A stretch of DNA of 64,000 nucleotides, from the IMG/VR virus record IMGVR_UViG_3300028797_000099, positions 1 through 64,000 of that record; one strand, given 5' to 3'. This document shows, one piece after another, positions 1-64,000 of this stretch. Each line of letters starts with the position of its first letter. Position 1 is the first letter of the stretch. The translations under genes were made by a program, and so were the position numbers. Under the pieces are notes generated by a model. It made no database searches and was not told the DNA's origin. It worked only from the letters and a program-made list of their open reading frames with translations. Source of the stretch: a virus. Its lineage: Duplodnaviria; Heunggongvirae; Uroviricota; Caudoviricetes.

Positions 1-376
1 GCAAGGGAGTTTTCTACCTGTATATGAAGTACGGTTACCTCTGTGTTTCGATAGAGTATACCAAGAAGGGTGAGTTCAAGGAGGTGAGGGGTTTTCTTTC
101 TATCGGGTGGGAGAATCCTACTTGCAGCCGTTTTTACTTTCCGAACTATTACAATTTTGGGGGAGTAAGGAGACTGGACAGGGATTATGTGGAGAAGTGT
201 ACCGTTACATCTACTAACGTGATGGTAGCCATAAGTGACATGTTCGAGAAGATAGAGAGTCTTACCAAGCGATAAGATATCTTCCTGCCGTACATCCCAT
301 ACATGATGACTCCCCTGGGTGGTTAACTCAGGGGATTTTTATCATAGGGGTTTATTGACTACGAGTTTTTTCATGG

Positions 377-997
377 TCATGCGAAGAAGTAGTTTCCCTT
401 GTGTTGTGTAAGGTAATCCAGTTGGGCCTGGGACTGGTCCATATACCTGCGGTTTAGATAGAGCCATTCGTAAGCCTTGTAGGAGAGCATCCAGTCGAGG
501 TTGTCAATCTCTTCGATTGAATCCCATCTTACATGGAGGGCATCGACATTGAATACATCCGTGATGACATAGCGGAGTTTGCTTTCGAAGTGTGCGGAGA
601 TGTATGTGCCCTGATGTTTGAACTGGAATCCGTTTTCGCCCCATCCGTCGCAGAACTGTTCGTCGATGTTGTCGACAATCTTCTTGAGGGCATCCTTGAA
701 GGGTTCCGGGGAGGAGTCTCGGAGGATATCGTTCTTGAAGTAGTAGCCGACGCAGAGGAGGATTCCTTCCGTGGGGGAGTAGGCGAGGTAGTGCTGGGCT
801 GGCTTGACGCCTTCCGGGAGGTCTTCCGTCTTATGGGGGAAGTGGTTGCCCATGTATGTCATCGAGAACGCCCAGAGCAGTTCGGGGAAGTAATCCCGTT
901 GGAGCAGGTAGGGGTCATAATCGCAGTCGTCATCCTTGCGGGATGATGTCTTGACCTTGAAGTAGAGCTTTACGAGGGAATAATCTAGTTCGTTCAT
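377..997 (-). CDS. hypothetical protein, DGWGENGF-motif family (paralog of 7718-8434)
   Basis: 206-aa ORF. It shares the blocks QFxDGWGENGF, LLCVGYY/IVLCMGVY and a VRW...I(E/D)N(L/I)(D/N)WML tail with ORF 7718-8497. Confidence 0.6.
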   Translation of the reverse strand: MNELDYSLVKLYFKVKTSSRKDDDCDYDPYLLQRDYFPELLWAFSMTYMGNHFPHKTEDLPEGVKPAQHYLAYSPTEGILLCVGYYFKNDILRDSSPEPFKDALKKIVDNIDEQFCDGWGENGFQFKHQGTYISAHFESKLRYVITDVFNVDALHVRWDSIEEIDNLDWMLSYKAYEWLYLNRRYMDQSQAQLDYLTQHKGNYFFA

Positions 998-1021
998 AGG
1001 GATTATTTTTTGATTTTTTGG

Positions 1022-1687
1022 TTACTTGATGGTTTCGGAGGTGATGACAGCGATGTTCTTTTCCCTGGCAATGTGTTGGAGACCGAGGAGGGATTCCTTT
1101 TTTATCATGTAGGGGGAGATGGTGGCTTCCAGGGCGTCAATGACGAGGACATCTATGTGGGGATGTTCCTTGGCTTCTTCGACGAGCTTGATTGCGTTTC
1201 TTATCTCGGCGGTCATGCACATGTTTGTCCATCCGTTCCTGAGATAGATTGGTTTCTTGTCCAGGGGGAAGTCTGCCATGTTCTTCAGGCGTTCGTACAG
1301 GGTTTCCACCTTGGTCTTGGAGGAGATGAAGAATACCTTGCTGTCGGACTTGGCTGCATCGAGGGCAATCTTGCAGAGGGATTCCAGGATATTTTGGAAG
1401 GATGTATCGGTAATGATGTGTATCTGGCCTCTTTGGAGGGAGAGGGAATCCAAGTATTCGTTTTGGAGGATGGAGCCTTCCGGGAGCTTTGCACAGTACT
1501 TGTAGTTGGATTCCTTGGTGATTACCGGGTAATCCCTATTTGGGATGTAGGCTAGGACATTTGCTATGTCAAAGGCATCTTCAGAATCGCCTACGGCCAT
1601 CTGTTCTCCCTTTTCGGGGAAGACGACTGGTTCCTTTGGATTGAATACGGGGAGGGCCTTGTTTTTGTAGCTTAGGGTTTTAATCAT
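1022..1687 (-). CDS. hypothetical protein (possible RecA-like NTPase fold, no clear Walker A)
   Basis: 221-aa ORF. Alternating beta/alpha pattern. DVLVIDALE resembles a Walker-B-like hhhhDE. Confidence 0.3.
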   Translation of the reverse strand: MIKTLSYKNKALPVFNPKEPVVFPEKGEQMAVGDSEDAFDIANVLAYIPNRDYPVITKESNYKYCAKLPEGSILQNEYLDSLSLQRGQIHIITDTSFQNILESLCKIALDAAKSDSKVFFISSKTKVETLYERLKNMADFPLDKKPIYLRNGWTNMCMTAEIRNAIKLVEEAKEHPHIDVLVIDALEATISPYMIKKESLLGLQHIAREKNIAVITSETIK

Positions 1688-1693
1688 GGTGAT

Positions 1694-1990
1694 TTAATTC
1701 CTTTTTGGTATGGTGTGTTGCACGCACTTGTATTGGATGTTCAGGTTTTTAGCCATCCAGTCCTTTGCCGGGTCGTTACGGACATATTTGTAATGTCGGT
1801 TCATGCCCTCGATAAGGACCAACGATTCCCCGCCGTCCTTCTTATAGAAATCGGTGATTTCCTTTCCAGTCGCCTCGCATTCTTCCTTGGTAGAGAAGTC
1901 GATGGTTTCCGACGTGAGGCCGCCAGAACCGCCGCTACGGAATCCCCCGCCTGTCGAGAATGCAAATACGATAATAAGGGTCCAAATCAT
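1694..1990 (-). CDS. small membrane-anchored Gly-rich protein
   Basis: Internal ATG at 1990 preceded by AAAGAGG. N-terminal TM helix IWTLIIVFAF followed by GGGFRSGGSGG. Confidence 0.5.
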   Translation of the reverse strand: MIWTLIIVFAFSTGGGFRSGGSGGLTSETIDFSTKEECEATGKEITDFYKKDGGESLVLIEGMNRHYKYVRNDPAKDWMAKNLNIQYKCVQHTIPKRN

Positions 1991-1994
1991 GGGT

Positions 1995-2288
1995 TTACCT
2001 CTTTGTTGGAATAATTGCGTTGTAATGCTTTTCGAACGTGGACATGCAGTCGCCAATCTTGGTTTGGAGGCCGTCTACGGACATGGGCAAGTCGGTGGGG
2101 TCCGCCTCGCCGTATTCGGGGTCGTCGATAGAGCATACCTTGTAGGTGTTCGGGAACAGGAAGCCCTCGCCGATTTCGACATTGAACACCATGAGCAGGT
2201 TGTGCTTTTCGAGGGTTTCTTTGAGTTCCTTGATTTTCTGGTTTACTTCGCTCTCCGCTTCGGGAGTGATTACGATTGGTTTGGACAT
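1995..2288 (-). CDS. hypothetical protein
   Basis: 97-aa ORF packed tightly in the minus-strand operon. Confidence 0.5.
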   Translation of the reverse strand: MSKPIVITPEAESEVNQKIKELKETLEKHNLLMVFNVEIGEGFLFPNTYKVCSIDDPEYGEADPTDLPMSVDGLQTKIGDCMSTFEKHYNAIIPTKR

Positions 2289-2309
2289 AGGTTTAATTCC
2301 TTTTGGTTG

Positions 2310-2468
2310 TTATTCCCCGTATTCTTTTTTGAATTTTTCCATTTCCTGTTCCCTGAGTTCTTCTGGGCATAGATTCTGGATACGGTATAGTTTCTTTTCC
2401 TTCTCGGACATGGTGCATTCCCATGAGCCGAGAAAGTCATATAAATCTGTTGTTTCCCAGTCTTCCAT
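2310..2468 (-). CDS. small hypothetical protein (52 aa, absent from ORF track)
   Basis: ATG with AGGTAA RBS. Fills the 2289-2470 gap. The stop lies 2 nt from the next gene. Confidence 0.45.
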   Translation of the reverse strand: MEDWETTDLYDFLGSWECTMSEKEKKLYRIQNLCPEELREQEMEKFKKEYGE

Positions 2469-2470
2469 GG

Positions 2471-2962
2471 TTAATTACCTGCCAATTTAGCAAGCGCTTC
2501 AAGATTTTCCTTGTCCGTCATGCTGATGTAGGATTTTTCAACAATCAGGTCGCCCCTGAGAGCTGTCATGGCAGCTTGCCAATGACCCCTGATAGCCAAG
2601 TCGTGGAACTTGTCGATATTCTCTTGTGCGGACATTAGTCGGAGCAGACATCCTGCATCGTCGTCATTGGTATATACCGTCTGGGCTGTTCCGTCTTCAA
2701 GCTGGAACTTAATCCTGTATTCGTACGGGATGTCCACCTCGATTGGGTCGTAACTGAGCGGGTCCTTCGGGTTAATCCTGCGGTGGACAGTTCCTTTCTG
2801 GATGAATTTTCCCCTTTCGGTGGAGAGGATTTTAACGCTGTTCTGGCCGTGTTTAGCTTCCGAGACATTGAACGAGGGGAAGAACGGGTAGATTGGGGCG
2901 AGCTTGTAGGCGCACCAGATGCCCATGACAGGAACAGATGAAACTTGATATACTTCTTCCAT
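2471..2962 (-). CDS. hypothetical protein
   Basis: ORF start trimmed to MEEVYQ, which is preceded by a GAGGTG RBS. Confidence 0.5.
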   Translation of the reverse strand: MEEVYQVSSVPVMGIWCAYKLAPIYPFFPSFNVSEAKHGQNSVKILSTERGKFIQKGTVHRRINPKDPLSYDPIEVDIPYEYRIKFQLEDGTAQTVYTNDDDAGCLLRLMSAQENIDKFHDLAIRGHWQAAMTALRGDLIVEKSYISMTDKENLEALAKLAGN

Positions 2963-2964
2963 GG

Positions 2965-3222
2965 TTATTTCACCTCGATGCACTGGTAGCCGTACTTTAC
3001 CAAGTCGGTATATACGGTTGAATAGAGCTGGGTGGTATCCTTTCCGAACAGGGGTCTATCCGTCTGCCTGAAGAAGTACCTTGTCTCGGGGGCATTGACA
3101 ACGAGTTCATATCCTGCGTTTTCGCAGTTCCTGAGGGAAGTGTAGCCTGGGATTGATGTGGAGGACAGGCCTCCTGCATTGCTTCCGTGGTAGAGTACTG
3201 TAAATACGATGAGTGTCCACAT
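2965..3222 (-). CDS. small secreted/membrane protein
   Basis: 85 aa with a hydrophobic N-terminus MWTLIVFTVLYHGSNA. Confidence 0.45.
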   Translation of the reverse strand: MWTLIVFTVLYHGSNAGGLSSTSIPGYTSLRNCENAGYELVVNAPETRYFFRQTDRPLFGKDTTQLYSTVYTDLVKYGYQCIEVK

Positions 3223-3235
3223 GGTGTTGCTTCCT

Positions 3236-3826
3236 TTAATCAGATTCAGTTAAGCCTGTAACGATGGTCTTGGATTCTTCTTTTTTGGCGAAATAGGCCG
3301 CTTTCGCCTCATGGAGTCTCTTGGCAAAGTCGGGGAAGAGTTCCTTGTAGAGTTCTACATTGTCCTTATCCTTGGCTTCGACAAGTTCTTCGAGGATAGG
3401 TGGCATGAAGCTTTTTCCGCCGCCGAAGACGATGGGCTTGTCGGTAAAGCCGTTCTTGTCTTCCCAGCATACGAGGTCTTCGCACCATGTCTTGAACTGG
3501 ATGAACTCTGGGTCCTTTCTCAGTTCTTCCCTGGACCTGGGTTCCTTCTTTTCGTGCAAGTCCTTGCGGGCCATCTCCAGGAGGAAGTCGTCGCACATCT
3601 GATTGATGCGTTCCTCGGTCAGGTCGGCGAGGTATCCCACGATGACATTGACATAGGGTTCATGGACATAGGGGGTAAGCGAGACGACGATATGGGTCTT
3701 TGCGTACTTGGTCAATTTTCTGTCCAAATCTTCTTTATAGCAGGCTCTTTCAGTGATGGTTTCGAACCGTTGCTCATAACGGTGGCCTTGAATCATCTGT
3801 GAGTTGATAAATGTGTTTTCTGCCAT
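3236..3826 (-). CDS. hypothetical protein
   Basis: 196-aa ORF. It is the first gene downstream of the promoter at 3857-3886. Confidence 0.55.
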   Translation of the reverse strand: MAENTFINSQMIQGHRYEQRFETITERACYKEDLDRKLTKYAKTHIVVSLTPYVHEPYVNVIVGYLADLTEERINQMCDDFLLEMARKDLHEKKEPRSREELRKDPEFIQFKTWCEDLVCWEDKNGFTDKPIVFGGGKSFMPPILEELVEAKDKDNVELYKELFPDFAKRLHEAKAAYFAKKEESKTIVTGLTESD

Positions 3827-3856
3827 GGGTTAGTTCCTTTTGTGTTTGACATGGAT

Positions 3857-3886
3857 AATATACATAAATAAATCCCCTCTGTCAAG
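3857..3886 (-). promoter_or_regulatory. sigma70-like promoter (TTGACA-18-TATATT) with -35 in hairpin loop
   Basis: Read in the transcribed orientation: CCCCCTCTTGACAGAGGGGATTTATTTATGTATATT. Confidence 0.5.
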
Positions 3887-3915
3887 AGGGGGTTGGAAAT
3901 TTTTTTGTATCGGGC

Positions 3916-4119
3916 CTATAAGATACCCCGTTTTTCCACCGTTTTGGCATCCAAGGAGAAAGTGGCACCGCAAACGGAGCAACGCTTGATATAGACGAGT
4001 TTTCCTGTTAGAGGGTCCCTTCGTGGTTCCACGTCGCCCGCCAAGTTGGAAATGACGGGCTTGACGGAATCTTCCCCGTTGCACAGGGGGCATCGTGACC
4101 AGGTGTGCGTAAGTGTCAT
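3916..4119 (-). CDS. zinc-ribbon protein
   Basis: CPLCNG...CSVCG gives a C4 zinc ribbon. 67 aa. Confidence 0.5.
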   Translation of the reverse strand: MTLTHTWSRCPLCNGEDSVKPVISNLAGDVEPRRDPLTGKLVYIKRCSVCGATFSLDAKTVEKRGIL

Positions 4120-4120
4120 T

Positions 4121-4306
4121 TCATCTCCTGTATCTTTCCTTGTATATCAAATCCAGCAGGGTCCAGAAGGAAGCGGTATTGACGATGACGAAGATGACGA
4201 GGCCGACTATATGGAGAACGGAGAGTTCTGCCGTATATAGGAGGTAGATTCCTAGTACTACGGCGACCATATTGATGAAGCAGATGTAGTCTTTATTGTG
4301 GTTCAT
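4121..4306 (-). CDS. small membrane protein (2 TM)
   Basis: 61 aa with two hydrophobic helices. Confidence 0.45.
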   Translation of the reverse strand: MNHNKDYICFINMVAVVLGIYLLYTAELSVLHIVGLVIFVIVNTASFWTLLDLIYKERYRR

Positions 4307-4321
4307 GCGGCTACTCCGTGG

Positions 4322-4894
4322 TTAGAACGGGTCGTGCATCTTCTTTTCCATAGTCCAGTAGTACTTGTGGATTGCGTTAATGAACATGGTTTCAATCAAC
4401 GACCATATCCTTTCGTTCGTGTCCTTGGAATGTCCGTAGTGTTGGAATCCTTTACGGAGGTTGCCAAGCATTATGTCGGCTGCCTTCTTTCCGTTGATAT
4501 ACGTACGAATCACGTAACAGGCATGTACGCATGCCTCCTCGGGATGTGTCATATCGTCGAGCCACCTGGTAATGTGCTTTCGGTCTGTAACTCGGTTGAA
4601 CCCCATGAAGCCAGGGAAGCAGTGCCTGTGGGACTGGTACAGGAAGCGGCATAGGCTGTTGACCAGCTCCACGGGTATCATCTGCCCGTTGGATACATAG
4701 GAGAACATCTTCTCGGTGAAACGACGTTTTTCCTCATCGTAGCATTTCCTGACCTCACGGTTGTTATTTATCTCGTCTTCGAGCGTTGCTGCTTCGCTCT
4801 TATCGAGGGTATCACGAATCTTAGCCAACTCGGCCTGACATCCGTCGTGGTTCAGTGTTCGGATATACCTTGTTATCTCGGTTACTTTCTGCAT
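4322..4894 (-). CDS. hypothetical protein
   Basis: 190-aa ORF. Confidence 0.5.
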   Translation of the reverse strand: MQKVTEITRYIRTLNHDGCQAELAKIRDTLDKSEAATLEDEINNNREVRKCYDEEKRRFTEKMFSYVSNGQMIPVELVNSLCRFLYQSHRHCFPGFMGFNRVTDRKHITRWLDDMTHPEEACVHACYVIRTYINGKKAADIMLGNLRKGFQHYGHSKDTNERIWSLIETMFINAIHKYYWTMEKKMHDPF

Positions 4895-4914
4895 GATGTT
4901 CCAATTAGATTTAG

Positions 4915-5103
4915 TTAGGAAATTACTAGATAATACGGGCCGACCCTATTGTGGCATACAACTTTTTGTTCAGAGTCAACATCGAAAATCGGTTCGAAAT
5001 CTGGGTATAGCCAACCCTCTTCCCTGACTGGTTTCATACATTCCATGTCGCCGTGTTTCTCGATTTCGGCTTGTATCAGTTCTATCAATTCGGATGCTTT
5101 CAT
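4915..5103 (-). CDS. small hypothetical protein
   Basis: 62-aa ORF. Confidence 0.35.
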   Translation of the reverse strand: MKASELIELIQAEIEKHGDMECMKPVREEGWLYPDFEPIFDVDSEQKVVCHNRVGPYYLVIS

Positions 5104-5131
5104 CAGTTCGCTCCTATGACCTCTTTACCAT

Positions 5132-5160
5132 AATATAGGTAATTAAAGGCGTGTTGTAAA
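5132..5160 (-). promoter_or_regulatory. promoter variant TTTACA-17-TATATT
   Basis: Read in the transcribed orientation: TTTACAACACGCCTTTAATTACCTATATT. Confidence 0.4.
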
Positions 5161-5179
5161 GGGAAGTTGTGTAAAATTT

Positions 5180-5449
5180 CTATTTTTTCTTTTCTGCGTA
5201 AATCATCATGCCGAAGCCGTCGCTTACTTCGTCGAGGTAGACATCGTCTTTTAGGTACTCGCTGATGCGACCGAAGAACATGAGGTCAGTTGGGGTGTTC
5301 TTGCACCTGACGTAGCTTGAACATGCCCCTGCGCTTCTCTGCCAGTGGTTGGCGTGGGTGGTCTTCCAAGTTGGAATATCCACCTCGTAGCCGAGTTCTT
5401 TCTTGATGCGTTCGGCGAGTTTTTCACGGAGGGTCTTGCGTTTAGGCAT
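5180..5449 (-). CDS. hypothetical basic protein
   Basis: Start trimmed to MPKRKTL behind an AGGAGA RBS. Confidence 0.45.
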   Translation of the reverse strand: MPKRKTLREKLAERIKKELGYEVDIPTWKTTHANHWQRSAGACSSYVRCKNTPTDLMFFGRISEYLKDDVYLDEVSDGFGMMIYAEKKK

Positions 5450-5459
5450 GGTTGTTCTC

Positions 5460-5684
5460 CTAGCAATAGTCCAGTGTCCAAATCCAGTCGGCTGTTGCGG
5501 ATATCCAATTAGATTCATTTATGTATTCATCCCTCTTGGGGAATTCCTCGTCGATGGCGTACTCGTTGTTGGAAATCATTTCATCGGCTTCGTCATCGGT
5601 GAGGTAGCCGGGGCCGTCGTCGAGGGGGAGGAGCTGGGAGGTGAGGTTCTCCTTCACCTTTTTCCTGAATGTCGCTTTATCCAT
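5460..5684 (-). CDS. small highly acidic protein
   Basis: 74 aa, D/E-rich (DDEADEMISNNEYAIDEE). Confidence 0.45.
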   Translation of the reverse strand: MDKATFRKKVKENLTSQLLPLDDGPGYLTDDEADEMISNNEYAIDEEFPKRDEYINESNWISATADWIWTLDYC

Positions 5685-5694
5685 AGGGCATCCT

Positions 5695-6216
5695 TTAACC
5701 GAGGAGGATTTTCGTAAGGGCTTCGGTGAACTTCTTGTCGAGCTCTACTATGGCATCCGTCACGGTAAGCACAAGGTTCATCCTTGCACGGCAGACGCTG
5801 TTCAGGTCGTACGGGCTATTGTATCTACCGTCGGAATAGCGTTCGTATTGCTCGGCCTTGCAACGGAACGAGTCGGAGCCAGCGGCGAGCTTGTCGAGTG
5901 ACTTTAATGTGGTCTTGATTGCTGCGACCTTCCTTATTTCCGTCGTGGTGACTAAGCCACTCTTGGCGAGGTCGATTAGTCTGTTCATGAAGTACAGCTT
6001 GATGTCACTCATGTCCTGCAGGTATGCGTTCTGCGCCTTCACGCCGATTTCCGCATCGAGGACCTCGAAGTCTTTCTCAGTCCATGTCTCGTCGAACTTA
6101 ACCTGTCCGCACAGGGTTTCGAACTCGTATGCCTCATTCGGTGTCATCTTCTTGAGTTCAGGGTTCGTACGGAGGTATTTTTCGAGAAATTCACGGGTGT
6201 TCTTAAAGTAATCCAT
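5695..6216 (-). CDS. hypothetical protein
   Basis: 173-aa ORF. Confidence 0.5.
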   Translation of the reverse strand: MDYFKNTREFLEKYLRTNPELKKMTPNEAYEFETLCGQVKFDETWTEKDFEVLDAEIGVKAQNAYLQDMSDIKLYFMNRLIDLAKSGLVTTTEIRKVAAIKTTLKSLDKLAAGSDSFRCKAEQYERYSDGRYNSPYDLNSVCRARMNLVLTVTDAIVELDKKFTEALTKILLG

Positions 6217-6226
6217 TTTGGTTTCC

Positions 6227-6805
6227 TTATAGTTTCAATTTGCCTCTGATTGCCTCGCACCATTCCTTGCGAAGAACCTGGAGGAGGGTCTTCTGCATCT
6301 CTATGGTATCGGGGTCGTCGGCACAGAGGTATGTCGTTCCAGACCTGTCCTGGATGAAGATGCAGTCTTCAGCCTGCTTGATTGTGCTTTTCAGCAGAGT
6401 AGTCTTCCAAGCGTCGTCGAGAACGAGTGTCTTCTCGGTTTCCTTGGCTATTTTTCGAACAAAGTCGCTTCCTTCGGTTACGACGGTTTTCCAACCGAGG
6501 GTAGGGTAGTCAACCTTGGGTTTAAATACTTTCTTCTTTTGGCGGTAGTAATCCTGAAAGCATCCCTTGTAGTTCTTCCGGCGGACACAGTAGTGGTGGC
6601 AATCCCACCTGTTACCGTGAGTGTTTTCGCATCCCATGGCCTTGCATTCCTCGAAGGTATGCTTCGGGACGAGGGCGTAGGCTTCCTCTTTGAGTTCGTC
6701 TATCTGGGCAACCAGCTCGTCGATACGCTTGCTAATTGATTTCAGTTTAGCCCAGGTCTCTTCCGAGATGGATTCCATCTGTGGCGGTTGCGGTTTCTTA
6801 TCCAT
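6227..6805 (-). CDS. hypothetical Cys/His-rich protein (possible zinc-binding or HNH-like)
   Basis: CENTHGNRWDCHHYC cluster. 192 aa. Confidence 0.4.
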   Translation of the reverse strand: MDKKPQPPQMESISEETWAKLKSISKRIDELVAQIDELKEEAYALVPKHTFEECKAMGCENTHGNRWDCHHYCVRRKNYKGCFQDYYRQKKKVFKPKVDYPTLGWKTVVTEGSDFVRKIAKETEKTLVLDDAWKTTLLKSTIKQAEDCIFIQDRSGTTYLCADDPDTIEMQKTLLQVLRKEWCEAIRGKLKL

Positions 6806-6821
6806 GGGGGAAATCCTGTTG

Positions 6822-7280
6822 CTACATGATTTTCATGCGGTCTTCGATTGAACCTTCGTCATTGTCGAAGGCTGACTTTTCGAGGAGGCCCACCAGATAC
6901 TTTCGCTTGGCTTCCTCGTCCTTGCTGTCCCATGCGAGATGACGGAACAAGTCTTCGAGCTTGTAGAAGCGGAAATACTTCTTCCATTCCTCCGGGTTCT
7001 TGTCCTTGCTGTACACCTTCTTGATGTTGAAGAGGTTGAGGTAGAGTCGCTTGATAGCCTTTTCCACTTCACGGTGGATTTCGAGCTGCATGCAGTAGGA
7101 GTAGCCCTTCATGAAGCAGTCAATGGCGAGGTCTTTGTCCGCATCATTGACGCCTGCGATGTCGGCAAGGTCCTTAGCCTGTTCTTCGACATAGTTGAAC
7201 ACTTCTTCTGCTTCCTTCTTGGTCTTTGCGATGGGGAAGAGCCATTTGAGGTCGTTGTGGGTCTTTGTAAACTTTCTCAT
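6822..7280 (-). CDS. hypothetical protein
   Basis: 152-aa ORF. Confidence 0.5.
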   Translation of the reverse strand: MRKFTKTHNDLKWLFPIAKTKKEAEEVFNYVEEQAKDLADIAGVNDADKDLAIDCFMKGYSYCMQLEIHREVEKAIKRLYLNLFNIKKVYSKDKNPEEWKKYFRFYKLEDLFRHLAWDSKDEEAKRKYLVGLLEKSAFDNDEGSIEDRMKIM

Positions 7281-7284
7281 GGGA

Positions 7285-7629
7285 TTATCCTTTCTTTTCG
7301 AAACAAGTTTTGATATACGCTTCCCTCATGATTCTGAGGATGGGGTTGTCTTCAATCTGGCATTCGGCTTCAATCTTTTCGAGACGGCTCCTGAGGTAAG
7401 CCTCCTTTACCGCATCGTCGATGATGATACGCTTCCATGTGCCCGTGAGGTTGAGTCTTCTGTCGCCAACTTCGAGTACCCTTCTGTAGTCGTTGAACAT
7501 AAGGGGCTGTCCGCATTCTACGCAGAACTTGTCTCTACTGTAAACGGTCTTTCCGCATACGGGGCAGCAGCAGCTAATCCACGGGGAACCGTTCTGAACA
7601 TATACATGGGCTTCTTTTGGGTTTGCCAT
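7285..7629 (-). CDS. zinc-ribbon protein
   Basis: Start MANPKE behind an AAGGAT RBS. CCCPVCGK...CVECG motif. Confidence 0.5.
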   Translation of the reverse strand: MANPKEAHVYVQNGSPWISCCCPVCGKTVYSRDKFCVECGQPLMFNDYRRVLEVGDRRLNLTGTWKRIIIDDAVKEAYLRSRLEKIEAECQIEDNPILRIMREAYIKTCFEKKG

Positions 7630-7663
7630 TGGTTGAATCCTTTCTTGATTGGTTACAAAAAAC

Positions 7664-7692
7664 AATATAGCTAATTAAAGCTATATTGTCAA
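7664..7692 (-). promoter_or_regulatory. promoter TTGACA-17-TATATT (42-nt near-identical copy of 13744-13772)
   Basis: Read in the transcribed orientation: CTTGACAATATAGCTTTAATTAGCTATATT. Confidence 0.55.
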
Positions 7693-7717
7693 GGATTATT
7701 TTGATTTTTTTGATATT

Positions 7718-8434
7718 TTATGTCTCGAAGAACATGTCGAGGTGTTCCTTGATGTAGTTGAACCGTTGCATCGTGTAGTCCTTTTCAGGGGGTATGCCGA
7801 ACCTCTTGAGCATATCGAGATGGTCCTGAATTTCCGCCTTGCTCTCATCGGGCCTGTACAGCATGTTGAAGGCACCGTTGCCATGGTAGAGCATCCAGTT
7901 GATGTTCTCGATTGCCTCGGTATTCTTCCACCTTACGCTGAAGTTGGCACAGTGACCCTGCACGGATGCGACGATGCCTACAAGGTTGCTCGTACTGAAC
8001 TTGCAGTAGTAAGGCTTGTCTCCGCTTTCGAAAAGGAATCCGTTTTCGCCCCATCCGTCGTTGAACTGGCCGTCGATTTCGTCTTCCAGCTTGTAGAGGA
8101 CTTCCTTGGTCTTCTCGGTGTCGCTGAGGATGCGGGAGTCGATGTAGACACCCATACAGAGGACGATGCCGTGGTCCTTGTCGAAGGATATGAAGTGGCC
8201 TCCCGCCTTGGTTCCTTCGGGGAACTGGTCGTCGCACAGGGGGTATGTCTTGCCCATGAATGAGGACTGGAAGGCTGAGAGCAGGTCTGGGAGCAGCTGC
8301 TTCTTTTCCTGTTCGCTGAGTTCGGTTTCATCGCCGTTCTCGTCGTTCCCGGTGAGTTCGATGCGGTAGAAGAGCTGGATGTTGTTGCTGTAATCGCAGT
8401 AGAATGGTTTTCCTGTATGTTCGTTCTTAGACAT
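7718..8434 (-). CDS. hypothetical protein, DGWGENGF-motif family (paralog of 377-997)
   Basis: Shares the DGWGENGF block with 377-997. Start MSKNEH overlaps the upstream gene by 8 nt. Confidence 0.6.
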   Translation of the reverse strand: MSKNEHTGKPFYCDYSNNIQLFYRIELTGNDENGDETELSEQEKKQLLPDLLSAFQSSFMGKTYPLCDDQFPEGTKAGGHFISFDKDHGIVLCMGVYIDSRILSDTEKTKEVLYKLEDEIDGQFNDGWGENGFLFESGDKPYYCKFSTSNLVGIVASVQGHCANFSVRWKNTEAIENINWMLYHGNGAFNMLYRPDESKAEIQDHLDMLKRFGIPPEKDYTMQRFNYIKEHLDMFFET

Positions 8435-8990
8435 TGTCTTTACCCTTGTTAGCCTTTGGAAGATAAATTCCCGCAACTTTCCTGTTGTATGGCTCAACCC
8501 CGTTGCGCCTACGGTAGCTTTGCTTCATCTTGTCGAGCCACGCTTCTGCTTCCTGTCTGCTCATGGACTTGAGGTCACCTCTCTTGATAAGGTCGGCAAC
8601 TACCTGGGGACAACCAGCGACCTGTGTGAAGGTAAACTGTGTTGCAATTTCACGGGCGCCTCGGGTACCTTTGTCCTTGTCGTACCAAATCATCAGGCAT
8701 ACGCCGTTCATGTAGAGATATTCGTGAGTACGGTTTTCACACGAGGGGTCGAACCCACGGTAGAACAGGGTGTAACAAATCTGGTACGAATTCTCTTTCG
8801 TGAGAAGCATGAACTCGTTCTTGTGGGCAAGGTTAACTAGCGTCTTGCATGCGGCAAGCCTTGCCTTGAGAGCGGCGATTTCCTTTCGGGCGCCGTCAAT
8901 ATTATATGATAAATTCCCGATGGTCTTTTCCATCTCGCCAGGGATGCGCTTCTGGCCACGCTTTACATATTTGAAATCGTATTCACTCAT
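8427..8990 (-). CDS. hypothetical protein
   Basis: Start MSEYDF behind an AGGAAG RBS. Confidence 0.5.
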   Translation of the reverse strand: MSEYDFKYVKRGQKRIPGEMEKTIGNLSYNIDGARKEIAALKARLAACKTLVNLAHKNEFMLLTKENSYQICYTLFYRGFDPSCENRTHEYLYMNGVCLMIWYDKDKGTRGAREIATQFTFTQVAGCPQVVADLIKRGDLKSMSRQEAEAWLDKMKQSYRRRNGVEPYNRKVAGIYLPKANKGKDNV

Positions 8991-8992
8991 GG

Positions 8993-9196
8993 TTAATCTT
9001 CCTTGATATGGAGTTTCGACCAATCATCCCATCGGTCTGCACCTACTTCACGGACGAGACATCCGTCGCATTCATTGTCGGGCTTGCGGAAACGAATCCC
9101 GTTTTGACAAACATACTGGGTCTTTGTTTCACGCACTACCGTGTAAACGCTCTCTCCGCCTTTAACGAACGGATTTCTTTTAACAATAGTCTTCAT
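8993..9196 (-). CDS. small hypothetical protein
   Basis: 67-aa ORF containing a CDGC motif. Confidence 0.4.
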   Translation of the reverse strand: MKTIVKRNPFVKGGESVYTVVRETKTQYVCQNGIRFRKPDNECDGCLVREVGADRWDDWSKLHIKED

Positions 9197-9198
9197 GG

Positions 9199-9792
9199 TT
9201 AGTCCTTATAAAGCTGGTACTTCTTGCTGAGCTTATGGCTCTGTTCGTCGGGGAGGGGCTTGAACCAGATTCCGACACGGCAGAACTTCTTGCCCGTTTC
9301 CGGGTCTTCGGAGTCCGGGGTCAATTCGGTGAGGCAGGCATCGTCGATGAAGTCGTAGTCGACGCCCTTAACCAGACCGAGTTCCTTGGCGGTTTCCTCG
9401 ACCTTCATTAAGTGGTTGAGGTTCCTGGCTTCACAGATGGTCTTTGTGAAGATGCCCTTGACATAGTCCTCCCAGATATCCTTTGGGATGTTAACCGTAA
9501 CTGAAATAGATTTGTCTGGATTCTCCCTAGGATAGGTAAACTCCTTCAGGCCAGCCTTGTGAGCTTCCTCAGCCTTCTCGAAGATTGCGGGATTCCGATA
9601 CCTTATCCAGTAGTCGGGGTCGCTCGGGATTTCCGTAGGCAGGGTCATGAACTCGTTGTCCGTGACGCCAAACAGGAGGGCGAAGTGCTTTATGAGGCTT
9701 GTCCAGTAGCCTTCGGCGCAATGGGCGACCATGGCGGCCAGCTTGCCTGGGGAGAGGTGCAAATCCTTTCTGATGATGAACAGTCTACGCAT
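9199..9792 (-). CDS. Pth2-family peptidyl-tRNA hydrolase-like protein with C-terminal extension
   Basis: N-terminus RRLFIIRKDLHLSPGKLAAMVAHCAEG matches the PTH2 signature (vvR.DL.mg.GK.aAQ..HA). Confidence 0.55.
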   Translation of the reverse strand: MRRLFIIRKDLHLSPGKLAAMVAHCAEGYWTSLIKHFALLFGVTDNEFMTLPTEIPSDPDYWIRYRNPAIFEKAEEAHKAGLKEFTYPRENPDKSISVTVNIPKDIWEDYVKGIFTKTICEARNLNHLMKVEETAKELGLVKGVDYDFIDDACLTELTPDSEDPETGKKFCRVGIWFKPLPDEQSHKLSKKYQLYKD

Positions 9793-9819
9793 TTTCAGTT
9801 TCCTTTGGGGTTAATTTAT

Positions 9820-10884
9820 TTAATGTCTCACTTCATAGATGGTTCCGTGGTATTTAACATTGAAATACCGCAAGAGGATTGCTTCGGTCTGGTGGTGGTC
9901 CAGATATCCGCTTTCATCATACTTGTTTTTACCGAGGGCGGCTGCCCTATATTTATCGAACTCATCGTACTGCTTATAGACAACAAGGCTCCTGTTGGCT
10001 GGAATCCATGCTGGTTTTGTCAGGTAGTGAGTAGGGTCGTCGGTCTTTTCCATGTTGTTCTCAATGAAATCGGAAAAGTCCTTCAGGTTCATGTCGATAC
10101 GGCTGATGAAAGTAAGGTAGTTGCAAACATAGAGTGCGATGTTGTTGAGAACCTCGTTTCCGCACGGAGTTATTTTGGACACGCTTTGGATACGCTGCTG
10201 TCTTATCGGATATCGCTCACAGCAACTATACTGATATTTTTCCAGCTTTGGCTTCCATGCTTTCGGGAGATATATGGAGTCAAAGTTAACCATAATGCAC
10301 CAGCTAGGACTCTTCCCCGCCTTCTCACTGGTCGTATTGAAATTGTCGTTTTCCTTGAAGTATTCCTGCCCTACACTGAATACAGTCTCCCATCCATTAT
10401 CACCACAAGGAGCAATACTGAGGCGACGCCGTTGTACCCTATATAAGGTTGACTTTTCCTTCACGATGCGGAAGTACGTCATAAAGACATCCCTCAGGCG
10501 CACATCTTTACTGTCAATCAATTCCCTAGGAGGTTGGCCCATTGCTGTTCTAATCTGGTCTTCAATAGTTGGTGAAACCCTTATGTCACGAGCACCGAGC
10601 AAGCCCTTGGAACCACCAGTAAGCGTCCAGTCTTTCTTGAAACCAACTTCAGGCAGGTCAATCCACATGCCCTTATTACGGAAATGTCTTTCGACCATTT
10701 TTTCAAGGCGCAGGAGAGCGTACATCAGGATTCTCGGACCGCTGTTCTGGAACAGTCGGGGAGCGACACGGAACTTTGTGATAACATCATGTTCATTAAA
10801 CGGAACCCATTTTCCGTCTGGCGTCATCATCTGGCACGGTTCGCCGTTTGCGGCATGTTTCTTGCATTCGTCAAGTGACAGCAT
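9820..10884 (-). CDS. hypothetical protein
   Basis: 354-aa ORF with no recognisable motif. Confidence 0.5.
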   Translation of the reverse strand: MLSLDECKKHAANGEPCQMMTPDGKWVPFNEHDVITKFRVAPRLFQNSGPRILMYALLRLEKMVERHFRNKGMWIDLPEVGFKKDWTLTGGSKGLLGARDIRVSPTIEDQIRTAMGQPPRELIDSKDVRLRDVFMTYFRIVKEKSTLYRVQRRRLSIAPCGDNGWETVFSVGQEYFKENDNFNTTSEKAGKSPSWCIMVNFDSIYLPKAWKPKLEKYQYSCCERYPIRQQRIQSVSKITPCGNEVLNNIALYVCNYLTFISRIDMNLKDFSDFIENNMEKTDDPTHYLTKPAWIPANRSLVVYKQYDEFDKYRAAALGKNKYDESGYLDHHQTEAILLRYFNVKYHGTIYEVRH

Positions 10885-10915
10885 ATTTTATCCTTTTAGT
10901 TGGAGCACAACTTTC

Positions 10916-10944
10916 AATATAGAAAATTAAATCGGTGTTGTCAA
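10916..10944 (-). promoter_or_regulatory. promoter TTGACA-17-TATATT
   Basis: Motif match. Confidence 0.5.
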
Positions 10945-10948
10945 GGGG

Positions 10949-11329
10949 TTATCGAACTTCGTATCCTACACCCTTTGTTTCAAACAGGGGGATGCAGATG
11001 CTTTCGTAGTTATCCCAGTCAGGCAAGTCGGAGAAATCGACAATCCTTAACGAGAGTCGTTCCTTCATGTATTCGAAGATGTGGTCGAAGTTGTTAGGGG
11101 TTGCTGGCCACTGGCGGTCTTCAACCTTCTTCATGACATCGTTGAGGATAGTCAGCGATGCCCACAGACGGGCGATAGGTTCCTTCAACATTTCGAGGTC
11201 TTCGTCATTCTTCGGGTAATCGTAGGAATAGAACATCGCCGTCAGTGCGTTGGCGACGGATTCCGCAAAGCTGGTGAAGTCGTTGTCGCCGATACGGATT
11301 ACGAGATAAGGTGCATTTCCTGGTTTCAT
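10949..11329 (-). CDS. hypothetical protein
   Basis: 126-aa ORF downstream of the 10916-10944 promoter. Confidence 0.5.
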   Translation of the reverse strand: MKPGNAPYLVIRIGDNDFTSFAESVANALTAMFYSYDYPKNDEDLEMLKEPIARLWASLTILNDVMKKVEDRQWPATPNNFDHIFEYMKERLSLRIVDFSDLPDWDNYESICIPLFETKGVGYEVR

Positions 11330-11338
11330 AGGATACCC

Positions 11339-11749
11339 CTAGTTTGTTTCGGCATAGACTTCGTCTGGGTGCTTGCCGTACTCGTAAAATGGTTCAAACG
11401 AAATGTTCTCTTCATTGATGGGTTTAGCCATTTCGGGCGGGATATAGTCCACATTGAAGATGTAGACCTTCGTCTTGCATTCGTAGAGCTGGTCGTCATG
11501 GGGGCCGACACCCCACATGAACCGAGTCATTCCTTCGGCCTGGAAGACGCAGCCAGGATGGTACTTCTGGTCCGGGTTCTTCACATGGACATGCCAGTTC
11601 GGGAGATTATCGTCGAGACTTGCCACATTGGATTTGGCACAGGCGATAAGATGGTTCAAGTCGGGGCTGAGGGACTGGTACAGCGTCACTGTGCCAATCC
11701 CTTTCTTGGTAAGGTTCTTTTCGTGGCTGATTCTTCTGAACAGATACAT
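11339..11749 (-). CDS. hypothetical protein
   Basis: 136-aa ORF downstream of the 11781-11809 promoter. Confidence 0.5.
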   Translation of the reverse strand: MYLFRRISHEKNLTKKGIGTVTLYQSLSPDLNHLIACAKSNVASLDDNLPNWHVHVKNPDQKYHPGCVFQAEGMTRFMWGVGPHDDQLYECKTKVYIFNVDYIPPEMAKPINEENISFEPFYEYGKHPDEVYAETN

Positions 11750-11780
11750 GGTTGTTTCTCCTTTGATGGTTACATCAAAG

Positions 11781-11809
11781 AATATAGATAATTAAATATC
11801 AACTGTCAA
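11781..11809 (-). promoter_or_regulatory. promoter TTGACA-17-TATATT
   Basis: Motif match. Confidence 0.5.
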
Positions 11810-11825
11810 GAGGATTCGCCAAAAA

Positions 11826-11993
11826 TTATTTTTTCTTTCGCCTCGGTTCAAGGAGCTTCACTTTGAACTGATTTCCACCTGGGTCGGCCACATCTTCCAT
11901 CATAGCGTCCCGCAGCATGTTGAGCGCATCTTCGCTTGTGTGCCCATGGGCATCTATTTCTATGACTCGTGTATAACTTGCTCGATAAATCAT
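11826..11993 (-). CDS. small hypothetical protein (55 aa, absent from ORF track)
   Basis: ATG with an AAGGAG RBS 8 nt upstream. Sequence MIYRASYTRVIEIDAHGH...RRKKK. Confidence 0.5.
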   Translation of the reverse strand: MIYRASYTRVIEIDAHGHTSEDALNMLRDAMMEDVADPGGNQFKVKLLEPRRKKK

Positions 11994-12253
11994 CTTGAAC
12001 TCCTTATTTTTTCTATCCAGAATGTAGCCCCGCTGCCGTCATCGGCTATGACGAATCGGTTCAGCGAGAAGTTTGTATCCATGCACATTTCTTCGAGTGC
12101 AAACCTGTTGTTGTCCGCTCGGGTATTACCCGTGTTCCTGAGATACGTATTGAACCTTTTGAGGGGAAACGAGAAATCTTTCAGTTCGTCGAAATCCGTT
12201 TCGGCTACGTCAAGTTCAATCTTACCTTTGGTGGTGACCTTAAAACAAATCAA
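11990..12253 (-). CDS. hypothetical protein
   Basis: 87-aa ORF. Confidence 0.45.
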   Translation of the reverse strand: MICFKVTTKGKIELDVAETDFDELKDFSFPLKRFNTYLRNTGNTRADNNRFALEEMCMDTNFSLNRFVIADDGSGATFWIEKIRSSR

Positions 12254-12254
12254 G

Positions 12255-12545
12255 TTAGGCCTCCTTGGTTTCGCCCTTCATTTTACCCCAGTCACCGAAC
12301 TCGATTACATCCTTTACCGCCGAATCAATATCGGTCACAGGCTTTGTTGCAACCAGTTCATCATCTTCATTGTACCGTTCAAAACTTTGTTTTGTGTCAT
12401 CGAATACAAGAAGACCGTCTTCGCCATAGAAAACACATCTGGGCACGTCGTTGATTACGATGGTCTCTATTTCGATGTTAACTTCATCGGCAGCAAACTT
12501 AGGGTCATTCTTGACAGCGGATGCAAGTTCTTCTTTACTTACCAT
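12255..12545 (-). CDS. hypothetical protein
   Basis: Start trimmed to MVSKEE behind an AAAGGAAAG RBS. Confidence 0.45.
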   Translation of the reverse strand: MVSKEELASAVKNDPKFAADEVNIEIETIVINDVPRCVFYGEDGLLVFDDTKQSFERYNEDDELVATKPVTDIDSAVKDVIEFGDWGKMKGETKEA

Positions 12546-12855
12546 GTTGTTCGCTTTCCTTTGACTTTTCGTCGCATGACTTGATGAATGCTTCAACAAA
12601 TTCCTTGAATTGGGTCGGGTCGGTATTCCAGCCGTACTGGAACTGGGAAACCCATAAATGGTCCTTTGCTGTGTAGAACATGGCGTTGTGGAAGTACATT
12701 GTTCCGAACTTCACATCCTTCCATGACACAATCACGTTAGACCAGCCAGTAGAATGAGGCTCGTCCAGCGGGTCCAGCGGAACCGTCCTGTCCTCCTCGA
12801 AGTCCATCGTGAATCCACGAGATTCGAGGTATTTAAACATTTCAGTGTAGTTCAT
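12535..12855 (-). CDS. hypothetical protein
   Basis: 106-aa ORF. Confidence 0.45.
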   Translation of the reverse strand: MNYTEMFKYLESRGFTMDFEEDRTVPLDPLDEPHSTGWSNVIVSWKDVKFGTMYFHNAMFYTAKDHLWVSQFQYGWNTDPTQFKEFVEAFIKSCDEKSKESEQHGK

Positions 12856-12860
12856 CGTTC

Positions 12861-13289
12861 CTACTTACGGTAGCGGATATCTCCAGAGAGTGTGTTCACA
12901 CTCCCCTTGACCAACCCATTTACTTCAACATCACCCGACGTGGTGTTTATGCTGCCACCAACATCACCACCGATTTCGATGTTTCCAGATGTGGTTTCAA
13001 CATCGCCATTGGTCATTCCCCCTACCTTGACATTCCCAGATACCGAACTGGCTCTCTTGACATCGCCAGTGACGCTTACATTGCCAGCTGCAGTATCGAC
13101 GCTCTCAACATTGCCCGTGATTGTAATTTCAATCTTACGGTCGTTGATTTTGATATCCTTGCCGTCGATGATTACGGTGTCGTTGTCCACCTGAATGCTA
13201 CGGCCACCGACATAATTGCCGTTTATTGTAATAGTTGAGCCACTAGCGATGTTCTTGATAGTAGCTAGAATAGATTTAAAATGTCCCAT
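12861..13289 (-). CDS. bactofilin-like polymer-forming protein (beta-helical repeats)
   Basis: Tandem degenerate repeats SGNV.V.G / SGDV.V.G / TSGNIEIGG typical of the bactofilin (DUF583) fold. Confidence 0.5.
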   Translation of the reverse strand: MGHFKSILATIKNIASGSTITINGNYVGGRSIQVDNDTVIIDGKDIKINDRKIEITITGNVESVDTAAGNVSVTGDVKRASSVSGNVKVGGMTNGDVETTSGNIEIGGDVGGSINTTSGDVEVNGLVKGSVNTLSGDIRYRK

Positions 13290-13299
13290 GATAATCTCC

Positions 13300-13719
13300 T
13301 TATACGACGAGAGTCTTTACAGAAACATCTCTCTTGATTTCGTCTGCGGACACATTCTCGATTCTCTGCACGAGTACATCGACCGAGAAGTATCCATGAT
13401 AGAGTTGCGCCTTCCCGTTCTTCCACGCTTCAACGACATCCTTGCTAGGTGCATGCTCATTGTAGTCCACGAGCACGTCGATGGTCATGAGGAAGCGGCC
13501 ATCCTCGATGTTGGAGACCTTCCACTTGTCGATGGGGTAGTAGGTGTCCGTGGGAGATATCGCAGCAAGCAACCCGCTAATGGAATCATACTTGCCCGGA
13601 TACTTAATATCGTGGCCACCTCGGCACTGGGCCTTCGGCATCCAGCCTTCCTTCGGGTCGTCAGGATAGGCTTCGAACAGGGTTATCATCGCCGTGCGGA
13701 CATAGAACAGTTTCTTCAT
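13300..13719 (-). CDS. hypothetical protein
   Basis: 139-aa ORF downstream of the 13744-13772 promoter. Confidence 0.5.
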   Translation of the reverse strand: MKKLFYVRTAMITLFEAYPDDPKEGWMPKAQCRGGHDIKYPGKYDSISGLLAAISPTDTYYPIDKWKVSNIEDGRFLMTIDVLVDYNEHAPSKDVVEAWKNGKAQLYHGYFSVDVLVQRIENVSADEIKRDVSVKTLVV

Positions 13720-13743
13720 GTTGACTCCTTATGTTACAAAAAC

Positions 13744-13772
13744 AATATAGCTAATTAAAGCTATATTGTCAA
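13744..13772 (-). promoter_or_regulatory. promoter TTGACA-17-TATATT (repeat of 7664-7692)
   Basis: Motif match. Confidence 0.55.
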
Positions 13773-13798
13773 GAGGTGTAACAACAAAAATTTAATAA

Positions 13799-14548
13799 TT
13801 AGTCTTTCCAGAAGCAGTAGAGGCATCCGTGTGGACAACGTCTGGGCTTCACATTCAGTATCTGCTTCTTGGCTAGGCACTTACACTCGGCCCTCTGTTT
13901 CTTTTCTGGCTGTCCATATTCCCGGTCATCCACACCGAGGATATTGAGGTCTTTGTAGCTTGCACAACCACATTCAAGAATGTTGTATGGCAACAGCTTT
14001 GGGTCGGCACAGGCTTCGAACGTGAAGGTATGGTAGTAGGGTGCCAACAGGGCGTCTACACGCCTGAAAACGGCGTCCGGGGCGGTGAAGGTATCGTAGA
14101 ACACATTGTATCCTGCTGCATCGAGCCTCTGTTTCACATGGGGATAGAGGTCGACGACGGAGACACGGCAACGCATGAACGCCTTCCGTTCCTGCACGAC
14201 CGTCGCCCACATGGATAGCACCTTCTGGATGTTAGCCTGAGTTTCAGCCGACCAGAGGATAATCGGGTCGAGACGGAGGACGTAATGACGATAGTCGAAT
14301 CCACGGTCGAGCAGCTTCTTGAACTGTTCAAACTCATGCTCGGGAGTCTGTACGTTCGGTTCGAGTATCGTTCCGCCCTGTCCCGTTACGGTATGGTGGA
14401 ATATAACCCTGTCCTGCACGACGAGGAGCTTTTCAATCATCTCGTCGTTCAGTTCCTTTGATATGACGATGTTGGCTTCGAGCAGTTTCGTTTCCCAGTC
14501 AGGTACGAAACAGGGGTCGAAAGTTTCCGTGATACCTATTTTCTTCAT
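13799..14548 (-). CDS. hypothetical protein with C-terminal Cys cluster
   Basis: ECGCASY...ECKCLAKK...RRCPHGCLYCFWKD gives a C-terminal metal-binding-like cluster. 249 aa. Confidence 0.45.
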   Translation of the reverse strand: MKKIGITETFDPCFVPDWETKLLEANIVISKELNDEMIEKLLVVQDRVIFHHTVTGQGGTILEPNVQTPEHEFEQFKKLLDRGFDYRHYVLRLDPIILWSAETQANIQKVLSMWATVVQERKAFMRCRVSVVDLYPHVKQRLDAAGYNVFYDTFTAPDAVFRRVDALLAPYYHTFTFEACADPKLLPYNILECGCASYKDLNILGVDDREYGQPEKKQRAECKCLAKKQILNVKPRRCPHGCLYCFWKD

Positions 14549-14554
14549 GGCATT

Positions 14555-15430
14555 TTACTCCTTTGAGGCAGCCTTCTTATTGAGCTTTTGCGTTATTCCT
14601 TCCCAGAGGAATACGTGAATAGGTACTAAGCTGATGTATGTCGAGAGAAAGCCAAGCACAGCGCAATCAAATTTCTTACCAAGATTAAAGAATATGATGA
14701 ACCACATGACCAGGAACACTTCCAACGACAGCTTTCCGACATCTTTCCAAAGTCTACGCCAATTTACTTTAGACTTGTTCTCCGATTCGACAGCCTTGGC
14801 ATCGGCTTCGTCAAGAACTTCTTCAAGCGGCTTGCCTACCATGTCTTCCGTGATTTTTACACTCAGGAAGCGGTTAGTCTTCGGGTGGGTGTAGTTGTAA
14901 GTGCGGCCTACATAGTCCTCGGTAATTATCTGGCGGTCCCTAGCTTCGGTATCTGTCGCTTCCGACTCGATTGCGGAGATAGTTTTCATATAGACTACTT
15001 CGTCATTCGTTGAGCCGCATTCTTCAAACCCTCGCTTTTCAAAGAACAGTTGAGTTAATTTGTTCTGGTTCGACTTATGCAAGGTAAAGTAGACATACGG
15101 GAGATGTTCAGCCGTTGCCACCTCGATTGCCTTATTCAGCAGCACAGAGCCAAGCCCTTCCCCTTCCTTGATTGAACGGAGCGAGCATATCTTCAAATGA
15201 TTCTCTCTTGGAATAATTGGACATATCTCGCTGTTCACATCATACCAGGATTCCCGTTTGAGAATCATCAATGCGACGATGGTTTCCCCATCCTTGACGA
15301 CATAAGCATCCCGATGGGAGACTTGTAACAACCACTGGTCGAACTTCGGATAGAGTTTACGGAAGTGGTCGAATATGCCATCTCTTGCATCAAGGTATCC
15401 GACACGGGTTTTATCAAGTAAATAAACCAT
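14555..15430 (-). CDS. GNAT-family N-acetyltransferase with C-terminal TM segment
   Basis: LKICSLRSIKEGEGLGSVLLNKAIEVA...YVYFTL...FFEKRGFEE gives GNAT motifs A and B. C-terminal hydrophobic helices. Confidence 0.55.
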   Translation of the reverse strand: MVYLLDKTRVGYLDARDGIFDHFRKLYPKFDQWLLQVSHRDAYVVKDGETIVALMILKRESWYDVNSEICPIIPRENHLKICSLRSIKEGEGLGSVLLNKAIEVATAEHLPYVYFTLHKSNQNKLTQLFFEKRGFEECGSTNDEVVYMKTISAIESEATDTEARDRQIITEDYVGRTYNYTHPKTNRFLSVKITEDMVGKPLEEVLDEADAKAVESENKSKVNWRRLWKDVGKLSLEVFLVMWFIIFFNLGKKFDCAVLGFLSTYISLVPIHVFLWEGITQKLNKKAASKE

Positions 15431-15438
15431 GTTTAACC

Positions 15439-16074
15439 TCACTGTTTGTCTTTAGGAAGTTCGATATTTGCAAAGTCATCGATTGACGCTTTCATGTTAT
15501 CGTAGCGTTCGACCCATGCCGTCTTGTTGTTCTCCACGGCATCAGTTATGTCGGACAGCTCGCATTCCTCGAACTGTGCCATCACCTGTTCGAATTCATG
15601 CTGATGATTCCATCTGGATACTTGTTTAAGAGGTAAGATATTAAATTCGCTATCCCTATTGTCGAACCTAGTAATGTCCTTAGCCTCGTGTTCTTCGATA
15701 ATTGTTGGGCCCTCTATATGCAGAGTATCATCTAATTTTACACTGAGTATACGAATGTAGTAATGGTGTCTGCGGTTGTATAGGTACTTCCCACGGAGCC
15801 ACTTGGAAAATTCGTGACGGAATTTCTCGATAAGTACAGGTTCTTTCTTTTCCAGGGCCTCCCGCATGGCTTCGGCAGTTACATTCGCCACCGTCAATTT
15901 GTCAATAAGGTTGGTTTCCTCCTCGGTAGGGTTCATCATCCTTTTCAGATTCTGGAGAATACTGTCCCTACGCTCGGAGTCTGCCGATGAATACTTACTG
16001 CATTCATCCCAGTTATCGAAAATTGCGTTAAAGGTGTCTATTACGGAGCGTGGTATTTCAAGTTTCTTTTTCAT
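15439..16074 (-). CDS. hypothetical protein
   Basis: 211-aa ORF. Confidence 0.5.
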   Translation of the reverse strand: MKKKLEIPRSVIDTFNAIFDNWDECSKYSSADSERRDSILQNLKRMMNPTEEETNLIDKLTVANVTAEAMREALEKKEPVLIEKFRHEFSKWLRGKYLYNRRHHYYIRILSVKLDDTLHIEGPTIIEEHEAKDITRFDNRDSEFNILPLKQVSRWNHQHEFEQVMAQFEECELSDITDAVENNKTAWVERYDNMKASIDDFANIELPKDKQ

Positions 16075-16085
16075 GGGGCACCTTT

Positions 16086-17183
16086 CTAATTCAATCCAAT
16101 TAAATCAGGATGAACAAACTTGCCGTCTTCCTGGATGAGCTGGTCGTCGAACCATACCTTACCGCCACCGTATTCCTTGGTCATGATGAGGACCAAATCC
16201 CAGTGGATAGCAGACTGGTTACCATTGAACGCATCCTGATATGCGTTGCCCGGTGTAAAGTGGATTGAGCCAGCAATCTTCTCGTCGAAGAGGATGTCGC
16301 ACATCGGACGGTTAACCATCTTGTTGAGACCCATGGCGAACTCGCCTACGAAACGGGCTCCCTCATCCGTGTTGAAGATTGCGTCGAGAGCTGCCTGGTC
16401 GCCAGAACCGCACTTGGCTTCGACAATCTTGCCATCTTTAAAGACAAGGCTGATGTTGCTGAACGGCTTCCCGAGATACACGGTAGGCGTGTTGTAGGTG
16501 ATTGTTCCGTTTACGCTGTTCTTGACCGGGGCCGTATATACTTCGCCGTCAGGGATGTTCTTTTCGCCACAGCAAGGAATAGCGGGCAACCCCTCAATGC
16601 TGAAACGCAGGTCGGTTCCCGGTGCGACGATACGGACATTACGGGTCTTGGTCATGAGGTCAGCAAGAGGCTTGGCTGATTTTGCCATCTGAGTGTAATC
16701 CACGAGACAGGCATCGAAGTAGAAGTCCTCGAACGCATCGGTGGACATCTTTGCTTCCTGTGCCATGGCAGCGTTCGGCCAACGGGTGATGCACCACTTG
16801 GTATGGTCAACTCGATAGCGGAGAACGGGCTTCATAATCTGCTTGTACTCCGTGAGGATTTCACTAGGCACATCCGCCATTTCGAACGCATTTTCTGCGC
16901 CACGGACTGCGATGTACGCCTGCATTTCCTTCATGAGTGAAAGTTCGAAATTAGCACGGAATTGCTTGGCTTCCTTTGATGCGTACGTCACGAACTCCCT
17001 TTCCACACTGCTGTCATGGGTACGAACAATGGGTTTAGCACCAAGACCCGTAGCGAGGAAAGTCAACGCCTTCGAAATGCTCGACGGAGTATCGGTACAT
17101 TCAATAAGAATGTGGTCCCCTTTTTTCAAATTAACTGATTCAATGAGACGGTCGGCAAGGTTGAGAACTCTCGTATCAAACAT
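16086..17183 (-). CDS. M29-family aminopeptidase (AmpS/PepS-like)
   Basis: 365 aa. GEVYTAPV, FVGEFAMGLN and SIHFTPGNAY blocks resemble thermophilic aminopeptidase T/S. AAGGAG RBS. Confidence 0.65.
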   Translation of the reverse strand: MFDTRVLNLADRLIESVNLKKGDHILIECTDTPSSISKALTFLATGLGAKPIVRTHDSSVEREFVTYASKEAKQFRANFELSLMKEMQAYIAVRGAENAFEMADVPSEILTEYKQIMKPVLRYRVDHTKWCITRWPNAAMAQEAKMSTDAFEDFYFDACLVDYTQMAKSAKPLADLMTKTRNVRIVAPGTDLRFSIEGLPAIPCCGEKNIPDGEVYTAPVKNSVNGTITYNTPTVYLGKPFSNISLVFKDGKIVEAKCGSGDQAALDAIFNTDEGARFVGEFAMGLNKMVNRPMCDILFDEKIAGSIHFTPGNAYQDAFNGNQSAIHWDLVLIMTKEYGGGKVWFDDQLIQEDGKFVHPDLIGLN

Positions 17184-17197
17184 AAATTACTCCTTGA

Positions 17198-17365
17198 TTA
17201 TTTTCGTTTATTCTTGGGTTTCCACGACTTGACCATCGAGTTCCATTCGAAATTGTCGCAACAGTCGCTGATGCACGAGTTCTTCTTTTCCTCGCCGCAC
17301 CACTTCACACGGTCCTTTTTGTGGAAATGCTTGCACCAATAACATGATTTTTCAAACTCTGACAT
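17198..17365 (-). CDS. small Cys-rich protein (55 aa, absent from ORF track)
   Basis: MSEFEKSCYWCKHFHKKDRVKWCGEEKKNSCISDCCDNFEW. Fills the 17184-17374 gap. Confidence 0.4.
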   Translation of the reverse strand: MSEFEKSCYWCKHFHKKDRVKWCGEEKKNSCISDCCDNFEWNSMVKSWKPKNKRK

Positions 17366-17374
17366 GACAATACC

Positions 17375-17584
17375 TTACATGAAGATGAGGATGCCGCCAG
17401 CAATGGCAGCGATTGGATATAGGATGGAAATGCAGATACATCCGATATTGGACCAGTGATACCACTTTGCGTAGGGATAGCCCATTCCGATGCCTAACGC
17501 CCATGCGAACAGGGCGACGACATAGATGATGAGTGCGACTATGGTATAAATTCCGATATACAGTGCTGTCATTTCAATACCCAT
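17375..17584 (-). CDS. small membrane protein
   Basis: 69 aa, almost entirely hydrophobic with two TM helices. Confidence 0.5.
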   Translation of the reverse strand: MGIEMTALYIGIYTIVALIIYVVALFAWALGIGMGYPYAKWYHWSNIGCICISILYPIAAIAGGILIFM

Positions 17585-17610
17585 TGGTTATGTATTGTCT
17601 ACATGCAATA

Positions 17611-17638
17611 ATGTAGGCAATTAAATCGAAATTGTCAA
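17611..17638 (-). promoter_or_regulatory. promoter TTGACA-16-TACATT
   Basis: Motif match. Confidence 0.4.
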
Positions 17639-17653
17639 GAGGTTTATGAAGTT

Positions 17654-17851
17654 TTATTCCATACATTTCAGGTACAGCTTGTATGAGCCATTCACGAAAG
17701 CTTTCAATTTCATCTGGATGAAATGGTAGATACGCTGCATGATTTTATGGTCGAAGATACGGGCCTCGTATTCACGACGCTTGAATGTGTAACGGAGGTC
17801 TGCGGCCTTATGGTTAAGCCACGAAAGGACGGATGCACTAAACTTCTTCAT
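17654..17851 (-). CDS. small basic protein
   Basis: Start MKKFSAS behind a GGGGGA RBS. Confidence 0.4.
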   Translation of the reverse strand: MKKFSASVLSWLNHKAADLRYTFKRREYEARIFDHKIMQRIYHFIQMKLKAFVNGSYKLYLKCME

Positions 17852-18002
17852 CGTTATCCCCCTTGATTGCTTCGTCATAGATGTCCGAACAGATGTCTGC
17901 CAGGTCGTTAGAGAGTTCGTTGTATGTATCCCGTCCGACGGCATCAACAAGGAGTTCCTTCATACGCTGTGCGGCGCATGTCATTACAGAAATCTTGCTG
18001 GC
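17838..18002 (-). CDS. small acidic protein
   Basis: Start MASKIS behind a GGAGG RBS. Confidence 0.4.
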   Translation of the reverse strand, partial: ASKISVMTCAAQRMKELLVDAVGRDTYNELSNDLADICSDIYDEAIKGDNDEEV

Positions 18003-18015
18003 CATAGAACCTCCG

Positions 18016-18441
18016 TTATGCCTTTGCCTTCTTGCGTTCTTCAATCTGTCTGTTAAGGGCCTCGCCAGCCTTGATGAGAACATCGGCCAAGCACTCAATT
18101 TCTGCATCGCCCTCGACAACGATTGATACTGCGTTGTCGGTATCAATTTCTTCAACATTTTCTGCATCACGAAGCATTGACTCATACGACCTAATCCCAG
18201 CTACGCTATCGAGCTTGCTAGTCCTTGTACCCATGCAGAACCCTTCATGTCCAAACAAAGTAAGGACTGCCCTTGCACCATGGCCTGCATCACCACCATG
18301 CAAGCCGTTGGTTCCAGCAACATAGGTAAGGTAAGCGACATCTATTGCGGTATCAGTCTCGCACGGGACGGCTTCCCCATCGACCATGAGATTCATCTGG
18401 CGTTTGCCTTCAAACTCTGTATTGAATTTATGCTTTGACAT
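18016..18441 (-). CDS. hypothetical protein
   Basis: 141-aa ORF. Confidence 0.5.
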   Translation of the reverse strand: MSKHKFNTEFEGKRQMNLMVDGEAVPCETDTAIDVAYLTYVAGTNGLHGGDAGHGARAVLTLFGHEGFCMGTRTSKLDSVAGIRSYESMLRDAENVEEIDTDNAVSIVVEGDAEIECLADVLIKAGEALNRQIEERKKAKA

Positions 18442-18453
18442 AATTAAATCCTT

Positions 18454-18837
18454 TTAGAAATGTTCGTTGTTAATGACCTTGCTGAGTGCGCTCATGTTTT
18501 CAATGGCAGCATCTATAAGGGATTTCTGTGCGGCAGTAATTCCTTCCATCTTCCGTGCGGCATAGAGCTTATTCTTAAATTCACTGGCAGCCCTACCGAA
18601 GGCGTGGCCGACATCAGTATCCTTGGCATTAAGCCTGTCTGCTGCCTGTTGAGCAAGCAGGTAGGTGGAATAATACTTCTCGTTGCGATACCGTTCGCTT
18701 TTGAGGTCGGATTTCTTCTTGAATTGAATTGCATCGACTTTATAGCAATATGTTGCCGAACTGAAATACACATAATAGTGCATATCAGAGCGTTCGTCAT
18801 ATTCCTTTACCTGTTCTTCAAATGTTTTTTCGGCCAT
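18454..18837 (-). CDS. hypothetical protein
   Basis: Start MAEKTF. Downstream of the promoter/hairpin at 18875-18911. Confidence 0.5.
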   Translation of the reverse strand: MAEKTFEEQVKEYDERSDMHYYVYFSSATYCYKVDAIQFKKKSDLKSERYRNEKYYSTYLLAQQAADRLNAKDTDVGHAFGRAASEFKNKLYAARKMEGITAAQKSLIDAAIENMSALSKVINNEHF

Positions 18838-18874
18838 TGTTGTATTCCTTTGCCAATAATTGGTTGGCATTATG

Positions 18875-18911
18875 AAATATAACTAATTAAACCCACTCTG
18901 TCAAGTGGGTT
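18875..18911 (-). promoter_or_regulatory. promoter TTGACA-17-TATATT with -35 in loop of AACCCAC/GTGGGTT hairpin
   Basis: Motif plus hairpin. A T-run lies on the plus side. Confidence 0.5.
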
Positions 18912-18943
18912 TTTTATTTTTTATTCGCCTTTCATTCAGGTCC

Positions 18944-19291
18944 TTAATCGTCCATGCCGAACACAGGCCCGTAAGCCCAAGGCAGCAAGTCATTATCATC
19001 CTCTGGGCTCATGTCTTCAACCATTTCCTTCCGTTCGGTCTTGTTCAAGATGCGTTCCTTTGTAATCTTGACATCGTGACGGTATGCCGACCTGCTGTTG
19101 TCGGACGGACCTGGCTTGGAACAAGTCATGCGGATTGCCGAATGCAAGTCCTCGATTGTCATGTTATACGACCTATCCAGGTCAGCCTGTGCCGCTTTTT
19201 CCTCTGGGGTCGGCAATTTATATGTTTCGTCGTGAGCTTTCAGATAGCGTCGGCGCTTCTTGTCTCGACGGTCCTTAACTGTATTGAACAT
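18944..19291 (-). CDS. hypothetical protein
   Basis: 115-aa ORF. Confidence 0.45.
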   Translation of the reverse strand: MFNTVKDRRDKKRRRYLKAHDETYKLPTPEEKAAQADLDRSYNMTIEDLHSAIRMTCSKPGPSDNSRSAYRHDVKITKERILNKTERKEMVEDMSPEDDNDLLPWAYGPVFGMDD

Positions 19292-19310
19292 CGGTAATTC
19301 CCTTGATTAA

Positions 19311-19622
19311 CTACACCTGATATCCGTGGAATTTTAGAATCTTTTCGAATGCCTCTTTCAGGTCGTTGACTGTGCCCATATCAATGTTCCTGTAGTTGTC
19401 CCACAGGCCGCTTAGACCAACTTCTTCAACCATGTCGAACACAGGGTTGTCACATTCGATGTCGCCTTCTTCGAGGTTAGCAAGTTCGTTGCATGACTCA
19501 TCAATTTCATCAAGCATATTGGCAATCGTAGGAAGCTCATATTCCGGCAATGCCTTTCGGATTTTTTTGACGGTTTCCCTGATATTGTCTACTGGCGGGT
19601 CAATCTCATCTGTATGAATCAT
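19311..19622 (-). CDS. hypothetical acidic protein
   Basis: Start MIHTDE behind an AAGGAGA RBS. Confidence 0.5.
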   Translation of the reverse strand: MIHTDEIDPPVDNIRETVKKIRKALPEYELPTIANMLDEIDESCNELANLEEGDIECDNPVFDMVEEVGLSGLWDNYRNIDMGTVNDLKEAFEKILKFHGYQV

Positions 19623-19719
19623 TTGATTCTCCTTAATTAAACTTAATCTAGTTAGGTGTGATTTCGAACGTGGCATTGGCTGAAAGAAATTCTTCGATGT
19701 AATCCATATTCATATAAAT

Positions 19720-20118
19720 TTATTCCTTTACTTTTACGGTCGCTTTCTTTTTCAGGAAGTTAAGCATATATTCCTTGTCTTTGGTAATGGTGCAGTCACG
19801 CCACTGGTCATATACTGCATATTCCCCACGAGGAAGCAAGGCGACGATTGCATTGTACGGTTCAGTACCTCCACGGAAGCATATCCAGCCACAGGTACCC
19901 TCGTCCTTCATGATACATTCAGGAATGTACTTTTTGCACAGTTCGATAAACGCTTGAACTTCCATAGGAGGTTCATATTCAGCCTTCTTGTCTTTCTTGC
20001 TGCCAATGGGTTTCGGACGGAGATATGCCTGAGCCCTCTCAATCACGACATCGATTTCTTTTCGCAGTTTGATTAGACGGTCAACCTCTTCCTGAGTAAA
20101 TTCTTTCTGAGGTTCCAT
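19720..20118 (-). CDS. hypothetical protein
   Basis: 132-aa ORF. Confidence 0.5.
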   Translation of the reverse strand: MEPQKEFTQEEVDRLIKLRKEIDVVIERAQAYLRPKPIGSKKDKKAEYEPPMEVQAFIELCKKYIPECIMKDEGTCGWICFRGGTEPYNAIVALLPRGEYAVYDQWRDCTITKDKEYMLNFLKKKATVKVKE

Positions 20119-20120
20119 AA

Positions 20121-20264
20121 CTATCTCCTTACGTCGATGGTAACGTCGATATGGTCAACGGTCTTCGTTCCTGTGCAATAGGCATCTATAACGAGGGTTC
20201 CGTCTGGGGTCATTCCCCTCACTTCGCTCTTTACGAGTTTCAATTCATCAGGCCATTCAGACAT
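20121..20264 (-). CDS. small hypothetical protein (47 aa, absent from ORF track)
   Basis: ATG behind a GGAGG RBS. MSEWPDELKLVKSEVRGMTPDG... Confidence 0.45.
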   Translation of the reverse strand: MSEWPDELKLVKSEVRGMTPDGTLVIDAYCTGTKTVDHIDVTIDVRR

Positions 20265-20265
20265 A

Positions 20266-20433
20266 TCAATCCTCCGCACCTTCGTGCATTTCTTTCATTT
20301 CGTATTTGAGCTTCTGCTTTTGTTTATACTGGTCCAGAGCATGATGGTAGTCACGCTTGCTGAATAGGTAGCCGTAGCTACGCTTTCCAGTCTTGGCCCA
20401 GTACAAAAATCCCCAGAAAAAATGTTGCGCCAT
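20266..20433 (-). CDS. small hypothetical protein (55 aa, absent from ORF track)
   Basis: MAQHFFWGFLYWAKTGKRSYGY... The stop lies 1 nt from the downstream ATG. Confidence 0.4.
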   Translation of the reverse strand: MAQHFFWGFLYWAKTGKRSYGYLFSKRDYHHALDQYKQKQKLKYEMKEMHEGAED

Positions 20434-20447
20434 AATGCCCCCATTTA

Positions 20448-20921
20448 TTATTTCACTTTAAATTTCTTTATCTCGGCATCAATATCGTCCAGCTTACTGT
20501 CATATTTGGCAAGGGCGGCGTTTTTCTGTGCAAGAATCCTTTTACGCTCGTCTTTCAGAGCATTGACCTTTTCTTCAGACAGTTCTGCCAATATATCCTC
20601 TTCACTCATGGACAGGTAACGAACAGGGACTTTCACCATGGTGAACCTACACCCTTGACACATTGCAGCACAGTAGCTCGGGCGGCAGTATATCGTCTCA
20701 TGCCCTTCGTTGTACTGCCACTGATAGCTCGACACCCAGCTCATCTTCTTTGCTAAGTACGGCAAAGCACCCGGCTCAGACACATTTAAACTCTGAGTAT
20801 TCACAAGAACAGTGACAATGCTTTTCAGTTTTTCGACGAGTCTTTTCTTCGCATCAAGATACTCGTCGAACACATTCTTGTCAGTGCAAGTTATGCCGTT
20901 ATCTTCTTTTGTAGTTGTCAT
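20448..20921 (-). CDS. hypothetical protein
   Basis: 157-aa ORF with a C-terminal coiled-coil-like region. Confidence 0.5.
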   Translation of the reverse strand: MTTTKEDNGITCTDKNVFDEYLDAKKRLVEKLKSIVTVLVNTQSLNVSEPGALPYLAKKMSWVSSYQWQYNEGHETIYCRPSYCAAMCQGCRFTMVKVPVRYLSMSEEDILAELSEEKVNALKDERKRILAQKNAALAKYDSKLDDIDAEIKKFKVK

Positions 20922-21309
20922 AACCTAATTCCTTTGCATGATTATTCAACCAAATGCTGTCAGCGACATACTGATTGCGGAGGACCGAACACCCGATATC
21001 CCCAGTCTCGCATACCGATGCAATTCTTACACCTCGATGATACAATTCAGCCGCATCGTTAACGAACTGTCGTTCACCGTACGCACGGGAATTGAACCCC
21101 CATGCGCATATCCCTAGTAGCAGAGCCAGGGAAGCACACACCGACCACCAAGGGCAAAATCCGTATGGGTCACTGTCGTCCTTGATATCGTATTCTCGAT
21201 GCTTCGCAAAAAATACTGCCAAGCAAACAAATACGATAAAGCCAACAATGCATATACACATCAGCCATGTCTGGATGGTAAACCAAGTTTCTAAACAGAG
21301 TACGTTCAT
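20899..21309 (-). CDS. membrane protein
   Basis: AGGAGG RBS. TM helices LMCICIVGFIVFVCLAVFFA and ASLALLLGICAW. Confidence 0.5.
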   Translation of the reverse strand: MNVLCLETWFTIQTWLMCICIVGFIVFVCLAVFFAKHREYDIKDDSDPYGFCPWWSVCASLALLLGICAWGFNSRAYGERQFVNDAAELYHRGVRIASVCETGDIGCSVLRNQYVADSIWLNNHAKELGYDNYKRR

Positions 21310-21317
21310 TTTTCCTC

Positions 21318-21497
21318 CTATTTACTGTGCAACGTGATATACAGATTGGCAAACTCAACGCCCGCTTCGAATCCTTGACGGAACCCCGCCTTAAACTCGA
21401 ATTCGTCGCATTCATCGTCAAACCTACAGGATTCCAGCGCACGGTCGAGAGCACTTTTGCAGCCCTTTTCTTGTTCTTTCTCAGGTATAAAATACAT
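21318..21497 (-). CDS. small hypothetical protein (59 aa)
   Basis: ORF in a different frame from track ORF 21170-21454, which I take to be spurious. Weak RBS. Confidence 0.3.
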   Translation of the reverse strand: MYFIPEKEQEKGCKSALDRALESCRFDDECDEFEFKAGFRQGFEAGVEFANLYITLHSK

Positions 21498-21499
21498 AT

Positions 21500-21721
21500 T
21501 TATCCCAACAAGGCAGAAGCTTTTACTTCAACGGAGAATTTGTTTTTGCAGTCCTCTTCCGGGCACTGAACTTCAATCCAGCGTTTGCCGTTAGGACAGC
21601 GTTCGGCACAGGTTGAATACTCGTCCGTATCGAACTCGCAGCCACATTTCGGGCAAGTAAATGTTTTGACAGCCTTAGCCTTCGGTTCCGGCTTGGTTCC
21701 ATGCTTCTTGATTTCGACCAT
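21500..21721 (-). CDS. zinc-ribbon protein
   Basis: CPKCGC...CAERC...CPEEDC. 73 aa. Confidence 0.5.
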   Translation of the reverse strand: MVEIKKHGTKPEPKAKAVKTFTCPKCGCEFDTDEYSTCAERCPNGKRWIEVQCPEEDCKNKFSVEVKASALLG

Positions 21722-21750
21722 ATGATACCTCTTTTAAGAATACTTAATTA

Positions 21751-21778
21751 AATATAGCATATTGCCGTAACTTGTCAA
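21751..21778 (-). promoter_or_regulatory. promoter TTGACA-16-TATATT
   Basis: Motif match. Confidence 0.45.
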
Positions 21779-21838
21779 GTCATTTTCCCGGAAAAGATGA
21801 AAAATATAGTTTAATTGCAAAACATCACAGGAAACCAA

Positions 21839-21982
21839 ATGGCAGCAAGAATCGTTGATACCGTATGTGCCACGCTCGTAATGCTGGCGGTCGCACTCGT
21901 CTCCCCACTCCTCATCGCAGCATACACGGAAGCAAAGAAGGCGGAACCCTGGCTAGACAAGAATCTTGACACGCAGAAGTAA
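21839..21982 (+). CDS. small membrane protein (47 aa, absent from ORF track)
   Basis: ATG behind an AGGAAACC RBS. TM helix VCATLVMLAVALVSPLLIAAY. Confidence 0.4.
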   Translation: MAARIVDTVCATLVMLAVALVSPLLIAAYTEAKKAEPWLDKNLDTQK

Positions 21983-21992
21983 ATTGTATATC
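21966..21992 (+). promoter_or_regulatory. plus-strand promoter TTGACA-15-TATATC
   Basis: Precedes the plus gene block 22020-24648. Confidence 0.35.
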
Positions 21993-22019
21993 TTTTACAT
22001 CAAGCTAAAAGGAAATAAT

Positions 22020-22304
22020 ATGAAAACTTATTGCGACAAAAAGCATCGAATCAAGCACAGGAAGGACGGAACATTCGCCACTCCTCAATGGAAGGGGCTT
22101 TTCTTCTGGCACAGCTACACTTACTATCCGCTAGACATGGTGATGGGCAATTTGGTCCTGTACTGCGAACCTCGCCATCCAGAGTTCGACACATTTGACC
22201 GTGCCCTCAAATTCATCCACGCTGCGATGGAAAACGAAAAGAACGGGGGCGCCAAAATCGGCGTCGTGCTAGGCCGAGAAGACGGGACAGAAGACTGGAG
22301 GTAA
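22020..22304 (+). CDS. hypothetical protein
   Basis: Start MKTYCD behind an AAAGGAAAT RBS. Downstream of the plus promoter at 21966-21992. Confidence 0.5.
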   Translation: MKTYCDKKHRIKHRKDGTFATPQWKGLFFWHSYTYYPLDMVMGNLVLYCEPRHPEFDTFDRALKFIHAAMENEKNGGAKIGVVLGREDGTEDWR

Positions 22305-22311
22305 CGGCAAT

Positions 22312-22671
22312 ATGATTAAATCTACTATACAGCAACAGCTATTCGACAAATATGCACCTGACCCATCGGGTGGCACATGGAACATCCAGCGTCTTGCCGA
22401 TACAATATCCGATAGGCCATCCCCTTCTGGAGACATACTGCGAAAGTGGTTGTTCCGTCTTGATGAAACCTGTATCAAGACACGTATACACAAGGAGGGA
22501 ATTTACGAATTTATCGTGGCTAACGACTGCTGGCTCTTTATCAATGACCCCAACGATTTAAAGAATGGCGTTACATGGCGTACAAATAGCGTCGCCTGGG
22601 CCAATGCTACCGACCAAGATGTCGAACAGTGCCTGAACAACTTAACCGAGTATTTTAAAACCTTAAACTAA
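22312..22671 (+). CDS. hypothetical protein
   Basis: 119-aa ORF. Confidence 0.5.
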   Translation: MIKSTIQQQLFDKYAPDPSGGTWNIQRLADTISDRPSPSGDILRKWLFRLDETCIKTRIHKEGIYEFIVANDCWLFINDPNDLKNGVTWRTNSVAWANATDQDVEQCLNNLTEYFKTLN

Positions 22672-22683
22672 ATAAAGGATACT

Positions 22684-23556
22684 ATGCTTCTAGGAGAACT
22701 TGTCCCCCTATACAAAAAACACGGCGACTTGCCCATCTACTACCGTGATTTCGACGGAATGATGATAGAGGCGGGCTGCCATTACATACACTCATCAATC
22801 CAGGGCTTCCACAAGCTGATTATCCCGTGCGACGAGATGGAAACTGTAATGCGTCTCGGCACAGGGAAGGTAGTGACCCGGCAGAAAGCCCAACCATGTA
22901 CATTAAAGACGGTTGTCGATGAAGCATCAGAGGAGTGCGACATCCCAGTCTATGTCAAGTATTTCACCGACACAGACTTCAACCCGAACAGCGCACGATG
23001 TGAAGTCATGGACGGAAAGCTGGTGTTCTACAACGACAAGGATGTCTGGGATGAATGCGAGAACTACAAGAAAAAGCGTGACGAAGCCCAGCGTGAGCGC
23101 ATGAAACAGAGCGGAGGCGCCTTCGATGTCCAGCTCCCAATCATTCGCAATGCTCAGCCTCAACTTCTCTCAACCCTACTCGTCGGGGTTGAACCGATTG
23201 AAGGCCCGCTTCCACGAGTAGACGTTACGGCAGGCGAGAAAAAAGAATCCAAAATGGAGGCCGCACACAGGCTGTACAACAGTTTCTGCGGCCCGTACAA
23301 GGAGAAACTGGATGCTGCACACAGGCTGTACAAGTCCACCGCATCTACTATAATGACCGAGCTCGAATTCTGGCAGGAGATGGCATACCGACTCGCCGAG
23401 AGCGCCGATACAGCAAGCCGAGCATCCAGAAGGGAACACGAGCATTTCCTTGCGTACCTGTCTGAACTGGATGCAAAGGAAAAGGAATTCAAGTTTCCAC
23501 ACAAGTCCCCTACCGAAATCTTCAAGCAGTGGGAAGAAAAGAAGCCGTCGAAGTAA
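22684..23556 (+). CDS. hypothetical protein with internal AAHRLY repeat
   Basis: 290 aa with a duplicated MEAAHRLYNSF / LDAAHRLYKST segment. Confidence 0.5.
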   Translation: MLLGELVPLYKKHGDLPIYYRDFDGMMIEAGCHYIHSSIQGFHKLIIPCDEMETVMRLGTGKVVTRQKAQPCTLKTVVDEASEECDIPVYVKYFTDTDFNPNSARCEVMDGKLVFYNDKDVWDECENYKKKRDEAQRERMKQSGGAFDVQLPIIRNAQPQLLSTLLVGVEPIEGPLPRVDVTAGEKKESKMEAAHRLYNSFCGPYKEKLDAAHRLYKSTASTIMTELEFWQEMAYRLAESADTASRASRREHEHFLAYLSELDAKEKEFKFPHKSPTEIFKQWEEKKPSK

Positions 23557-23593
23557 AAATTCTGTTTACATTCATTATTTTTTCGCTCGTGTA

Positions 23594-23622
23594 TTGACAC
23601 GGGCGATTTTATTATGTATATT
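23594..23622 (+). promoter_or_regulatory. plus-strand promoter TTGACA-17-TATATT overlapping hairpin CGCTCGTG...CACGGGCG
   Basis: Motif match. Confidence 0.5.
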
Positions 23623-23652
23623 TAATTACGTAATTAAAACAAAGGAGGCCAC

Positions 23653-23787
23653 ATGGCTGAGAACAATAACGAACAGGTTCAAGAAACCACACAGACCGCT
23701 TTCGAACGCAGTCTGAGTGGCGAATCCATTCAGGAAAGCATCATGGCTATGGCCCACCTCAACGACATGTCCAAGTGGGACGAATAA
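23653..23787 (+). CDS. small hypothetical protein (44 aa)
   Basis: AAAGGAGG RBS. Downstream of the plus promoter at 23594-23622. Confidence 0.45.
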   Translation: MAENNNEQVQETTQTAFERSLSGESIQESIMAMAHLNDMSKWDE

Positions 23788-23803
23788 ATAAAAAGGAGAC
23801 ATT

Positions 23804-24172
23804 ATGCCTACAATCACATCATCAGATATCATTTCCTATTACGCATCCTTGGCTGAATTCGGTCGTCACCGTCTCTTTGAAGGCATCCGATTCGATAGCG
23901 GAAAGGGAAAGTTCGTCAAACTGCCTTACCCCACTGGCAGCCACTTCGATAGCCGCATCGGTCAATTCGTCAAGGGAGAACCCGAAGCCATCGAAATTCC
24001 CGAACCCGATTGGGAAAATCGACATGGCCAGTACAGCATGGTCCTCAAAGTTGTCGACCCGAGCCGTGATTTACCCGTGGAAAAAATCAGTGACAGGAAT
24101 TCCAAGTTGATGTGCAACGACGATTACTACAAGGAGTCCTTGCACAAACTCTTGGCAGAACACGGCTATTAG
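23804..24172 (+). CDS. hypothetical protein
   Basis: AAAAGGAGA RBS. 122 aa. Confidence 0.55.
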   Translation: MPTITSSDIISYYASLAEFGRHRLFEGIRFDSGKGKFVKLPYPTGSHFDSRIGQFVKGEPEAIEIPEPDWENRHGQYSMVLKVVDPSRDLPVEKISDRNSKLMCNDDYYKESLHKLLAEHGY

Positions 24173-24182
24173 GAGACATCGT

Positions 24183-24398
24183 ATGCCCGTATATATTGGT
24201 GAAGGTCCGAGAGAGAAGTATTGGCAGGACAGTCAAGGCAAATGGCATCACGCTCTCGGGAACGGCAATTCATTCGACACAAAGGAAGCTGCCGAAGATG
24301 ATTACAAGAGCCAGGGTCATGTAGGGTGGGTAGAAACCCCGCAAGGCTTCATCTGCATGGTGGCACTATTCCTGATTCTACTATTCCTTTGTCACTAA
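24183..24398 (+). CDS. small protein with C-terminal TM helix
   Basis: 71 aa with a C-terminal ICMVALFLILLFLC helix. Confidence 0.45.
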   Translation: MPVYIGEGPREKYWQDSQGKWHHALGNGNSFDTKEAAEDDYKSQGHVGWVETPQGFICMVALFLILLFLCH

Positions 24399-24408
24399 AG
24401 GAGGAACA

Positions 24409-24648
24409 ATGTATAATGAACAATTAGCAAAGATGCTGGCCGAATATCTTAAAAAAGACCTTGTTTCGGTCAGGATTAGCGGAACCAATAAGCATCTGAA
24501 AATCATCAATGTCGAGGACAGCTGCGATGTGGGGATGCTTGATATCGTGGTAGAACCCTTTACGGATGAAATCAATTATTACTCGGAAACCCATGACTAC
24601 GCAAACATAATTGAGAAGTCCGAGAAAGACGAAAACAGGATGGCTTAG
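24409..24648 (+). CDS. hypothetical protein
   Basis: AAAGGAGGAACA RBS. The stop sits inside the terminator hairpin. Confidence 0.55.
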   Translation: MYNEQLAKMLAEYLKKDLVSVRISGTNKHLKIINVEDSCDVGMLDIVVEPFTDEINYYSETHDYANIIEKSEKDENRMA

Positions 24649-24664
24649 CCATCCTTTATTTTAT
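24637..24664. terminator. bidirectional rho-independent terminator
   Basis: AGGATGGC-TTA-GCCATCCT, then TTATTTTAT. Sits between convergent genes. Confidence 0.6.
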
Positions 24665-24845
24665 CCCATCTTTTTGATAGTTCATTAACCTTGTCAGCCA
24701 TCTTCTGCTCATAATAGGCGGTAGATGACACACAGGCGTCAGGATACTTGTCCACCAGAGGCTGCAGGTCAGCTTCGTCGTAGACAGGGATAGAATCCTT
24801 CGTTCCGTAACCGTTAGGATATACGATGAATACTGGACTGGACAT
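24645..24845 (-). CDS. small hypothetical protein
   Basis: Start trimmed to MSSPVF behind an AGGAGG RBS. The longer upstream reading looks like an Arg-rich artifact. Confidence 0.45.
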   Translation of the reverse strand: MSSPVFIVYPNGYGTKDSIPVYDEADLQPLVDKYPDACVSSTAYYEQKMADKVNELSKRWDKIKDG

Positions 24846-24852
24846 ATTCCTC

Positions 24853-25173
24853 CTACGACCAGGTGATGACGTAGTACACCTTGTCCTTCTCGGCTCCCCA
24901 CGCCGGGTTTCCCGTCCGCATTTCAATCTTTGGGTTCTTGAACACCATGCGGCGAGACATGTCGTCAGCCTTTGGATAACCCAGGGTAAACACAAGGGTA
25001 TCAAACTCCCTCGGAACATCGGGAATGGATATGCGCCCATCGGCATAGTCAATAACTGGTCGCATCAACCGCTTGGTCCAGAACGGCTTGATTTCACGGT
25101 ACTCTTCCGTTTTCACCCCGCTCTTAATCAAGTCGAACCATTTCTTTTTCAAAGTAAGGGTAAGCGTAGCCAT
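24853..25173 (-). CDS. hypothetical protein (possible ASCH/PUA-like fold)
   Basis: 106 aa. The N-terminal LTLKKKWFDLIKSGVKTEEYR pattern is reminiscent of ASCH domains. Confidence 0.3.
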   Translation of the reverse strand: MATLTLTLKKKWFDLIKSGVKTEEYREIKPFWTKRLMRPVIDYADGRISIPDVPREFDTLVFTLGYPKADDMSRRMVFKNPKIEMRTGNPAWGAEKDKVYYVITWS

Positions 25174-25174
25174 A

Positions 25175-25483
25175 TCAATAATCCTTCCTCTCGCTCATGT
25201 ACTTATGATAGCTGTTGATATACTTCTTGGCATATTCCAGCAAATCAAATCTAATTTCATTGACATTACATACGTGATAATTGCCACGACCCCCATATGT
25301 GTCGCCACAACCCATTTCGCCCGTATTTTTATCAAGGACGATAAAATATTCCAGCAAGGGAACATCCGGGAGCTTGAAGAGATAACTGCGGGGTTCTTTC
25401 TCCATCACCCATGTATGTTCCGTACAAATAAACCCGAGCGGTTCAAGGATTTCTTTAAGCTTATCTACATTCCACTCAGCCAT
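25175..25483 (-). CDS. hypothetical protein
   Basis: 102-aa ORF. Confidence 0.5.
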   Translation of the reverse strand: MAEWNVDKLKEILEPLGFICTEHTWVMEKEPRSYLFKLPDVPLLEYFIVLDKNTGEMGCGDTYGGRGNYHVCNVNEIRFDLLEYAKKYINSYHKYMSERKDY

Positions 25484-25484
25484 A

Positions 25485-25757
25485 TCAGACCTTCTTTACC
25501 CCGAAACGCAGCATATTGTATTCCTTCAACGCCTGTCTCTCCATGCGGTTCTTACGCATTTGGAGTTCGGCGTTCTTGCCATGCCCGAGAGCGCTGATGA
25601 TAAAACTGAGGTCTGTGGTGGACTTGCGGTTCCTGCTCAGCACTCGCTTGGCAAGATATATAGCATAGTCGTATTCCGTATCGAATACAAGGTTCTTCTT
25701 CTCGTCGACAAAATACGGGTTGCCGACAAGGTCCAACTGATGTTTGGCTTTTTTCAT
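25485..25757 (-). CDS. hypothetical protein
   Basis: Start MKKAKH. Downstream of the promoter at 25783-25811. Confidence 0.45.
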   Translation of the reverse strand: MKKAKHQLDLVGNPYFVDEKKNLVFDTEYDYAIYLAKRVLSRNRKSTTDLSFIISALGHGKNAELQMRKNRMERQALKEYNMLRFGVKKV

Positions 25758-25782
25758 GTGAAATCCTTTTATGTTTCCATTA

Positions 25783-25811
25783 AATATAGAAAATAAAAAG
25801 ACGGTTGTCAA
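25783..25811 (-). promoter_or_regulatory. promoter TTGACA-17-TATATT
   Basis: Motif match. Confidence 0.45.
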
Positions 25812-25815
25812 CTTA

Positions 25816-26007
25816 TTAGATTGAACCTACGGAATCGTTCTTAAATACAGAGTATTCTCCGTGCAGCCCGTCGAGTTTCCATGATGTGACAATGGCCTTT
25901 ACATCCTTTGTCGTATCAGCCAGTCCGAACTTAGCACCACGCTTTGTTGTGGCCCCAAGAATAACGAAATATTTAGACCCAGTATCTAGCAAATGCCCTT
26001 TGCTCAT
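25816..26007 (-). CDS. small hypothetical protein
   Basis: 63-aa ORF. Confidence 0.4.
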   Translation of the reverse strand: MSKGHLLDTGSKYFVILGATTKRGAKFGLADTTKDVKAIVTSWKLDGLHGEYSVFKNDSVGSI

Positions 26008-26028
26008 GTCAACCTCCTTATATTAATA

Positions 26029-26622
26029 TTATATATTTTCCCTTATCTGTTTCAGGCACTCGTCGATACTCTTCATATGCTTTCGTATATTCGCAACCGA
26101 CATGCTTTTTCTTGCCATAGGGTTCCTAGCTATAAACGCATAATTAGGGTCGACTCGACAGAAGCCTTCATCCCGTTTAGCTTTTCTCAACTGGATTACG
26201 GCATCGTCCATCAACCTCATCGCCGTACACAGGTCATATACTTCAGCCCCAAGTCCTATACCTTGCAGCATTTCCTTAAGCTCTGTCATCAGATATGTTC
26301 CGTTAGGACTATTCGACAAATTAGAATCCTCGGTTGCCATTCTGAACGGGTTAAGCATGGAGTCCACCTTATCCAGCATCCTCTTGATTCTCTGTATCTT
26401 CAGGTCTTCTTCCTTGGGTGCTTCGGTGAAGGCAGAACCCTCTGTATTAGGCTCATCAGGGCTCTCAGGAACATCCTGGATATCAGCATGGGTTTCATCA
26501 TTTTCTGGGTCAAGCGTGGACTCGAACAGGGAAATGACAGTGTCTTCCTTATCTTTCGACATGCCAAGTTTATGAACGCTTTCCAAGAACAACTTTTTGC
26601 GGAATTGATTGTCGCAGAACAT
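26029..26622 (-). CDS. hypothetical acidic protein
   Basis: The track start is a GTG. The first ATG (MFCDNQ) is used here. Confidence 0.45.
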   Translation of the reverse strand: MFCDNQFRKKLFLESVHKLGMSKDKEDTVISLFESTLDPENDETHADIQDVPESPDEPNTEGSAFTEAPKEEDLKIQRIKRMLDKVDSMLNPFRMATEDSNLSNSPNGTYLMTELKEMLQGIGLGAEVYDLCTAMRLMDDAVIQLRKAKRDEGFCRVDPNYAFIARNPMARKSMSVANIRKHMKSIDECLKQIRENI

Positions 26623-26665
26623 AGTATAAACCAAATTCACTTGACTATAGTTTATATAATAAAAA

Positions 26666-26688
26666 CCCGCACGGAAGTTCCGTACGGG
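26666..26688. terminator. hairpin terminator CCCGCACGG-AAGTT-CCGTACGGG
   Basis: One-mismatch stem flanked by an A-run and a T-run. Confidence 0.45.
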
Positions 26689-26703
26689 CCATTTAAATTG
26701 GAT

Positions 26704-26898
26704 TTACTTGGAGTTCTTTTCCTTTCTCAGCTCATGGTTCTCTTTCAAGATGTCAATAAGCTTGCAGGTCAGGATTCCCATTAAAAATCCTACACAAACA
26801 CCAATCAGTACAATCATTCTTCCAACCTGCTCATGTTGATTCCCGAGAAGTTCGGCGTGATTGTGTTGGCTTCTGCGCCAGGGAACTTTCCGTTCCAC
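26704..26898 (-). CDS. small membrane protein
   Basis: TM helix MIVLIGVCVGFLMGILTC. The start is uncertain; an ATG at 26820 is an alternative. Confidence 0.35.
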   Translation of the reverse strand: MERKVPWRRSQHNHAELLGNQHEQVGRMIVLIGVCVGFLMGILTCKLIDILKENHELRKEKNSK

Positions 26899-27761
26899 CT
26901 TTCGAGACGGGCCATTGTTTCTTCATGCTTCCATGCGCTCTGTTGGATTGCATAGTTGGCTGCAATAGCCTTGTTCTTGGCAATCATAGCCTTAGCTTCG
27001 GCTTCGGCTTCCACGATGGTCGCCTGGGCGTTACGCTTAGCGATTTCGAGTTCGTTTTCGGCCTTGTTAAGAGCGTTACGGTAGGTGGCAGAGTCGGCCT
27101 GCAACTGGGCACGGGCGGTAACAACCTTCTTTTCGTTGATAGCCTTTTCGATTTCCACATCAGCCTTTGCAGTCTTTTCCTTCTGCGTCTTAATCATGGT
27201 CTCCTTAATCTGATTATCGAAGTCATCCGTCCAATCCCAGTTGGAAATGTTCACGTCCTGAATCGTAATCGGCATCTTGGCGCACTTGACTTCCATCATC
27301 CTCTTCAACTCGTCGGAAATCTTGTCGGTTTCCTTGGTCAAGTCGTAGATGGAGTACTTGCCGATGACAACCTTCAATGTGGCCTTCATGTTGGACTTGA
27401 AGAAGCTTTCCAATGAAGACTTTGTGTAGTTGCGGACGAAGTTTTCGGCTTCGTCTTCGTTGAACGCATAGATGATTGACATGGAAACGCCCACCGTCTG
27501 CATGTCCTTAGTGATTGCACCGTCATCGCCCACGGCATAGGTGAAGTCATCCTTCTGCGGGGAGAGTTCGATTGTGGTTACACTCTGGACGACCGGAATC
27601 TTGAAGGTAACGCCGTTTCCACGGGGAATAGTGCCAGAAATCTTACCCAAGGTCTTGACGACGGCAACTTCGTTCGGTTCCACGTTCGTGAAAGAGAAGA
27701 GGGCGCCAACACCAAGTACGGCGATAACGGCGACGATGATGAATACTTTGAGCTTACTCAT
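26814..27761 (-). CDS. SPFH/Band-7 (HflC/prohibitin-like) membrane protein
   Basis: N-terminal TM, then the SPFH core EVAVVKTLGKISGTIPRGNGVTFKIPVVQSV. C-terminal coiled coil rich in A/E/K. Confidence 0.7.
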   Translation of the reverse strand: MSKLKVFIIVAVIAVLGVGALFSFTNVEPNEVAVVKTLGKISGTIPRGNGVTFKIPVVQSVTTIELSPQKDDFTYAVGDDGAITKDMQTVGVSMSIIYAFNEDEAENFVRNYTKSSLESFFKSNMKATLKVVIGKYSIYDLTKETDKISDELKRMMEVKCAKMPITIQDVNISNWDWTDDFDNQIKETMIKTQKEKTAKADVEIEKAINEKKVVTARAQLQADSATYRNALNKAENELEIAKRNAQATIVEAEAEAKAMIAKNKAIAANYAIQQSAWKHEETMARLERWNGKFPGAEANTITPNFSGINMSRLEE

Positions 27762-27798
27762 TGTGTTTTCCTTTGTTGAGGTGATTGATTAGATTAGA

Positions 27799-28053
27799 TT
27801 AGATTAAACCATCGAAGGCACCTAGCCCCGCATACAAACTGATTATGCGTCTAGCATTGTTGCTTTCGGCACGCTCCAACCGGGCTGCAGCCTCTGGGTA
27901 AATCAGTTGGTGCTCAACATTTTTCAACCCGAAGATGGCATCCCTTGTGCGGTCAAAGTGTTCCTCGTCAGATGCAAAGAATCGTTTGCACCAGCCGATA
28001 TGAATCCATTTGCCACGATATTCGTATTGGAGGTAGGTGTGCTTCATGTACAA
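27799..28053 (-). CDS. hypothetical protein
   Basis: 84 aa. Downstream of the promoter at 28054-28082. Confidence 0.45.
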   Translation of the reverse strand: MYMKHTYLQYEYRGKWIHIGWCKRFFASDEEHFDRTRDAIFGLKNVEHQLIYPEAAARLERAESNNARRIISLYAGLGAFDGLI

Positions 28054-28082
28054 AAATATAGCACATTAAAAGTCGGCTGTCA
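28054..28082 (-). promoter_or_regulatory. promoter TTGACA-17-TATATT
   Basis: Motif match. Confidence 0.5.
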
Positions 28083-28086
28083 AGGG

Positions 28087-28404
28087 TTATCCCTCCTTTT
28101 CTTTAAAATCTTCTGAAGAAAATTCAGTCGACTTCGTTGGAGGATTGTCTTTCCGATTCCTTCTCTCAACAAGAAGGACATTCTCTCGGACAATGTCCAC
28201 GGCATCTTCCTTAGTGTAGTAGATAGTAGTTCCACCATAGATTTCACGCTTCTTGTATTTATGTACACAGTCATAAAAGCTATAATCGACAGGAAACCAC
28301 CAGAACAGGCCTTTCTCCTTGATATAGTACATCAGACGGTCGTACTCGGGACAATAAAATTCAACAACCTTGTACTTCTTAGGTTTCTTTTTAAACCATT
28401 CCAT
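28087..28404 (-). CDS. hypothetical protein
   Basis: 105-aa ORF. Confidence 0.45.
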   Translation of the reverse strand: MEWFKKKPKKYKVVEFYCPEYDRLMYYIKEKGLFWWFPVDYSFYDCVHKYKKREIYGGTTIYYTKEDAVDIVRENVLLVERRNRKDNPPTKSTEFSSEDFKEKEG

Positions 28405-28424
28405 GTCATACCCCTTGCACTTTG

Positions 28425-28793
28425 TTATCCCTTATCAGCCTCTGGTTTGAAACTGTATATAAGGGCGATATTGCCGATACGTTTCTTGAACTCGTCAAGC
28501 CCAACCCCGAGCTGCAATCTCGTGCGGTACGTGTTGAAACGGATGCTGCCGTCTTGCTCGGCAAACACGTCATCTGCCGGGATTGAAACCCATTTGCCGA
28601 ACGCCAGGTAAATCTGGCGGTGCATCATGTCGATAAATACGTCCCGACGGAAAAGGCTTTCGTGCCTCATCCTCTTGGCGACATCGACCATCGCACCGAC
28701 AATATTGTCGAACTTGCAGTTGGAGGTGTCCATCTTGGCACCAGCCCTCAGGTCTTTAAGTATTTCTTCATCAACCGCTTCTGAACTGCTCAT
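28425..28793 (-). CDS. hypothetical protein
   Basis: 122-aa ORF. Confidence 0.5.
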   Translation of the reverse strand: MSSSEAVDEEILKDLRAGAKMDTSNCKFDNIVGAMVDVAKRMRHESLFRRDVFIDMMHRQIYLAFGKWVSIPADDVFAEQDGSIRFNTYRTRLQLGVGLDEFKKRIGNIALIYSFKPEADKG

Positions 28794-28795
28794 AT

Positions 28796-30007
28796 TTACT
28801 CCGATGCCTTGAAGTTATATACAGGCTTGATTGTTTCGACAATATCGCAACTGTCCTTGATGTTCTCGATGATTTCCTTTGCTGGCTTGTAAGCCATCGG
28901 GGATTCATCCAAAGTGGATTTATTTACACATGTACTGTAAATGCCACGCATGGACTTCTGGTACGCTTCGAGCGAGATGCTTTCCTTCGCATGAGAGCGT
29001 GACATCTTTCTTCCTGCTCCATGCGGTGCAGAGAAGTTCCAATCAGAGTTTCCCTTGCCCGTGCAAATAAGAGCCCCGTCCCTCATGTTCATAGGAATAA
29101 TCAGGCGTTCGCCTTCCTGTGCGGATACAGCTCCCTTACGGAGAATCATGTGCTTCATGTCGATGTAATTATGCAAGGTGCAGAACTTGTCCACGACATG
29201 CAGACGGAGCGCCCTGACAATCTCTTCAAGCATCGCTTCACGGTTACGTGTTGCAAAGTCCTGTGCCAACGCCATGTCATGCAGATATCCGTCGAACGAC
29301 TTGCCAGTGAGGTAAGACAGTTCCTTCGGGGGAGGGAAATGAGGGATGCTTGCCAACGCTGCGGGAAGCTCGTCTTCACGACCCTCACTCTTATACTTGG
29401 CTATTATGGCACCACGCTGCTGAGTCAGGTCGTTGCATTCGTCGATTGCAACTCCCTGCCAGTAATCACAGGTTGCCAACCCAAGATGTCGGGAACCTGA
29501 GTGGATTACGATGTACAGGTTACCATGAGAATCCTTGTCGCATTCGCAGAAGTGATTGCCTCCGCCCAAACTTCCAAGCGACAACAACTCGGTATATTCC
29601 ATCTTCCCTTCCTTGTAGACAATCATATCCTCGATAGGAAAGTCCTTTGCCATCGAGTGCTTGCTTTCACGATGGGACTTCCCAGACGGAATCCTTTCAC
29701 GGATAACCTTGTCCAATTTATCAAAATCAACCGAACGGTCTTTCAACTTGGCAACAAGCATACCACACCCAATGTCCACCCCGACGAGATTAGGCACAAT
29801 CTTGTCCTTAATCGTCATGGTAGTGCCAACGGTGCAGCCCTTCCCAGCATGCACATCGGGCATGATTCTAACCTGCATGTCCTTAGCCCAGCACTGACAC
29901 ATCATGTTCAACAACTGTGTATATGCATCTGGGTCGATATTGTCGCTGAATACCTTGGCGGTATTAAACCTACCCTGTATATCAATCATAATAAACCTAT
30001 CTACCAA
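28796..30007 (-). CDS. rtcB: RNA-splicing ligase RtcB
   Basis: 403 aa with the diagnostic RtcB motifs MPDVHAGKG, GCGM, GGGNHF and HGAGR. Confidence 0.9.
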   Translation of the reverse strand: MVDRFIMIDIQGRFNTAKVFSDNIDPDAYTQLLNMMCQCWAKDMQVRIMPDVHAGKGCTVGTTMTIKDKIVPNLVGVDIGCGMLVAKLKDRSVDFDKLDKVIRERIPSGKSHRESKHSMAKDFPIEDMIVYKEGKMEYTELLSLGSLGGGNHFCECDKDSHGNLYIVIHSGSRHLGLATCDYWQGVAIDECNDLTQQRGAIIAKYKSEGREDELPAALASIPHFPPPKELSYLTGKSFDGYLHDMALAQDFATRNREAMLEEIVRALRLHVVDKFCTLHNYIDMKHMILRKGAVSAQEGERLIIPMNMRDGALICTGKGNSDWNFSAPHGAGRKMSRSHAKESISLEAYQKSMRGIYSTCVNKSTLDESPMAYKPAKEIIENIKDSCDIVETIKPVYNFKASE

Positions 30008-30353
30008 TCAATTCTTTTTTATAACCATAGGCAATATCAAATGCCTTACCCATCTCAATCGCCGCTCGGATAGCCTTCTTGATGTCATTATCCTTCACAA
30101 CGCAGTCGTACAGATTTCCGAACGCAACTGGACTCGAATACTCCCGGTCACGAGTACGTATTTCACTCCACATGAGTGTATTGCCGTCATTAGTATCCTT
30201 GTCCTTGTAGAAAGACATGTTCAAAACGGTGTTATTGAACGTGATATTCAACATGCTACCGTCAGCAACTACTCCACAGTCAGGCAGATAGTGCATAGCG
30301 AAATCAAGGTCATCCTTCTTGATTCGCAAATATTGAAGATTCCGTCGTGCCAT
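29997..30353 (-). CDS. hypothetical protein
   Basis: Track ORF trimmed to MARRNL (AAAGGAAT RBS). The longer N-terminus would read through the tRNA. Confidence 0.45.
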   Translation of the reverse strand: MARRNLQYLRIKKDDLDFAMHYLPDCGVVADGSMLNITFNNTVLNMSFYKDKDTNDGNTLMWSEIRTRDREYSSPVAFGNLYDCVVKDNDIKKAIRAAIEMGKAFDIAYGYKKELIGR

Positions 30354-30375
30354 AGTATTCCTTTTCAAAAAGTTA

Positions 30376-30449
30376 ATCGGGCAGGTGGGATTCGAACCCA
30401 CACTGAAGGGGGTTTAAACCCCATTCCTCTACCAGTTGGGTTACTACCC
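30376..30449 (-). tRNA. tRNA, anticodon UAA (Leu-type decoding) with short variable loop and imperfect D-stem (atypical)
   Basis: Minus-strand cloverleaf. Acceptor CGGGUAG/CUGCCCG (one G-U). D-loop AACUGGUA. Anticodon stem GGGG/CCCC. Loop UUUAAAC, anticodon UAA. T-arm GUGGG-UUCGAAU-CCCAC. No encoded CCA. 74 nt. Confidence 0.7.
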
Positions 30450-30462
30450 GAACCAATTCAAT

Positions 30463-31611
30463 TTAGTCAGAAAGCAGACGCTTGATTCTGTCACGAGCCC
30501 GCATGAAGTTTTCATGGTAGGTTCCGTTCAGATAAACAACATCTTCTGTGCAGTAGTGCTTACCGAGAATGCTCATCAAGACCTGATACTGCTTCTTCCT
30601 ATCTTCGAAGCTGTTCGTGAGGCAATCCCTGCTTCCGTCCTGCACCCAGCTATCTTTTTTCGGAGGCATAACGAAGATGAGGTCGTATTTCAGGAACTTC
30701 GCATTGGCTTCGATAAGCTTATAGTCGTCTTCGGTGATGGCATACCTGTCATCCATCGAGTAATACTTAGCGTACATGAGCGTTGTCATTGCGTCACTGT
30801 CACAGATGTTGACCTTATGCCAACTTGCCGAGTTGACTCTGTACTGCTCGTTAAGAAAACGAAGGTAGTCATTAAAGGTCAGCTTGGTATCATCAGGCTG
30901 CGGTTCCTTTCCGTTTTGAGCGGCGATGTAAGTGTGACCGTATTCCTCGGTGTACCCAACATCGAAGTATCTGGCAAGGTCTTTCGTGAGCGTGGACTTG
31001 CCTTCCGATGCCGTACCGATAATCAGGACACGCTTGGCGAACTGAGCCTTGAACTCATGCCCAATGATTTCGTCCCAATACTTCATCGGTTCCTTGCGTA
31101 TCTTTGTTGCAGAAATCTGATTGAGCTCTCTCGGCAACAGATACACATTGGGGCCTTTACTGACCAACGACATGATTGCCTGTCTGTACGACGGTTCGCC
31201 AGTAAAGACAGTCGTTTTCTGAAGCAATTTCGTACACTTTCGCTTGCTGACATCAGCATTGCCGTACACGATTTCAGCGAGCTTATCGCTGAGAGCTTCC
31301 AACCATTCAGACCATTTGTCCATGTAACCTGCAATGCCGATATCGTTATCCTTCATCATGACGACGTGAACAAGCGGGTCGCCTTCAAACATCTTCTTGA
31401 TGATTTCATAGCGACGTTCAATCGGAAGACCGATTCTCGTACCACGGTCGCCATCAAGCCCGCAAACGGCAATGATTGCACCCTTAGAGCAGAGCTTCTT
31501 CGCTGCCATTACGAGGTCAAGATGACCTGTATGCATCGGGCTGAAAGACCCGAGGACAACCCCGTATTCACGAGGGCCACCGCTGATTTGGTTAATCACG
31601 TCGTCAAGCAT
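30463..31611 (-). CDS. nadR: bifunctional NMN adenylyltransferase / ribosylnicotinamide kinase (NadR-like, no HTH)
   Basis: N-terminal nucleotidyltransferase motif GSFSPMHTGH (H/TxGH). C-terminal P-loop kinase GTASEGKST. Domain order matches NadR. Confidence 0.75.
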   Translation of the reverse strand: MLDDVINQISGGPREYGVVLGSFSPMHTGHLDLVMAAKKLCSKGAIIAVCGLDGDRGTRIGLPIERRYEIIKKMFEGDPLVHVVMMKDNDIGIAGYMDKWSEWLEALSDKLAEIVYGNADVSKRKCTKLLQKTTVFTGEPSYRQAIMSLVSKGPNVYLLPRELNQISATKIRKEPMKYWDEIIGHEFKAQFAKRVLIIGTASEGKSTLTKDLARYFDVGYTEEYGHTYIAAQNGKEPQPDDTKLTFNDYLRFLNEQYRVNSASWHKVNICDSDAMTTLMYAKYYSMDDRYAITEDDYKLIEANAKFLKYDLIFVMPPKKDSWVQDGSRDCLTNSFEDRKKQYQVLMSILGKHYCTEDVVYLNGTYHENFMRARDRIKRLLSD

Positions 31612-32295
31612 TTAAGCCTCCACAGTGTCTGTTTCAAGCTTCTTCTCGGTATGAGACCATTCGACCCAACCGTAGATGGTGTTGATAAACCAGCAAACAT
31701 ACATCGCCACCATTGCCCATTCGCCAATGAGTGCGAAAGTCACGATGGAAATGCCATCAAGCACAAACCAGAAGAACCACTGTTCACGGTAGCAAGTGAT
31801 AATGAGAATCTGAGCAATGACCGTGAAGCTTATGCTCAACGCATCCATGTACGGAACTGCACCGTCAAGAACAAACTTGTCGAACGTACCGAAGCCAACG
31901 GTAAGAACGATTGTCGCAATAATCGAAATAACCCATGCCTTAGGAGAGAGTCGCTTCGGAATAACGTGCGTTCTGTCCTTTTCGAGCTGCTTGTACCATG
32001 CGTACAAACCATACACCATCGTCACGTTGTAGAAGATATATTCGCCAAATTCAAGCCACAGGCGGCTTTCCCAACAGATGTACATATACATGAAGTTGAA
32101 AACGAAACTCGGTGCGTAAGCCCAGATGTTCTTCTGTGCAAACATCACGGTTGAAATCGTTCCCAGGAGTGCCGTCAGCATGGCAAACCACATTGCGGTA
32201 TGGCCATCAGGCATCATGATGGTGAAGATGATGGTGAAGATGATGAACGCTGTCATGTACAGCGCACGGAATTTATTTTTGATAAAAGACATATT
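31612..32295 (-). CDS. pnuC: nicotinamide riboside transporter PnuC-like membrane protein
   Basis: 227-aa Trp-rich polytopic membrane protein directly upstream of nadR, the classic pnuC-nadR arrangement. Start MSFIKN behind an AAAGAAGG RBS. Confidence 0.55.
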   Translation of the reverse strand, partial: NMSFIKNKFRALYMTAFIIFTIIFTIMMPDGHTAMWFAMLTALLGTISTVMFAQKNIWAYAPSFVFNFMYMYICWESRLWLEFGEYIFYNVTMVYGLYAWYKQLEKDRTHVIPKRLSPKAWVISIIATIVLTVGFGTFDKFVLDGAVPYMDALSISFTVIAQILIITCYREQWFFWFVLDGISIVTFALIGEWAMVAMYVCWFINTIYGWVEWSHTEKKLETDTVEA

Positions 32296-32330
32296 GCCTT
32301 CTTTGTTGATGGTTTTTGTTGTTTGTGAAA

Positions 32331-32359
32331 AATATACTAACTTCATTCCCCTCTGTCAA
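32331..32359 (-). promoter_or_regulatory. promoter TTGACA-17-TATATT driving pnuC-nadR; -35 in CCCC/GGGG hairpin
   Basis: Motif match. Confidence 0.5.
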
Positions 32360-32375
32360 GGGGGTTGCTCGATTT

Positions 32376-33104
32376 TTAACCACCTGCGGGCCAGTCAACG
32401 TAGCACTTACCCTTATTTTTCTTCACATAGGAAATAATCATGCGCTGCATCTGCTTGTACTCCTTGTCACTGCACTCGTCGGTGTTCTGAATAATGACAG
32501 CATCATTGTCAAGGATAAAGGACGCAAGGTCGCAGAAGTCCAAGTAAGAATTGCAGCTGTCATCTACGCTCAGAATAGACAAGTCTGCATTGGGCTCGGT
32601 AATCTTGTCAATCGTCCTGAGCATGTAGCTCATAATGATAGACTGGAAGGATTCATGCCCATAGCATCCGTTCGAAGCCCAATATTTCGGCCCAATGTAT
32701 GCACCGTTTTTCTTGGACTCTACTTTTGTATTCTTGATGGTAAGAGTGATATTCCAGTGCTTCTTGAAGCTCTTCTTCATGTAAGCAATGAACTTGCGAT
32801 ATGCAGCAACAATTTCATCATTGCGCTTGATTTCCTTAGCGGTAATGTTCAGGTAGCCCTTCTTTTTCTCAGACCACTTGCCACAAGTCAACTTGTCGCA
32901 CCAGTATTTCATGATGATTAGGAAGCAGTAGCTAGCCTTTTCTTCAGGCAGCTTCCTTTCGATAAGCGTTCTCTCGCTAAAATCCATCTCACCGTCAATA
33001 CAGACCTTGACGGGTTCCTTGTTGAATACGCTACCCCTCGGGATGACGATTGCGTGCATCGAGGAAGAGTTCGTCTCGAATGTTGATTCTCGTATCGTTT
33101 TCAT
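32376..33104 (-). CDS. hypothetical protein, FETNSSS-motif family (paralog 1 of 4)
   Basis: N-terminus MKTIRESTFETNSSSMHA is shared with 38194-38673, 40169-40882 and 40892-41326. Confidence 0.6.
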   Translation of the reverse strand: MKTIRESTFETNSSSMHAIVIPRGSVFNKEPVKVCIDGEMDFSERTLIERKLPEEKASYCFLIIMKYWCDKLTCGKWSEKKKGYLNITAKEIKRNDEIVAAYRKFIAYMKKSFKKHWNITLTIKNTKVESKKNGAYIGPKYWASNGCYGHESFQSIIMSYMLRTIDKITEPNADLSILSVDDSCNSYLDFCDLASFILDNDAVIIQNTDECSDKEYKQMQRMIISYVKKNKGKCYVDWPAGG

Positions 33105-33113
33105 TCCATTCTC

Positions 33114-33623
33114 CTATCTGATAATCGTGATATTACCGAAATCCTTAGCGGGATTGAGTAAAAGTATGTTGTGGTGAGGACGGGTATTGTGTTCCTCGTC
33201 CTTGACAAGGTCGTCTATGATGACATAGTCGTAACCGTCGTACCTGCTCAGGTCGTTGTTGGCAAGCTGTTCCGCCACCAGATGAATCTTACCGAGTCCG
33301 TATGCGGCCATCATGCCTGGGTGGAGGACTTCCTCCCTGTCGGATTCCTTCAACCATTCCCGGCTGATTGCGTAATCAACCGAGTCATTCTTAGTAAAGA
33401 CACAGCCACGGGGGAACCCGTACAATCCAAACCTGTCGAAGATGCTATCGACGACATCATCACGGATATCATCCTTGGTCTTCCATCCCCATGTGAACAA
33501 ATGCACGAACAGGGGTTTGTAACGGTCGATGAACCCCTTAATCTTCTCGCAGTTTTCCTGCATGAAGTTGAGCGATGTCAGGTCATCTACGACTGTATTT
33601 TCAATATCTAATACCAGCTGCAT
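33114..33623 (-). CDS. hypothetical protein (possible HAD-like hydrolase)
   Basis: N-terminal LVLDIENTVVDD and distal YDYVIIDDLVKD resemble HAD motifs I and IV. Weak call. Confidence 0.3.
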   Translation of the reverse strand: MQLVLDIENTVVDDLTSLNFMQENCEKIKGFIDRYKPLFVHLFTWGWKTKDDIRDDVVDSIFDRFGLYGFPRGCVFTKNDSVDYAISREWLKESDREEVLHPGMMAAYGLGKIHLVAEQLANNDLSRYDGYDYVIIDDLVKDEEHNTRPHHNILLLNPAKDFGNITIIR

Positions 33624-33625
33624 CT

Positions 33626-34198
33626 TTATTCCTTGTTGTAATCTCTAACTTTCTTTACATAACTGGAAATGTCGAGTTCCTCGGGGTGGAGCTTGCCTTG
33701 ACTGAAATACTCGAACTTCAGTAGCGTGGCGATTTCCCTTGGTGCGTCCTTAACGACCTCGTCGTACGCTTCGGCACTATCAATCAATTTATTCATGGCA
33801 CACTCACGGCAGTACGGGCTAACCCATCCAGTCCTCACCATGGGCACATCAAGCTTTCCACAGACGATGCAGACATTCCGTGATATCGCACAGTAGGCTT
33901 CGAGGATTTCGAAGAGTTTGTCGCTCATGGCTGACGGGTAGATACGGAGTTCGCCGAACTTCTCCTTGATGTCGCAGAAGTAGAACTCATCTCTGGCTTC
34001 CTTCTTCCAGGTGTTTACCTCGTTCTGGATATCCTCGAACATCAGGATGCCAAACGCCTTCGCCCATCCTTCAGGTAGATGGTCCATACAGGTATAGCTG
34101 TAATCGTATCCGTCAACTACCTTTCCCGTGAACGCATTCTTCGGGAGAAGTATCGGGTACTTCTCGATGAGAGCCTTATTTTCTTCCACCGTTCGCAT
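33626..34198 (-). CDS. hypothetical protein with CxxC...CxxC zinc motif
   Basis: CIVCGK...CRECAMNK. 190 aa. Confidence 0.5.
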   Translation of the reverse strand: MRTVEENKALIEKYPILLPKNAFTGKVVDGYDYSYTCMDHLPEGWAKAFGILMFEDIQNEVNTWKKEARDEFYFCDIKEKFGELRIYPSAMSDKLFEILEAYCAISRNVCIVCGKLDVPMVRTGWVSPYCRECAMNKLIDSAEAYDEVVKDAPREIATLLKFEYFSQGKLHPEELDISSYVKKVRDYNKE

Positions 34199-34553
34199 CT
34201 TTCTTTCCCTTTATGTTGACTTCGATACACATCTTCACATAGTCCTCAATAGAACGTATCTCGTACTTCTTGCCGTTGGTTTCAACGAGGGTGGAACCAC
34301 CGTGGGAAATAGTGTCCAGAGCCTCGTACATGAACCATTCGGCGCCTTCCTTGCTTTCGTAGAGGAATGCCATCAGCCAGTCGATAATGCGGTTATCAAC
34401 AAGTTGAACCGGGCCAAGATACATCGAGCGGGAATCCCCTCCAAGAGCCTTGTCCATATTCGAGTTAAACTGTTCAAGTTCCTTTTCCATGCTGTCACGG
34501 AGTTCTACCAGCCGTTTAAGCAAGTCAATGAGCAATTCTTCTGTGTTTGCCAT
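34176..34553 (-). CDS. hypothetical protein
   Basis: Start MANTEE behind a GAGG RBS. Downstream of the promoter at 34572-34601. Confidence 0.5.
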   Translation of the reverse strand: MANTEELLIDLLKRLVELRDSMEKELEQFNSNMDKALGGDSRSMYLGPVQLVDNRIIDWLMAFLYESKEGAEWFMYEALDTISHGGSTLVETNGKKYEIRSIEDYVKMCIEVNIKGKKDANGGRK

Positions 34554-34571
34554 ATAAACCTCTTTTTTCCA

Positions 34572-34601
34572 AAATATACATACTTCTTTTGAGATTGTCA
34601 A
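34572..34601 (-). promoter_or_regulatory. promoter TTGACA-18-TATATT
   Basis: Motif match. Divergent from the clpX promoter. Confidence 0.45.
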
Positions 34602-34633
34602 GGGAAATACCTAATTATTTTTCCACCAACCCC

Positions 34634-34662
34634 TTGCCACCCTATAAAAAATATACTATATT
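34634..34662 (+). promoter_or_regulatory. clpX promoter TTGCCA-17-TATATT
   Basis: Motif 24 nt upstream of the clpX RBS AAAGGAATTACC. Confidence 0.5.
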
Positions 34663-34685
34663 AATTCAAAGCAAAAGGAATTACC

Positions 34686-35945
34686 ATGCCAAGCAACAAA
34701 AGACCTACACAAAACGACACCCCGGTCTGCAGCTTCTGCGGACGCCCGATTGAAGAAAACACCCTTGCCGTACGTGGCATGTCCCCGATAGGAGCATTCA
34801 TCTGCTCTGATTGCGCCAAGCTCGCCAGCAACATTATGGATGCAAGAGCAGCACAGCAACAGCAGAATGGTCGCAAGAAAGAGATGCAGCTACCGTCTCC
34901 GCACAAGATTAAGGAACACCTTGACACGTTCGTCATCGGACAGGACAAGGCCAAGGAAGCCCTTTCCATTGCGGTGTACAACCATTACAAGAGACTGGAA
35001 TACAACGAAATCCGCTCAGACGATGATGTGGAAATCGAGAAGTCCAATGTCCTCCTCGTAGGCCCGACGGGCTGCGGAAAGACGATGCTTGCAAGGGCTA
35101 TCGCAAAGATGCTCAATGTCCCGTTCGCCATCGCCGATGCAACCGTCCTGACCGAAGCTGGCTATGTGGGCGAAGATGTGGACAGCATCATTTCCCGCCT
35201 CCTCCAAGCGGCAAACATGGACGAGAAGGAAGCCGAGCACGGCATCATCTTCCTCGACGAAATCGACAAGATTGCAAGGAAGAGTGCCAACCCGTCCATT
35301 ACCAGGGACGTATCGGGCGAAGGCGTACAGCAGGGCCTGTTGAAGCTCCTCGAAGGAACTGAGGCCAAAATCAATCCGCAGGGTGGCAGAAAGCATCCCG
35401 AACAGAAACTGATTACCATTGACACCAGGAACATCCTCTTCATCTGCGGTGGAGCTTTCGAGGGCCTTGACGAAATCATCTCCGAACGTACTGAAAAAGG
35501 CGGCATGGGATTCGGTGCAGCCATCCACACGAGGGAAAAGAAAAGCCTCAGCGAACTGTTCGATAAGTGCGAACCTGATGACCTCGTGAGGTTCGGACTC
35601 ATGCCGGAACTCGTTGGCAGACTTCCCGTTACCGTCGCCCTTGACGAACTCGACGAGGACGCCCTCCGCAGAATCCTGACCGAACCGAAGAACGCTATCA
35701 TCAAGCAGTACACCAAGCTGCTCGAACTCGACGGAATCAAACTTTCGTTCGACGAGGAAGCGCTCGGGGAAATCGCCCGCCTGACCATCGAACGCCATAC
35801 TGGCGCCCGTGGCCTCCGTTCCATCGTCGAAGAGTTGCTCCACGACGCAATGTTCATGGGCCCCGACAGCAAGGAAAAGGAACTCCGCATCACGCAGGAT
35901 ATGGTCATGGAACACTTCCATATCCAAGAGCGGAAAGCTTCCTGA
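34686..35945 (+). CDS. clpX: ATP-dependent Clp protease ATP-binding subunit ClpX
   Basis: N-terminal C4 zinc finger CSFCGR...CSDC. Walker A GPTGCGKT. Walker [10 protein letters not shown]. Sensor and arginine-finger regions. 419 aa. Confidence 0.9.
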
Positions 35946-35967
35946 TTTGCCATCATACAATAAAATA

Positions 35968-35993
35968 GCCAGCGATAATCGCTGGCCTTTTTT
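35968..35993. terminator. bidirectional terminator after clpX
   Basis: GCCAGCGA-TAA-TCGCTGGC, then CTTTTTTAT. Confidence 0.65.
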
Positions 35994-36435
35994 ATACTTT
36001 ATGTTCAGAACACTTAATCGCAATCCTCATTGAACGGAGTACTGAATCATCGTTTACCATTGTCTTGAGGATTTTACGAAGTTCTTTTGGACTATCACAC
36101 TTTACCAACTCGCAGTTTTCAAGTTTTAGCGGTTTCACATAGACTGGATAGAATTCCGAATAAGAAATAGCGGCAAACTTATTGCGAACAGCGCTTTTTG
36201 TTTTCGTGTTCGTGTAAGTCAACACAATGCGGTAGTTCTCGTCCTGTGCGTCATCATTGAAAAATATCCTAGACTCTTCTTCAATAATAGGTTGAAGGAC
36301 AATCTTCGCTACTCCTTTCGTAAGTCTACAAACCTCGTCATTCAACCTGTCGAGTTCATCCTCCACCTTTTCTTTGCTCCGCCTTTCTATGTTTTCTAGT
36401 TTTTCCAAATCAAAGTAATCGGAAGCCATGTTCAT
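35992..36435 (-). CDS. hypothetical protein
   Basis: 147-aa ORF. Confidence 0.5.
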   Translation of the reverse strand: MNMASDYFDLEKLENIERRSKEKVEDELDRLNDEVCRLTKGVAKIVLQPIIEEESRIFFNDDAQDENYRIVLTYTNTKTKSAVRNKFAAISYSEFYPVYVKPLKLENCELVKCDSPKELRKILKTMVNDDSVLRSMRIAIKCSEHKV

Positions 36436-36812
36436 CCCTCCCGTTTCACGATGTCATCGTACGTCAGACAAGGCTCGACCTTAGGAAGTAACGCCCTCTC
36501 CTTCATGCGGATAGTTTCCGACTTGCTCAGCTTGTTACGGAGACGCACACAGTTCTGCCTGAGACTCTTTATAGTCTTAGCATCCTTTTTCGCCTGTGCC
36601 TTGTTTCCTTTGGCCTCGTTCTGCAGCTTCGCAAGAGCAGCGGCATACTCCTCGTTCGTCATAGGACGGGCGTTCTGCTTCGTAAGCTGTTTGAGAATCT
36701 TCTTGACATCGTCGTAACGGCACCAACGGCCATCGGAGTCATCTACGGCACGGATACCCATGTCGGTAATCTTCATCGAAAATCGTCTCAATTCATTCAT
36801 CTTGCACCTCAA
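36432..36812 (-). CDS. hypothetical basic protein
   Basis: 126 aa, K/R-rich coiled coil. Confidence 0.45.
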   Translation of the reverse strand: MRCKMNELRRFSMKITDMGIRAVDDSDGRWCRYDDVKKILKQLTKQNARPMTNEEYAAALAKLQNEAKGNKAQAKKDAKTIKSLRQNCVRLRNKLSKSETIRMKERALLPKVEPCLTYDDIVKREG

Positions 36813-37011
36813 TTTTATGGAGTTCGGCGTCGTACTCGTCCACGGTCAACTCTTTTGGTTTCAAGTGTTTAGCCTTCGCCAGCAAGGAAACGTGAACCAG
36901 CATATTTCCATCCTTACACAGTACATACGCCCAACTCGATTTCACCTTTCGAGTTTTCGCAACCGTCTGCCGTGCAAGCAATTTACCCAGTTCTGGTATG
37001 GAAGTCTTCAT
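36793..37011 (-). CDS. small hypothetical protein
   Basis: 72-aa ORF. Confidence 0.4.
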   Translation of the reverse strand: MKTSIPELGKLLARQTVAKTRKVKSSWAYVLCKDGNMLVHVSLLAKAKHLKPKELTVDEYDAELHKIEVQDE

Positions 37012-37024
37012 ACTCCCTCCTAAG

Positions 37025-37435
37025 TTAATCCAAGTTAATTAAGTTAATGCAATCCACGATGAACTGACCGAAGTCGTCCTGAATCGCAGCAGCAATGTTA
37101 GGGTCTAACCTTTTGGTTCCTGTGAGATATCCCCATCCACGCACATCGAGGTCAATCTCGTCGCCGTCAGCCTTGAACCTAACCACTGCGGAACTCTGGG
37201 AGCCCAAGTACTCGGGATGCCCGAAAGACTTCTTCATAGGGGGTTCCTTACCCTCTAGGACTGCATTCATTGCATCTACAATAGCCTTGAAATGCTCATC
37301 GGCAGTGCCCGTGAAGGCAGCGTCAGACATCGAACTGGTTGTACGGTTCCCTGCAGAATCCCAGATGGTATCTAGGCAAATCTGGTCGTTTTTAAACGGG
37401 GATATAAAGTATTTTTTCCATTTGTATTCGTTCAT
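37025..37435 (-). CDS. hypothetical protein (leaderless or very short leader)
   Basis: The annotated N-terminal 13 aa overlap the promoter TTGACA-17-TATATT, whose -10 ends 6 nt before ATG 37435. Start trimmed to MNEYKW. Confidence 0.45.
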   Translation of the reverse strand: MNEYKWKKYFISPFKNDQICLDTIWDSAGNRTTSSMSDAAFTGTADEHFKAIVDAMNAVLEGKEPPMKKSFGHPEYLGSQSSAVVRFKADGDEIDLDVRGWGYLTGTKRLDPNIAAAIQDDFGQFIVDCINLINLD

Positions 37436-37441
37436 AGTTAA

Positions 37442-37470
37442 AATATAGTTAATTTTTTGTAATTTGTCAA
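37442..37470 (-). promoter_or_regulatory. promoter TTGACA-17-TATATT, -10 ends 6 nt before ATG
   Basis: Motif match. Confidence 0.45.
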
Positions 37471-37505
37471 TCAATTAAAAGAATCGGGGCAAAAACACCC
37501 CGATT
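37469..37505 (-). terminator. terminator AATCGGGG-loop-CCCCGATT plus T-run
   Basis: Ends the 37651-38175 transcript after a GC-rich 3' UTR. Confidence 0.5.
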
Positions 37506-37650
37506 GTGTCCCGCATCACGGCGTCGGTGCGTACGTCACCGCCTTTGTTTTCAGCTTGTCCATAGGGTTTCAAGGCTTTGGGCCGCCACCTGCCGTTACG
37601 CATCCGTTCATTTAACTCCGCAAGTCCATCGTGCGGAGACGAGACAATCG

Positions 37651-38175
37651 TTATGGCTTCTCCTTGGAAGGAGGAGCGAAGATTTCATCTGATTTCTTCT
37701 CAAATTCACGAATCATGTAAGCAACGATGTTCCAGTCAGGTTCCAATAGGGATGATTCCAGTTCCTTAAACTTCGTTTTAATCCACAGTCGCCAAGTAGC
37801 CAGTCGGCCATAGCCTTTAAACATATCATCAATCCACTTGTCGATATAAGCATCGTCCCATTCCTTGTAGTCACCAAGCAAGGACGTACCCATCATTCCA
37901 ACCGCAGACTGGGTATGGATGAACTCATACTTGTCCTTCGGAGGATACTTCTGGGTCACACAAGGAGAGTGTTCCGGGTCGTTAACAACGCTTCTGAAAA
38001 CGACGCCGAAAGCTTCCTTGTCATTTCCAGAGTAGATTTTCAATGCAATATCGGTTGGCGACGTACGTTTAAGTACGTAGCTCAAATTACCAATAACGCA
38101 TTCCTTGTAATCGCCAGCATGAGAAATTTCATCCTTGCTAGTAATTCGTTCCCACAATCTATCAATAAGGCTCAT
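37651..38175 (-). CDS. hypothetical protein
   Basis: The track start is TTG. ATG MSLIDR behind a GGAG RBS is used. Confidence 0.5.
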   Translation of the reverse strand: MSLIDRLWERITSKDEISHAGDYKECVIGNLSYVLKRTSPTDIALKIYSGNDKEAFGVVFRSVVNDPEHSPCVTQKYPPKDKYEFIHTQSAVGMMGTSLLGDYKEWDDAYIDKWIDDMFKGYGRLATWRLWIKTKFKELESSLLEPDWNIVAYMIREFEKKSDEIFAPPSKEKP

Positions 38176-38193
38176 TTTCAATCTCCGTTGATT

Positions 38194-38673
38194 TTAACCA
38201 TCGAACCACACAGCGTTTGCCTTCACATATATCTGACCATTCTCTTCAACCTCAGTAATGCCCGATTTATCGTAATCATAATCACCTTCAGAGGTGAAAT
38301 TGTCGGAAAGCTCCTTCATTTTAAGGTAACTGCAAGCAACATGTGATGTATTCAGATGATACATAAGAGATTCGAGCGGACCGTAACCCTCTCCATACTT
38401 CACAGAAAGCTTGATAAATTCCACGACAAAGTCCTTAGGCAACTTGCCAATGCTTTCCGGCTCGTTCTTCATGAGGTAATCAGCATAGTCATGTACGTCG
38501 ACTATGTCATCCCTCTTATCCCACGGTCCGCTGCCACCCATCGGGTTACACAGAAGCCAAACCAAGTTCGGGTCACCTGCGACAAACCTGTCCCATTTTT
38601 CCTTCGGCGTATACGTCAAGGCGTGTGCCGAAGACGAATTAGTTTCAAATACTGAATATCGTACTGTTTTCAT
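38194..38673 (-). CDS. hypothetical protein, FETNSSS-motif family (paralog 2)
   Basis: Start MKTVRYSVFETNSSSAHA behind an AGAGGA RBS. GGSGPW..DDIVDVHDYADYL block is shared with paralog 4. Confidence 0.6.
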   Translation of the reverse strand: MKTVRYSVFETNSSSAHALTYTPKEKWDRFVAGDPNLVWLLCNPMGGSGPWDKRDDIVDVHDYADYLMKNEPESIGKLPKDFVVEFIKLSVKYGEGYGPLESLMYHLNTSHVACSYLKMKELSDNFTSEGDYDYDKSGITEVEENGQIYVKANAVWFDG

Positions 38674-38692
38674 AAGTTCCTCTAATATACCA

Positions 38693-38730
38693 CAATATAA
38701 CAAAAAAGCGGATGGCTGTCAACCATCCGC
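38693..38730 (-). promoter_or_regulatory. terminator hairpin GCGGATGG/CCATCCGC with TTGACA in loop, plus -10 TATATT
   Basis: Hairpin followed by a T-run on the minus strand after lemA. A -10 lies 18 nt downstream of the loop TTGACA. Confidence 0.5.
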
Positions 38731-38751
38731 AAGGCACGTAAAGAAAATTTA

Positions 38752-39348
38752 TTAGAACTTTACCGTCGGGGCCACATCAGCGCCAGTAACAGCGGAGAAC
38801 GGCACCTTCGGGGTCACTCCGGCGAATCCCGCCACGAAGACACCGGGGAATGTTCTGACCTTGTTGTTAAGGTTGTTGACTGCCACATTGAACTGGCGTC
38901 TGGACTCGGCGATACGGTTTTCGCATCCTTCAAGCTGAACACGCAGGTCACGAAAAGCGGCGTTAGCCTTCAAGTTCGGATAGTTTTCTGTAACCATCAT
39001 GAGACGCTGCAATGCTCCACCGAGGCTGTTCTGTGCTTCCTGGAACTTCTTCATTGCACGTTCGTCACTGAGCATGCTTTCATCCATCTTAATCACGCCA
39101 CCCATACGGCTACGAGCCTCGATGACTTCGGTGAGCGTACTCTTCTCGAAGTTGGCTTCGCCCTTCACCGTTTCGACGATGTTCGGAATAAGGTCGTAAC
39201 GACGCTGGTACTGGTTTTCGACGTTAGCCCAGCTCATCTGCACACCGTTTTCAAGAGTGCGAAGGGAGTTGAACTGGCCGATGAAAGCGCATCCGCTGAT
39301 AAAGGCGAGCACGACAATGACGATAAGTACGAGTTTACCCGTAGACAT
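38752..39348 (-). CDS. lemA: LemA-family membrane protein
   Basis: N-terminal TM, then the LemA core NSLRTLENGVQMSWANVENQYQRRYDLIPNIVETVKGEANFEKSTL...RQFNVAVNNLNNKVRTFPG. Confidence 0.7.
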   Translation of the reverse strand: MSTGKLVLIVIVVLAFISGCAFIGQFNSLRTLENGVQMSWANVENQYQRRYDLIPNIVETVKGEANFEKSTLTEVIEARSRMGGVIKMDESMLSDERAMKKFQEAQNSLGGALQRLMMVTENYPNLKANAAFRDLRVQLEGCENRIAESRRQFNVAVNNLNNKVRTFPGVFVAGFAGVTPKVPFSAVTGADVAPTVKF

Positions 39349-39385
39349 TTTATACCTCTTTGGTTTAGATTGTTGGTTTTGTTGA

Positions 39386-39415
39386 AAATATAGCATTTAA
39401 CTTGGTGCTTGTCAA
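39386..39415 (-). promoter_or_regulatory. promoter TTGACA-18-TATATT
   Basis: Motif match. Confidence 0.45.
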
Positions 39416-39418
39416 GGG

Positions 39419-40159
39419 CTACCATCCGCCATGACTTCCGCCACCGCCGAAACTGCCTCCGCCGAATCCGCTGCTGCCTCCGCCACCCTTGCCTCCGCCA
39501 AGACATGACAGTATAACGAGAACGGTACTCAACACGGGAATATCAGTGAGCGCCTCGATGATACCAAGTAGGATTAGGACGACGATTACTATGGCTACCA
39601 CGATGGCTACCGTGGTTCCGCTCACCTTCTTTTCATCGGCAGGGGCGAGCTGAGCCGTATCAAGGGTTGCCGTGAGCGTAATCTTCTTCTCTTCTTGGAC
39701 CTTCGTGGCAATCATGCTTGCAAGCTTGATGATGCCCTGACCACCCTCTCCACTCTGCAATGCGGGGATAAGGGAGGTCTGCTGCATATGTTCCACGAGG
39801 ACATCAGGCAAATACCCCTCGGAACCGTAACCCACATGTACGCCTCGGTAGTGCGGGTCCATCACGACATAGATGAATACACCCTCGTTCGAATCCTTGC
39901 TGCAGATTGCCCACTTCTGGGCTACACGCAAACTGAATTGAACCGGGTCTTCACCGTCAATCGTCTTGAATGTCGCCACGGCAAGGCCGAAACGAGCGTT
40001 CTTGGCAAGGTCGGACGCAATCGAATTTAATTGGTAGACCTGGTTTGCCGACATGATTCCCGCCCCGTCGTAAACGAACGAGTTGGTTGGAATCGGTGGG
40101 ACCTCGATGGCCGAAACCAACGAGACAAGTAGCACTAATATGGCTAGGATTTTCTTCAT
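39419..40159 (-). CDS. TPM-domain (YgcG-like) membrane protein with Gly-rich C-terminus
   Basis: Signal peptide, TPM domain, TM helix and a GGGKGGGGSSGFGGGSFGGGGSHGGW tail, typical of the LemA-associated TPM phosphatase family. Confidence 0.65.
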   Translation of the reverse strand: MKKILAILVLLVSLVSAIEVPPIPTNSFVYDGAGIMSANQVYQLNSIASDLAKNARFGLAVATFKTIDGEDPVQFSLRVAQKWAICSKDSNEGVFIYVVMDPHYRGVHVGYGSEGYLPDVLVEHMQQTSLIPALQSGEGGQGIIKLASMIATKVQEEKKITLTATLDTAQLAPADEKKVSGTTVAIVVAIVIVVLILLGIIEALTDIPVLSTVLVILSCLGGGKGGGGSSGFGGGSFGGGGSHGGW

Positions 40160-40168
40160 GTTTCCCTC

Positions 40169-40882
40169 TTAGCTGTGATAGAATGTTAGGCTGATGCGTT
40201 TTCTGAGAAGGTCTCTCGGCATGTCATGCTTCTTCTCGTACAGGTCTTCTCGCCAATCCTCGGGACCGAAGAAAGTCATAGCACCTCTAAAGGAGTCACT
40301 TGTCAGACAATTACCTGTAATGCCGACGTAATGAGCAAGCTTCGGACAGTTCGGATAATCGCTGTTCTCGTTGAACCGTTTTAGCATGTCATCGTATTCA
40401 TCACGGGGCATGTCAGCAGGGTCATACTCGCAGTTCCGATAATCCTGTGGCTCATTGCCGTCGATGACAACCTTGTCGCCATCCACGGTCAGTGCATAGC
40501 AACGATAGTCCTTGACCTCGGGAAGACCGAACTCTTTATACACATCATTGATGATGTCAAGGAAATCCTTTCGGTTCCTTTCCATGATATCCTGACGCAC
40601 GACATAGCTAACCTTCCCGTCCTTATCGACCTTTCTATCGATAAGGCAGGAGAATACAGACTGGGCGGCGAGATACTGGATAATCCTCTTGACATCGTCA
40701 GTGTCGCACTTGGAGTTGCTGGACTGCCAGAACGTATCCAGCTCGATTTCAAGCAATCCGTTCTCGTCGGGCAGCGGGAACTCCGACTTGTCTCGAAGGG
40801 CAGGTTCAGTACCCTGTGGATAAGTGAAGGCGTGTTCAGACGAGGAGTTCGTCTCGAAAACATTCATTCTGATGGTTCTCAT
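40169..40882 (-). CDS. hypothetical protein, FETNSSS-motif family (paralog 3)
   Basis: N-terminus MRTIRMNVFETNSSSEHAF. 237 aa. Confidence 0.6.
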   Translation of the reverse strand: MRTIRMNVFETNSSSEHAFTYPQGTEPALRDKSEFPLPDENGLLEIELDTFWQSSNSKCDTDDVKRIIQYLAAQSVFSCLIDRKVDKDGKVSYVVRQDIMERNRKDFLDIINDVYKEFGLPEVKDYRCYALTVDGDKVVIDGNEPQDYRNCEYDPADMPRDEYDDMLKRFNENSDYPNCPKLAHYVGITGNCLTSDSFRGAMTFFGPEDWREDLYEKKHDMPRDLLRKRISLTFYHS

Positions 40883-40891
40883 AGAGTTACC

Positions 40892-41326
40892 CTAATCGTT
40901 GTCGTTTCCCATGGAGATTACAGAGCCGCTGAACACAAAGGTGAACAGTTCCTCTGGGTCATCAAGCATGTTGCCAATGCGACGGCTATCTTCGTCTTGG
41001 GCAGGTGCGCTCTGGTGGTCGATGTAACCAGACGGTTCATCATTGAAGTCGAAATCGACGATAACGCCACGCTCTTCGAAGTATTCCTGGATTGCAGGGA
41101 GCTTTTCACGGAGGCCTTCGTGGAAGATATACTTGCCAGCCACGAGAGCATAGTCGAGGTGGTCATCAGGTGTTTCCACATCTGGGCCATACCAACCATA
41201 CTCACCGCTGCCAAATACCCTGATGCGGGGATAACGCTTCGGGTCGAACTTTTGTTCAGTGACTATGCAGAACGTATGGGCACTCGAACTGTTTGTTTCA
41301 AAAACAGAATCTCTAATTGTCTTCAT
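40892..41326 (-). CDS. hypothetical protein, FETNSSS-motif family (paralog 4)
   Basis: Start MKTIRDSVFETNSSSAHTF behind an AAGGATGG RBS. FGSGEYGWYGPDVETPDDHLDYALVAGKY block. Confidence 0.6.
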   Translation of the reverse strand: MKTIRDSVFETNSSSAHTFCIVTEQKFDPKRYPRIRVFGSGEYGWYGPDVETPDDHLDYALVAGKYIFHEGLREKLPAIQEYFEERGVIVDFDFNDEPSGYIDHQSAPAQDEDSRRIGNMLDDPEELFTFVFSGSVISMGNDND

Positions 41327-41327
41327 T

Positions 41328-42278
41328 TTACCATCCTTGGGTTGTAACCTGAAGCAGGTCATGAATGTTTTCCTTACCCGTGAACGAGTAACGCTTGTCC
41401 AGAGCTGCGGTGCTCATGCGGGCTACCTGCATGTTCGGAACGTCGATGTACATCGTGGCACAGGTGATGTTCCCGTCAGCATCCTTCACATCCGTGTCGG
41501 AACCCTGGAACAGCGTATTGAAATCCTTGTCAGAGATATTGAGAGCCGTCTTCGGGTCCAACTGTTCTATGCCGAGGCAGTCGAACGACATCACCTTAAA
41601 GGGAAGAATCGAGCGCATCATCATGAATTTCAGCCAGTTGATATTAGCCTTGATTTCATCACTGTGCTTTTCAAGCATGGCATGACCACGACGCAAATCC
41701 TTGTAACCAAGGATAAGCACCTTCCTGTCGCTCAATGCAGGGAGGTCCTTCGCAGTCAAGATGCCCGCAATGGTATGGATTACAACATTGTCGCCGAGCG
41801 TGTCGATGAAGTCGAAGTCTTCCTTGTTGCTGGAATCCGTAAGCGAGATGCCGATACCGTGAACGAGACCGTCGCCCACAATCTTGCAGATGATGTCCTT
41901 GTACGGTTTCAGGTGACGCTGGTTGATTGTGATGTTTGCGATTACACCCTGTTCCTTCAAGCGTTCGAGGAACCAGACGAGGTCAGGATGGGCCAAGGCG
42001 TTGCCACCACCGATAGCGCACTCGGTTCCTGAATGAAGGGTAGCAATCATCGGTTCCAATGCCCTGAGGTCGCCATGCTTGCCATTTACCGTAGAGTTTT
42101 CATGGCAGTAAACGCATCCACCGTCGCACTGGTCGGTAATCTTGATGTCAAAGTTCTCGGGAAAATCATATGTGAAATGGTCGGCCATCGGGTCGAGCGT
42201 TTCCTTGATTTTGGTGCCATCCGAGTAGATGGTCACCATATGGTTGCCGTTTGTATATGTGTTAAGTATCGTTCGCAT
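41328..42278 (-). CDS. radical-SAM enzyme (candidate 7-carboxy-7-deazaguanine synthase QueE-like)
   Basis: CDGGCVYC is the CxxxCxxC radical-SAM cluster motif. It is adjacent to and co-oriented with the QueC-like gene. Confidence 0.5.
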   Translation of the reverse strand: MRTILNTYTNGNHMVTIYSDGTKIKETLDPMADHFTYDFPENFDIKITDQCDGGCVYCHENSTVNGKHGDLRALEPMIATLHSGTECAIGGGNALAHPDLVWFLERLKEQGVIANITINQRHLKPYKDIICKIVGDGLVHGIGISLTDSSNKEDFDFIDTLGDNVVIHTIAGILTAKDLPALSDRKVLILGYKDLRRGHAMLEKHSDEIKANINWLKFMMMRSILPFKVMSFDCLGIEQLDPKTALNISDKDFNTLFQGSDTDVKDADGNITCATMYIDVPNMQVARMSTAALDKRYSFTGKENIHDLLQVTTQGW

Positions 42279-42279
42279 C

Positions 42280-43257
42280 TTAGTCTCGCCAACGGTTTCT
42301 CTTCATTTCTTCAATGAATCCTTCGGGGTAGTACAATTCGTTAGACATTCCATTGTACGTTCCCGACATGTGAATGATTTCCGACGTAGCCTTGTCGTAA
42401 GTCTGGCATGCAACGCAATGTCCGCAACGACCCTTGTATGTCGGGCTATAACAGAAGCTACACAGTTCGATAGGGAAATGACGGTAGTTCAAGTTACGGA
42501 TAATATCCGCCTTTGTCAGGAACTGAAGGGGATAGCTGAACATGATATTCTTCTGCCCAACCACCGTCAACAGATGCTCCTGTGCGGCAAGGATATTGTG
42601 CGACCAGTTCCAGAAGTCGTCACCCTTGTGATATCCGAAGTGGTAGCAGGTCTTATTCCTGCCACACAGAGATACCATCGAGGCCATAAAGGGTTGTTGG
42701 AAAAGAGACGGTTCCGAACCGTTCCAGTTATCCATATTCCCTTCAAGCTTAATGAAATCTCGTTTAGGTTCATAGTCGTACTTCTTAGCGAGATATTCGA
42801 GAATCTTTTCCTGAGAAGCAACTTCAGACAAATAGTGATGGGATGTGCCAAACTGTTCACACCGGAAGCTGAGCAAGCGTGGCTTGATACCCTTTTCGAG
42901 CAAATCAACGAGAATAAGCGTACTGTCAAGACCACCACTGAATACTACCGCATTGTTGATAATATCTTCAAACTTCTTTGTAATAGGCTTTACTTCATGG
43001 AGCCTATCGAAGACCTTCTCTGCGGCAGATTTGAATTGGTGGGTTTCCTCAGGCGATTCGACATCGCACAAAACTTCTTCGGGAGCGGCGTCGCACAATT
43101 CCGCTTCATCTTTCTTTTCATCCTCAGCGTCCACCTTCAATTCAGCCTTATACGGCTTCTTTTTGGCCACGAGAGCTCGCTTCAACAGGGTGCCGTATTT
43201 CGGTTTAGACTTTGTTTCTGGACGAATCTTTTCGTTTGATTGTTTCTTTTTAGTCAT
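42280..43257 (-). CDS. queC: QueC-like PP-loop ATPase (7-cyano-7-deazaguanine synthase-like) with Lys-rich N-terminal extension
   Basis: PP-loop SGGLDS plus a C-terminal zinc cluster CSFCYSPTYKGRCGHCVACQ, typical of QueC. About 70-aa K-rich N-terminal tail. Confidence 0.55.
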   Translation of the reverse strand: MTKKKQSNEKIRPETKSKPKYGTLLKRALVAKKKPYKAELKVDAEDEKKDEAELCDAAPEEVLCDVESPEETHQFKSAAEKVFDRLHEVKPITKKFEDIINNAVVFSGGLDSTLILVDLLEKGIKPRLLSFRCEQFGTSHHYLSEVASQEKILEYLAKKYDYEPKRDFIKLEGNMDNWNGSEPSLFQQPFMASMVSLCGRNKTCYHFGYHKGDDFWNWSHNILAAQEHLLTVVGQKNIMFSYPLQFLTKADIIRNLNYRHFPIELCSFCYSPTYKGRCGHCVACQTYDKATSEIIHMSGTYNGMSNELYYPEGFIEEMKRNRWRD

Positions 43258-43289
43258 GTGATGCCTTTTGTTGAGTTTTGTTTAAAAAA

Positions 43290-43319
43290 AAATATAGTCT
43301 TTTAAATCCTTTTTGTCAA
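43290..43319 (-). promoter_or_regulatory. promoter TTGACA-18-TATATT (upstream of QueC-like gene)
   Basis: Motif match. Confidence 0.45.
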
Positions 43320-43338
43320 GCCAAACCACCGAAAGTCA

Positions 43339-43367
43339 TTGACAATTTACAAAATAATAACTATTTT
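43339..43367 (+). promoter_or_regulatory. plus-strand promoter TTGACA-17-TATTTT
   Basis: Divergent from the 43290-43319 promoter. Confidence 0.4.
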
Positions 43368-43404
43368 CTACTCAAACTAAACCAGACAACCAAAGGAGTC
43401 CACT

Positions 43405-43593
43405 ATGTATACAATTACAATAGACCAGTTCGCACTCATGGCTTATCTGGCAGCAGTCACTATGTTGCTTGTAGTCATGTCGATACAGCTTATCAAGATA
43501 AAGAAAAAACTGAACTCAATCGAATCAAGTTGGCATTCTTTTATCCTGGGACCACACAAGCGCAAGCACAAATATCCACTGGACCATGTATAA
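43405..43593 (+). CDS. small membrane protein
   Basis: AAAGGAG RBS. TM helix LMAYLAAVTMLLVVMSIQLI. Downstream of the plus promoter at 43339-43367. Confidence 0.5.
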   Translation: MYTITIDQFALMAYLAAVTMLLVVMSIQLIKIKKKLNSIESSWHSFILGPHKRKHKYPLDHV

Positions 43594-43596
43594 GAT

Positions 43597-43866
43597 ATGT
43601 CTAAGCATTCCGACTTTTACGATGAGATACTAGGCCACAGCGATACCCCAGATACAAGCAGCGAGTACGACCCTTACGACCCGCTCGGGTTATCTAGCGG
43701 ACGAACGTCCTGCACAATGCGACCAGTTGCCAGCCCTCTGGCGGAGGAAATGGCCGATGTGTTCATACAGGACTCCAAAGGCAACTGGGTGGAGGACAAA
43801 GAATCCGAGGAGAAACGGGAGATTCTCATGAGACGCCTCCAGCACATGAACTATTTTAGTGACTAA
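43597..43866 (+). CDS. hypothetical acidic protein
   Basis: 89 aa, followed by the terminator at 43875-43903. Confidence 0.5.
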   Translation: MSKHSDFYDEILGHSDTPDTSSEYDPYDPLGLSSGRTSCTMRPVASPLAEEMADVFIQDSKGNWVEDKESEEKREILMRRLQHMNYFSD

Positions 43867-43874
43867 CCATATAA

Positions 43875-43903
43875 AAAAGACCGCCAATTAAGGCGGCCTT
43901 TTT
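43875..43903. terminator. bidirectional terminator
   Basis: AGACCGCC-AATTAA-GGCGGCCT (one mismatch) flanked by an A-run and a T-run. Confidence 0.5.
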
Positions 43904-44171
43904 AAATCCAAGCCCAATCGTTATCCCAAATGTATTCAATAACTTCTTTTGGAGTGCATAGAATTTCCTGTTCACCATTGCCATCTATGCAGATATAGTT
44001 CTTAGCATCCTCATCGTATATGATTTGACCATCCCCAAATCGAACCACATTACATGCTCGATGAATTGCAATGCCGTATCGCCTATATTTGCCTAATACA
44101 TTCATCAAGGAATCTACACCACGAGCATATCGTGGTGCATTGATTCCATATGTCTTTCTCTGACTACGCAT
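43902..44171 (-). CDS. hypothetical protein
   Basis: 89-aa ORF immediately downstream of glf. Confidence 0.45.
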   Translation of the reverse strand: MRSQRKTYGINAPRYARGVDSLMNVLGKYRRYGIAIHRACNVVRFGDGQIIYDEDAKNYICIDGNGEQEILCTPKEVIEYIWDNDWAWI

Positions 44172-45427
44172 TAGACTAAACCAAAGATGCAGCCGGGTTC
44201 GGCAGGGTGTTCCGTAATCAATCTGTCATCGACCAATGCAGCCTTAATCACGTCGTCCATGTCCATGTACTTGTACAGACCGAGACGGCCAGTAGGGACA
44301 TACTTTTTCGGCAAGTAACCAATTATCTTCTGGTACTTTTCATTCTCGCTTGCAAGAGGATAGTATCGCTCGCACTTGCCACGTTCGTACTTCACAGGGT
44401 ACTCATAAGTAACAAGGGTCTTTTGTTCGTCAAGTTGTTCATTGTTGAAGAACTTGTGCTCAATGCTCCTCGTGTACGCTACTTCTGGCGAAGTGTAGTT
44501 CACAACAGCATTTCCCTGCCAGTTGTCAGTAGGAAGCAGCTTCTCTTCAAACTTCAATGAACGCCAGTCAAGCCAGTAATCTTCAAACCCGTCCTCGTGA
44601 ACAAGTCCAGCAAACAATTTGCTGTCGTTCATCAAAGAGTTCAACAGGTCTGATACATCACCAGAATAGAACACCTGGTCAAACTTGTTCTTGCTCATTC
44701 CATGTACACTGTGGTTGAATATATCTTCGCAGAAATCTTCACCATAGTGAATAGGATGCCCTTCGAACATGTTCTCAATCCATGTGGTATATCCTTCCTC
44801 GGGAATACCCTGATAGATGTCATTGAAGTAGTTGTTGTCGTAGGTGAACCTAAGCGGCAAACGCTTGATTATCCACGGTTCCAACTCTGTGCATGGCTTT
44901 CCCCACTGCTTTTCAGTGTAGTGCTTAATCAACTTTTCATACACGGTAGTTCCAACAAGGGAGATTGCCTGTTCTTCAAGGTTCCTTGGGGATTCAAACG
45001 GATGTTCCTCCTTGTACCGTTTGATTTCGGCTTGAATAATACCTTTCACAATGCTAGGAGACACAATATTCACACCAAGATTCCGTTCGAACAAGCGAAC
45101 AAATGTATTCATGTTGAACGGGAGATTGTAGGTCTCCGATTCCTTACTAGCCTGATTGTAATACACGGCAATCGGACTGTTCACAAAGTTGTTGAACTTA
45201 GCGAACTTGTTCGCAAACTTCCATACAGCAGGGTCAGACGTATGGAAGATATGTGCGCCATACTTGTGAACGGTGATACCTTCTACCTTTTCAGTATAGC
45301 AGTTACCGCCAAGGTGTTTACGCTTCTCGATAATCGTGATGTCTGCCGGATTGACACCAAACTCATTAACGAGTCGCTGATAGATTACTGCATTGTAAAG
45401 GCCCGCACCTACGAACAGATACTTCAT
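44171..45427 (-). CDS. glf: UDP-galactopyranose mutase
   Basis: N-terminal FAD-binding KYLFVGAGLYNAVIYQRL. C-terminal RLGLYKYMDMDDVIKAAL block characteristic of UGM. Confidence 0.7.
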   Translation of the reverse strand: MKYLFVGAGLYNAVIYQRLVNEFGVNPADITIIEKRKHLGGNCYTEKVEGITVHKYGAHIFHTSDPAVWKFANKFAKFNNFVNSPIAVYYNQASKESETYNLPFNMNTFVRLFERNLGVNIVSPSIVKGIIQAEIKRYKEEHPFESPRNLEEQAISLVGTTVYEKLIKHYTEKQWGKPCTELEPWIIKRLPLRFTYDNNYFNDIYQGIPEEGYTTWIENMFEGHPIHYGEDFCEDIFNHSVHGMSKNKFDQVFYSGDVSDLLNSLMNDSKLFAGLVHEDGFEDYWLDWRSLKFEEKLLPTDNWQGNAVVNYTSPEVAYTRSIEHKFFNNEQLDEQKTLVTYEYPVKYERGKCERYYPLASENEKYQKIIGYLPKKYVPTGRLGLYKYMDMDDVIKAALVDDRLITEHPAEPGCIFGLV

Positions 45428-46326
45428 TCTGCGGCCTCCGCATAAAGTATTGTCGGCTGGTCCTTGTGGACGCCCGCACTGAACTCACCGACCGTCATGT
45501 TGAATCCAGTTACGTCAATCTTTTCATTAACCTTTCTGTAATTCTTCTCGATACGGTCGATATCCTCTTCCGTCAAATAAAGATGGTCAGAGGTTTCTTC
45601 AAGCTGTTCCTCGGGTCGAAGGAGTTCATTCAATGTTCTGATATCAACCTTGTTCTGCATAGCCCAGACCAGCACCGCATGCAACATACGATACTCTTCT
45701 GTCGGCTTCACAACGGTCGTCTGGTCGATATACTTCGAAGCATTGAACGGACGGACAATCAGGTGAATGCCAGTCCTTGACGGAACACGAGCCACAATCA
45801 TGTCCTTGGGGTCAACCTTCACGTTCATACCAGGCTGCATAATCTCCGCCTCGAACGCCTTTACAATAGGGCTGTCAACCGTGCAGTCGTCAAGGTCGAT
45901 AAGCCATGTGGTGGTAGCTCTCGGTTCGGAACTTACCTTTCCACATGCCGTACTCATTGCACGGAACGGGTTGCGTTGCGGGTCAAGCTGATGATGTTCG
46001 AACTGCTTGGTGTCGTTCTCCTTGGCACGGTAGATGAACTCCCGGACATAGTGCCATCCGATGGCCGTGTAGTTACGACGGTTCAAACGGATATACGCAC
46101 GGGCGTTGAACTCATGGCAGAGCTTGATGATTTCGTCACGGAGCTCTTCGAGGTGGCCTTCGTGGTTCAAGAGAATCTCTCGAATCGTGCGGTCGCCATT
46201 GTTATGCTTTCCCTGGACATTGTTTCCATCCTTGGCACGAAGCAAGATTTCAAGGTAGTAGCAGTCGCCGACTCGTTCGAATTTAAGCAGACTGCTGATT
46301 AGTTTAAAGTTGTCTATAATTTTCAT
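45424..46326 (-). CDS. hypothetical protein
   Basis: 300 aa, co-transcribed upstream of glf with a 4-nt overlap. Confidence 0.5.
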   Translation of the reverse strand: MKIIDNFKLISSLLKFERVGDCYYLEILLRAKDGNNVQGKHNNGDRTIREILLNHEGHLEELRDEIIKLCHEFNARAYIRLNRRNYTAIGWHYVREFIYRAKENDTKQFEHHQLDPQRNPFRAMSTACGKVSSEPRATTTWLIDLDDCTVDSPIVKAFEAEIMQPGMNVKVDPKDMIVARVPSRTGIHLIVRPFNASKYIDQTTVVKPTEEYRMLHAVLVWAMQNKVDIRTLNELLRPEEQLEETSDHLYLTEEDIDRIEKNYRKVNEKIDVTGFNMTVGEFSAGVHKDQPTILYAEAAE

Positions 46327-46706
46327 GTTCGCCTCACGTATTCGGTTGATAATGTAAGGTAATGGTCTGTTATGTTATACCCCGTTATGGGGAGGATGTC
46401 ACAAATCCTGACCTCCTCGGTATCCCTTCTTATATAAACAAATCTTCTTTGCCCGTTCAGAGGGATGTCATACGGATGTTCATACGGGCGTGGCGGAAGC
46501 ACCAGACGATAGCCGAGAGCAGTATCCGGGTCGCTAACCTGTTCACGAACCCTTGTCGGAACATAGTTCTCGTCGGAAAGGGTTATGTATTCAGGTTCAA
46601 CGACCTCTTCCTCTTCGACAAGAGGATAGTCGTCTTCATAGCCTTCTGGGGCCTCGATGACGACGAACTCGTCATCGTCCGATGAAACTACCGTTAGTTC
46701 CCCCAT
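46323..46706 (-). CDS. hypothetical highly acidic protein
   Basis: 127 aa. N-terminus SSDDDEFVVIEAPEGYEDDYPLVEEEEVVEPEY. Confidence 0.5.
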   Translation of the reverse strand: MGELTVVSSDDDEFVVIEAPEGYEDDYPLVEEEEVVEPEYITLSDENYVPTRVREQVSDPDTALGYRLVLPPRPYEHPYDIPLNGQRRFVYIRRDTEEVRICDILPITGYNITDHYLTLSTEYVRRT

Positions 46707-46990
46707 GTTCGAATTTCCTGTACCTTCGGTTCACGGGGAGCTGGCACCACCGTACCATCCTTCTCGACCCTGTCGCCCTGTCCATACAGGATGTGGTTGA
46801 CAAAATCATACCGCACATGGCTGATAGCATGGCGAGGGAAACGGATGGTCAACGTAGTGTCGTTGAACTGGTATGTACCAATGTATCCTTCGTCCGTCTT
46901 TACACTGGATGTGCGAACACCGTACTGGATATTCGGCTCACCAGCAAAGGCAAGAGCCACTCCCAAAAGGAGTGCTGCAATCGTTTTCAT
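46694..46990 (-). CDS. small secreted protein
   Basis: Signal peptide MKTIAALLLGVALAFAG. 98 aa. Confidence 0.5.
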   Translation of the reverse strand: MKTIAALLLGVALAFAGEPNIQYGVRTSSVKTDEGYIGTYQFNDTTLTIRFPRHAISHVRYDFVNHILYGQGDRVEKDGTVVPAPREPKVQEIRTWGN

Positions 46991-47169
46991 TACGCCCCCT
47001 TCTTCTTTGAACGGGATTCCGCCCTTTCCTTGGCCATCTTGGCTAGGCCCTTGTTCAATGCCTTCATGGAACGGTCGATACGACCAACGCTTGCGGCAGA
47101 CTTCTTTTCACGGAATGTCTGGGTGGGTGCGAACTTTCCTGCTGTCTTTATATCATAGATGCTTTTCAT
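46990..47169 (-). CDS. small basic protein (59 aa, absent from ORF track)
   Basis: GAGGAAAAT RBS. Its TAATG overlaps the next gene's start. K/R-rich. Confidence 0.45.
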   Translation of the reverse strand: MKSIYDIKTAGKFAPTQTFREKKSAASVGRIDRSMKALNKGLAKMAKERAESRSKKKGA

Positions 47170-47195
47170 ATTTTCCTCTTATTTTATCGCCCCAA

Positions 47196-47224
47196 AATAT
47201 AGTACATTATTAACTACTTGGCAA
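47196..47224 (-). promoter_or_regulatory. promoter TTGCCA-17-TATATT
   Basis: Motif match. Confidence 0.45.
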
Positions 47225-47687
47225 GAGGGGCGTCCATAAAATATAATTTTGTGCGGTCTTCTTTCATTTCATCGAACTGGGTAAACAGGATTCGTTTAAC
47301 CTCGTCTGGAGAGACTTTCCTAATACCTGGCCCGCTCACTTTCTCCATTTCCCCAGGATGACGGTTGCTTCTCCGATAAGTCTGCATCGTCCACGGATTG
47401 TTTCCATCATGATTGGCGTCCTCGGCAATCTTCATGTACAGTTCCCATCGCAACGGATATGACGTACGGTAGAGCACACGGCCATCCACGACCAGCGTGT
47501 AGTGGACATTCACCATGTCGTTCATGGGCTCTATACGGACATCCATCACCCGGATAACATGGTCAATCATGCTTGACGCACCTTCCTTATGCTCAATGTA
47601 CTCGGCGACCGCATCGACGCCTTGATACTGATTGAAGAGTTCGTTACTCATCTTTCTTATAAATGCTTCATCCATACGCATCCCTAA
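47214..47687 (-). CDS. hypothetical protein
   Basis: Start MRMDEA. Overlaps the upstream gene by 4 nt. Confidence 0.45.
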   Translation of the reverse strand, partial: LGMRMDEAFIRKMSNELFNQYQGVDAVAEYIEHKEGASSMIDHVIRVMDVRIEPMNDMVNVHYTLVVDGRVLYRTSYPLRWELYMKIAEDANHDGNNPWTMQTYRRSNRHPGEMEKVSGPGIRKVSPDEVKRILFTQFDEMKEDRTKLYFMDAPLAK

Positions 47688-48145
47688 TGAATAAAATCGC
47701 AACTGTCAACAACGGCTTCCATAATCTTGGCCTTTTCTTCGTCGCTCAGCTTGGGCAAGTCATGATACGCATTGTCGATTTTCCATTTGGCCTTCAACAT
47801 CCAGTAGAAATCCCTCATGCGGTAGTCCATGTCTTCGAGGAGTTCTTTATCCTTTCCATCTTCGAAGAAAGCCAGCATTTCGGAATTCAGGCTACCCTTT
47901 GAGGCAGTGTATCCTTCCTTCAACTGATTGCACTTCTGGGCGTGAACATACGCATCCTCTCGGTTGAGAAACACGATTTTACCATCGACATTTGCGGCAA
48001 ATCCATCCGTACCCAGATTATACACCCCATACACCTGCAGCAGGTGCTTGAAAGCCTCGCCATGGTCGTGACCATGTCCGAACGGGCACATTATCGGCTT
48101 TCCCGATTGAGTGAACTTGGATAGAGAAACGGCAGCGATAATCAT
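47684..48145 (-). CDS. hypothetical protein with CPFGHGHDHG motif
   Basis: Start MIIAAV behind a GGAGG RBS. A His-rich cluster suggests metal binding. Confidence 0.45.
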   Translation of the reverse strand: MIIAAVSLSKFTQSGKPIMCPFGHGHDHGEAFKHLLQVYGVYNLGTDGFAANVDGKIVFLNREDAYVHAQKCNQLKEGYTASKGSLNSEMLAFFEDGKDKELLEDMDYRMRDFYWMLKAKWKIDNAYHDLPKLSDEEKAKIMEAVVDSCDFIH

Positions 48146-48157
48146 TATTTCCTCCAA

Positions 48158-48997
48158 TTAAATCGGCTTAGAACCGCACGCTCTGTATTGTTCGCTTCTG
48201 CACTTGTCGAAACAATTACCATTCATCATGAGTTCATCCCAAAGCTTAGTGAAGAATCCAGTTTCCTCTTCACAGGTCATCGCACACAGGCCGACACTAT
48301 GTTTGGAAGCACACTTATGCCATACCGCAAGCTTCGGGGCGATTTCTTTCATGTGCCTTTTACGCTCCTCTTCCCGTTGCAGTTCAGCTGCGAGGAGGTC
48401 GTTACGGCCACTCATCCAACAGGTCACATTACCTTCCTCGTCGAAACATTTGGTCACGTCATCGACTTTCCAACGCTGCACCTCACCCGTCGGATAGTAC
48501 CATGTTTCTCGCCAAGTCTTCTCGTAAGGTTCCTTGACATAGACGGTCTTACCTTCAAGGTTATACACGAACTCCACATTGTCCTTGAACTCGTGTACCT
48601 TGGTTCCGTTAATGTACTCGCTATGGTCGTTATAGTTTCGCCAGTACACGATACCTTTACGGCGTTCGGCAATGATACGGCGACCAAGGTCGATAAGGGT
48701 AGTATCCTTCTTTTCGATGACTCGGTAGATATCGTTCCCGATATACTTTCCGCCTTTCATCTGCATGGTTTGAAGAACTGCAACCCATTCGGTCATCTTG
48801 TAGATTTCAAGATGCTGAGCTTCCAGGTCGTCAATACGGGAGTTCAACTCGTTGTTCATCTGAATGATGGTCGCTCTCGTCTGTTCTATCTTGTAATAGT
48901 TATCCAGAGCCTGACCCTTGAGGGCCGACACATCACCACGAATACCCGTTGTTGCGACATAGGCGCCAAAGGCACCAAGGAAAAGTTCAAAAAGCAT
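48158..48997 (-). CDS. hypothetical membrane-anchored protein
   Basis: N-terminal TM LFELFLGAFGAYVATTG, then a coiled coil. 279 aa. Confidence 0.5.
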   Translation of the reverse strand: MLFELFLGAFGAYVATTGIRGDVSALKGQALDNYYKIEQTRATIIQMNNELNSRIDDLEAQHLEIYKMTEWVAVLQTMQMKGGKYIGNDIYRVIEKKDTTLIDLGRRIIAERRKGIVYWRNYNDHSEYINGTKVHEFKDNVEFVYNLEGKTVYVKEPYEKTWRETWYYPTGEVQRWKVDDVTKCFDEEGNVTCWMSGRNDLLAAELQREEERKRHMKEIAPKLAVWHKCASKHSVGLCAMTCEEETGFFTKLWDELMMNGNCFDKCRSEQYRACGSKPI

Positions 48998-49035
48998 ATT
49001 TATCTGCCTCCATGCAGTTGATTGTTACATGGATA

Positions 49036-49064
49036 AATATACATAATTAAATAACGCCTGTCAA
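49036..49064 (-). promoter_or_regulatory. promoter TTGACA-17-TATATT
   Basis: Motif match. Confidence 0.5.
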
Positions 49065-49079
49065 GGGGGTCATTCAAAT

Positions 49080-49244
49080 TTAATGCAATTTTCTTTTAAA
49101 CTTTCTGGATATTTCTAAATGAGCCAAGGGGTTGACGCCCTTTATGTGGGTAGACAGCAGCATATCGTCGTTGGAAACGGCATTCTCTTTCTTGAACCGT
49201 TCCTCAGCGGCAATAGCCTTTGCCCAGGTGTTCTTTCTTTTCAT
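49080..49244 (-). CDS. small hypothetical protein (54 aa)
   Basis: Fills the 49024-49250 gap. Weak RBS. Confidence 0.3.
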   Translation of the reverse strand: MKRKNTWAKAIAAEERFKKENAVSNDDMLLSTHIKGVNPLAHLEISRKFKRKLH

Positions 49245-49250
49245 AACAAC

Positions 49251-49475
49251 TCATTTCAGTTTGAACCCAGTATGCTTAAACCTGTATCCGAACGCCTTTC
49301 CGTCGTTAGCACATCCGACATCGCCAGACATGATATACATGCGCTCCTGTATCGAATGCTCTAAATCCTTCTCGACCGCTTTAACGAGGGCATCGTCAGC
49401 AAGACCGAAGCTGCTGTAAGTTTCGACTTCCAGGTCTATTACCAGTTTTTTCTTAATCAAAATCTTGTTAGGCAT
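49251..49475 (-). CDS. small hypothetical protein
   Basis: 74-aa ORF. Confidence 0.4.
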   Translation of the reverse strand: MPNKILIKKKLVIDLEVETYSSFGLADDALVKAVEKDLEHSIQERMYIMSGDVGCANDGKAFGYRFKHTGFKLK

Positions 49476-49632
49476 CTTCTTCCTTTAAGATATGGATAGT
49501 TTCAATGTTTTCACCGAACTTGCTGTAAATCCAGTCAAGGAGTGACTTGCGGTCCTCGGCTTCATGCTCCATGTTGTGAACGAACTTCTCGTTCTTGAAG
49601 TTCTCTATAACCACGAAAAAGTACGCTTTCAT
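49468..49632 (-). CDS. small hypothetical protein (54 aa, absent from ORF track)
   Basis: GAGGTAGAAG RBS. Its stop overlaps the downstream ATG. Confidence 0.4.
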   Translation of the reverse strand: MKAYFFVVIENFKNEKFVHNMEHEAEDRKSLLDWIYSKFGENIETIHILKEEDA

Positions 49633-49635
49633 CTT

Positions 49636-50007
49636 CTACCTCGAATTAGGTTTAATTTTACACTTGTTCTTCTTGACTGAATAGATTGCACCCGATTCAA
49701 GAGGGATTGTCGTAACCTCGTCCTCCTGCATAAACCTGCATACCATCGAATAGTGTACCGTCATCACAGTGCCCGTATAATCAGTAGTCGTACTCACGCA
49801 TGCCCCGCATGGCGTAGTCACGATTACCTCATTGTTCTTGAATATCTTAATGGAATGTCCATCCTCCCAGAACTCCTCGGGATGTTCCTTGCGGTATTTT
49901 TCACGAGACTCGTGATATTTTTGTAAACAAGTAAGTACGAACCCGGCAATAAATACCAGCCCAATAACAAACAAGATTAACCAATAATAACGCTTTATGA
50001 AACTCAT
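49636..50007 (-). CDS. membrane-anchored protein
   Basis: N-terminal TM YYWLILFVIGLVFIAGFVLTC. 123 aa. Confidence 0.5.
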   Translation of the reverse strand: MSFIKRYYWLILFVIGLVFIAGFVLTCLQKYHESREKYRKEHPEEFWEDGHSIKIFKNNEVIVTTPCGACVSTTTDYTGTVMTVHYSMVCRFMQEDEVTTIPLESGAIYSVKKNKCKIKPNSR

Positions 50008-50486
50008 GCCAACCTCATGTTATAGTCGATAATTTTATCCTTCAAGCGTTCTATCATGCGATTTCGCACGATTTCCAGTTCGAACGGGCTTCTCGACTTA
50101 TCTTCGTATCCAGCAAGAAGATTGTCGATATCCTTGATTGTATGGACATCGTTCAACATATTGTCAAAATACCCAAGGTTCAGCATATCGGTAAGGCTAG
50201 GGCTTGCCATCTTGCTCAGCCTAATCGCATTATCGGTATCGGAAAGCCACTTCCACCCCTGAGGCGTAAGGTAGCCTTTTACCACATCACATGACGCAAC
50301 TATCAGATGGCTGCCCCTTTCCCAAATCAATTCAATCAGCTCTTCACGATTCATCGAAGTGGCCACCATCCACATATTTTCAATATAATGGGACCAGTGT
50401 TCGCAAACCCGCTTTATGATTCCGTGAATTTTATCTGTATTTTGTGCATCGGTAACGATGATGTAGAAGTTAAGTTCCTTAGTCAT
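50004..50486 (-). CDS. hypothetical protein
   Basis: 160-aa ORF. Confidence 0.5.
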   Translation of the reverse strand: MTKELNFYIIVTDAQNTDKIHGIIKRVCEHWSHYIENMWMVATSMNREELIELIWERGSHLIVASCDVVKGYLTPQGWKWLSDTDNAIRLSKMASPSLTDMLNLGYFDNMLNDVHTIKDIDNLLAGYEDKSRSPFELEIVRNRMIERLKDKIIDYNMRLA

Positions 50487-50796
50487 TTTGCTTAGCCTCG
50501 GGACTTTTATTCATGATTAAGTGCGGATAGAGACGTTCCTTGTTCTCATCAATCCACTCCAACAGTTCTGCAATCGCAGAAACCTCGGTTTCCGTAAATT
50601 CCTTTATGGGTTTCTTTTTGAATTTGTCGAGAAACACATAGGTGATATGGTTGTCAGGATGAAACTTCTGGATAATGCGTATCCTGGAACCAGAAAGTTC
50701 GTACTCCCTGATTTTGCAACCAGTTGATACTTCGCCATGCCAGAAACTCTTCTTGGTTTCGCTATACCATGAACTCATATAAGAAAAACTAATCAT
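50479..50796 (-). CDS. hypothetical protein
   Basis: 105-aa ORF. Confidence 0.45.
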   Translation of the reverse strand: MISFSYMSSWYSETKKSFWHGEVSTGCKIREYELSGSRIRIIQKFHPDNHITYVFLDKFKKKPIKEFTETEVSAIAELLEWIDENKERLYPHLIMNKSPEAKQND

Positions 50797-50802
50797 GCTG
50801 CA

Positions 50803-51348
50803 TTATTCCTTCGGTGATGGTTTCAGTTTTTCCAACTCCATGATAATGGAATCAGTGGTCCTGAAATCCGTCCCATCGTAAATATCGCACAAGAGACCCG
50901 CTCTACTTGGCGACCAATATTCTTTGTAAACCTCTTCCCAGAATGACTCACGAAGCTCCCAGTCAGGCAAGTCAAACCCATCATCAGTCTGGTTTTGATA
51001 CCAGAACTCTCGAAGTTCAACATTTTCCTTCAAGAACTTAGCCGTCGCATTGCTCGGAAAGAACTGCAAGGCGATGTAGTTAACCCCGTTCACTTCCCGT
51101 GCGAACAAGGTACACTGAAGTTGATAATCCCAGAGCCCACCTTTTTCTGGACACTTGGTATCATCTTCCAACTGTTTTAGACGCCCAAAATTGTCCAGCT
51201 CCAACAGCTTAGGCCATTTCAACATGTCGTTCGGGACCCACTTGATGAACTTCTGGCGCAATTCGTTGACATATTTAGTCGCTTCGTAAATGTCCTTAAA
51301 CTCTGCATTTTCCTTGAAGAGATATGCGTAAAACACTCTCATGCTCAT
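50803..51348 (-). CDS. hypothetical protein
   Basis: 181-aa ORF. Confidence 0.5.
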   Translation of the reverse strand: MSMRVFYAYLFKENAEFKDIYEATKYVNELRQKFIKWVPNDMLKWPKLLELDNFGRLKQLEDDTKCPEKGGLWDYQLQCTLFAREVNGVNYIALQFFPSNATAKFLKENVELREFWYQNQTDDGFDLPDWELRESFWEEVYKEYWSPSRAGLLCDIYDGTDFRTTDSIIMELEKLKPSPKE

Positions 51349-51638
51349 ATGGTTTCCTCTTTGTTAAATAAGTTTGCGATTTCAGGAAAGTCCTCTAATT
51401 TCACACTCCTCTTAGGGAACATGTGGTCTAACAACATTGTCACGCATTCACGTCTGTCAGACGGCAACGAATCAGTCAAGATGTCGTACGTCGGCGCATT
51501 TTTTCCAGTGAAGTGTATGGCTGCACCTACCGTATAATGCTCAACAGAAACATCCATCTGGTTTAGTCCGGCAACTGCAACAAACGCACAGGCAATGCGA
51601 TGCCCAAGCAATCCTTCTAATACTTTAAGTGCATCCAT
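51345..51638 (-). CDS. hypothetical protein
   Basis: 97-aa ORF. Confidence 0.45.
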   Translation of the reverse strand: MDALKVLEGLLGHRIACAFVAVAGLNQMDVSVEHYTVGAAIHFTGKNAPTYDILTDSLPSDRRECVTMLLDHMFPKRSVKLEDFPEIANLFNKEETI

Positions 51639-51639
51639 A

Positions 51640-51750
51640 TTACGGGACCCCTTTTACGATATAGGTTACAATAGCAATGAGTATACCCCAGGACACCACA
51701 CACGCCGACATGATGCTCACCAGGCATACCGCAGGACTGTATCTTTCTTT
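51640..51750 (-). CDS. small membrane peptide (36 aa)
   Basis: GGAGG RBS. Hydrophobic core VCLVSIMSACVVSWGILIAIVTYIV. Confidence 0.35.
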   Translation of the reverse strand, partial: KERYSPAVCLVSIMSACVVSWGILIAIVTYIVKGVP

Positions 51751-51761
51751 GGCTTTCATCG

Positions 51762-52535
51762 CTAAACCTCCACGGTAAAATCGTCTGCGGTCAAATTGTG
51801 CAAAGCGAACGGAGTTTCCCGGTCGCTGCCATAGCCAAGCGGATTCAACATGACCTGTGTATCGCCAATCATCAGCTTATGAGCATCGTGAGTATGACCA
51901 CAGCCCCAGTATTTGATTCCCGCATAGTCGAACTGTCCAATGTTGAAATAGAAAAACTTATTCTTATCAGAACCACGGTATTTCGGATTAATGTTACATT
52001 GCCACGGTGCAAAATGGCTCAACACAATAGTCGGCTTAGCACCCGTGACAATTTCAAGCTTACGCCTTTCGTTATAGGCAACGTCCTCAATATCGGCATC
52101 CTTTCCCCAATATTTACCGTCATACCATGTAGTCTCCCATTCATATTCAGTGTGAAGGTCATACTTTACGTAATCCCAAATTCCCATCGTACCACCAATG
52201 AGAATATTGTCAACCATGGTAAGGTTCTGACTGGTTCCCAACAGGGTAGCATTGTTTAACTTAGACGCAAAGTCTTCAATACGCTTTATCTTTTCCGCAG
52301 TAGTCTTAATATCGGGGTCCCATTCCACAGTCAAGTCGTGGTTGCCAAGGACAAAGACGAACTGCTTGCATGAGTTCGATATAAACGACAGGCATTGCTG
52401 GATTGTCGCTAGGTTGTCCCCATAGTCCCCAGAAAGCACAAGTAAGTCAGCGCCCTTACCATACGCCTCAATCTGTTTTCTTTTTTCCTCAGTAGCATAT
52501 TCATAATGAATGTCTGACAGAAACTTCACTTTCAT
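51762..52535 (-). CDS. calcineurin-like metallophosphoesterase
   Basis: Motifs LSDIHYE (DxH), LVLSGDYGDN (GD), VLGNHDLT (GNHD/E) and GHTH-like. Confidence 0.75.
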   Translation of the reverse strand: MKVKFLSDIHYEYATEEKRKQIEAYGKGADLLVLSGDYGDNLATIQQCLSFISNSCKQFVFVLGNHDLTVEWDPDIKTTAEKIKRIEDFASKLNNATLLGTSQNLTMVDNILIGGTMGIWDYVKYDLHTEYEWETTWYDGKYWGKDADIEDVAYNERRKLEIVTGAKPTIVLSHFAPWQCNINPKYRGSDKNKFFYFNIGQFDYAGIKYWGCGHTHDAHKLMIGDTQVMLNPLGYGSDRETPFALHNLTADDFTVEV

Positions 52536-52566
52536 ATTTATCTCCAGGTGGATGTCTATAATAAAA

Positions 52567-52593
52567 AATATAAATAAATAAACAATTTGTCAA
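52567..52593 (-). promoter_or_regulatory. promoter TTGACA-15-TATATT (metallophosphoesterase operon)
   Basis: Motif match. Confidence 0.35.
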
Positions 52594-52884
52594 TAGGCGC
52601 TTCAATATTTTTAATTAAATTGATTGTAAATACTTTTTTACATAAATCATCCACAATAACCTTATAGACTTAGTACAATAAACTATATGTATGGACCATG
52701 GAAAGACTATCATGAAAATTCAGATGTTGGTTATAGGAGCCCACATACTGAGAAAACGAGAAGAAGGCGTAGATGAATCATCTAACGTCCTCGCTAGGCA
52801 GTGGATTGACGAACACGGCCTAGAATTCAGGAAGCTTTTCCAAACCGTCAGCAGCATAGTGAAATAATTATTTATATTGCCCCT

Positions 52885-52912
52885 TGACAACCCGTTTTTA
52901 ATTTTGTATATT
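52885..52912 (+). promoter_or_regulatory. plus-strand promoter TTGACA-16-TATATT
   Basis: Precedes the NUMOD3 gene. Confidence 0.5.
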
Positions 52913-52930
52913 AGAGGGTAAACGTATAAA

Positions 52931-53506
52931 ATGAGGTACACTATGCAAACTGAACCTAATATCAAAGATACAGATATGGCTGGTACCGCTGATGTATCAA
53001 GCGGAGCAGAAAATATGGTCAATCAATCTGCTGCACCAGCCCAAGAAACAACTACAACACCCAAAAAGCGTGGACGCAAGAAAGGATACCACCATTCAGA
53101 AGCGACCAAAGCCCAAATGAGACGAGCACGCATTGGTGTACATCCATCGGAAGAAACGAAGGAAAAGATTTCCAAATCCAAGGAAGGCAAGACTCAGTCG
53201 GAAACGGCGAAGCTCAAAATGAGCGACACCCGTCGTTACAACTTCCTCCGAAAGAAGATTGAATCCGCCTTACACGGAACGTCAACAATAGTTGATGTCG
53301 TTGCGCTTTTCAACCGAAAGGACGCAATCACTGTAACCATGTCAGAGTTCGCAGAGAACATATACAAAATCGCACACGACAAGGTCGATGGACTCATTAA
53401 CACAAAGGCTGACCGAAAGGCACAAAATGCCGCCTATAAGGAAATCCTCAGACAAATCAAGGAGCTTTACAATGAGCGAATCAAAGAACTCTCAAACGCA
53501 AACTAA
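52931..53506 (+). CDS. NUMOD3-repeat DNA-binding protein (no nuclease domain)
   Basis: Repeats KKGYHHSEATKAQMRRARIG / VHPSEETKEKISKSKEGK / TQSETAKLKMSD match the NUMOD3 motif of homing-endonuclease DNA-binding modules. Confidence 0.5.
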   Translation: MRYTMQTEPNIKDTDMAGTADVSSGAENMVNQSAAPAQETTTTPKKRGRKKGYHHSEATKAQMRRARIGVHPSEETKEKISKSKEGKTQSETAKLKMSDTRRYNFLRKKIESALHGTSTIVDVVALFNRKDAITVTMSEFAENIYKIAHDKVDGLINTKADRKAQNAAYKEILRQIKELYNERIKELSNAN

Positions 53507-54140
53507 CGAAGAAGAGGCCGAACACGAAAAGGTTGTATTCGACGAAATGGGGTTCCCGGAGCGTGAACGCCCGAAATCGTTGAGCGACCTGATACGGTTC
53601 TGCAAGAACCGCCTAGGGAAGAATGCCGAGTTCGGGTATTGGGACGATAAAGGGTTTCCTGCATGCACTTACTACAAGGCGTTCCTTGGCCTCCTAGGGA
53701 ATGGTATTCTTGCATACGATAGCGAGGAAATGATTGCACAATGCGCAGAAGATTGCGACATGTCGTATGAAGAGGCGATGGAGGCTCTCGACTACAACAC
53801 ATTCTGCTGCTACATGGGCCCCCAGACTCCTAAGCACATCACTCCTGTCAAGTTCCCCGAGAATCCCGAAGAGGAATTCAAAGAGATGGAAGGAGACATG
53901 CTCACGTACATTCCTGACTGCGACAACGCCCTTGTCGGATTCATGGAAACACCTACCGGGCTTTGCTGCGTTTACAACATGAAGCTTCTTCCTGACTCTG
54001 TGAAGAACTGCAAGTACATGAGACGAGACCTACTGCTCGACCCGTACGAAAAGATTCCGTTCGACCGACAGGCCTTGAAAAAGAAGCTCGAAGCCGCAAA
54101 GGCAAAAAAGGCTAAGAAGAAGGCTAAGCATAGACGCTGA
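53469..54140 (+). CDS. hypothetical protein with Lys-rich C-terminus
   Basis: Start MSESKN behind an AAGGAG RBS. Overlaps the upstream gene by 38 nt. Confidence 0.45.
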   Translation, partial: TMSESKNSQTQTNEEEAEHEKVVFDEMGFPERERPKSLSDLIRFCKNRLGKNAEFGYWDDKGFPACTYYKAFLGLLGNGILAYDSEEMIAQCAEDCDMSYEEAMEALDYNTFCCYMGPQTPKHITPVKFPENPEEEFKEMEGDMLTYIPDCDNALVGFMETPTGLCCVYNMKLLPDSVKNCKYMRRDLLLDPYEKIPFDRQALKKKLEAAKAKKAKKKAKHRR

Positions 54141-54190
54141 CGCCTCTTCCTACCTTGATAAACTTTATGCGAATTGGGCAGGTAACTAAA

Positions 54191-54586
54191 ATGACTTACG
54201 AGAAATTTTGCAACATAATGAGAAAGAGCAGACTGCTTTCAAAGGTCAGCGTAATCAATTCTGACAGGCAGTATTGCATCATCGACAGAAAATGCCCCGA
54301 GCGGAAAGTAATCATCGCCCCGTCGGACAACGGAGGCGTTACGGTTGCTTTCAACAAGGTCGGCATTGGCAGCTACCCGTTCAAGTCACTTCACCTGACC
54401 CTATCCGCAAATGCGGTTTTCGACATCCCGCCTCAGGAGATGCAAACGAGCATTGACGTAAATATTCTTTTACATTGGGCAATATCCGAATGTTTCCTCG
54501 GAAAGCCAGAACGTCCGTTACTGAAACGGATGTGGATAAAGATGATAAGGACGTGGCAGCACTTCCTTATCAGGTTCAGACATTAA
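54191..54586 (+). CDS. hypothetical protein
   Basis: Start MTYEKF. 131 aa. Confidence 0.4.
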   Translation: MTYEKFCNIMRKSRLLSKVSVINSDRQYCIIDRKCPERKVIIAPSDNGGVTVAFNKVGIGSYPFKSLHLTLSANAVFDIPPQEMQTSIDVNILLHWAISECFLGKPERPLLKRMWIKMIRTWQHFLIRFRH

Positions 54587-55251
54587 GCCCAGCTGGGCAG
54601 TTTATCCGTCAATGTCTTGTCGAAGACGGTACGCTTTGCGTCATATATCCTGAATCCATTGTATCTAAACCACGGTTCCATGAAGTATTCGCAAATATAC
54701 CCATCAATTCGTGGGCTTTTAAACTTATGGATTTCATCAAAGTCTTTAAGAACCCCATTGAATATAAAATCAAAGAACATATTGGCAAGTCCCTTACGGC
54801 AAATAAACATGTTTCCAAGGTAAATATGGTCACCAATAAAGTTCGTTTTAAAATAGTTCGCCATATCTTTGCCGAAATTCACCTGGACGACGGCCAAGCC
54901 TAGTGCAAGTTCATTGCGCTTCCCGGTCATAGTCATGTGTTCCATGGCGTTCTGTTTCAATTCACTCCTGAACATGATGACATCATTCTTTTTAAGGATG
55001 CCACGTATTTCGAAATCAGAAAGCAGGGTTCCGTTATCGTTGGTGAAGTACCTTCTATAATGTTCAAGGCCTACGATATCGTCATTACAATGCTTCCATA
55101 GGTAATACATGCCCGTAAGCTCACTATACCAAGGGTTGAGCGAATCTATATTATCGCCATCATGGTCAACATCGACCAAGAACTTCTCCCTAATATCATC
55201 AAGAGGTCGAAACTTGGTTTTGCTGCTTCCTACAACATATATCTTAGTCAT
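54583..55251 (-). CDS. DUF4422-like putative glycosyltransferase
   Basis: NPWYSELTGMYYLWKHCND block resembles the DUF4422 signature (NxxYCELTxxYWxWKN) of polysaccharide-biosynthesis transferases. Confidence 0.45.
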   Translation of the reverse strand: MTKIYVVGSSKTKFRPLDDIREKFLVDVDHDGDNIDSLNPWYSELTGMYYLWKHCNDDIVGLEHYRRYFTNDNGTLLSDFEIRGILKKNDVIMFRSELKQNAMEHMTMTGKRNELALGLAVVQVNFGKDMANYFKTNFIGDHIYLGNMFICRKGLANMFFDFIFNGVLKDFDEIHKFKSPRIDGYICEYFMEPWFRYNGFRIYDAKRTVFDKTLTDKLPSWA

Positions 55252-56389
55252 GGGCCAACCCAGCCTTCTTTTCTTCCAGTTTCTTGACAAATCTCTGAAC
55301 ATCGGCGTCAAATGAATTTAATTCAGGTACATCACCGACATCCCCAAAGAACGCCTCATTGTTCTGTACCGTCCGAGAATCTGGATGTATAGCCTTCGCC
55401 ATCTCATGATACCGCTTTCCAGTCAGCTTGTCTCCAGTGTACCAGTAGCAGCAGCTGAGCCAAATCAGGCTCAAGAAATTGAATTCGGTATCCTCCTTGA
55501 AATACTCGCTAGTGTGGCCAAGACCGTTCACGATGGCAAGGAAATACATAGCCGCCTCCTTGTACTTCTTCGTGTTGTACAAGGCCAATGCGCAGTTGTA
55601 TAGAAGACGGTTGCTCATCCCGTACTTGACGATGGACCGGGCCAGGAAGGAAATCATGTCCTCAGTCATTCCGGCATTGCCGATGATTTCTGCGGACATC
55701 CGTGTAGCCTCGATACAGTCCTCAACCCAAGAATCATTCTGCTTGAAGAACTTGGAAAACCATTCGAGAGCCTCCTCGTTTTCTCCATTCCAATACAGCT
55801 CCTTAGCAAAGTAGAGCATATCCCTCGTGTTGAACTTTACATTCTCCTTCAACTTTTCTTTGAAGATTGCCAGGTTCCTTCCCGAATCACGAGCAATGCT
55901 GTTTGCGGGCTTGCTATGAGTAACAGTGAAGTCCAAAGTTATTCTGGGTGTAGTCGATGCCAGATACTCATGAACGAATCCTGCCCATCGGCATGAACCT
56001 CTCTTAATGATACGTGTTACCGTAGTCGTCAGGTCATTACCTACATAGTACTTCGCCATGAAGGCGTCGCACACAAATGAGGACAAGGTATGTTTATACT
56101 CATTGATAGCTCTCTGGTTAGCCTCGTCAATGACATCGTCACAATCCAGCCACATCACATAGTCCTGTGTAGCTTTGTCGAAACTAAAATTCCTTGCTGC
56201 GGAAAAATCATTTATCCACTTGAAGTCGAATACCTTGTCAGTATACTTGGATGCGATTTCCTTTGTGTTGTCGGTCGAACCCGTATCAACAACGACAATC
56301 TCGTCAGCGAACGACTTTACACATTCAAGACACCTTCCTATAACCTCGGATTCATTCTTAGCAATGATGCAAACGCTCAATGTACTCAT
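55244..56389 (-). CDS. family-2 glycosyltransferase (GT-A) with C-terminal TPR-like region
   Basis: N-terminus SVCIIAKNESEVIGRCLECV...DEIVVVDTGSTDNT...WLDCDD (DxD). Confidence 0.75.
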   Translation of the reverse strand: MSTLSVCIIAKNESEVIGRCLECVKSFADEIVVVDTGSTDNTKEIASKYTDKVFDFKWINDFSAARNFSFDKATQDYVMWLDCDDVIDEANQRAINEYKHTLSSFVCDAFMAKYYVGNDLTTTVTRIIKRGSCRWAGFVHEYLASTTPRITLDFTVTHSKPANSIARDSGRNLAIFKEKLKENVKFNTRDMLYFAKELYWNGENEEALEWFSKFFKQNDSWVEDCIEATRMSAEIIGNAGMTEDMISFLARSIVKYGMSNRLLYNCALALYNTKKYKEAAMYFLAIVNGLGHTSEYFKEDTEFNFLSLIWLSCCYWYTGDKLTGKRYHEMAKAIHPDSRTVQNNEAFFGDVGDVPELNSFDADVQRFVKKLEEKKAGLAHD

Positions 56390-56470
56390 GTTAATCTAAT
56401 TAGTTTCAATCTATCAGTAAAATACATTTTTTAACTTTTTACATTTTTTGTACTTTTTTTCAAAACCCTC

Positions 56471-56499
56471 TTGACAATCATGTTTTAATTATGTATATT
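56471..56499 (+). promoter_or_regulatory. plus-strand promoter TTGACA-17-TATATT
   Basis: Precedes the secreted protease homolog. Confidence 0.5.
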
Positions 56500-56527
56500 A
56501 GTATCGTAAACCAAAAGGAGTATAACC

Positions 56528-57190
56528 ATGAAAAAAACAATCATCCTCATCATCTGCATCTTGGCGACCGCCCTGTTCGCTAACCAAGAAAAGCATAACA
56601 TCACAAAACTATACGGAACAGGCATTGCATTCAACGAACACTACATCGTCACCACAGGCGATATTGCTCGCCATACAAAGAAACTGGATTCCATCGTCGT
56701 TATGGTAAACGACGAGCCAATTATCGCCAGAGTAGAACATTCGGCAGACACCCTGCTCGATAGTACAAAGAATGAATATGTCAATTTGGCTATTATCCAA
56801 GTTGACAACAAGGTATGGCTCAACTCGTGCAAAATCGAAGACCGAGCAATTCGAACAGGTGAGCCCGTCACCGTAACTGGATATCTCGAAACAAATCCAA
56901 AAGTTCAGCCAAATGCGTTCCCTGCGAAGGTTATTACCGACACGAATTTCCCGGAGTATGTCGCCCGTGCGATTGACACCCGATTGCCAGGTGGGTTCAG
57001 CGGTTCCGCAATATCTAGTCACGGAAAGGTAATCGGATTGGGTTTCCGAAACGGCACGAACAACCAAGGCAAGTCATTCTTCTATGACGGAATGCTATTA
57101 TCAAGATACATCTTGAACCAAAACAGGCCGTCAACGACCGATGTATCAAAATGCACATACCAAGTGCGAAGCTACGTTACCGTGAAGTAA
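56528..57190 (+). CDS. secreted trypsin-like serine protease homolog (paralog of 62768-63436; catalytic His possibly substituted)
   Basis: Signal peptide. GTGIAFNEHYIVTTGDIA aligns to GTGFFVNSKYIVTAYHVV of the paralog. GFSGSAI is a GDSGG-like Ser motif. Confidence 0.55.
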   Translation: MKKTIILIICILATALFANQEKHNITKLYGTGIAFNEHYIVTTGDIARHTKKLDSIVVMVNDEPIIARVEHSADTLLDSTKNEYVNLAIIQVDNKVWLNSCKIEDRAIRTGEPVTVTGYLETNPKVQPNAFPAKVITDTNFPEYVARAIDTRLPGGFSGSAISSHGKVIGLGFRNGTNNQGKSFFYDGMLLSRYILNQNRPSTTDVSKCTYQVRSYVTVK

Positions 57191-57198
57191 CTCAAAAA

Positions 57199-57227
57199 GC
57201 CCCTCGCATTGAGGGGCTTTTATATAT
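57199..57227 (+). terminator. rho-independent terminator
   Basis: GCCCCTC-GCATT-GAGGGGC, then TTTTAT. Confidence 0.65.
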
Positions 57228-57241
57228 GGATAATTTCTTGG

Positions 57242-57745
57242 TTAAGCCTGTTTCTTGCTTGCCAGGTACTGTTGATATGCTGCAGCGGTTTTCGGGCCCC
57301 ACTTGCCATCCACATCAAGATTTGCGCCAAGCTGCTTGTTCAGGAACGTCTGCCAACGCTGGATGCGCCCCCTCTGCTCTTCATTGTAAACAACATTGTG
57401 GTAATTACCACCAGCGACAGACTTTCCGGCATCGGTCATCGCTTTTAAATCGCCACGAGTCGCTTTGCCTGCACTGTTCTTTGTGTTCATCATCTTTTGA
57501 AGCATCTTATCATCCGTCTTCATGAGGTCCTTCATGCTCTGTTCTGCGAACATGTTGTTATCCTGGAAAGATGCGTTCTGCGTCCTATCTTGCGATGGAG
57601 CAGTTTGCTCAGGCTGTTCGTTACCGACAGGTTCTCCTTCGTCAGCTTCAAGGCAAGCCTTGAAACAATTCGTAACCGCTTCCAGCTGAGGTTTGCTCAA
57701 ATTCAGTTGGGACGCATAATAATTAAACATATCTACATTGGACAT
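57242..57745 (-). CDS. protein with C-terminal peptidoglycan-binding domain (PG_binding_1-like)
   Basis: C-terminus IQRWQTFLNKQLGANLDVDGKWGPKTAAAYQQY matches the PG_binding_1 consensus (DG.fGp.T..A...fQ). Confidence 0.55.
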   Translation of the reverse strand: MSNVDMFNYYASQLNLSKPQLEAVTNCFKACLEADEGEPVGNEQPEQTAPSQDRTQNASFQDNNMFAEQSMKDLMKTDDKMLQKMMNTKNSAGKATRGDLKAMTDAGKSVAGGNYHNVVYNEEQRGRIQRWQTFLNKQLGANLDVDGKWGPKTAAAYQQYLASKKQA

Positions 57746-57852
57746 TGTTGTATCCTTCAAGTGTAATTCTGCATATAGTTTATATCATCGAAACATTCAC
57801 CCAATATGCAAAAAAGGTTATAAACTATTGGTGAATATCACAATGGTATATT

Positions 57853-58686
57853 ATGGATTTCATTGAAGATTACAAAAATATGTTCGACCTGGTAGCAGAC
57901 CTCCCAGAAGACGACCCTTGCGGCAGTTATACGAGCCTCATGAGGCCCGTCGAACTGAAAGAGACAGCGGAAGCAAAGAAGTTTACTGGTGGGAAGGATG
58001 ACGACAATCCAGCCAGCGCATCGTTCGTTGAAACCGAAGAAAAGAAGGATTTCAAGGAAGTGAAACCCAGCAAGGACACCGCCCTTAAACCAAAGGTGTC
58101 TGGTGCAGCTGAGGTCATGAAGAAGAACGGCGTTGTCACCGAAGTCGATATGCCCGAGGCTACAAAAGAAACTGTCAAAGAAGAACTCACCAAAATCCGC
58201 AATGGCAATTCAGACGAAGCTTCGTGGGACAAGAAGGCAAATCAAGTCAAGAACATGTTCAACAACAATGTTGCAAAGATAGCAAAGCCTAGACAAACAA
58301 GAAACATCATCAACGCAGTCGCTGACCCCACTACCGACGACAAAAAGTTTCCGAAAATAAAGAACAACCCAGAATTCCTGAAAGTCAAGGACATACAGCC
58401 AGTAACCAAGGTGAAGGTTGAAAAGGTGAAGGCCGTGAACAACAATACGGTGGGCTATGACGAGCTTGATATCCCAGTCAACACTAAGTTCGTCTGCGAC
58501 GACTGGGACGAGAACGCCGACGAGGCACTCCAGAAGTTCAGGGACATGGTGGACAAGATGAAGGGCATGGGAAAGTACACGGACGAATACAAAAACCGTT
58601 GTGCATCGCTCCTCCGCAAGTACAAGGACCTCCCGAAGCCTCAGTTCGAATCCCTCTGCAAGATGATGGAAAACGTAAACCGATAA
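57853..58686 (+). CDS. hypothetical Lys-rich protein
   Basis: 277 aa. The start is uncertain; TATATT lies immediately before the ATG. A terminator follows. Confidence 0.45.
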   Translation: MDFIEDYKNMFDLVADLPEDDPCGSYTSLMRPVELKETAEAKKFTGGKDDDNPASASFVETEEKKDFKEVKPSKDTALKPKVSGAAEVMKKNGVVTEVDMPEATKETVKEELTKIRNGNSDEASWDKKANQVKNMFNNNVAKIAKPRQTRNIINAVADPTTDDKKFPKIKNNPEFLKVKDIQPVTKVKVEKVKAVNNNTVGYDELDIPVNTKFVCDDWDENADEALQKFRDMVDKMKGMGKYTDEYKNRCASLLRKYKDLPKPQFESLCKMMENVNR

Positions 58687-58710
58687 TCTAATTTACATTG
58701 GATAAAACAA

Positions 58711-58742
58711 AAGCAATCGGATTTCCGATTGCTTTTTCATTT
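58711..58742. terminator. bidirectional terminator
   Basis: AAGCAATCGG-ATTT-CCGATTGCTT, then TTTTCATTT. An A-run lies on the other side. Confidence 0.6.
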
Positions 58743-59157
58743 AGGTTTGACTTGAACTCGTGTCGGCACAGATGTTTTCGTTTGACAGCGCCGAACTCTT
58801 TCCGAGGACTGTACGTCCGGGTCCGCCCCAAGTTCCCACACGATATCCCATCTGGCTTTCCTTCGATGACGCAATCAAGTTCTTGACCGTGGGGTCACCC
58901 GAAGCGATTTTGCTTTCTGGGAACCACTCTGAGTCGAAGTTGCCGTATCCAACTTCCTTCTTGCCCATAAGGCTAGGAAGGCGGTTTATCTGGCCCGTAT
59001 GACGCCAGGGAATAGGAGACTCCGGGTTAGGCTTTGCGTTTACGTCGAAAGCAACCTGTTCAAAGCACGCCTTGTGTAGGCCAGCAATGCACTCGAACAC
59101 GGCTGAATCCAGTCCTAGCGACTGTATTGTGTTGACGAATAATGAATGCCTACTCAT
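58741..59157 (-). CDS. hypothetical protein
   Basis: Start trimmed to MSRHSL behind an AGGGGA RBS. Confidence 0.45.
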   Translation of the reverse strand: MSRHSLFVNTIQSLGLDSAVFECIAGLHKACFEQVAFDVNAKPNPESPIPWRHTGQINRLPSLMGKKEVGYGNFDSEWFPESKIASGDPTVKNLIASSKESQMGYRVGTWGGPGRTVLGKSSALSNENICADTSSSQT

Positions 59158-59167
59158 TTGGTTTCCC

Positions 59168-59920
59168 CTAGAAGCTGGAACCAGCATCAGAAGGGTTAAA
59201 CTGGAAGTTAACCGTGTCAAGACCTTCCGAATCAGATATGTTTCCACGGATATCGTGTATATGGCCGCACTTAGGGCCGTTGTTCCTTCCGCCGCCTATT
59301 GGGACATATCCGTTAGCAATAACGTCGAATTGACCGTCGCTGTACTGCACGATGGCCGCCTCGTGGTTTTCCGTAGGGACAGCAGCGACGATACGCTTCG
59401 GGTGAAGCGCTATCTCCGGCTTGTCTGGAGGAGGCGGGGGAAGAGGCCGAGGCGGTATAGGCGGCATCGGGCCAATCGGATTAGGCCAGATTGGCTTAGG
59501 ATGGCAACCGCAGTCATGATGGAACACGGGAGCAACCGGGCGCATCGGGCCCATACATCCGCAGACTGGCGCCTGCTGAGGCATGCACTGGTAACGGAAT
59601 GTCGGATGCGGATGCCAATGCTGGTGCCACGGGTGGCCCCAGTAGTTAGCCCAGAAATGCGGGTACGGTTCCTGAACATGCGGCAACCCGAAACTTCCAC
59701 ACGGAGGCGGTGCCGGGTACATTCTCGACGGGGTGTATTCCCAAGGGCCTGCCTGTCTCGGTGGAGGCGGAAAGCACGGTCCAAACCATGGAGGTGGCTG
59801 GAACGGCATGAAAAGTGGTGGAGGAGGCGGACAGCAATGATGGAACGCTGGGGTCTGCCTCATGTATGGCATCCTGTCATAAATATCGTTAGGTACGCCG
59901 TTGTTGCATCCGCAGCTCAT
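59168..59920 (-). CDS. Pro/Cys/His/Trp-rich low-complexity protein
   Basis: 250 aa with CCPPPPP, PPPPRQAGPW, HFWANYWGHPWHQHWHPHP and PPRPLPPPPP. The locally GC-rich coding sequence produces several antisense shadow ORFs. Confidence 0.5.
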   Translation of the reverse strand: MSCGCNNGVPNDIYDRMPYMRQTPAFHHCCPPPPPLFMPFQPPPWFGPCFPPPPRQAGPWEYTPSRMYPAPPPCGSFGLPHVQEPYPHFWANYWGHPWHQHWHPHPTFRYQCMPQQAPVCGCMGPMRPVAPVFHHDCGCHPKPIWPNPIGPMPPIPPRPLPPPPPDKPEIALHPKRIVAAVPTENHEAAIVQYSDGQFDVIANGYVPIGGGRNNGPKCGHIHDIRGNISDSEGLDTVNFQFNPSDAGSSF

Positions 59921-59937
59921 ATCACATTACCTCACGC

Positions 59938-60354
59938 TTAATTCTGTTTGGCTTCTTCTACCTTTTCTATTCGTTTTTCGATACTTGCCAAAGTAGATTT
60001 AATTCCAGATAGGGTCTCGTTAATCGAATTCAGTGCGACCGTAATCTGCTCAAGCTTAACATCGACCGTCTTCAAACGGTCCTTTACACCATCGACATCC
60101 TTCTGGATAAGCTCAATCTTGTGTTCGAGGAGAAGCATCTTCTCCCGATAAGCAGCTTCCTTCTTCTGGTATTCAAGTTCCATTTCGAGGAACTTCTTGT
60201 CCACATTACTAAATTGTTCGTTGCGTTTAACCCCTGTATCCTTCCTTTGCGTCTCTATCCTTTTTATCAGATAATACAATCCAAGAGCCACCAACGTGAA
60301 TATCAGCAACGCTGGACTATTCGTCTTCAAAGCCGCTATCCACATGTCTGCCAT
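59938..60354 (-). CDS. membrane-anchored coiled-coil protein (spanin/holin-associated-like, speculative)
   Basis: N-terminal TM ALLIFTLVALGLYYLI, followed by a long coiled coil. Confidence 0.35.
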   Translation of the reverse strand: MADMWIAALKTNSPALLIFTLVALGLYYLIKRIETQRKDTGVKRNEQFSNVDKKFLEMELEYQKKEAAYREKMLLLEHKIELIQKDVDGVKDRLKTVDVKLEQITVALNSINETLSGIKSTLASIEKRIEKVEEAKQN

Positions 60355-60412
60355 AAACCTATCCTCGGGCATGTAACCATACCCTTAGTTTATAGTTTCG
60401 GGCCCCTTCAAA

Positions 60413-60805
60413 CTAAAAGTTTTGAATAGCTTTTTCCCTCAAATCTCGTACAATTTCCTTATAAATTTGCAGCACGTCACGAACGAAATCGACGACGTTC
60501 ACGTCGTGCTTCGAGACGCTTCCACACAGGGATACACCGCCCATCTTGTTGAAGTTGAACAGGCAGTGGTAGTCGGTGCAAAGTTGTTCGTAATACTCGT
60601 AGAACTCGTCCTCCACGCTTATGCTTTCGCTCGAATCGAGCCATTCCTTATCTCTCTCATCATCCCAGCAAATGAATGGGTAGCAACGTATTGCGGGCTT
60701 TCCGCTTGAATCCAGTTTACCAAATGTGATATTGTCATAGATTATCATCCCATCCTTGGTTACTGTGAGGCCCATGGATGTCAGCCTTCTGATTAGCTCT
60801 TTCAT
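60413..60805 (-). CDS. hypothetical protein
   Basis: 130-aa ORF. Confidence 0.45.
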   Translation of the reverse strand: MKELIRRLTSMGLTVTKDGMIIYDNITFGKLDSSGKPAIRCYPFICWDDERDKEWLDSSESISVEDEFYEYYEQLCTDYHCLFNFNKMGGVSLCGSVSKHDVNVVDFVRDVLQIYKEIVRDLREKAIQNF

Positions 60806-61018
60806 GAGAAGAGTTCCTGTATGTCTAATAAGGGTTTATACTTATTCCAGGACGGCATACAAAACAAGGGCCGCCAGCCTTATGCTGACGACCCCAGGAA
60901 CCTTTTCTACACTTGCAGATAGGCAAAATAGATAAGTGCCAGCAACGGTCCCATGCCTATATGATGGCGACGCAATCGCTGACACTCATCTATTTGTTTA
61001 TACAATGAATTTTACAGG

Positions 61019-61456
61019 TTATTTTTTGCCCGTGCTTCCAAAGCCGCCACGGTTTTCACCCGTAAGTTCAGATTCAATGAAGTTGAGCTTCGGCTGGTTT
61101 TCAATCACACGGAACTGTGCAATGCGGCTACCCTTTTCGATTGTGGTATCTTCCGTTGCATAAACAGGAAGTTTCCACCAGTCATTCGGACCGCAGTAAG
61201 AACAGTCGACCACACCGACACTGTTGGTCTGGAGAACCTTGAAGTTCTTGTATGTGGAGCTACGAGGTGCGAGATGCGCTTCGTAACCCTGCGGCAACTG
61301 CATAGCAACGCCAAGATGGATAAGCTTAAATTCACCCTTCTTCAACGTAACAGTTTCGGCTGCTGCCAAGTCAATCCAGTCAGACTTGCCTGCAACATAG
61401 GTCAGGCGGGCGATGCTGTCGTCAAGGTACTTGATTTTGATATTCAATTCACTCAT
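61019..61456 (-). CDS. dut: dUTP diphosphatase (dUTPase)
   Basis: Start MSELNI behind an AAAGGA RBS. Motifs GVVDCSYCG (motif 3) and RGGFGSTG (motif 5). The longer track N-terminus is in frame but has no RBS. Confidence 0.8.
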
Positions 61457-61475
61457 TTTTTGATTCCTTTTTTGA

Positions 61476-61862
61476 TTAAAACAGGTCAGACGAATCCGTT
61501 TCGTCAGACTCTTCCGTCGGTGCATACTTGCCCTCGATTGTAGCAGTAAAGTCAAACATCGAAGACACAGATACATCCACATTGGAATATTCCACATCGT
61601 AGTGAGAAAGCGTATCTTCAAGGTCAGATGCAATCCTCTCTTTCAAATACGAGTCAAGCGAAGTTTCTGTCTCGAACTTAGCCCCATCCGGGTTCGCCAC
61701 AGCCCAGTCCTTAGAATGGTATGCCACAGTGATGACGACAACATTGCCTGCATCCTGGTCCATTTCGCTTTCTACTTTCATGCAATCGCAGTCAATTTCA
61801 AGTTGGTCCTGAAACCATTCCTTGACATCAACGCTCAAATCTTCAAGCTCTTCATCGTTCAT
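61476..61862 (-). CDS. hypothetical very acidic protein (DNA-mimic candidate)
   Basis: 128 aa, about 26% D/E, few basic residues. Confidence 0.45.
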
Positions 61863-61874
61863 ACGAACCTCCGA

Positions 61875-62768
61875 TTACAATATAGTATTTACACCCTTTT
61901 CTTTCAAGAGGGCAAAGAACTTTTCTGGCGTAATAATCTTAACGCCGAGCTGTTTTGCCTTCTTGGACTTCGTGGAGGTAGAGTTTTCGTCAGCCTGTAC
62001 GAGATAGTCCAGCTTTGCGCTTACGCTTCCCTTTACCTGTCCACCAAATGTCTTCACAGTGCGTTCAAGGTCGTCACGGTTGTATTCCATAGCTCCCGTG
62101 AAGCAGAACGACATTCCGCCGAGCGCATCCATTTCTACAGGTTTCTTGAAAGTGAATTTGCCCAATTCAAGAACCCCGACGATTTCATCGAGAGCAGCGA
62201 ACATCTGGGTAAACAGATTCATTTTGACATCATATGCGCTAAACCCATTGATTGCTAGCGTGGAGAGTCTTTCCGGGGTATACGAGCTGAATGTAGCCAT
62301 TGTCGAAAGCGGATTTTCATACCATCCGCCGAACAATTCAAGCGTTTCCAATCCAGACAGCTTTGCTTCGGAGAAACCATCAAAGTCAAACATAGACAGG
62401 AACTTGCTCATTGAAATCGGCTTGCTTAACGCAGCAAGCATATTGTTTCGCAACTTAGCCCCGTTTACCTGGCTCTTCATGGCAAGCGAAATGTCGTTTC
62501 CGCCAGACACAGCATCGGAAATCAGCTCAGGAATCTTTTTCATTCCCACTTCGTTGACAAGGGCGGTAACACAACTTTCGCCTGCACCGTCTATTTCCAA
62601 CACGTCGAAGAAGTTGGCAAACTTGTGGACAATCTTCTGCGGGCACGACGGGTTCACGCAGCAAACCATCCCGTTGTCCATTACATTCAACTCTCCGTGG
62701 CATACAGGACATTCCTTAGGGAACGCAATGTTAGATGCCACATATTCTTTGTACTTTTCTGGAACCAT
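61875..62768 (-). CDS. ligA: NAD+-dependent DNA ligase, C-terminal fragment (Zn finger, HhH, BRCT)
   Basis: CPVCHGEL...CVNPSCP zinc finger, helix-hairpin-helix region, and BRCT SFCFTGAMEYNRDDLERTVKTFGGQV...DYLV. The start overlaps the protease stop as TAATG. Confidence 0.7.
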   Translation of the reverse strand: MVPEKYKEYVASNIAFPKECPVCHGELNVMDNGMVCCVNPSCPQKIVHKFANFFDVLEIDGAGESCVTALVNEVGMKKIPELISDAVSGGNDISLAMKSQVNGAKLRNNMLAALSKPISMSKFLSMFDFDGFSEAKLSGLETLELFGGWYENPLSTMATFSSYTPERLSTLAINGFSAYDVKMNLFTQMFAALDEIVGVLELGKFTFKKPVEMDALGGMSFCFTGAMEYNRDDLERTVKTFGGQVKGSVSAKLDYLVQADENSTSTKSKKAKQLGVKIITPEKFFALLKEKGVNTIL

Positions 62769-63436
62769 TATAACTCCCATGCAAGTTTAGCTGACTTGAA
62801 CTCATCCAGCGAGTTCAAGATACTGATGACACATTTTTTAACATTTTTGGTGTTCGGATATTCCGTCACACCGTTTCTTTCAAGCATACGAATAACCTCC
62901 GTAGACTTAACCAAGTTGCTCGTATTGCGTTCTACCGTCGATACCGACCTGCTTACGCCACCAACCCTTCCATCCCTGGTAAAATTGGGCCCGCCGGACA
63001 TTCCAACCTGCAGTAGTCCATTCATGCGATAAAAACTAGGTTCGCCTTCATAGTTGTACAACAAGCGTATATCCATCGGTATAATAGTCGGATTATGCTC
63101 GATAAACGGCTGAGGATAACCATACGCAGTTAGCTTCTCCCCGATAGGCAGTTCCGTATGGGCTAAGCGGCATACCATAGGCAATGAGGTAGGAGTCTCT
63201 TTCAACTTTAACAAGGCAATATCAGACAGCGAGTCGTAATCCACTATACGGACCTGGTAGCAAGTATCATTCTTCATGTCATAATAGCATGCATGTCTAT
63301 AATTCGACACTACATGATATGCAGTCACAATGTACTTGCTGTTTACAAAGAACCCCGTTCCTCCATGCACATCCTCGACAACCTCAGCAAAGGAAGCGCA
63401 AGCGAACAACAAAATGATAGCGAGTAGTTTTTTCAT
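62768..63436 (-). CDS. secreted trypsin-like serine protease (S1 family)
   Basis: Signal peptide. His motif TAYHV, Asp DIALLKL, Ser GMSGGP. Confidence 0.7.
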   Translation of the reverse strand: MKKLLAIILLFACASFAEVVEDVHGGTGFFVNSKYIVTAYHVVSNYRHACYYDMKNDTCYQVRIVDYDSLSDIALLKLKETPTSLPMVCRLAHTELPIGEKLTAYGYPQPFIEHNPTIIPMDIRLLYNYEGEPSFYRMNGLLQVGMSGGPNFTRDGRVGGVSRSVSTVERNTSNLVKSTEVIRMLERNGVTEYPNTKNVKKCVISILNSLDEFKSAKLAWEL

Positions 63437-63462
63437 GATGTTACCTCTTTGTTTACACCTAA

Positions 63463-63491
63463 AATATACCTAATTAAATGTTTCCCGGCAA
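63463..63491 (-). promoter_or_regulatory. promoter TTGCCG-17-TATATT inside the split ligA locus
   Basis: Drives the protease gene and the ligA C-terminal fragment. Confidence 0.45.
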
Positions 63492-63508
63492 CACCTTTAA
63501 TGTAAAAT

Positions 63509-64000
63509 TTAATTTACAACCTTATCGACCTGCGGAATCACTTCGCCGTGACGGGAGATTTCCACCTTGCAACCAATCTGAATACCCATCTGCATCATCT
63601 TGTTCAAGTTCGAGAGGGAAGCTCGTTCGACAGTCACCCCGTCAAGCTCGGTCGGAACCAAGATGGCAACAGGGGAGAGATAACGACCCTTGCAGCTCCA
63701 TTCTATTCCAATTAGAGTTGTAATCGCCGTTTCCAGCTCGAACTTCACAGCACACTGAGTCATCGGGGTCTTTCTACGGAGGTCGTCATAGTCGATGTCG
63801 TTAATCTTGACGACAATGCCGTCGCAACCATAGTCGATAGTCTTCTTGCGGCTTGCATACACCTTTTCACGGAACGCATTTACCTGTTCGAGGGTATCGA
63901 CCAGCTCGTACATCGGGACTTCAAATCCGCAGGATTCGAGCCACTGCATCTTTTCCAGCTCGGTCTTGAACTGGGTCGGAGCCCTGTTAAGAACATCGTA
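63509..64000 (-). CDS. ligA: NAD+-dependent DNA ligase, N-terminal fragment (adenylation/OB domains; 5' end outside window)
   Basis: DGIVVKIND, AVKFELE and GEVIPQVDKVV match the end of the LigA NTase and OB-fold domains. The ORF runs off the window edge. Confidence 0.65.
   Translation of the reverse strand, partial: YDVLNRAPTQFKTELEKMQWLESCGFEVPMYELVDTLEQVNAFREKVYASRKKTIDYGCDGIVVKINDIDYDDLRRKTPMTQCAVKFELETAITTLIGIEWSCKGRYLSPVAILVPTELDGVTVERASLSNLNKMMQMGIQIGCKVEISRHGEVIPQVDKVVN

Follow-up and report, generated by a model that had tools for sequence, protein, structure and literature searches.

Cassettes that join a promoter to a terminator are already known in T4-like phages. For the PeSL (promoter-early stem-loop) cassettes of the T4-type phages RB49/phi1, T4/PST and KVP40/nt-1 (Arbiol et al. 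2010, PMC2839356; Comeau et al. 2014, PMC4122927), promoter and terminator activity have both been tested (PMC2839356). The T4 early 'uber' promoters have an extra consensus beyond the canonical elements (PMC2988021), and the jumbo phage vB_PcaM_CBB has RpoD-like early promoters, 18 in its 356-kb genome (PMC5259590). The repeated element that we describe here appears, by analogy, to be a compact variant of the T4-like cassettes, with PeSL the nearest to it. We think it probable that it is an early-class promoter of a ~420-kb lytic megaphage, read by host RNA polymerase with the primary sigma70-type factor, and that a minority of its copies are fused to intrinsic terminators.

The stretch of DNA that we analysed (the window, 64,000 nucleotides) is part of JGI contig Ga0394155_0000002 (422,009 bp), from an uncultured rumen megaphage of ~420 kb. 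In the window, TTGACA-N15-18-TATATT has 20 exact matches, compared with 0.07 expected (100 shuffles; largest shuffle count 1). When a total of one mismatch was tolerated, with spacers of 16-18 nt, there were 27 plausibly placed copies, and adding 63463-63491, which has two mismatches, brings the total to 28. A match at 54761 lies inside a gene and was treated as spurious. The initial annotation had counted about 27 copies, which agrees with ours, as do its outermost positions (3857 and 63491). All but two of the 28 copies have a 17-nt spacer. Nearly all copies are intergenic, in short gaps of 58-155 nt, and of the 38 gaps between genes that measure 40 nt or more, 23 hold one. Every copy faces its downstream gene, with 6-38 nt, and in nearly all copies 16-38 nt, from the end of the -10 to the ATG.

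The conserved element exceeds the two hexamers. It comprises an A-tract (-55 to -47), CCyC (-39 to -36), TTGACA, TTTAATTA (-22 to -15), TATATT and an A at +1. TTAATTA-like spacers had been noted earlier, and columns -22 to -15 are indeed conserved in the window although they played no part in selecting the copies. Across 178 copies from six related contigs, the columns outside the selection are nearly invariant, with TTTAATTA kept in 159-175 and the A at +1 in 153. A clade of rumen and gut megaphages (~420 kb) contains hundreds of copies of the same element, and the strict 20-base motif is repeated many times per contig in a few phage contigs of 175-420 kb. The motif is kept upstream of 32/49 homologues of promoter-led genes, compared with 4/128 homologues of promoter-less ones (odds ratio 58, p 1e-18).

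Most copies lie on the minus strand. Those at 10916-10944, 11781-11809, 25783-25811 and 39387-39415 are exact, as are 28055-28083, where the ATG is 7 nt past the -10 so that the transcript may be leaderless, and 37442-37470, where it is 6 nt past. The copy at 3857-3885, with exact hexamers and a 17-nt spacer, is predicted to drive gene 3236-3826. The exact copy at 32331-32359 precedes a pnuC-nadR operon, and pnuC probably starts at an ATG ~40 nt downstream of the -10 and not at 32346. Two pairs of promoters are back-to-back: 34573-34601 (minus, exact) with 34634-34662 (plus, TTGCCA), which would drive clpX (34686-35945), and 43291-43319 (minus, exact), which would drive queC and radical-SAM genes, with 43339-43367 (plus, TATTTT). 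Single mismatches occur on the minus strand at 5132-5160 (TTTACA) and 17610-17638 (TACATT), and on the plus strand at 21966-21994 (TATCTT). The minus-strand copy at 21751-21778 has a 16-nt spacer and lies in a divergent region. Also on the minus strand, 47196-47224 (TTGCCA) overlaps the last codons of the upstream gene, and 52565-52593 can be read as TTGACA-N17-TATTTT or with N15-TATATT. Exact plus-strand copies are found at 52884-52912 and 56471-56499. Two minus-strand copies are weak: 61879-61907 (TTGAAA), within the 3' end of a BRCT gene, and 63463-63491 (TTGCCG), which has the TTTAATTA spacer.

In five copies the -35 box lies within a GC hairpin, with folding energies of -10.2 to -16.4 kcal/mol (z -2.2 to -5.7). 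On the minus strand, the copy at 3857-3885 has the -35 in the loop of CCCCTC-TTGACA-GAGGGG (3874-3891; -12.5 kcal/mol, z -2.2), followed by ATTTATTTAT; this is a putative terminator of the co-directional upstream gene 3916-4119. The exact minus-strand copy at 18876-18904 overlaps AAACCCACT-TGAC-AGAGTGGGTTT (18889-18912; -14.1 kcal/mol, z -4.5), followed by AATTAGTTAT, and because of an A-tract upstream this hairpin also scans as a plus-strand terminator. On the plus strand, the exact copy at 23594-23622 overlaps TCGCTCGTGTA-TTGA-CACGGGCGA (23583-23606; -15.9 kcal/mol, z -5.7), followed by TTTTATTATG; it has a U.G pair on the sense strand only and a compensatory change in orthologues (CTCATG/CATGGG). 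The most canonical terminator among the hairpins is GCGGATGG-TTGACAG-CCATCCGC (38708-38730, minus; -16.4 kcal/mol, z -3.3), followed by TTTTTTGTTA, at the exact copy 38694-38722. In the minus-strand copy at 32331-32359, CCCCCT-TGAC-AGAGGGG surrounds the -35 box (32348-32363; -10.2 kcal/mol, z -2.25), and since its tail, AATGAAGTTAG, is not T-rich, a terminator function is doubtful. Thus all five hairpins in the initial annotation exist, but the T-run said to follow them is found, as a T-rich tail formed by the spacer, in only four. A weak hairpin (-8.3 kcal/mol) also spans the -35 box of the exact minus-strand copy at 49036-49064.

Hairpins at or below -8 kcal/mol occur in 6/28 window copies, compared with 6.3% of the chimeric sequences that served as controls (p 0.007), and at or below -10 kcal/mol in 9/178 copies from relatives, compared with 0.9% of chimeras (p 4e-5). 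At least eight different stem sequences are found, with pairing kept in all, and one orthologous pair has a compensatory change. Of the two strands, the sense RNA folds more stably in 23 cases and the antisense in 7 (p 0.005). This enrichment, the covariation and the sense-strand preference support the earlier proposal of a composite terminator-promoter, although only for 5 of the 28 copies.

As in PeSL, the cassettes are intergenic, numerous and nearly identical, and they stand in a highly plastic region densely packed with small ORFs. The parts that make up a cassette are also shared: an AT-rich tract upstream, a sigma70 promoter close to consensus (TTGACA-N17-TATAAT in RB49), a stem-loop with G/C tracts that ends upstream transcription (putatively so here), an SD and an ATG. 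In both systems the copies are long and similar enough for homologous exchange. In PeSL, however, the stem-loop is a regular part that lies just upstream of the promoter, whereas here it is found in five or six of the 28 copies and encloses the -35 hexamer, in the order C-arm, TTGACA loop, G-arm and a promoter spacer that doubles as U-tract. Only copy 37442 has the classical PeSL-like order, with a separate putative terminator hairpin directly upstream (37482-37505, minus; -14.4 kcal/mol). Our element also differs in its -10 (TATATT), in its nearly invariant TTTAATTA spacer motif, in showing no enrichment of breakpoints, and in its source, an uncultured 420-kb megaphage that probably infects Fibrobacteraceae and for which no T4 relation is shown. 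With the 'uber' and CBB promoters it shares an apparent dependence on host sigma70, a UP element with -35 and -10, extra conserved positions, clustering upstream of short hypothetical early genes, and a separate T4-late-like A/T-rich motif (TATAAAC here) for other gene sets. Unlike them, it has no TGn extended -10, with C or G at -13 and TTTAATTA at -22 to -15, and its density of ~0.44 per kb (0.6-0.8 in relatives) is far higher than the 18 in 356 kb of CBB. As in intrinsic (Rho-independent) terminators, the hairpins have GC-rich stems of 6-10 bp, loops of 4-7 nt and T-rich tails and follow a co-directional gene, and two of them have an A-tract upstream and are thereby symmetric, like bidirectional terminators; here, in contrast, the loop is a predicted -35 hexamer, the next promoter's spacer provides the tail, and the U-tract is interrupted (UUUAAUUA).

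Based on the sequence, we infer the following mechanism. Each copy would be a unit of ~60 nt with maximal promoter strength, made up of a UP-like A-tract, CCyC, TTGACA, 17 nt with TTTAATTA, and TATATT. Transcription would start at the A 7 nt past TATATT, leaving a short A-rich leader and a Shine-Dalgarno site ahead of the gene. Through dozens of these units, the small accessory genes, which form a long co-directional array, would be divided among short transcription units, and these could beat host promoters right after infection. In about one in five window copies (about one in 20 in relatives), the variable six bases past the -35 are complementary to the C-rich bases before it. In RNA from the upstream unit these bases may then pair, forming a GC hairpin whose loop holds the -35 hexamer, with the conserved T-rich spacer as U-tract, so upstream transcription would halt inside the next promoter. 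Termination may be partial, as TTTAATTA is broken up by A's. Transcripts initiated at that promoter would lack the hairpin and hence would be unaffected.

The initial annotation had suggested that the copies at 7651-7692 and 13731-13772, near-identical over about 42 nt, could mediate recombination. These minus-strand twins (promoters 7664-7692 and 13744-13772) match at every position over 36 nt (7658-7693 and 13738-13773), slightly less than the length given, and their flanks and flanking proteins are unrelated. Because identical cores precede unrelated genes, recombination at the motif is plausible as a possibility. It is also conceivable, though we consider it unlikely, that the element is kept uniform mainly as a portable PeSL-like recombination site, where homologous exchange inserts, deletes and swaps promoter+ORF cassettes and makes the copies alike, promoter activity being the vehicle. 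PeSL offers a precedent, including the detection of mini-circles (PMC2839356). Clade-wide, 73 identical 30-nt cores are common to distinct copies, with 226 pairs that have unrelated flanks, but such cores could also come from selection for one optimal sequence. Several identical-core pairs lie ~1 kb apart inside one locus, a cassette is duplicated in tandem, 140 nt apart, in relative L138, and in relative L020 an extra promoter+ORF cassette is inserted beside the orthologue of the copy at 56471-56499. The region is also extremely mosaic, with single-gene-sized patches at 85-95% identity; however, single genes such as 1995-2288 move with no motif on either side, so most shuffling would be independent of the element. 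Synteny with relatives is broken at 71% of motif junctions compared with 65% of motif-less junctions (p 0.36-0.66), thus without enrichment at the element, in a test whose power is limited because the related loci are fragments.

As an alternative to termination, the hairpins might act in the DNA, as palindromes (operators or cruciforms) through which the promoter is regulated, or in the RNA, as 3'-end structures with no role beyond stabilising the upstream transcripts. The hairpin centre does fall on a protein-binding box, the copy at 32331 lacks a T-run, and copies 7664 and 13744 have palindromes elsewhere in the promoter (in the spacer and -10 of the former, AATATAGCT-TTAATT-AGCTATATT). We nevertheless find this reading quite improbable, since stem sequences vary between copies with pairing kept, unlike a sequence-specific operator, and the greater stability of the sense RNA (23 of 30 cases) comes via G.U pairs. 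The stem also ends at -24/-23 with the conserved TTT next, a co-directional gene precedes all five window copies, and four of the five hairpins are top-ranked in a generic terminator scan.

Returning to the promoter reading, the invariant A at -11 and T at -7, the purine at +1 and the upstream A-tract, together with position, orientation and spacing, support the sigma70-type assignment made initially. Its contrast with the Bacteroidota consensus (TTTG/TAnnTTTG) also holds, as the motif lacks the required T at -36 and G at -5. Ribosome binding sites of the AGGAGG type had been reported too, and a 4-mer Shine-Dalgarno (SD) core is present in 108/131 window genes (82%), compared with 15% of random 15-mers. 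The host is probably of the Fibrobacteraceae and not Bacteroidota, judging from two genes of host origin (ClpX and a split NAD-ligase) whose nearest matches are chromosomal genes of Fibrobacter / Fibrobacteraceae, on chromosomes where SD sites are in use.

Other observations point elsewhere. Clade contigs are binned in Bacteroidales MAGs (Bacteroidaceae, Alistipes), CRISPR spacers tie most gut NAD-jumbo phages to Bacteroidota (PMC11662467), and a sigma70 of their own is known from some huge phages (PMC7162821). If the host were a Bacteroidota, where the primary sigma does not use TTGACA/TATAAT, the motif would have to be read by a phage-specified system, be it a sigma factor of the phage, a factor delivered with the virion or a host polymerase that has been modified. 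The specificity determinants of this system would be CCyC and TTTAATTA, which hold as much information as the hexamers and are not required by a plain sigma70 promoter, so that another factor may read them. We regard such a system as highly improbable, as early genes require a polymerase already there at injection, neither a sigma nor an RNAP gene was seen in the ~94 kb inspected of this 422-kb genome, and the SD use is at odds with SD-blind Bacteroidia ribosomes (PMC9976891, PMC7797042). The full TTGACA and TATATT, 17-nt spacer, UP-like A-tract and pyrimidine-purine start are a textbook host sigma70 signature, and a chromosomal operon of Fibrobacter has the same TTGACA-N17-TATATT promoter, including the TTTAATTA register.

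In the 64-kb window there are 20 matches to TTGACA-N15-18-TATATT, while 100 dinucleotide-preserving shuffles gave a mean of 0.07 and a maximum of 1, counts that exclude a chance or low-complexity origin of the motif. With the spacer fixed at 17 nt and up to two mismatches allowed, we found 34 matches where 6.5 were expected. A scan with one mismatch overall and a spacer of 16-18 nt returned 28 sites. The site at 54761 sits within a gene and was taken as spurious, and the site at 63463-63491, which has two mismatches yet a typical spacer, was admitted, giving 28 credible copies. These bear out the range of 3857 to 63491 over which the initial annotation had reported about 27 copies of one promoter.

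The -35 hexamer is perfect at all six positions in 20 of the 28 copies, and across 178 copies from related megaphage contigs the letters T, T, G, A, C and A are found 178, 178, 178, 170, 175 and 157 times, for which selection on the hexamers is partly responsible. The -10 hexamer is TATATT, with the A at -11 and the T at -7 invariant among the 27 window copies with a 17-nt spacer that were tabulated. Although the search tolerated spacers of 15-18 nt, 26 of the 28 copies have one of 17 nt. When the window copies are aligned on the -35 box, conserved columns are also found outside the selection pattern: an A/T-rich tract at -55 to -47, a C-rich CCyC at -39 to -36, A or G at -29, TTTAATTA at -22 to -15, C or G at -13 and T at -5. 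In six related contigs, TTTAATTA is nearly invariant (159-175 of 178 copies) and a run of five As at -54 to -50 is strong. The seventh base past TATATT is A in 153 of the 178 copies, with a pyrimidine before it, which is indirectly what a start site should look like.

For placement we used a map of 131 genes built from codon bias and ribosome binding sites. Gaps of 40 nt or more between genes number 38, and 23 of them hold a copy; all intergenic copies are oriented with the downstream gene, their -10 hexamers ending 6-38 nt ahead of the start codon. Three divergent gaps contain copies that are back-to-back or facing (34573/34634, 43291/43339 and 21751/21966). The leaders are short and A-rich with a Shine-Dalgarno site at their end, and a 4-mer Shine-Dalgarno core is found at 108 of the 131 window genes (82%) compared with 15% of random 15-mers. 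A conserved leader hairpin past the start site is not a general feature (mean z-score -0.2, with 3 of 28 copies below -1.5), and in an Rfam search the sole match was a tRNA-Leu, so the element is no known RNA family. In its two hexamers, its spacer of 17 ± 1 bp, its position and its orientation, the element has the predicted properties of a sigma70-type promoter.

At 28055-28083 and 37442-37470, the ATG of the downstream ORF is just 7 and 6 nt past the -10, at the predicted start site, so these units may have leaderless mRNAs or else mis-called starts. We also noted TATATT or TATAAT 6-7 nt before the ATG of some Fibrobacteraceae chromosomal genes (L228, positions 2289 and 8776). The longest ORF of the PnuC gene (31612-32346) begins within a promoter, at 32346; translation probably starts instead at the ATG some 40 nt past the -10, behind AAAGAAGG, in which case pnuC and nadR (30463-31611) would form one promoter-led operon.

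The primary-sigma consensus of Bacteroidota, known from Bacteroides and Flavobacterium promoters, is -33 TTTG / -7 TAnnTTTG with a conserved final G. The element departs from it at -36, where 20 of the 27 tabulated window copies have C and none has T, and at -5, where T or A is usual and G occurs in 2 of 27 window copies and 9 of 178 clade copies; in addition, the ACA of TTGACA is near-invariant, whereas the Bacteroidota consensus makes no such demand. The initial description of the motif as sigma70-like and not a Bacteroidota promoter is thus upheld. As in T4 early promoters, whose consensus reaches past the canonical elements (PMC2988021), conservation here extends outside the -35 and -10 boxes, and the RpoD-like early promoters of jumbo phage CBB are a second parallel (PMC5259590). 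Sigma70 senses the spacer near -18 (PMC3130263), which could account for part of the TTTAATTA conservation, and a role as a U-tract could account for more.

Folding the segment from -49 to -17 of each copy gave five strong hairpins that enclose the -35 hexamer, in the copies with left coordinates 3857, 18876, 23594, 32331 and 38694 (-10.2 to -16.4 kcal/mol, z-scores -2.2 to -5.7), and a weak sixth at 49036. The five positions at which terminator hairpins had been proposed from the sequence match the strong folds exactly, and four of the five rank among the top results of a generic terminator scan. A T-run had been claimed behind the hairpins as well; a U-tract directly follows the stem in four of them (ATTTATTTAT, TTTAATTAGTT, ATTTTATTAT and TTTTTTGTTA), but the tail at copy 32331 is not T-rich. 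The stem's 3' arm stops at -24/-23 and is followed without a gap by the spacer's conserved TTT. Each of the five hairpin copies lies behind a co-directional gene. Copy 37442 is the only one with a separate terminator directly upstream (37482-37505), so that five stem-loops overlap the -35 box, one is upstream, and about 22 copies have none.

From copy to copy the stem register shifts by 2 nt, although all copies share one ungapped register set by the -35 box and spacer, and for this reason we used chimeric controls and a comparison of sense with antisense stability instead of a fixed-register covariation count. Folds of -8 kcal/mol or lower occur in 6 of the 28 window copies compared with 6.3% of chimeras, in which the 5' flank of one copy is fused to the 3' flank of another (p 0.007), and folds of -10 kcal/mol or lower occur in 9 of 178 copies in relatives compared with 0.9% of chimeras (p 4e-5). 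In all the sequence examined, 30 of 636 distinct copies carry such a hairpin, with pairing kept in at least eight distinct stems, among them CCCGC/GCGGG, CCCCC/GGGGG, CCCCA/TGGGG, CCCAC/GTGGG and GGATGG/CCATCC. A compensatory change distinguishes the 23594 copy from its orthologue (CTCGTG/CACGGG versus CTCATG/CATGGG). Of the two strands, the sense RNA folds more stably in 23 cases and the antisense in 7 (p 0.005); these counts are approximate, since orthologues do not represent independent cases. With a stable GC stem, a U-tract in four of five cases and pairing kept on the transcribed strand, these hairpins have the predicted features of intrinsic terminators.

On the simplest account, the element would be an early promoter of maximal strength, dependent on host sigma70, in front of nearly every short transcription unit of an accessory region. 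A minority of copies would be fused to an intrinsic terminator, such that upstream transcription halts inside the next promoter. The closest known counterparts are the promoter-early stem-loop cassettes (PeSLs) of T4-type phages, composite terminator/early-promoter cassettes in hyperplastic regions, for which promoter activity, terminator activity and the formation of mini-circles by recombination have been demonstrated (PMC2839356; PMC4122927). The element shares with PeSLs a repeated strong sigma70-like early promoter, an AT-rich tract upstream, an intergenic location and a plastic region of small ORFs. However, a stem-loop occurs in about 18% of its copies and there overlaps the -35 box, whereas the PeSL stem-loop is regular and lies just upstream of the promoter. 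The element therefore works like a PeSL but misses one defining feature, the regular upstream stem-loop. We conclude that the finding is real and was well interpreted, and that this is an overlapped form of a regulatory cassette known from phages, carried by a clade of uncultured megaphages.

A more ambitious reading, which we put forward tentatively and consider rather unlikely as a whole, is that the ~60-nt element is a half-built terminator module common to all early promoters in a clade of Fibrobacter megaphages and also a PeSL-like recombination site driving cassette turnover. As each copy already has a C-rich arm and a U-tract (TTTAATTA), changes confined to the six variable positions that follow the -35 box would turn any of them into a promoter plus terminator, and the hundreds of identical 30-60-nt copies per genome would act as the recombination sites behind the extreme turnover of accessory gene cassettes. 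If true, PeSL-type modular shuffling would reach beyond T4-like phages, to megaphages. A phage factor might also recognise TTTAATTA and CCyC.

Several observations favour recombination at the element. The twin copies at 7664 and 13744, proposed earlier as sites of recombination, are identical over 36 nt with unrelated flanks and unrelated neighbour proteins, and distinct clade copies have in common 73 identical 30-nt cores, making 226 pairs with unrelated flanks. We also found a tandem duplicate of a cassette (L138) and a promoter-plus-ORF insertion next to an orthologous copy (L020). The motif is kept at homologues in 32 of 49 cases for promoter-led genes versus 4 of 128 for promoter-less genes, so promoters mostly travel with the downstream gene. 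Against a special role, breaks in synteny fall at 71% of motif junctions and 65% of others (p 0.36-0.66), no enrichment in what is a weak test since the relatives are fragments, and single genes relocate without elements at their sides. Three single-gene patches (1990-2311, 2470-3251 and 4321-4753) have counterparts of 90-95% identity in as many as ten other contigs, with sharp borders at the gene ends and both neighbours different in each matching contig; this is gene-by-gene mosaicism without the promoter element at its borders. The element is a second, independent test case for the idea that modular gene shuffling in large phages is driven by repeated promoter-terminator cassettes, breakpoint enrichment not being seen in this first pass with fragmentary relatives.

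Regarding the host, gut NAD-jumbo phages are mostly tied to Bacteroidota (PMC11662467), and the MAG binning of clade contigs suggests Bacteroidales, but the motif with its Shine-Dalgarno context and two phage genes point elsewhere. Outside the phage clade, the closest proteins to the phage ClpX form a cluster of some 30 members with 72-89% identity to named Fibrobacter ClpX, one of them in a tig-clpP-clpX-lon locus; the phage protein is 59-62% identical to this cluster versus 54-57% to Bacteroidota. In the phage (window 61875-63436, and 8585-11562 of L225, the same contig just past the window end) the NAD-ligase is split between two genes, one for adenylation+OB (447 aa) and one for BRCT (297-301 aa). 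Close cellular relatives (57-59%) occur only in MAGs of Fibrobacteraceae and Fibrobacter, canonical LigA being about 30% identical. The Fibrobacteraceae ligase is split likewise (354 aa + 290 aa) and lies beside the nuo operon, with no protease between its halves (L226). We noted a trypsin-like protease gene between the phage halves. Shine-Dalgarno sites are found at 18 of 31 Fibrobacteraceae chromosomal genes. Together, the departure from the Bacteroidota consensus, the 82% Shine-Dalgarno frequency, ClpX and the split ligase argue for a Fibrobacteraceae host and not Bacteroidales; from the two genes, the host is probably Fibrobacteraceae, and we infer that the Bacteroidales binning is an artefact. 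Contigs filed in Bacteroidales MAGs would accordingly move to a probable Fibrobacteraceae host, a family for which, to our knowledge, few phages have been described. UDP-galactopyranose mutase, also considered as a host clue, was uninformative, with a flat 45-50% identity to many taxa.

Three Fibrobacter MAGs have an operon behind a TTGACA-N17-TATATT promoter with TTTAATTA in the same register; we rejected these matches as phage fragments because the operon is chromosomal. Judged by sequence, the operon resembles an AbiEi/AbiEii toxin-antitoxin pair, and a palindromic operator overlaps its promoter. In Fibrobacter chromosomal promoters (L071, L094, L098), a palindrome with covarying arms overlaps the spacer and -10. 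The twin copies (7661-7690 and 13741-13770) contain an operator-like element, a 9-bp inverted repeat (AATATAGCT / AGCTATATT) that flanks TTAATT and takes in the -10 hexamer.

The window encodes RtcB, PnuC-NadR, ClpX, QueC, a radical-SAM enzyme, UDP-galactopyranose mutase, glycosyltransferases, an SPFH protein, an M29 peptidase, LemA/TPM and the BRCT part of the NAD-ligase, the rest being many small ORFs without matches. By exact protein identity the window falls on JGI contig Ga0394155_0000002, of 422,009 bp. A megablast against 50,697 phage records gave no DNA-level match, and RtcB and NadR have only 35-52% protein matches to unrelated phages, so we found no close cultured relative. We saw no structural or replication hallmark genes in the ~94 kb of the genome inspected, and a search for hallmark, sigma or RNA polymerase genes in the large ORFs of related loci gave just Cas12-like/TnpB, Cas3-like, AAA, NAPRTase and DUF4422 proteins. 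The relatives encode two proteins with a Cas12f1-like TNB domain (833 aa, L110 224-2725; 671 aa, L079 3530-5545), an IS605 OrfB/TnpB (426 aa, L203 3487-4767) and a Cas3-like HD-helicase (777 aa, L014 3350-5683), which may belong to phage-borne CRISPR or TnpB systems. To the right of the window (L225 1-5700), a Ro60/TROVE homologue (447 aa) adjoins about 4 kb nearly devoid of called genes; with RtcB and tRNA-Leu(TAA) in the window (28796-30451), it suggests an RNA-repair module, possibly including Y-RNA or tRNA genes.

The strict 20-base motif TTGACA-N7-TTTAATTA-N2-TATATT marks a small set of contigs with many matches per contig: an IMG/VR contig of 419 kb, IMGVR_UViG_3300021400_000141 (OCVV012835588.1), contigs of 175, 277 and 279 kb, a 10-kb contig of an 'Alistipes' MAG, many contigs from rumen metagenomes, and two from a GTDB-representative sheep 'Bacteroidaceae' MAG. 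The last two, JAFXNA010000004.1 and JAFXNA010000009.1 (317 kb + 101 kb, ~418 kb; loci L059-L061, L075, L077, L079, L081, L088 and L096), look like one megaphage genome of the clade. Element density in relatives is 0.6-0.8 per kb, and homology to the window is limited to gene-sized patches of 70-95% identity. One 20-base pattern thus suffices to find the element in rumen and gut metagenomes, and the element provides a ready, high-confidence map of predicted early transcription units for an uncultured ~420-kb megaphage clade. It would also illustrate a design principle, the compact insulation of dense transcription units by a terminator loop that holds the -35 box and a spacer that serves as U-tract, which could be reused as a synthetic part.

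In gaps without the TTGACA element, we observed a second promoter-like motif, TATAAAC(TA), 27-33 nt ahead of start codons, at 26650-26656(-), 57778-57784(-), 57819-57825(+), 60388-60394(-), 60834-60840(-) and 60996-61002(-). T4-type late promoters have the sequence TATAAATA, which the motif resembles. Eight of its 13 occurrences are non-coding compared with a non-coding fraction of 7.6%, and it is invariant at orthologous sites of relatives, in contrast to its diverging flanks. It marks the better-conserved 57-64-kb module, which includes the ligase and dUTPase/dCTP deaminase-like genes.

Follow-up and report, generated by a model that had tools for sequence, protein, structure and literature searches.

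We found that the 64,000-nucleotide stretch of phage DNA analysed here (64 kb; hereafter, the window) carries a tRNA-Leu(UAA) gene and an RtcB RNA ligase gene in the same orientation, as an earlier note on this DNA had claimed. The finding is real yet fairly ordinary; i.e., the shape of the tRNA is normal for a widespread short-armed family. The genes are transcribed in the order PnuC, NadR, tRNA, a 118-aa open reading frame (ORF) and RtcB, all on the minus strand, and gene identities and gene order are established (Table 1). We consider it somewhat probable (approximately 0.55) that they form an operon in which a functional short tRNA-Leu, an active RtcB and the PnuC–NadR pair sustain translation and cofactor pools against abortive infection.

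Table 1. Features of the tRNA–RtcB locus in the window, in the direction of transcription
Feature	Position	Strand	Evidence or remark
Promoter-like site upstream of PnuC	32331..32359	-	TTGACA, 17-nt spacer, TATATT; 11/12 matches (consensus scan)
PnuC-like nicotinamide riboside transporter	31612..32346	-	PF04973 131.4 bits; phrog_1880
NadR-like bifunctional NMN adenylyltransferase + ribosylnicotinamide kinase, without HTH	30463..31611	-	PF01467 + PF13521; phrog_3462 210 bits
tRNA-Leu(UAA), short-variable-loop (type I), 74 nt to discriminator A73	30377..30450	-	ARAGORN, Rfam RF00005, family alignment
118-aa ORF between tRNA and RtcB	29997..30353	-	Starts 23 nt past the tRNA, ends 7 nt ahead of the RtcB start codon
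RtcB RNA ligase, 397 aa	28796..29989	-	Pfam PF01139 213.7 bits; phrog_1075 441 bits
Two small conserved ORFs, 122 aa and 105 aa, directly downstream of RtcB	28087..28793	-	Orientation as RtcB

The tRNA had been placed beyond RtcB, and the small ORF downstream of it. Because the minus strand is used throughout, the tRNA is transcribed before RtcB, and the ORF (30353–29997) lies upstream of RtcB. The 23-nt gap between the tRNA and this ORF was given correctly, and the tRNA is present as described, with its end at 30450 instead of 30449, one base further. The NadR stop codon lies 12 nt ahead of the tRNA, and the cassette genes are presumably co-transcribed. No terminator-like sites were found on the minus strand from 32346 to 28087, i.e., none inside the cassette. 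The promoter-like site is a weak candidate for the start of a PnuC–NadR–tRNA–ORF118–RtcB operon, because the count of such sites did not exceed the shuffle expectation. An archease (RtcB activator) profile or fold was considered for the 118-aa ORF and was not found. The 122-aa and 105-aa ORFs had no Pfam or PHROG match; syntenic homologues of both were present in related contigs. The phage is very large (related contigs of up to 419 kb) and belongs to ruminant and other gut metagenomes. The window itself is pieced together from accessory genes unrelated to one another, including QueC-like, radical SAM, glycosyltransferase, Band 7 and LemA genes.

The tRNA was called as Leu-taa by ARAGORN. A fold check against Rfam RF00005, which the earlier note had proposed, gave 47.2 bits (gathering score, 29) with a full-length match (1–71). 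RF00005 was the sole Rfam match, whether the region was searched at E ≤ 1 or the entire window at gathering thresholds; Y RNA and YrlA, the tRNA-like RNAs of Rsr–RtcB operons, were rejected as candidates, with no Rfam match. ARAGORN and Rfam agreed with the earlier reading of the anticodon loop as UUUAAAC and of the anticodon as UAA. As both put UAA in a 7-nt loop, a shifted anticodon or suppressor reading was discarded. The tRNA has C1-G72, the D-loop CAACUGGUAGA and no encoded CCA. Its variable loop has 5 nt (UCAGU) without a long variable arm, again as first described; the tRNA thus lacks the type II arm of bacterial tRNA-Leu and was filed under the type I subfamily and not under classical type II. 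The leucine identity elements of E. coli are A73, A15-U48, G18G19 and A20a, the long arm being dispensable (PMC9976931). All of these elements are carried by the window tRNA, which has a Leu-type elbow (U8:A14, A15:U48, G18G19, a UAGA segment with A20a, and an 11-nt D-loop on a 3-bp D-stem) and discriminator A73 at window position 30377, in a register backed by the family alignment.

The D-stem had been read as ACCC versus GAGG with two mismatches. This reading was in the wrong register, as seen in an alignment of 30 related short tRNA-Leu sequences: the 4-bp register leaves only 55.8% of cells paired, whereas a 3-bp D-stem (positions 10–12 with 23–25) and an 11-nt loop give 98.9% of cells paired, with covariation. 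Across the same 30 sequences, the full cloverleaf is 98.0% paired and 19 of its 20 pairs covary. The structure of the short tRNA-Leu family is therefore established, with covariation. Single-sequence minimum free energy folding did not give the cloverleaf D-arm and is uninformative beside the covariation evidence. In the family register, the window tRNA has a lineage-specific A10·A25 mismatch in the D-stem and U27·U43 atop the anticodon stem. The 10:25 pair over 103 unique members is GC in 80, UA in 16, CG in 6 and AA in 1; that is, the window tRNA is the sole member with 10:25 unpaired. Generic tRNA models misplace the D-stem register of short tRNA-Leu, such that sound genes look defective.

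According to textbooks, tRNA-Leu is always long-armed outside animal mitochondria. We defined the short family by CCCAACUGGYAGAGG, 20–32 nt and then GGGTTCGAATCCC, combined with a variable loop of 5–7 nt and an anticodon for Leu. A motif search of databases returned 141 matches, 20 in viral contigs and 121 in at least 120 mostly actinobacterial genomes, and all 141 are tRNAs with a Leu anticodon. The variable loop has 5 nt in 93 of the 103 unique members, A73 terminates all 30 aligned members, and the window tRNA fits the motif exactly. Its odd shape had been taken as the sign of a special role; instead, both the D-arm and the shortness of the loop characterise a widespread class, found in phages of many hosts and in those actinobacterial genomes. 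Short-armed tRNA-Leu is thus far commoner than the textbook statement suggests.

Chromosomal short tRNA-Leu(CAA/UAA) genes were found in Mycobacterium, Bifidobacterium, Actinomyces and others. They share with the window tRNA the CCCAACUGGYAGAGG D-arm, the 3-bp stem, the 11-nt loop, A73 and an anticodon that reads the UUR codons of Leu. The window tRNA differs in being phage-encoded and in having C1-G72 instead of the usual G1-C72, unpaired A10·A25, and U32. Streptomyces coelicolor charges a type I tRNA-Leu whose variable loop has 5 nt, but E. coli LeuRS did not charge it in vitro (PMC6614811); charging of the window tRNA would therefore depend on the host LeuRS. The 5-nt variable loop is common to the S. 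coelicolor tRNA-Leu(CAA) (PMC6614811) and the window tRNA, reading ACAGC in the former and UCAGU in the latter.

Cultured phages also have such short genes annotated as tRNA-Leu. Pseudomonas phage ZC03 tRNA-Leu(UAA) and Erwinia phage phiEa21-4 tRNA-Leu, both annotated as 77-nt tRNA-Leu, are 83.6% and 82.5% identical over 85–91% of the window tRNA. The T-arm and the UCAGU variable loop are the same in ZC03 and in the window. However, the ZC03 and phiEa21-4 genes lie in tRNA arrays, unlike the window tRNA, and no RtcB is listed within 1.5 kb on either side of them. In the ZC03 tRNA, positions 10 and 25 pair as A10-U25 and the anticodon loop reads CUUAAAA, whereas the window tRNA has A10·A25 and UUUAAAC; ZC03 also encodes CCA (read directly for ZC03 only), which the window tRNA does not. 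An origin by deletion from the type II tRNA-Leu(UAA) of the sister clade in L005 was not supported, since the closest relatives are short members (L032, 61/74; L024, 59/74; phage ZC03, 83.6%). The literature searched gave no explicit account of phage short-armed tRNA-Leu, which does not prove its absence, as GenBank already annotates such genes.

The RtcB match to PF01139 spans profile positions 14–425 of 426 (cutoff, 27 bits). The motifs quoted in the earlier note (MPDVHAGKG, GGGNHF and HGAGR) were all found, together with GVDIGCG and HSGSR. D-x-H, D-x-x-C, GNHF, HxGSR and HGAGR align with Thermus thermophilus TTHA1785 and Pyrococcus horikoshii RtcB; the metal-binding residues and the histidine nucleophile of the P. 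horikoshii structures lie in these motifs. A catalytically dead RtcB, named at the outset as a result that would speak against the pairing, is not indicated, as the catalytic motifs are intact in the alignment. The ligase activity of the enzyme and its substrates are predicted. Phage RtcB ligases have been described as a supplement to phage tRNAs against RNase effectors (PMC7824862). Like T4 Pnkp/Rnl1, which acts on PrrC-cleaved tRNA-Lys, and jumbo-phage RtcB (PMC7824862), the present gene is a phage RNA ligase tied to tRNA maintenance. RtcB belongs to another enzyme family than T4 Pnkp/Rnl1 and seals 2',3'-cyclic-phosphate and 5'-OH ends directly, without end-healing enzymes. Unlike in both of those systems, the ligase here has one lone tRNA gene physically linked with it.

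The tRNA–RtcB link is conserved in 12 related loci and in a sister clade. The tRNA is 100% identical and the gene arrangement the same in all 12 loci, which are related phages and not independent observations; synteny of the locus is conserved. In the sister clade, whose RtcB is 63–66% identical, RtcB lies within 4 kb downstream of tRNA arrays. In loci L001 and L002, only 18 nt separate the tRNA end from the RtcB start codon, suggesting co-transcription there. No tRNA was found within 4 kb upstream of RtcB in L004 or within 6 kb of RtcB in Bacillus phage Grass, and adjacency of RtcB and tRNA as a general phage rule was rejected because it fails for the latter. Around the identical tRNA, flanking DNA is 57–97% identical and neighbouring proteins have 66–98% amino acid identity. 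As the tRNA is identical amid diverged neighbours, it is under purifying selection. The L002 tRNA is a variant with a compensatory change from G31-C39 to A31-U39 and a U10-A25 pair, and its structure is kept.

The PnuC-like and NadR-like genes upstream of the tRNA resemble the NARP3 system. NARP3 consists of PnuC-like Bas30_87 and NadR-like Bas30_86 and experimentally counters Sir2–HerA (PMC13464706). Judged from its domains, the window pair has the same architecture, with adjacent PnuC-like and HTH-less NadR-like NMNAT + RNK genes. Both pairs are two adjacent co-oriented genes, with NMNAT + RNK in NadR and no HTH. NARP3 was described in Enterobacteriaceae phages, whereas the phage here is a huge one from the gut, and the tRNA and RtcB come after the pair in the proposed operon. 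The true start of PnuC is probably the ATG at 32292, because its relatives are called at 226–227 aa. The position of the tRNA–RtcB cassette directly downstream of this predicted NARP3-like pair fits a counter-defence reading, and an operon for counter-defence and translation maintenance is plausible.

We propose that RNase P and 3' processing would release the tRNA from a polycistronic transcript and that the host would add CCA. Host LeuRS may then charge the tRNA with leucine via A73 and the Leu-type D/T elbow (U8:A14, A15:U48, G18G19 and the UAGA segment of the D-loop), and the charged tRNA would decode UUA and, if U34 is modified, also UUG. Leucine charging of the window tRNA is predicted from these elements. 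Meanwhile, RtcB would act as an active 3'-phosphate/5'-OH RNA ligase and reseal tRNAs, and possibly other RNAs, that are cut by host metal-independent ribonucleases in infection, whereas PnuC and NadR would rebuild NAD+. The operon as a whole would thereby keep translation and cofactor pools going against host abortive-infection responses; any tie to a particular host nuclease is something that we infer. Against this reading stand the unpaired 10:25 position of the tRNA and its Rfam score, the lowest of the members checked, as well as the rarity of UUA in the phage genes and the loci in which RtcB has no tRNA close by.

Among the alternatives, it is possible but unlikely that the tRNA is a nuclease-resistant replacement. 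A host anticodon-arm nuclease would destroy the host's own tRNA-Leu(UAA), the phage tRNA would be a poor substrate (U32, C38, U27·U43, A10·A25 and no long arm), and RtcB would repair the rest. Of 50 unique family members with anticodon UAA, 45 have the loop CUUAAAA or CUUAAAC and only 2 have U32, such that UUUAAAC departs from the majority, the baseline being the family and not the host tRNA. The positions at which the window tRNA departs from that of L002 are concentrated in the anticodon arm and the variable loop, the acceptor and T arms being identical, and none of the 12 loci varies at the deviant bases, which are thus fixed. In addition, the adjoining NARP3-like module is a predicted anti-defence system, and documented phage tRNAs evade anticodon nucleases by loop changes or neutralise PARIS and retron effectors (PMC10264068, PMC11464382, PMC11555353). 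T5 tRNA-Tyr against PARIS (PMC11464382), tRNAs against retron effectors (PMC11555353) and loop-mutated mycobacteriophage tRNAs (PMC10264068) share an anti-defence context with the window tRNA, and its anticodon loop off the family majority resembles theirs, a likeness that is known here from sequence and is a lead only. However, C38 and U27·U43 are found in chromosomal family members too, the short arm is no phage invention but a trait that cellular tRNAs of the family have as well, and we identified no bacterial anticodon nuclease specific for tRNA-Leu(UAA). A bacterial nuclease with specificity for type II tRNAs was rejected as a candidate; the only bacterial Schlafen that has been characterised has tRNA-Lys, tRNA-Met and others as its targets and does not single out type II tRNAs (PMC13056530).

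A more far-reaching form of the replacement reading is decidedly doubtful. Here, A10·A25, U27·U43 and U32/C38, fixed in the phage group, would be adaptations against a host tRNA-arm nuclease, and the operon a three-part counter-defence cassette in which NAD+ would be rebuilt (PnuC–NadR), the targeted tRNA replaced (short tRNA-Leu) and cut tRNAs resealed (RtcB). The 118-aa protein evolves fast and might inhibit a host effector directly. In a wider version of the same reading, phages would favour short-armed tRNA-Leu because it escapes nucleases that read the type II long arm. If the resistant replacement were true, the cassette would amount to an anti-defence module that is both compact and transferable.

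It is rather unlikely, if less so than this elaborate form, that the tRNA and RtcB are incidental neighbours, the tRNA topping up UUA/UUG decoding, RtcB acting on other RNAs or nothing related, and their adjacency arising because huge phages cluster their accessory genes. The RtcB homologues of Bacillus phages are not beside tRNAs, the accessory genes of the window form a patchwork without relation to one another, and mosaic recombination breakpoints are located around the tRNA; all three speak for chance neighbours. Nevertheless, the linkage holds in three different tRNA contexts with RtcB identity down to 63%, and the 18-nt abutment in L001 and L002 also speaks against chance. UUA is, moreover, the joint-rarest Leu codon of the phage, accounting for 3.6% of Leu codons in 25 supported phage genes (UUG, 24.6%); therefore, a demand for the UAA isoacceptor is not obvious. 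An argument from codon compensation was set aside on this low share, and its evaluation needs the host genome.

A decoy or sponge, in which the tRNA is unused in translation and occupies a host tRNA-targeting effector, is very improbable. The D-stem is weakened by A10·A25, and the Rfam score is the lowest among the members checked (others, 50.7–65.7 bits). MiaA uses the A36-A37-A38 context for i6A37, and C38 would take this context away. However, every leucine identity element and a standard 7-nt anticodon loop are retained, and the perfectly conserved acceptor and T arms, together with the compensation in the L002 anticodon stem, are the pattern of a translating tRNA. Least probable of all, a decaying, non-functional and hitch-hiking tRNA gene, to which two non-Watson–Crick pairs, the missing CCA and a rare cognate codon might point, is disfavoured by the identity of the tRNA in 12 loci amid flanking DNA of 57–97% identity and by an Rfam score far over the gathering threshold.

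The window adds one more phage pairing tRNA supply with RtcB, here joined, in very large phages of the ruminant gut, to an NARP3-like NAD+ module. A broader theme of translation clean-up had also been suggested, drawing in two further genes of the window. Domain searches confirmed both, the Pth2-like gene with PF01981 at 39.2 bits and the M29 aminopeptidase at 177.9 bits; the theme itself is weak, because Pth2 lies 20 kb away and the M29 aminopeptidase is no translation-repair enzyme.

Every gene of the cassette region lies on the minus strand and, in transcription order, a PnuC-like transporter and a NadR-like enzyme directly precede the co-oriented tRNA, the NadR stop codon being 12 nt away from it. 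The reading with the best support is that of an operon which would keep up cofactor pools and translation capacity during infection: PnuC-NadR would rebuild NAD+, the short-armed tRNA-Leu(UAA) would be supplied as a functional tRNA, and RtcB, an RNA ligase, could reseal cut tRNAs. In a consensus scan, a promoter-like site preceded PnuC and the cassette itself contained no terminator-like site; this weakly suggests an operon. Shine-Dalgarno-like sequences before some genes (e.g., AAGGA ahead of the 118-aa ORF, ORF118), together with the sigma-70-like matches, hint at a host outside Bacteroidota. What the earlier note observed is real, though partly mis-described. Its genes and RtcB motifs were correct, as were the anticodon, the 5 nt of the variable loop and the spacing of 23 nt (ARAGORN, Rfam, PF01139/phrog_1075, alignment). 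However, it inverted the gene order: the tRNA is the first of tRNA, ORF118 and RtcB, and the small ORF lies upstream of RtcB.

Features of the cassette and of other genes in the window
Feature	Coordinates	Strand	Remarks
Sigma-70-like site	32331-32359	-	TTGACA, 17-nt spacer, TATATT; 11/12 matches; intergenic, upstream of PnuC
PnuC-like transporter	32346/32292 to 31612	-	1st in transcription order
NadR-like NMNAT+RNK enzyme	31611-30463	-	2nd; without HTH domain
tRNA	30450-30377	-	3rd; 74 nt
ORF118	30353-29997	-	4th; 118 aa
RtcB	29989-28796	-	5th
Two small ORFs	28793-28087	-	last, after RtcB
Second sigma-70 consensus match	28055-28083	-	TTGACA, 17-nt spacer, TATATT; 11/12; intergenic
PTH2 peptidyl-tRNA hydrolase domain	9199-9792	-	39.2 bits; insertions, 197 aa vs 115-position profile
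M29 aminopeptidase	16086-17183	-	177.9 bits
Radical-SAM protein and QueC-like protein	41328-43257	-	side by side
301-aa ORF	61875-62780	-	

The window RNA was called tRNA-Leu with anticodon taa by ARAGORN and was the sole Rfam match in the 64-kb window. Its 47.2 bits against RF00005 (gathering score 29) was the lowest among the family members checked (others 50.7-65.7) and far over the threshold. The D-stem mismatches claimed previously reflect a register error. We counted pairs in two registers on 30 distinct short tRNA-Leu (alignment A4): the generic 4-bp stem, used in the earlier note and in the Rfam alignment, was paired in 55.8% of cells, whereas a 3-bp stem with an 11-nt loop (CAACUGGUAGA), the classical tRNA-Leu arrangement, was paired in 98.9%, and all three pairs showed both-side changes. 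Generic tRNA models set the D-stem of short-variable-loop tRNA-Leu in the wrong register. Among the 103 unique motif-matching members in the matches listed, the closing 10:25 pair was GC in 80, UA in 16, CG in 6 and AA in 1, the A·A belonging to the window lineage alone. The window tRNA also has U27·U43, which is found in other family members too. Its anticodon loop reads UUUAAAC; CUUAAAA or CUUAAAC was present in 45 of the 50 unique UAA members among the matches listed.

IMG/VR was searched with the D-arm motif joined to the T-arm (CCCAACTGGTAGAGG, 20-50 nt, GGGTTCGAATCCC). Twenty contigs matched, all with tRNAs bearing a leucine anticodon (taa, tag, cag, gag or caa), 73-79 nt long in nearly all cases. 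With either C or U allowed at one position of the D-loop and a spacer of 20-32 nt, the motif gave at least 121 matches in at least 120 bacterial genomes (L050-L169); those listed were mostly Actinomycetota, including Mycobacterium, Bifidobacterium, Actinomyces, Amycolatopsis and Demequina, and 121 of 121 had leucine anticodons (caa 54, taa 47, cag 10, tag 6, gag 4). Close relatives also occur in cultured phages as annotated 77-nt tRNA-Leu genes: identity to the window tRNA is 83.6% for Pseudomonas phage ZC03 and 82.5% for Erwinia phage phiEa21-4 and related phages. A charged type I tRNA-Leu(CAA) was already documented in Streptomyces coelicolor (PMC6614811), and its variable loop, ACAGC, has 5 nt as in the window tRNA. 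The features first cited as odd are family traits, and the occurrence of short-variable-loop tRNA-Leu with this D-arm motif in 120 or more bacterial genomes runs counter to the generalization that tRNA-Leu is long-armed everywhere but in animal mitochondria (PMC9976931). Where short-armed tRNA-Leu stands in tRNA arrays, tRNA-Ser of the same arrays retains the long arm (tRNA length table). SerRS, unlike LeuRS, reads the long variable arm; the simplest reason why phage and actinobacterial tRNA-Leu tolerate a short arm is that LeuRS does not read it.

Positions 1-73 of the tRNA were identical in 12 loci (window, L001, L039-L047), across which RtcB was 80-99%, NadR 68-92% and ORF118, absent from L001, 66-93% identical; flanking DNA showed 57-97% identity in 60-nt windows. 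The sole variant, L002 from a 419-kb contig, restores a U10-A25 pair and replaces G31-C39 with a compensatory A31-U39, its acceptor and T arms being identical to those of the window. The identity amid diverged flanks and the compensatory change argue against a decaying gene and indicate a selected, folded tRNA. It bears the E. coli leucine-identity elements (A73, U8:A14, A15:U48, G18G19, UAGA segment); in E. coli, the long arm and anticodon are dispensable for this identity (PMC9976931). The type I tRNA-Leu of S. coelicolor was not leucylated by E. coli LeuRS in vitro (PMC6614811), so charging would hinge on the host's own LeuRS. Among leucine codons of 25 well-supported window genes, UUA was rare (3.6%) and UUG made up 24.6%.

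In outline the earlier interpretation is plausible, but its specifics lack support. The unusual bases fixed in the anticodon loop and stems slightly favour a possible nuclease-resistant replacement tRNA, although the oddities first cited for it are shared by the family. A decoy gains nothing: none of the leucine identity elements is lost, the anticodon loop has its standard 7 nt and the conservation pattern is that of a translating tRNA. Sequence identity switches mosaic-wise at the tRNA (window about 30350-30470 versus L039, L043 and L044): against the window, L044 has NadR at 68%, ORF118 at 93% and RtcB at 98%, and L039 has NadR at 92% and RtcB at 80%. The invariant tRNA may be a recombination junction between modules.

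RtcB matched PF01139 (213.7 bits) and phrog_1075 (441 bits) and, aligned to solved RtcB structures, kept D-x-H, D-x-x-C, GNHF, HxGSR and HGAGR. All ORF118-encoding contigs share one order: ClpX-like (opposite strand), further on PnuC-NadR-tRNA-ORF118-RtcB, and further on Band 7. They stem from metagenome assemblies in ENA and Logan, with names suggestive of studies on the ruminant gut. L001 and L002 lack the small ORF; there the end of the tRNA is 18 nt from the RtcB start codon, so close that the two would have to be co-transcribed. No PnuC or NadR was found near the RtcB of a sister clade (63-66% identical; contigs 230-415 kb), whose tRNA arrays, of two different compositions, have RtcB within 4 kb downstream. 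No tRNA lies within 6 kb of RtcB in Bacillus phage Grass or within 4 kb upstream of it in contig L004; the association is not universal. For jumbo phages, it has been proposed that RtcB ligases supplement the phage's tRNAs in countering RNase effectors (PMC7824862). The RtcB-adjoining arrays of the sister-clade huge phages hold 86-90-nt tRNAs with long variable arms and Cys, Gln, Asn and Met anticodons (L005:695-784, L010:562-651, L010:8230-8315, L012:1849-1935). ARAGORN drawings give an 8-bp acceptor stem in Gln and Asn and a 6-bp anticodon stem in Cys, Gln and Asn; these tRNAs recall allo-tRNAs (PMC5389517).

In its architecture, the pair of PnuC and HTH-less NadR matches NARP3, a module with which phages reconstitute NAD+ and which has been shown to overcome Sir2-HerA (PMC13464706). 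Short tRNA-Leu, RtcB in phages and NARP3 are all known kinds, and the locus is a further member of them. Domain matches were confirmed for the Pth2-like gene and the M29 aminopeptidase, which had been assigned to the same theme of translation repair; a link to the cassette, 13-20 kb away, is not obvious. The radical-SAM and QueC-like pair may belong to a 7-deazaguanine pathway that modifies DNA or tRNA. The 301-aa ORF matches the C-terminal part alone of NAD-dependent DNA ligase (phrog_3869 positions 386-655); it may be a truncated ligase or part of a split one, noteworthy alongside a phage NAD+ salvage module.

Follow-up and report, generated by a model that had tools for sequence, protein, structure and literature searches.

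A probable NARP3-type NAD+ reconstitution cassette on a metagenomic phage of about 420 kb

Two adjacent genes for a Pnu-family transporter and a NadR-like enzyme

The 64-kb stretch of DNA analysed here, called the window below, lies within a 422-kb metagenomic contig. An ORF check confirmed that two open reading frames occupy its minus strand at the places where the original prediction had put a pnuC and a nadR gene. These genes, their motifs and the elements surrounding them are as follows.

32331..32359, minus strand: sigma-70-type promoter TTGACA-N17-TATATT upstream of pnuC, matching 11 of 12 consensus positions
32297..32302, minus strand: Shine-Dalgarno-like AGAAGG, 4 nt upstream of the pnuC ATG
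31612..32292, minus strand: pnuC, encoding a 226-aa Pnu-family transporter, predicted nicotinamide riboside (NR) carrier with 8 helices
31756..31779, minus strand: ligand-binding motif WxxW(x)3D/N, here WFFWFVLD, PnuC residues 172-179
31617..31621, minus strand: GGAGG ribosome-binding site of nadR, within the 3' end of pnuC
30463..31611, minus strand: nadR-like gene, encoding a 382-aa predicted bifunctional NMN adenylyltransferase (NMNAT) / ribosylnicotinamide kinase (RNK) without HTH
31087..31569, minus strand: NMNAT domain, about residues 15-175, with the HxGH motif (H27, H30; 31522-31551)
31096-31116, minus strand: ISATKIR, residues 166-172, the NMNAT domain motif ISxTxxR
30466..31044, minus strand: RNK (P-loop kinase) domain, about residues 190-382
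30991-31017, minus strand: Walker A of the RNK domain, GTASEGKST
30790-30807, minus strand: Walker B of the RNK domain, ICDSDA
30628-30648, minus strand: lid of the RNK domain, WVQDGSR
30376..30451, minus strand: tRNA-Leu(UAA), found by ARAGORN (Rfam 47.2 bits), 11 nt downstream of the nadR stop

The start of pnuC had been placed at 32295, where the codon is AAT; the true start is the ATG at 32292-32290. A longer frame of 244 aa, opening at ATG 32346, was rejected: this start sits within the promoter spacer with GGGG only 1 nt upstream, it is missing in relatives including L004, and the homologues measure 217-234 aa. We also rejected a 572-aa ORF that crosses both genes on the plus strand (30436-32154), which is a codon-aligned shadow frame and is broken in L004. 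It stays open because pnuC and nadR use no TTA or CTA and their single TCA falls outside it; with a window-wide frequency of 1.2% for TTA/CTA/TCA, 6.7 stops would be expected there (P ~0.001).

The product of the upstream gene had been described as a Trp-rich membrane protein, which is borne out by its 12 tryptophans among 226 residues and by a model with 8 helices. It matches the Pfam family NMN_transporter PF04973 (E 4.5e-38; 131.4 bits for a threshold of 27.3), the PnuC equivalog model TIGR01528 (96.9 bits, cut-off 42.45) and phrog_1880 (E 1e-36), and a sequence search of the PDB retrieved the N. mucosa PnuC 4QTN (E 2e-14). The AlphaFold model (pLDDT 80) has 4QTN as its sole Foldseek match (TM 0.75, E 1e-9), so that the structural similarity to PnuC on which the prediction hinged was found. 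The Pnu fold comprises a seven-TM core with an optional N-terminal TM, and its motif WxxW(x)3D/N has been defined previously (PMC5749112). In our protein this motif is invariant within the PnuC clade, with W172, W175 and D179 all present, and the gate tryptophans W99 and W209/W212 are invariant as well. Q124, Q196, N214 and Y242, the residues by which N. mucosa PnuC contacts NR (numbering of PMC13464706), align with M92, Q161, D179 and W201. Of the four, one is unchanged, two are replaced conservatively and one non-conservatively.

The downstream protein shows the two expected domains in Pfam, with CTP_transf_like at residues 19-172 (E 6e-6) and AAA_28 at residues 194-352 (E 6e-21), and it matches phrog_3462, 'nicotinamide-nucleotide adenylyltransferase', with an E value of 8e-62. 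The match to TIGR01526 (nadR_NMN_Atrans) covers model positions 2-317 of 325 (E 2e-53) at 181.8 bits, below the equivalog cut-off of 341.15; judged by its sequence, the protein is a divergent NadR member. Sequence searches of the PDB returned 6GYE (E 1.8e-39), 9X6F (3.3e-22), 8X7F (4e-20) and 1LW7 (9e-19). Its AlphaFold model (pLDDT 89.6) matches NadR over the full length with TM scores of 0.74-0.79 (6GYE/6GZO). The top eight Foldseek matches are all NadR (6GZO, 6GYF, 6GYE, 1LW7, 8X7F; TM 0.69-0.79), and single-domain kinases follow at TM <0.4. The frame at 30463-31611 thus has the two-domain NadR fold throughout.

Both signatures that had been read from the translation were located, GSFSPMHTGH at residues 21-30 (31522-31551) and GTASEGKST at residues 199-207 (30991-31017). 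The Walker A, Walker B and lid were placed by alignment to L. lactis NadR (PMC7221760). The residues H27, H30, R172, K205, E223, D271, D325 and R328 are all present and invariant in 63 homologues, and across the same 63 the NMNAT domain has G17, G21, P25, H27, G29, H30, R67, W100, Y142 and R172 as invariants. The claim that the HTH is missing was upheld: the match to NF005988, the E. coli-type NadR, begins at model position 64 of 411, and just 15 residues precede the NMNAT core.

Expression signals and neighbouring genes

The promoter proposed at 32331-32359 looks real: besides its 11/12 match, it belongs to a repeated class and is kept in relatives. Near-identical TTGACA-N17-TATATT sites occur 21 times in the 64-kb window against 1.2 +/- 1.0 in shuffles (17-fold), and 19 of the 21 carry an identical TATATT -10 box. 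Both the -35 and the -10 of the pnuC promoter are kept in the relatives L003 and L004, in which the spacer differs; the Shine-Dalgarno-like element is kept as AAAGAAGG in L002-L004. The 5' UTR of pnuC is only about 30 nt long, and no NAD+ riboswitch (pnuC motif) or other RNA element was found upstream of the gene, the tRNA being the only Rfam match window-wide. The pnuC stop TAA (31612-31614) directly adjoins the nadR ATG (31609-31611), and in the homologous cassettes L007, L008 and L009 the two genes likewise abut or overlap.

On the 3' side, the tRNA-Leu(UAA) is probably co-transcribed with the cassette, as context outside the pathway. No terminator-like site was detected on the minus strand between 32331 and 26690. 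It is nonetheless improbable, in our estimate, that the NAD+ cassette heads one long promoter-to-terminator unit acting as a combined 'damage-repair' counter-defence operon. Such a unit could hold pnuC, nadR, tRNA-Leu(UAA), orf118, RtcB and two small ORFs, and could continue past an internal promoter of the same class (28083) into a further small ORF and SPFH. If it existed, it would join NAD+ restoration with tRNA repair and replacement against both NADase and anticodon-nuclease defences.

Farther along the window, a region of potential interest for NAD+ consumption had been taken as a single LigA gene at 61875-64000. The parts of an NAD+-dependent ligase are indeed present there; the single gene is not, as the parts are split by a protease gene:

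63509 to past the window end: LigA adenylation and OB part, 447 aa in the full contig
62768-63436: trypsin-like protease ORF between the LigA parts, with signal peptide and trypsin domain, in another frame
61875-62780: LigA Zn-finger/BRCT part

This layout is identical in three independent assemblies. Stop-codon recoding as the cause of the frame break was rejected because the gap is an independent ORF, the flanks are clean domain-boundary halves and all three assemblies agree.

Relation to NARP3, Lak megaphages and bacterial NR salvage

A phage nadR-pnuC operon was proposed as a third NAD+ reconstitution route by Osterman et al. (2024), and the route was demonstrated as NARP3 by Yan et al. 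(Sci Adv 2026, PMC13464706) with Bas30_86/87 (PDB 9X6H/9X6F; 9X6F is Bas30_86). The novelty implied for the route at our locus therefore does not hold. The pair comes from the T5-like Escherichia phage TrudiRoth, in which Bas30_86 is NadR-like and Bas30_87 PnuC-like (PMC13464706). It imports NR, converts it to NMN and then to NAD+, and gives rescue from Sir2-HerA and DSR1 (PMC13464706); these assays used plasmid expression only, not the native phage.

The cassette in the window shares the architecture of NARP3. Both consist of two tightly coupled phage genes on the same strand, one for a PnuC-type transporter and one for an HTH-less NMNAT-RNK enzyme, and in both phages they lie amid tRNA genes and close to an SPFH gene. 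The two enzymes are homologous (phmmer against 9X6F, E 3.3e-22, residues 16-342), and their alignment pairs HxGH (which is TRGH in Bas30_86), ISAT-x-IR, the DGxR lid and both Walker motifs, A and B. However, sequence identity of the pair to Bas30_86/87 is low, and pnuC comes first in the window, nadR in T5-like NARP3. Bas30_86 has T-R-G-H in place of the canonical H-x-G-H that the window enzyme retains. The NR-coordinating N45/Q94/N180 of Bas30_87 correspond to G44/M92/D179 and are not conserved. D179 is nonetheless compatible with WxxW(x)3D/N, the motif of the family, and the N. mucosa PnuC also has Gly at the first position of this triad. The carriers differ too: a metagenomic phage of about 420 kb here, and a 110-kb Enterobacteriaceae phage for Bas30.

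Residues of Bas30_86 found to be needed by mutagenesis include K10, F11, S37, E80, P84, G89, F110, S112, D115, E230 and D275. Only F11, F110, I141 and D275 of the mutagenesis residues are identical in the window enzyme, the remaining positions being S22, C50, D88, A94, K99, G138, S141 and N260. As most of them vary across 97 homologues, these residues are uninformative for membership.

Among curated phage sequences, both genes have their nearest homologues in the Prevotella phages Lak-A/B/C, whose nadR and pnuC are adjacent and 34-35% (NadR) and 33-37% (PnuC) identical to ours, although the pair carries no annotation as such. Lak phages are also megaphages of >400 kb from animal guts, and they share with the window the M/D variant of PnuC and the Walker A sequence GTASEGKST. 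They differ in having nadR before pnuC, and their base composition and sequence are very different, with no match at the DNA level. Indeed, megablast of positions 30000-33000 against 50,697 phage records gave no DNA-level relative, and only protein searches were informative.

The folds and catalytic motifs are those of the bacterial proteins, namely PnuC of N. mucosa (4QTN) and NadR of L. lactis (6GYE), H. influenzae (1LW7) and E. coli (8X7F). L. lactis NadR, the best match among solved structures (E 1.8e-39), also lacks the HTH (PMC7221760). Bacterial NR salvage operates by facilitated diffusion and metabolic trapping (PMC5749112). In E. coli, pnuC and nadR are unlinked and NadR has a regulatory HTH, whereas the window holds one translationally coupled viral unit under a phage promoter. 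NAD+ is also rebuilt by the phage-encoded NARP1 (Adps + Namat) and NARP2 (NAMPT + NMNAT/Nudix; NadV/NatV of Vibrio phage KVP40). NARP2 likewise finishes with an HxGH NMN adenylyltransferase step, but it starts from nicotinamide and PRPP, and NARP1 from ADP-ribose and nicotinamide, while the window cassette would use imported NR and a transporter. The original prediction was right to separate the route from NARP1/NARP2 on this ground, the need for NR and a transporter being that of published NARP3. The window yielded no gene for NAMPT, Nudix or Adps/Namat.

Proposed function and alternative readings

Taken together, these data make it likely that the locus is a NARP3-type NAD+ reconstitution cassette on a phage of about 420 kb. 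The complete NR to NMN to NAD+ route that had been proposed is supported, as a prediction, by the family models, by the sequence and fold matches to NadR and PnuC and by the intact catalytic residues. Host RNA polymerase would transcribe the cassette from the sigma-70-type promoter of the phage consensus. PnuC, to judge by its family and fold, would sit in the host inner membrane and let external NR diffuse inward. The translationally coupled NadR-like enzyme would then trap NR as NMN through its C-terminal P-loop kinase, as its intact residues and structure suggest, and the N-terminal HxGH domain would make NAD+ from NMN by adding the AMP moiety of ATP, a step predicted from the catalytic residues and the full-length similarity to NadR. 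Because the enzyme has no HTH, this NR-fed NAD+ supply would be free of host regulation. By analogy with Bas30_86/87, it should allow the phage to replicate while effectors of the Sir2, TIR or a similar kind destroy NAD+; we infer a counter-defence role from this homology. The NAD+ produced would also supply the phage's own NAD+-dependent ligase.

This last use leads to a different emphasis, in which the genes form a general auxiliary metabolic module that raises NAD+ for phage enzymes and host energy metabolism regardless of NADase defence. The same genome does encode an NAD+-dependent ligase, and the split LigA and sugar-nucleotide enzymes are candidate users. Gut jumbo phages pair NAD+ synthesis with such a ligase: pnuC was reported in 68 of 174 and the NAD+-dependent ligase in 90 of 174, which the authors regard as an independent supply-and-use system (PMC11662467). 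Against this, the homologous cassette gives a 10^3- to 10^4-fold rescue of phages facing Sir2-HerA and DSR1, and we hold a purely metabolic purpose to be possible but rather doubtful. Since one role does not preclude the other, the readings differ in emphasis and not in mechanism. A larger departure would be the import of another nucleoside or vitamin (nicotinic acid riboside, NMN or a thiamine-like compound) for phosphorylation by the kinase domain. The Pnu family includes thiamine and riboflavin carriers, the Asp form of WxxW(x)3D/N is that of PnuT (PMC5749112), the Gln contact of Bas30_87 and NmPnuC is Met here, and the TIGR01526 score is under its cut-off; the M92/D179 variant common to Lak phages might import a precursor other than NR. 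Yet the TIGR01528 score is more than twice the equivalog cut-off, the transporter shares an operon with an enzyme that has all NMNAT and RNK invariants, and the Lak megaphage PnuC with the same M/D variant also adjoins nadR, all of which makes a different substrate very unlikely.

One may also ask whether the region is viral at all, or part of a bacterial chromosome, a megaplasmid or another large extrachromosomal element performing ordinary cellular NR salvage. No phage hallmark or structural gene (capsid, terminase, tail) was found in the 64-kb window by Pfam searches of 30 ORFs and PHROGs searches of 10 ORFans, the latter giving two matches, both to PHROGs of unknown function. Several genes look cellular, namely ClpX, LemA/TPM, M29 peptidase, SPFH and UDP-galactopyranose mutase. 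Viral identity therefore rests on relatives, size, ORFans, promoter class and RtcB. The IMG/VR relatives at 89-90% identity are viral genomes (UViGs) of 419 and 175 kb, and the neighbourhood of L004 is syntenic with the window. The ORFs are mostly short ORFans, a single stereotyped promoter occurs 21 times, and neither ribosomal genes nor other genes of the cellular core were seen. The adjacent RtcB is of phage type (phrog_1075, E 4.5e-132; 52% identity to a Bacillus phage RtcB), and the best curated matches of both cassette genes are to Lak megaphages (34-37% identity). A non-viral origin thus has only a slight chance of being correct. The pnuC-nadR pair itself was found intact at 68%, 62% and 46% identity, with flanking genes that are entirely different.

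The cassette is a new, distant example of the known NARP3 system, for which the original interpretation was right but not new; since both the mechanism and the part it plays against defence have been published, no new question arises from it. In the defining paper, a BLAST survey suggested that NARP3 is confined to T5-like Enterobacteriaceae phages (PMC13464706). Our findings extend the strategy beyond these phages: a divergent version in reversed gene order is kept intact, under a phage consensus promoter, in a clade of metagenomic phages with genomes of roughly 400 kb and upward. This distant pair of homologues should be useful for testing which residues determine NR transport and catalysis, and its occurrence adds weight to the idea that the need to restore NAD+ is common among phages.

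The pnuC-nadR pair and its products

The presence of a pnuC-nadR cassette in the window is confirmed, and its NAD+-salvage interpretation is supported by the following data. The pair comprises two genes:

31612-32292, minus strand: pnuC, upstream gene of the pair, 226 aa, matched by Pfam, TIGR01528 and phrog_1880
30463-31611, minus strand: nadR-like gene, downstream member of the abutting pair, 382 aa

The start codon of pnuC is the ATG at 32292-32290, preceded by AGAAGG, one codon away from the start at 32295 in the original prediction. A longer ORF from 32346 was rejected because its ATG falls within the promoter spacer and has no counterpart in the IMG/VR relative, whose ORF is 226 aa long, and because homologues measure 217-234 aa. 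The pnuC stop codon TAA (31612-31614) abuts the nadR ATG (31609-31611), with GGAGG 5 nt upstream, which suggests that both genes are translationally coupled. Antisense to them and codon-aligned with both runs a 572-codon frame (30436-32154, plus strand), which is open because nadR and pnuC lack TTA and CTA and have just one TCA, outside the frame. This frame is interrupted in the relative L004 and was rejected as a shadow ORF, although a naive gene caller would prefer it over the real genes. TTA codons are rare in the window's genes (0.32%).

The pnuC product matches Pfam NMN_transporter (E 4.5e-38), TIGR01528 PnuC (96.9 bits, cut-off 42.45) and phrog_1880 (E 1e-36). Sequence searches of solved structures retrieved Neisseria mucosa PnuC (4QTN, E 2e-14), which is also the sole fold match (TM 0.75) of the eight-helix model (pLDDT 80). 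Residues W172, W175 and D179 make up the Pnu ligand-binding motif WxxW(x)3D/N.

In the nadR-like protein, Pfam assigns residues 19-172 to a cytidylyltransferase-like nucleotidyltransferase domain and residues 194-352 to the P-loop kinase domain AAA_28. TIGR01526 nadR_NMN_Atrans gives E 2e-53 and 181.8 bits, below its equivalog cut-off of 341, and phrog_3462 'nicotinamide-nucleotide adenylyltransferase' gives E 8e-62. Since the E. coli-type NadR model is matched only from position 64 on, the protein lacks the HTH, as does L. lactis NadR. Among solved structures, the sequence matches were NadR of L. lactis (6GYE, E 1.8e-39), phage Bas30_86 (9X6F, E 3.3e-22), and NadR of E. coli (8X7F, E 4e-20) and H. 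influenzae (1LW7, E 9e-19). The AlphaFold2 model (pLDDT 89.6) matches NadR structures over its full length (TM 0.74-0.79), the next fold matches being single-domain kinases.

All invariant columns of a 63-sequence alignment are kept: G17, G21, P25, H27, G29 and H30 in the HxGH region; R67, W100, Y142 and R172 (within ISATxIR) elsewhere on the nucleotidyltransferase side; G199, T200, S202, G204 and K205 in Walker A; E223, D271 (Walker B), T277 and P317; and the lid residues D325 and R328, plus R338. Walker A, Walker B and the lid align with the segments defined for L. lactis NadR. The motifs GSFSPMHTGH and GTASEGKST quoted in the original prediction are found at residues 21-30 and 199-207, and the NMNAT-kinase architecture without HTH that it had described is present. 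Because both the PnuC and NadR folds are matched and the motifs are intact, its structural claims hold.

Transcription and neighbourhood of the cassette

The predicted promoter upstream of pnuC was also recovered. It and the elements downstream of the cassette are:

32359-32331, minus strand: promoter TTGACA-17-TATATT, 11 of 12 consensus positions
30376-30451, minus strand: tRNA-Leu(UAA), 11 nt past the nadR stop
28796-30007, minus strand: phage-type RtcB RNA ligase, after the tRNA and a small ORF

In relatives, the -35 and -10 boxes of this promoter are conserved while the spacer drifts. Shuffles give 1.2 ± 1.0 TTGACA-N17-TATATT sites with at least 11 of 12 matches, but the 64-kb window has 21:

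Minus strand, motif match: 3885, 7692, 10944, 11809, 13772, 18904, 21778, 25811, 28083, 32359, 34601, 37470, 38722, 39415, 43319, 49064
Plus strand, motif match: 23594, 24389, 47218, 52884, 56471

The -10 box is an identical TATATT in 19 of the 21, and a C-rich stretch before the -35 box and TTTAATT in the spacer are frequent. The motif has the look of a promoter class particular to the phage and served by a sigma-70-type polymerase, which speaks for a host using canonical -35/-10 promoters and against one from the Bacteroidota. The pnuC promoter being one of these near-identical sites, the cassette is wired into this phage-wide class.

No minus-strand terminator-like site was detected downstream of the pnuC promoter before 26690-26664, and transcription probably runs on through the tRNA, the small ORF, RtcB (phrog_1075, E 4.5e-132; 52% identity to a Bacillus phage RtcB) and further. 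The tRNA-to-RtcB segment (28796-30451) shares the cassette's strand, and nothing resembling a terminator interrupts it; it could add a function in repairing and replacing tRNAs to the transcript of the NAD+ cassette. An SPFH/Band-7 gene (26814-27761) lies farther downstream, about 2.7 kb from the cassette. In the T5-like Salmonella phage bastian, two SPFH ORFs lie directly upstream of nadR-pnuC (L005 1286-2229), again among tRNA genes. This proximity may be a coincidence or a recurrent association.

Distribution and relation to NARP3

Homologues at 68%, 62% and 46% identity keep pnuC and nadR as a unit, the two genes again abutting or overlapping, flanked by genes unrelated to those of the window. 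Near diverged pairs we observed a NUMOD4 homing-endonuclease-like ORF (L007 3038-3478) and an IS605 OrfB/TnpB (Cas12f-like) gene (L008 739-2028). The differing neighbourhoods and mobile-element genes fit a cassette that moves as a unit. In more distant homologues (35-37% identity), as in Lak megaphages and T5-like phages, nadR precedes pnuC instead. One 37% homologue, on a short metagenomic contig (L012 932-6065), continues after nadR and pnuC into a larger NAD+ cluster with a nicotinamidase-like isochorismatase, a PRPP-synthase-like gene, NAMPT/NAPRTase and NAD synthase, a block that brings several salvage routes together. One bacterial homologue has no adjoining pnuC. Curated phage genomes hold NadR-like proteins in 441 records and PnuC-like proteins in 316, with hosts including Salmonella, Klebsiella, Escherichia, Bacillus, Lactobacillus and Prevotella (Lak).

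Iyer et al. 2022 (PMC9503650) counted phage NadR among the NAD+ salvage enzymes that oppose NADase effectors. According to Osterman et al. 2024, nadR of phages is usually in an operon with pnuC and could form 'yet another pathway' in addition to NARP1 and NARP2. In a 2024 Microbiome study (PMC11662467), 68 of 174 NAD-encoding gut jumbo phages carried pnuC and 90 an NAD+-dependent ligase. Yan et al. 2026 (PMC13464706) named the nadR-like and pnuC pair NARP3: Bas30_87 binds nicotinamide riboside (NR), Bas30_86 converts NR to NMN and then NAD+, and the pair gives a 10^3- to 10^4-fold rescue from Sir2-HerA and acts against DSR1 (structures 9X6H/9X6F). The original idea of phage NAD+ salvage is correct, as domains, folds and motifs support, but was already published.

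For comparison we took the Bas30_86/87 equivalents from phage bastian, whose NadR-like gene differs from Bas30_86 at none of the 308 residues compared (100% identity); all residues numbered for both Bas30 proteins in PMC13464706 agree with the bastian genes. Architecture and core motifs are common to both pairs, whereas gene order is opposite and the nucleotidyltransferase motif is TRGH in Bas30_86 and HTGH here. Most residues mutated in Bas30_86 differ in the window's enzyme, at positions that are variable family-wide too. The cassette is a divergent NARP3-type example, its mechanism and significance being already in the literature.

Origin, substrate and role

No structural genes are recognisable in the 64-kb window, which consists chiefly of short ORFans besides ClpX, SPFH, LemA/TPM, M29 peptidase, radical-SAM, sugar-nucleotide enzyme and RtcB genes. 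An identical protein is encoded on the JGI metagenome contig Ga0394155_0000002 (422,009 bp), where the window corresponds to about 51.9-115.9 kb. IMG/VR viral genomes of 419,423 and 174,804 bp encode proteins at 89-90% identity and share the local gene order; further relatives are on contigs of 216-475 kb. A non-viral origin of the region is unlikely; support for the phage assignment is good, though the window by itself does not prove it. Genes of a cellular type, uncommon in phages, are also present; these encode a complete ClpX including the zinc finger, LemA and TPM as a pair, an M29 aminopeptidase, a radical-SAM protein and, adjoining glycosyltransferases, a UDP-galactopyranose mutase (34686-35945, 38752-40159, 16086-17183, 41328-42278, 44171-45427).

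In the transporter, the Bas30_87 NR triad N45/Q94/N180 is replaced by G44/M92/D179. The four NmPnuC contacts quoted in PMC13464706 map to M92, Q161, D179 and W201. We therefore infer NR as the likely substrate; another one is unlikely. A purely metabolic role is compatible with defence survival rather than exclusive of it. The NAD+-dependent ligase placed at 61875-64000 by the original prediction does have its domains there, but in two separate parts rather than one gene:

63509 to past the window end: ligase adenylation and OB part, 447 aa
62768-63436: independent trypsin-like serine protease ORF with signal peptide, 222 aa
61875-62780: ligase Zn-finger/HhH/BRCT part, 301 aa

The break in the ligase (window 61875-64000, and L013-L015) falls at a domain boundary, and this layout is the same in three independent assemblies.

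PnuC would admit NR into the cell, where the kinase domain of the nadR-like enzyme would trap it as NMN and the HxGH domain would make NAD+ from NMN. The phage would gain survival of NAD+-depleting defence and a supply for its own NAD+-dependent enzymes, and we consider it quite probable that the cassette is such an NR-fed, regulation-free source serving both ends. It extends the known occurrence of NARP3-type modules to phages of roughly 400 kb and above, with the gene order reversed.
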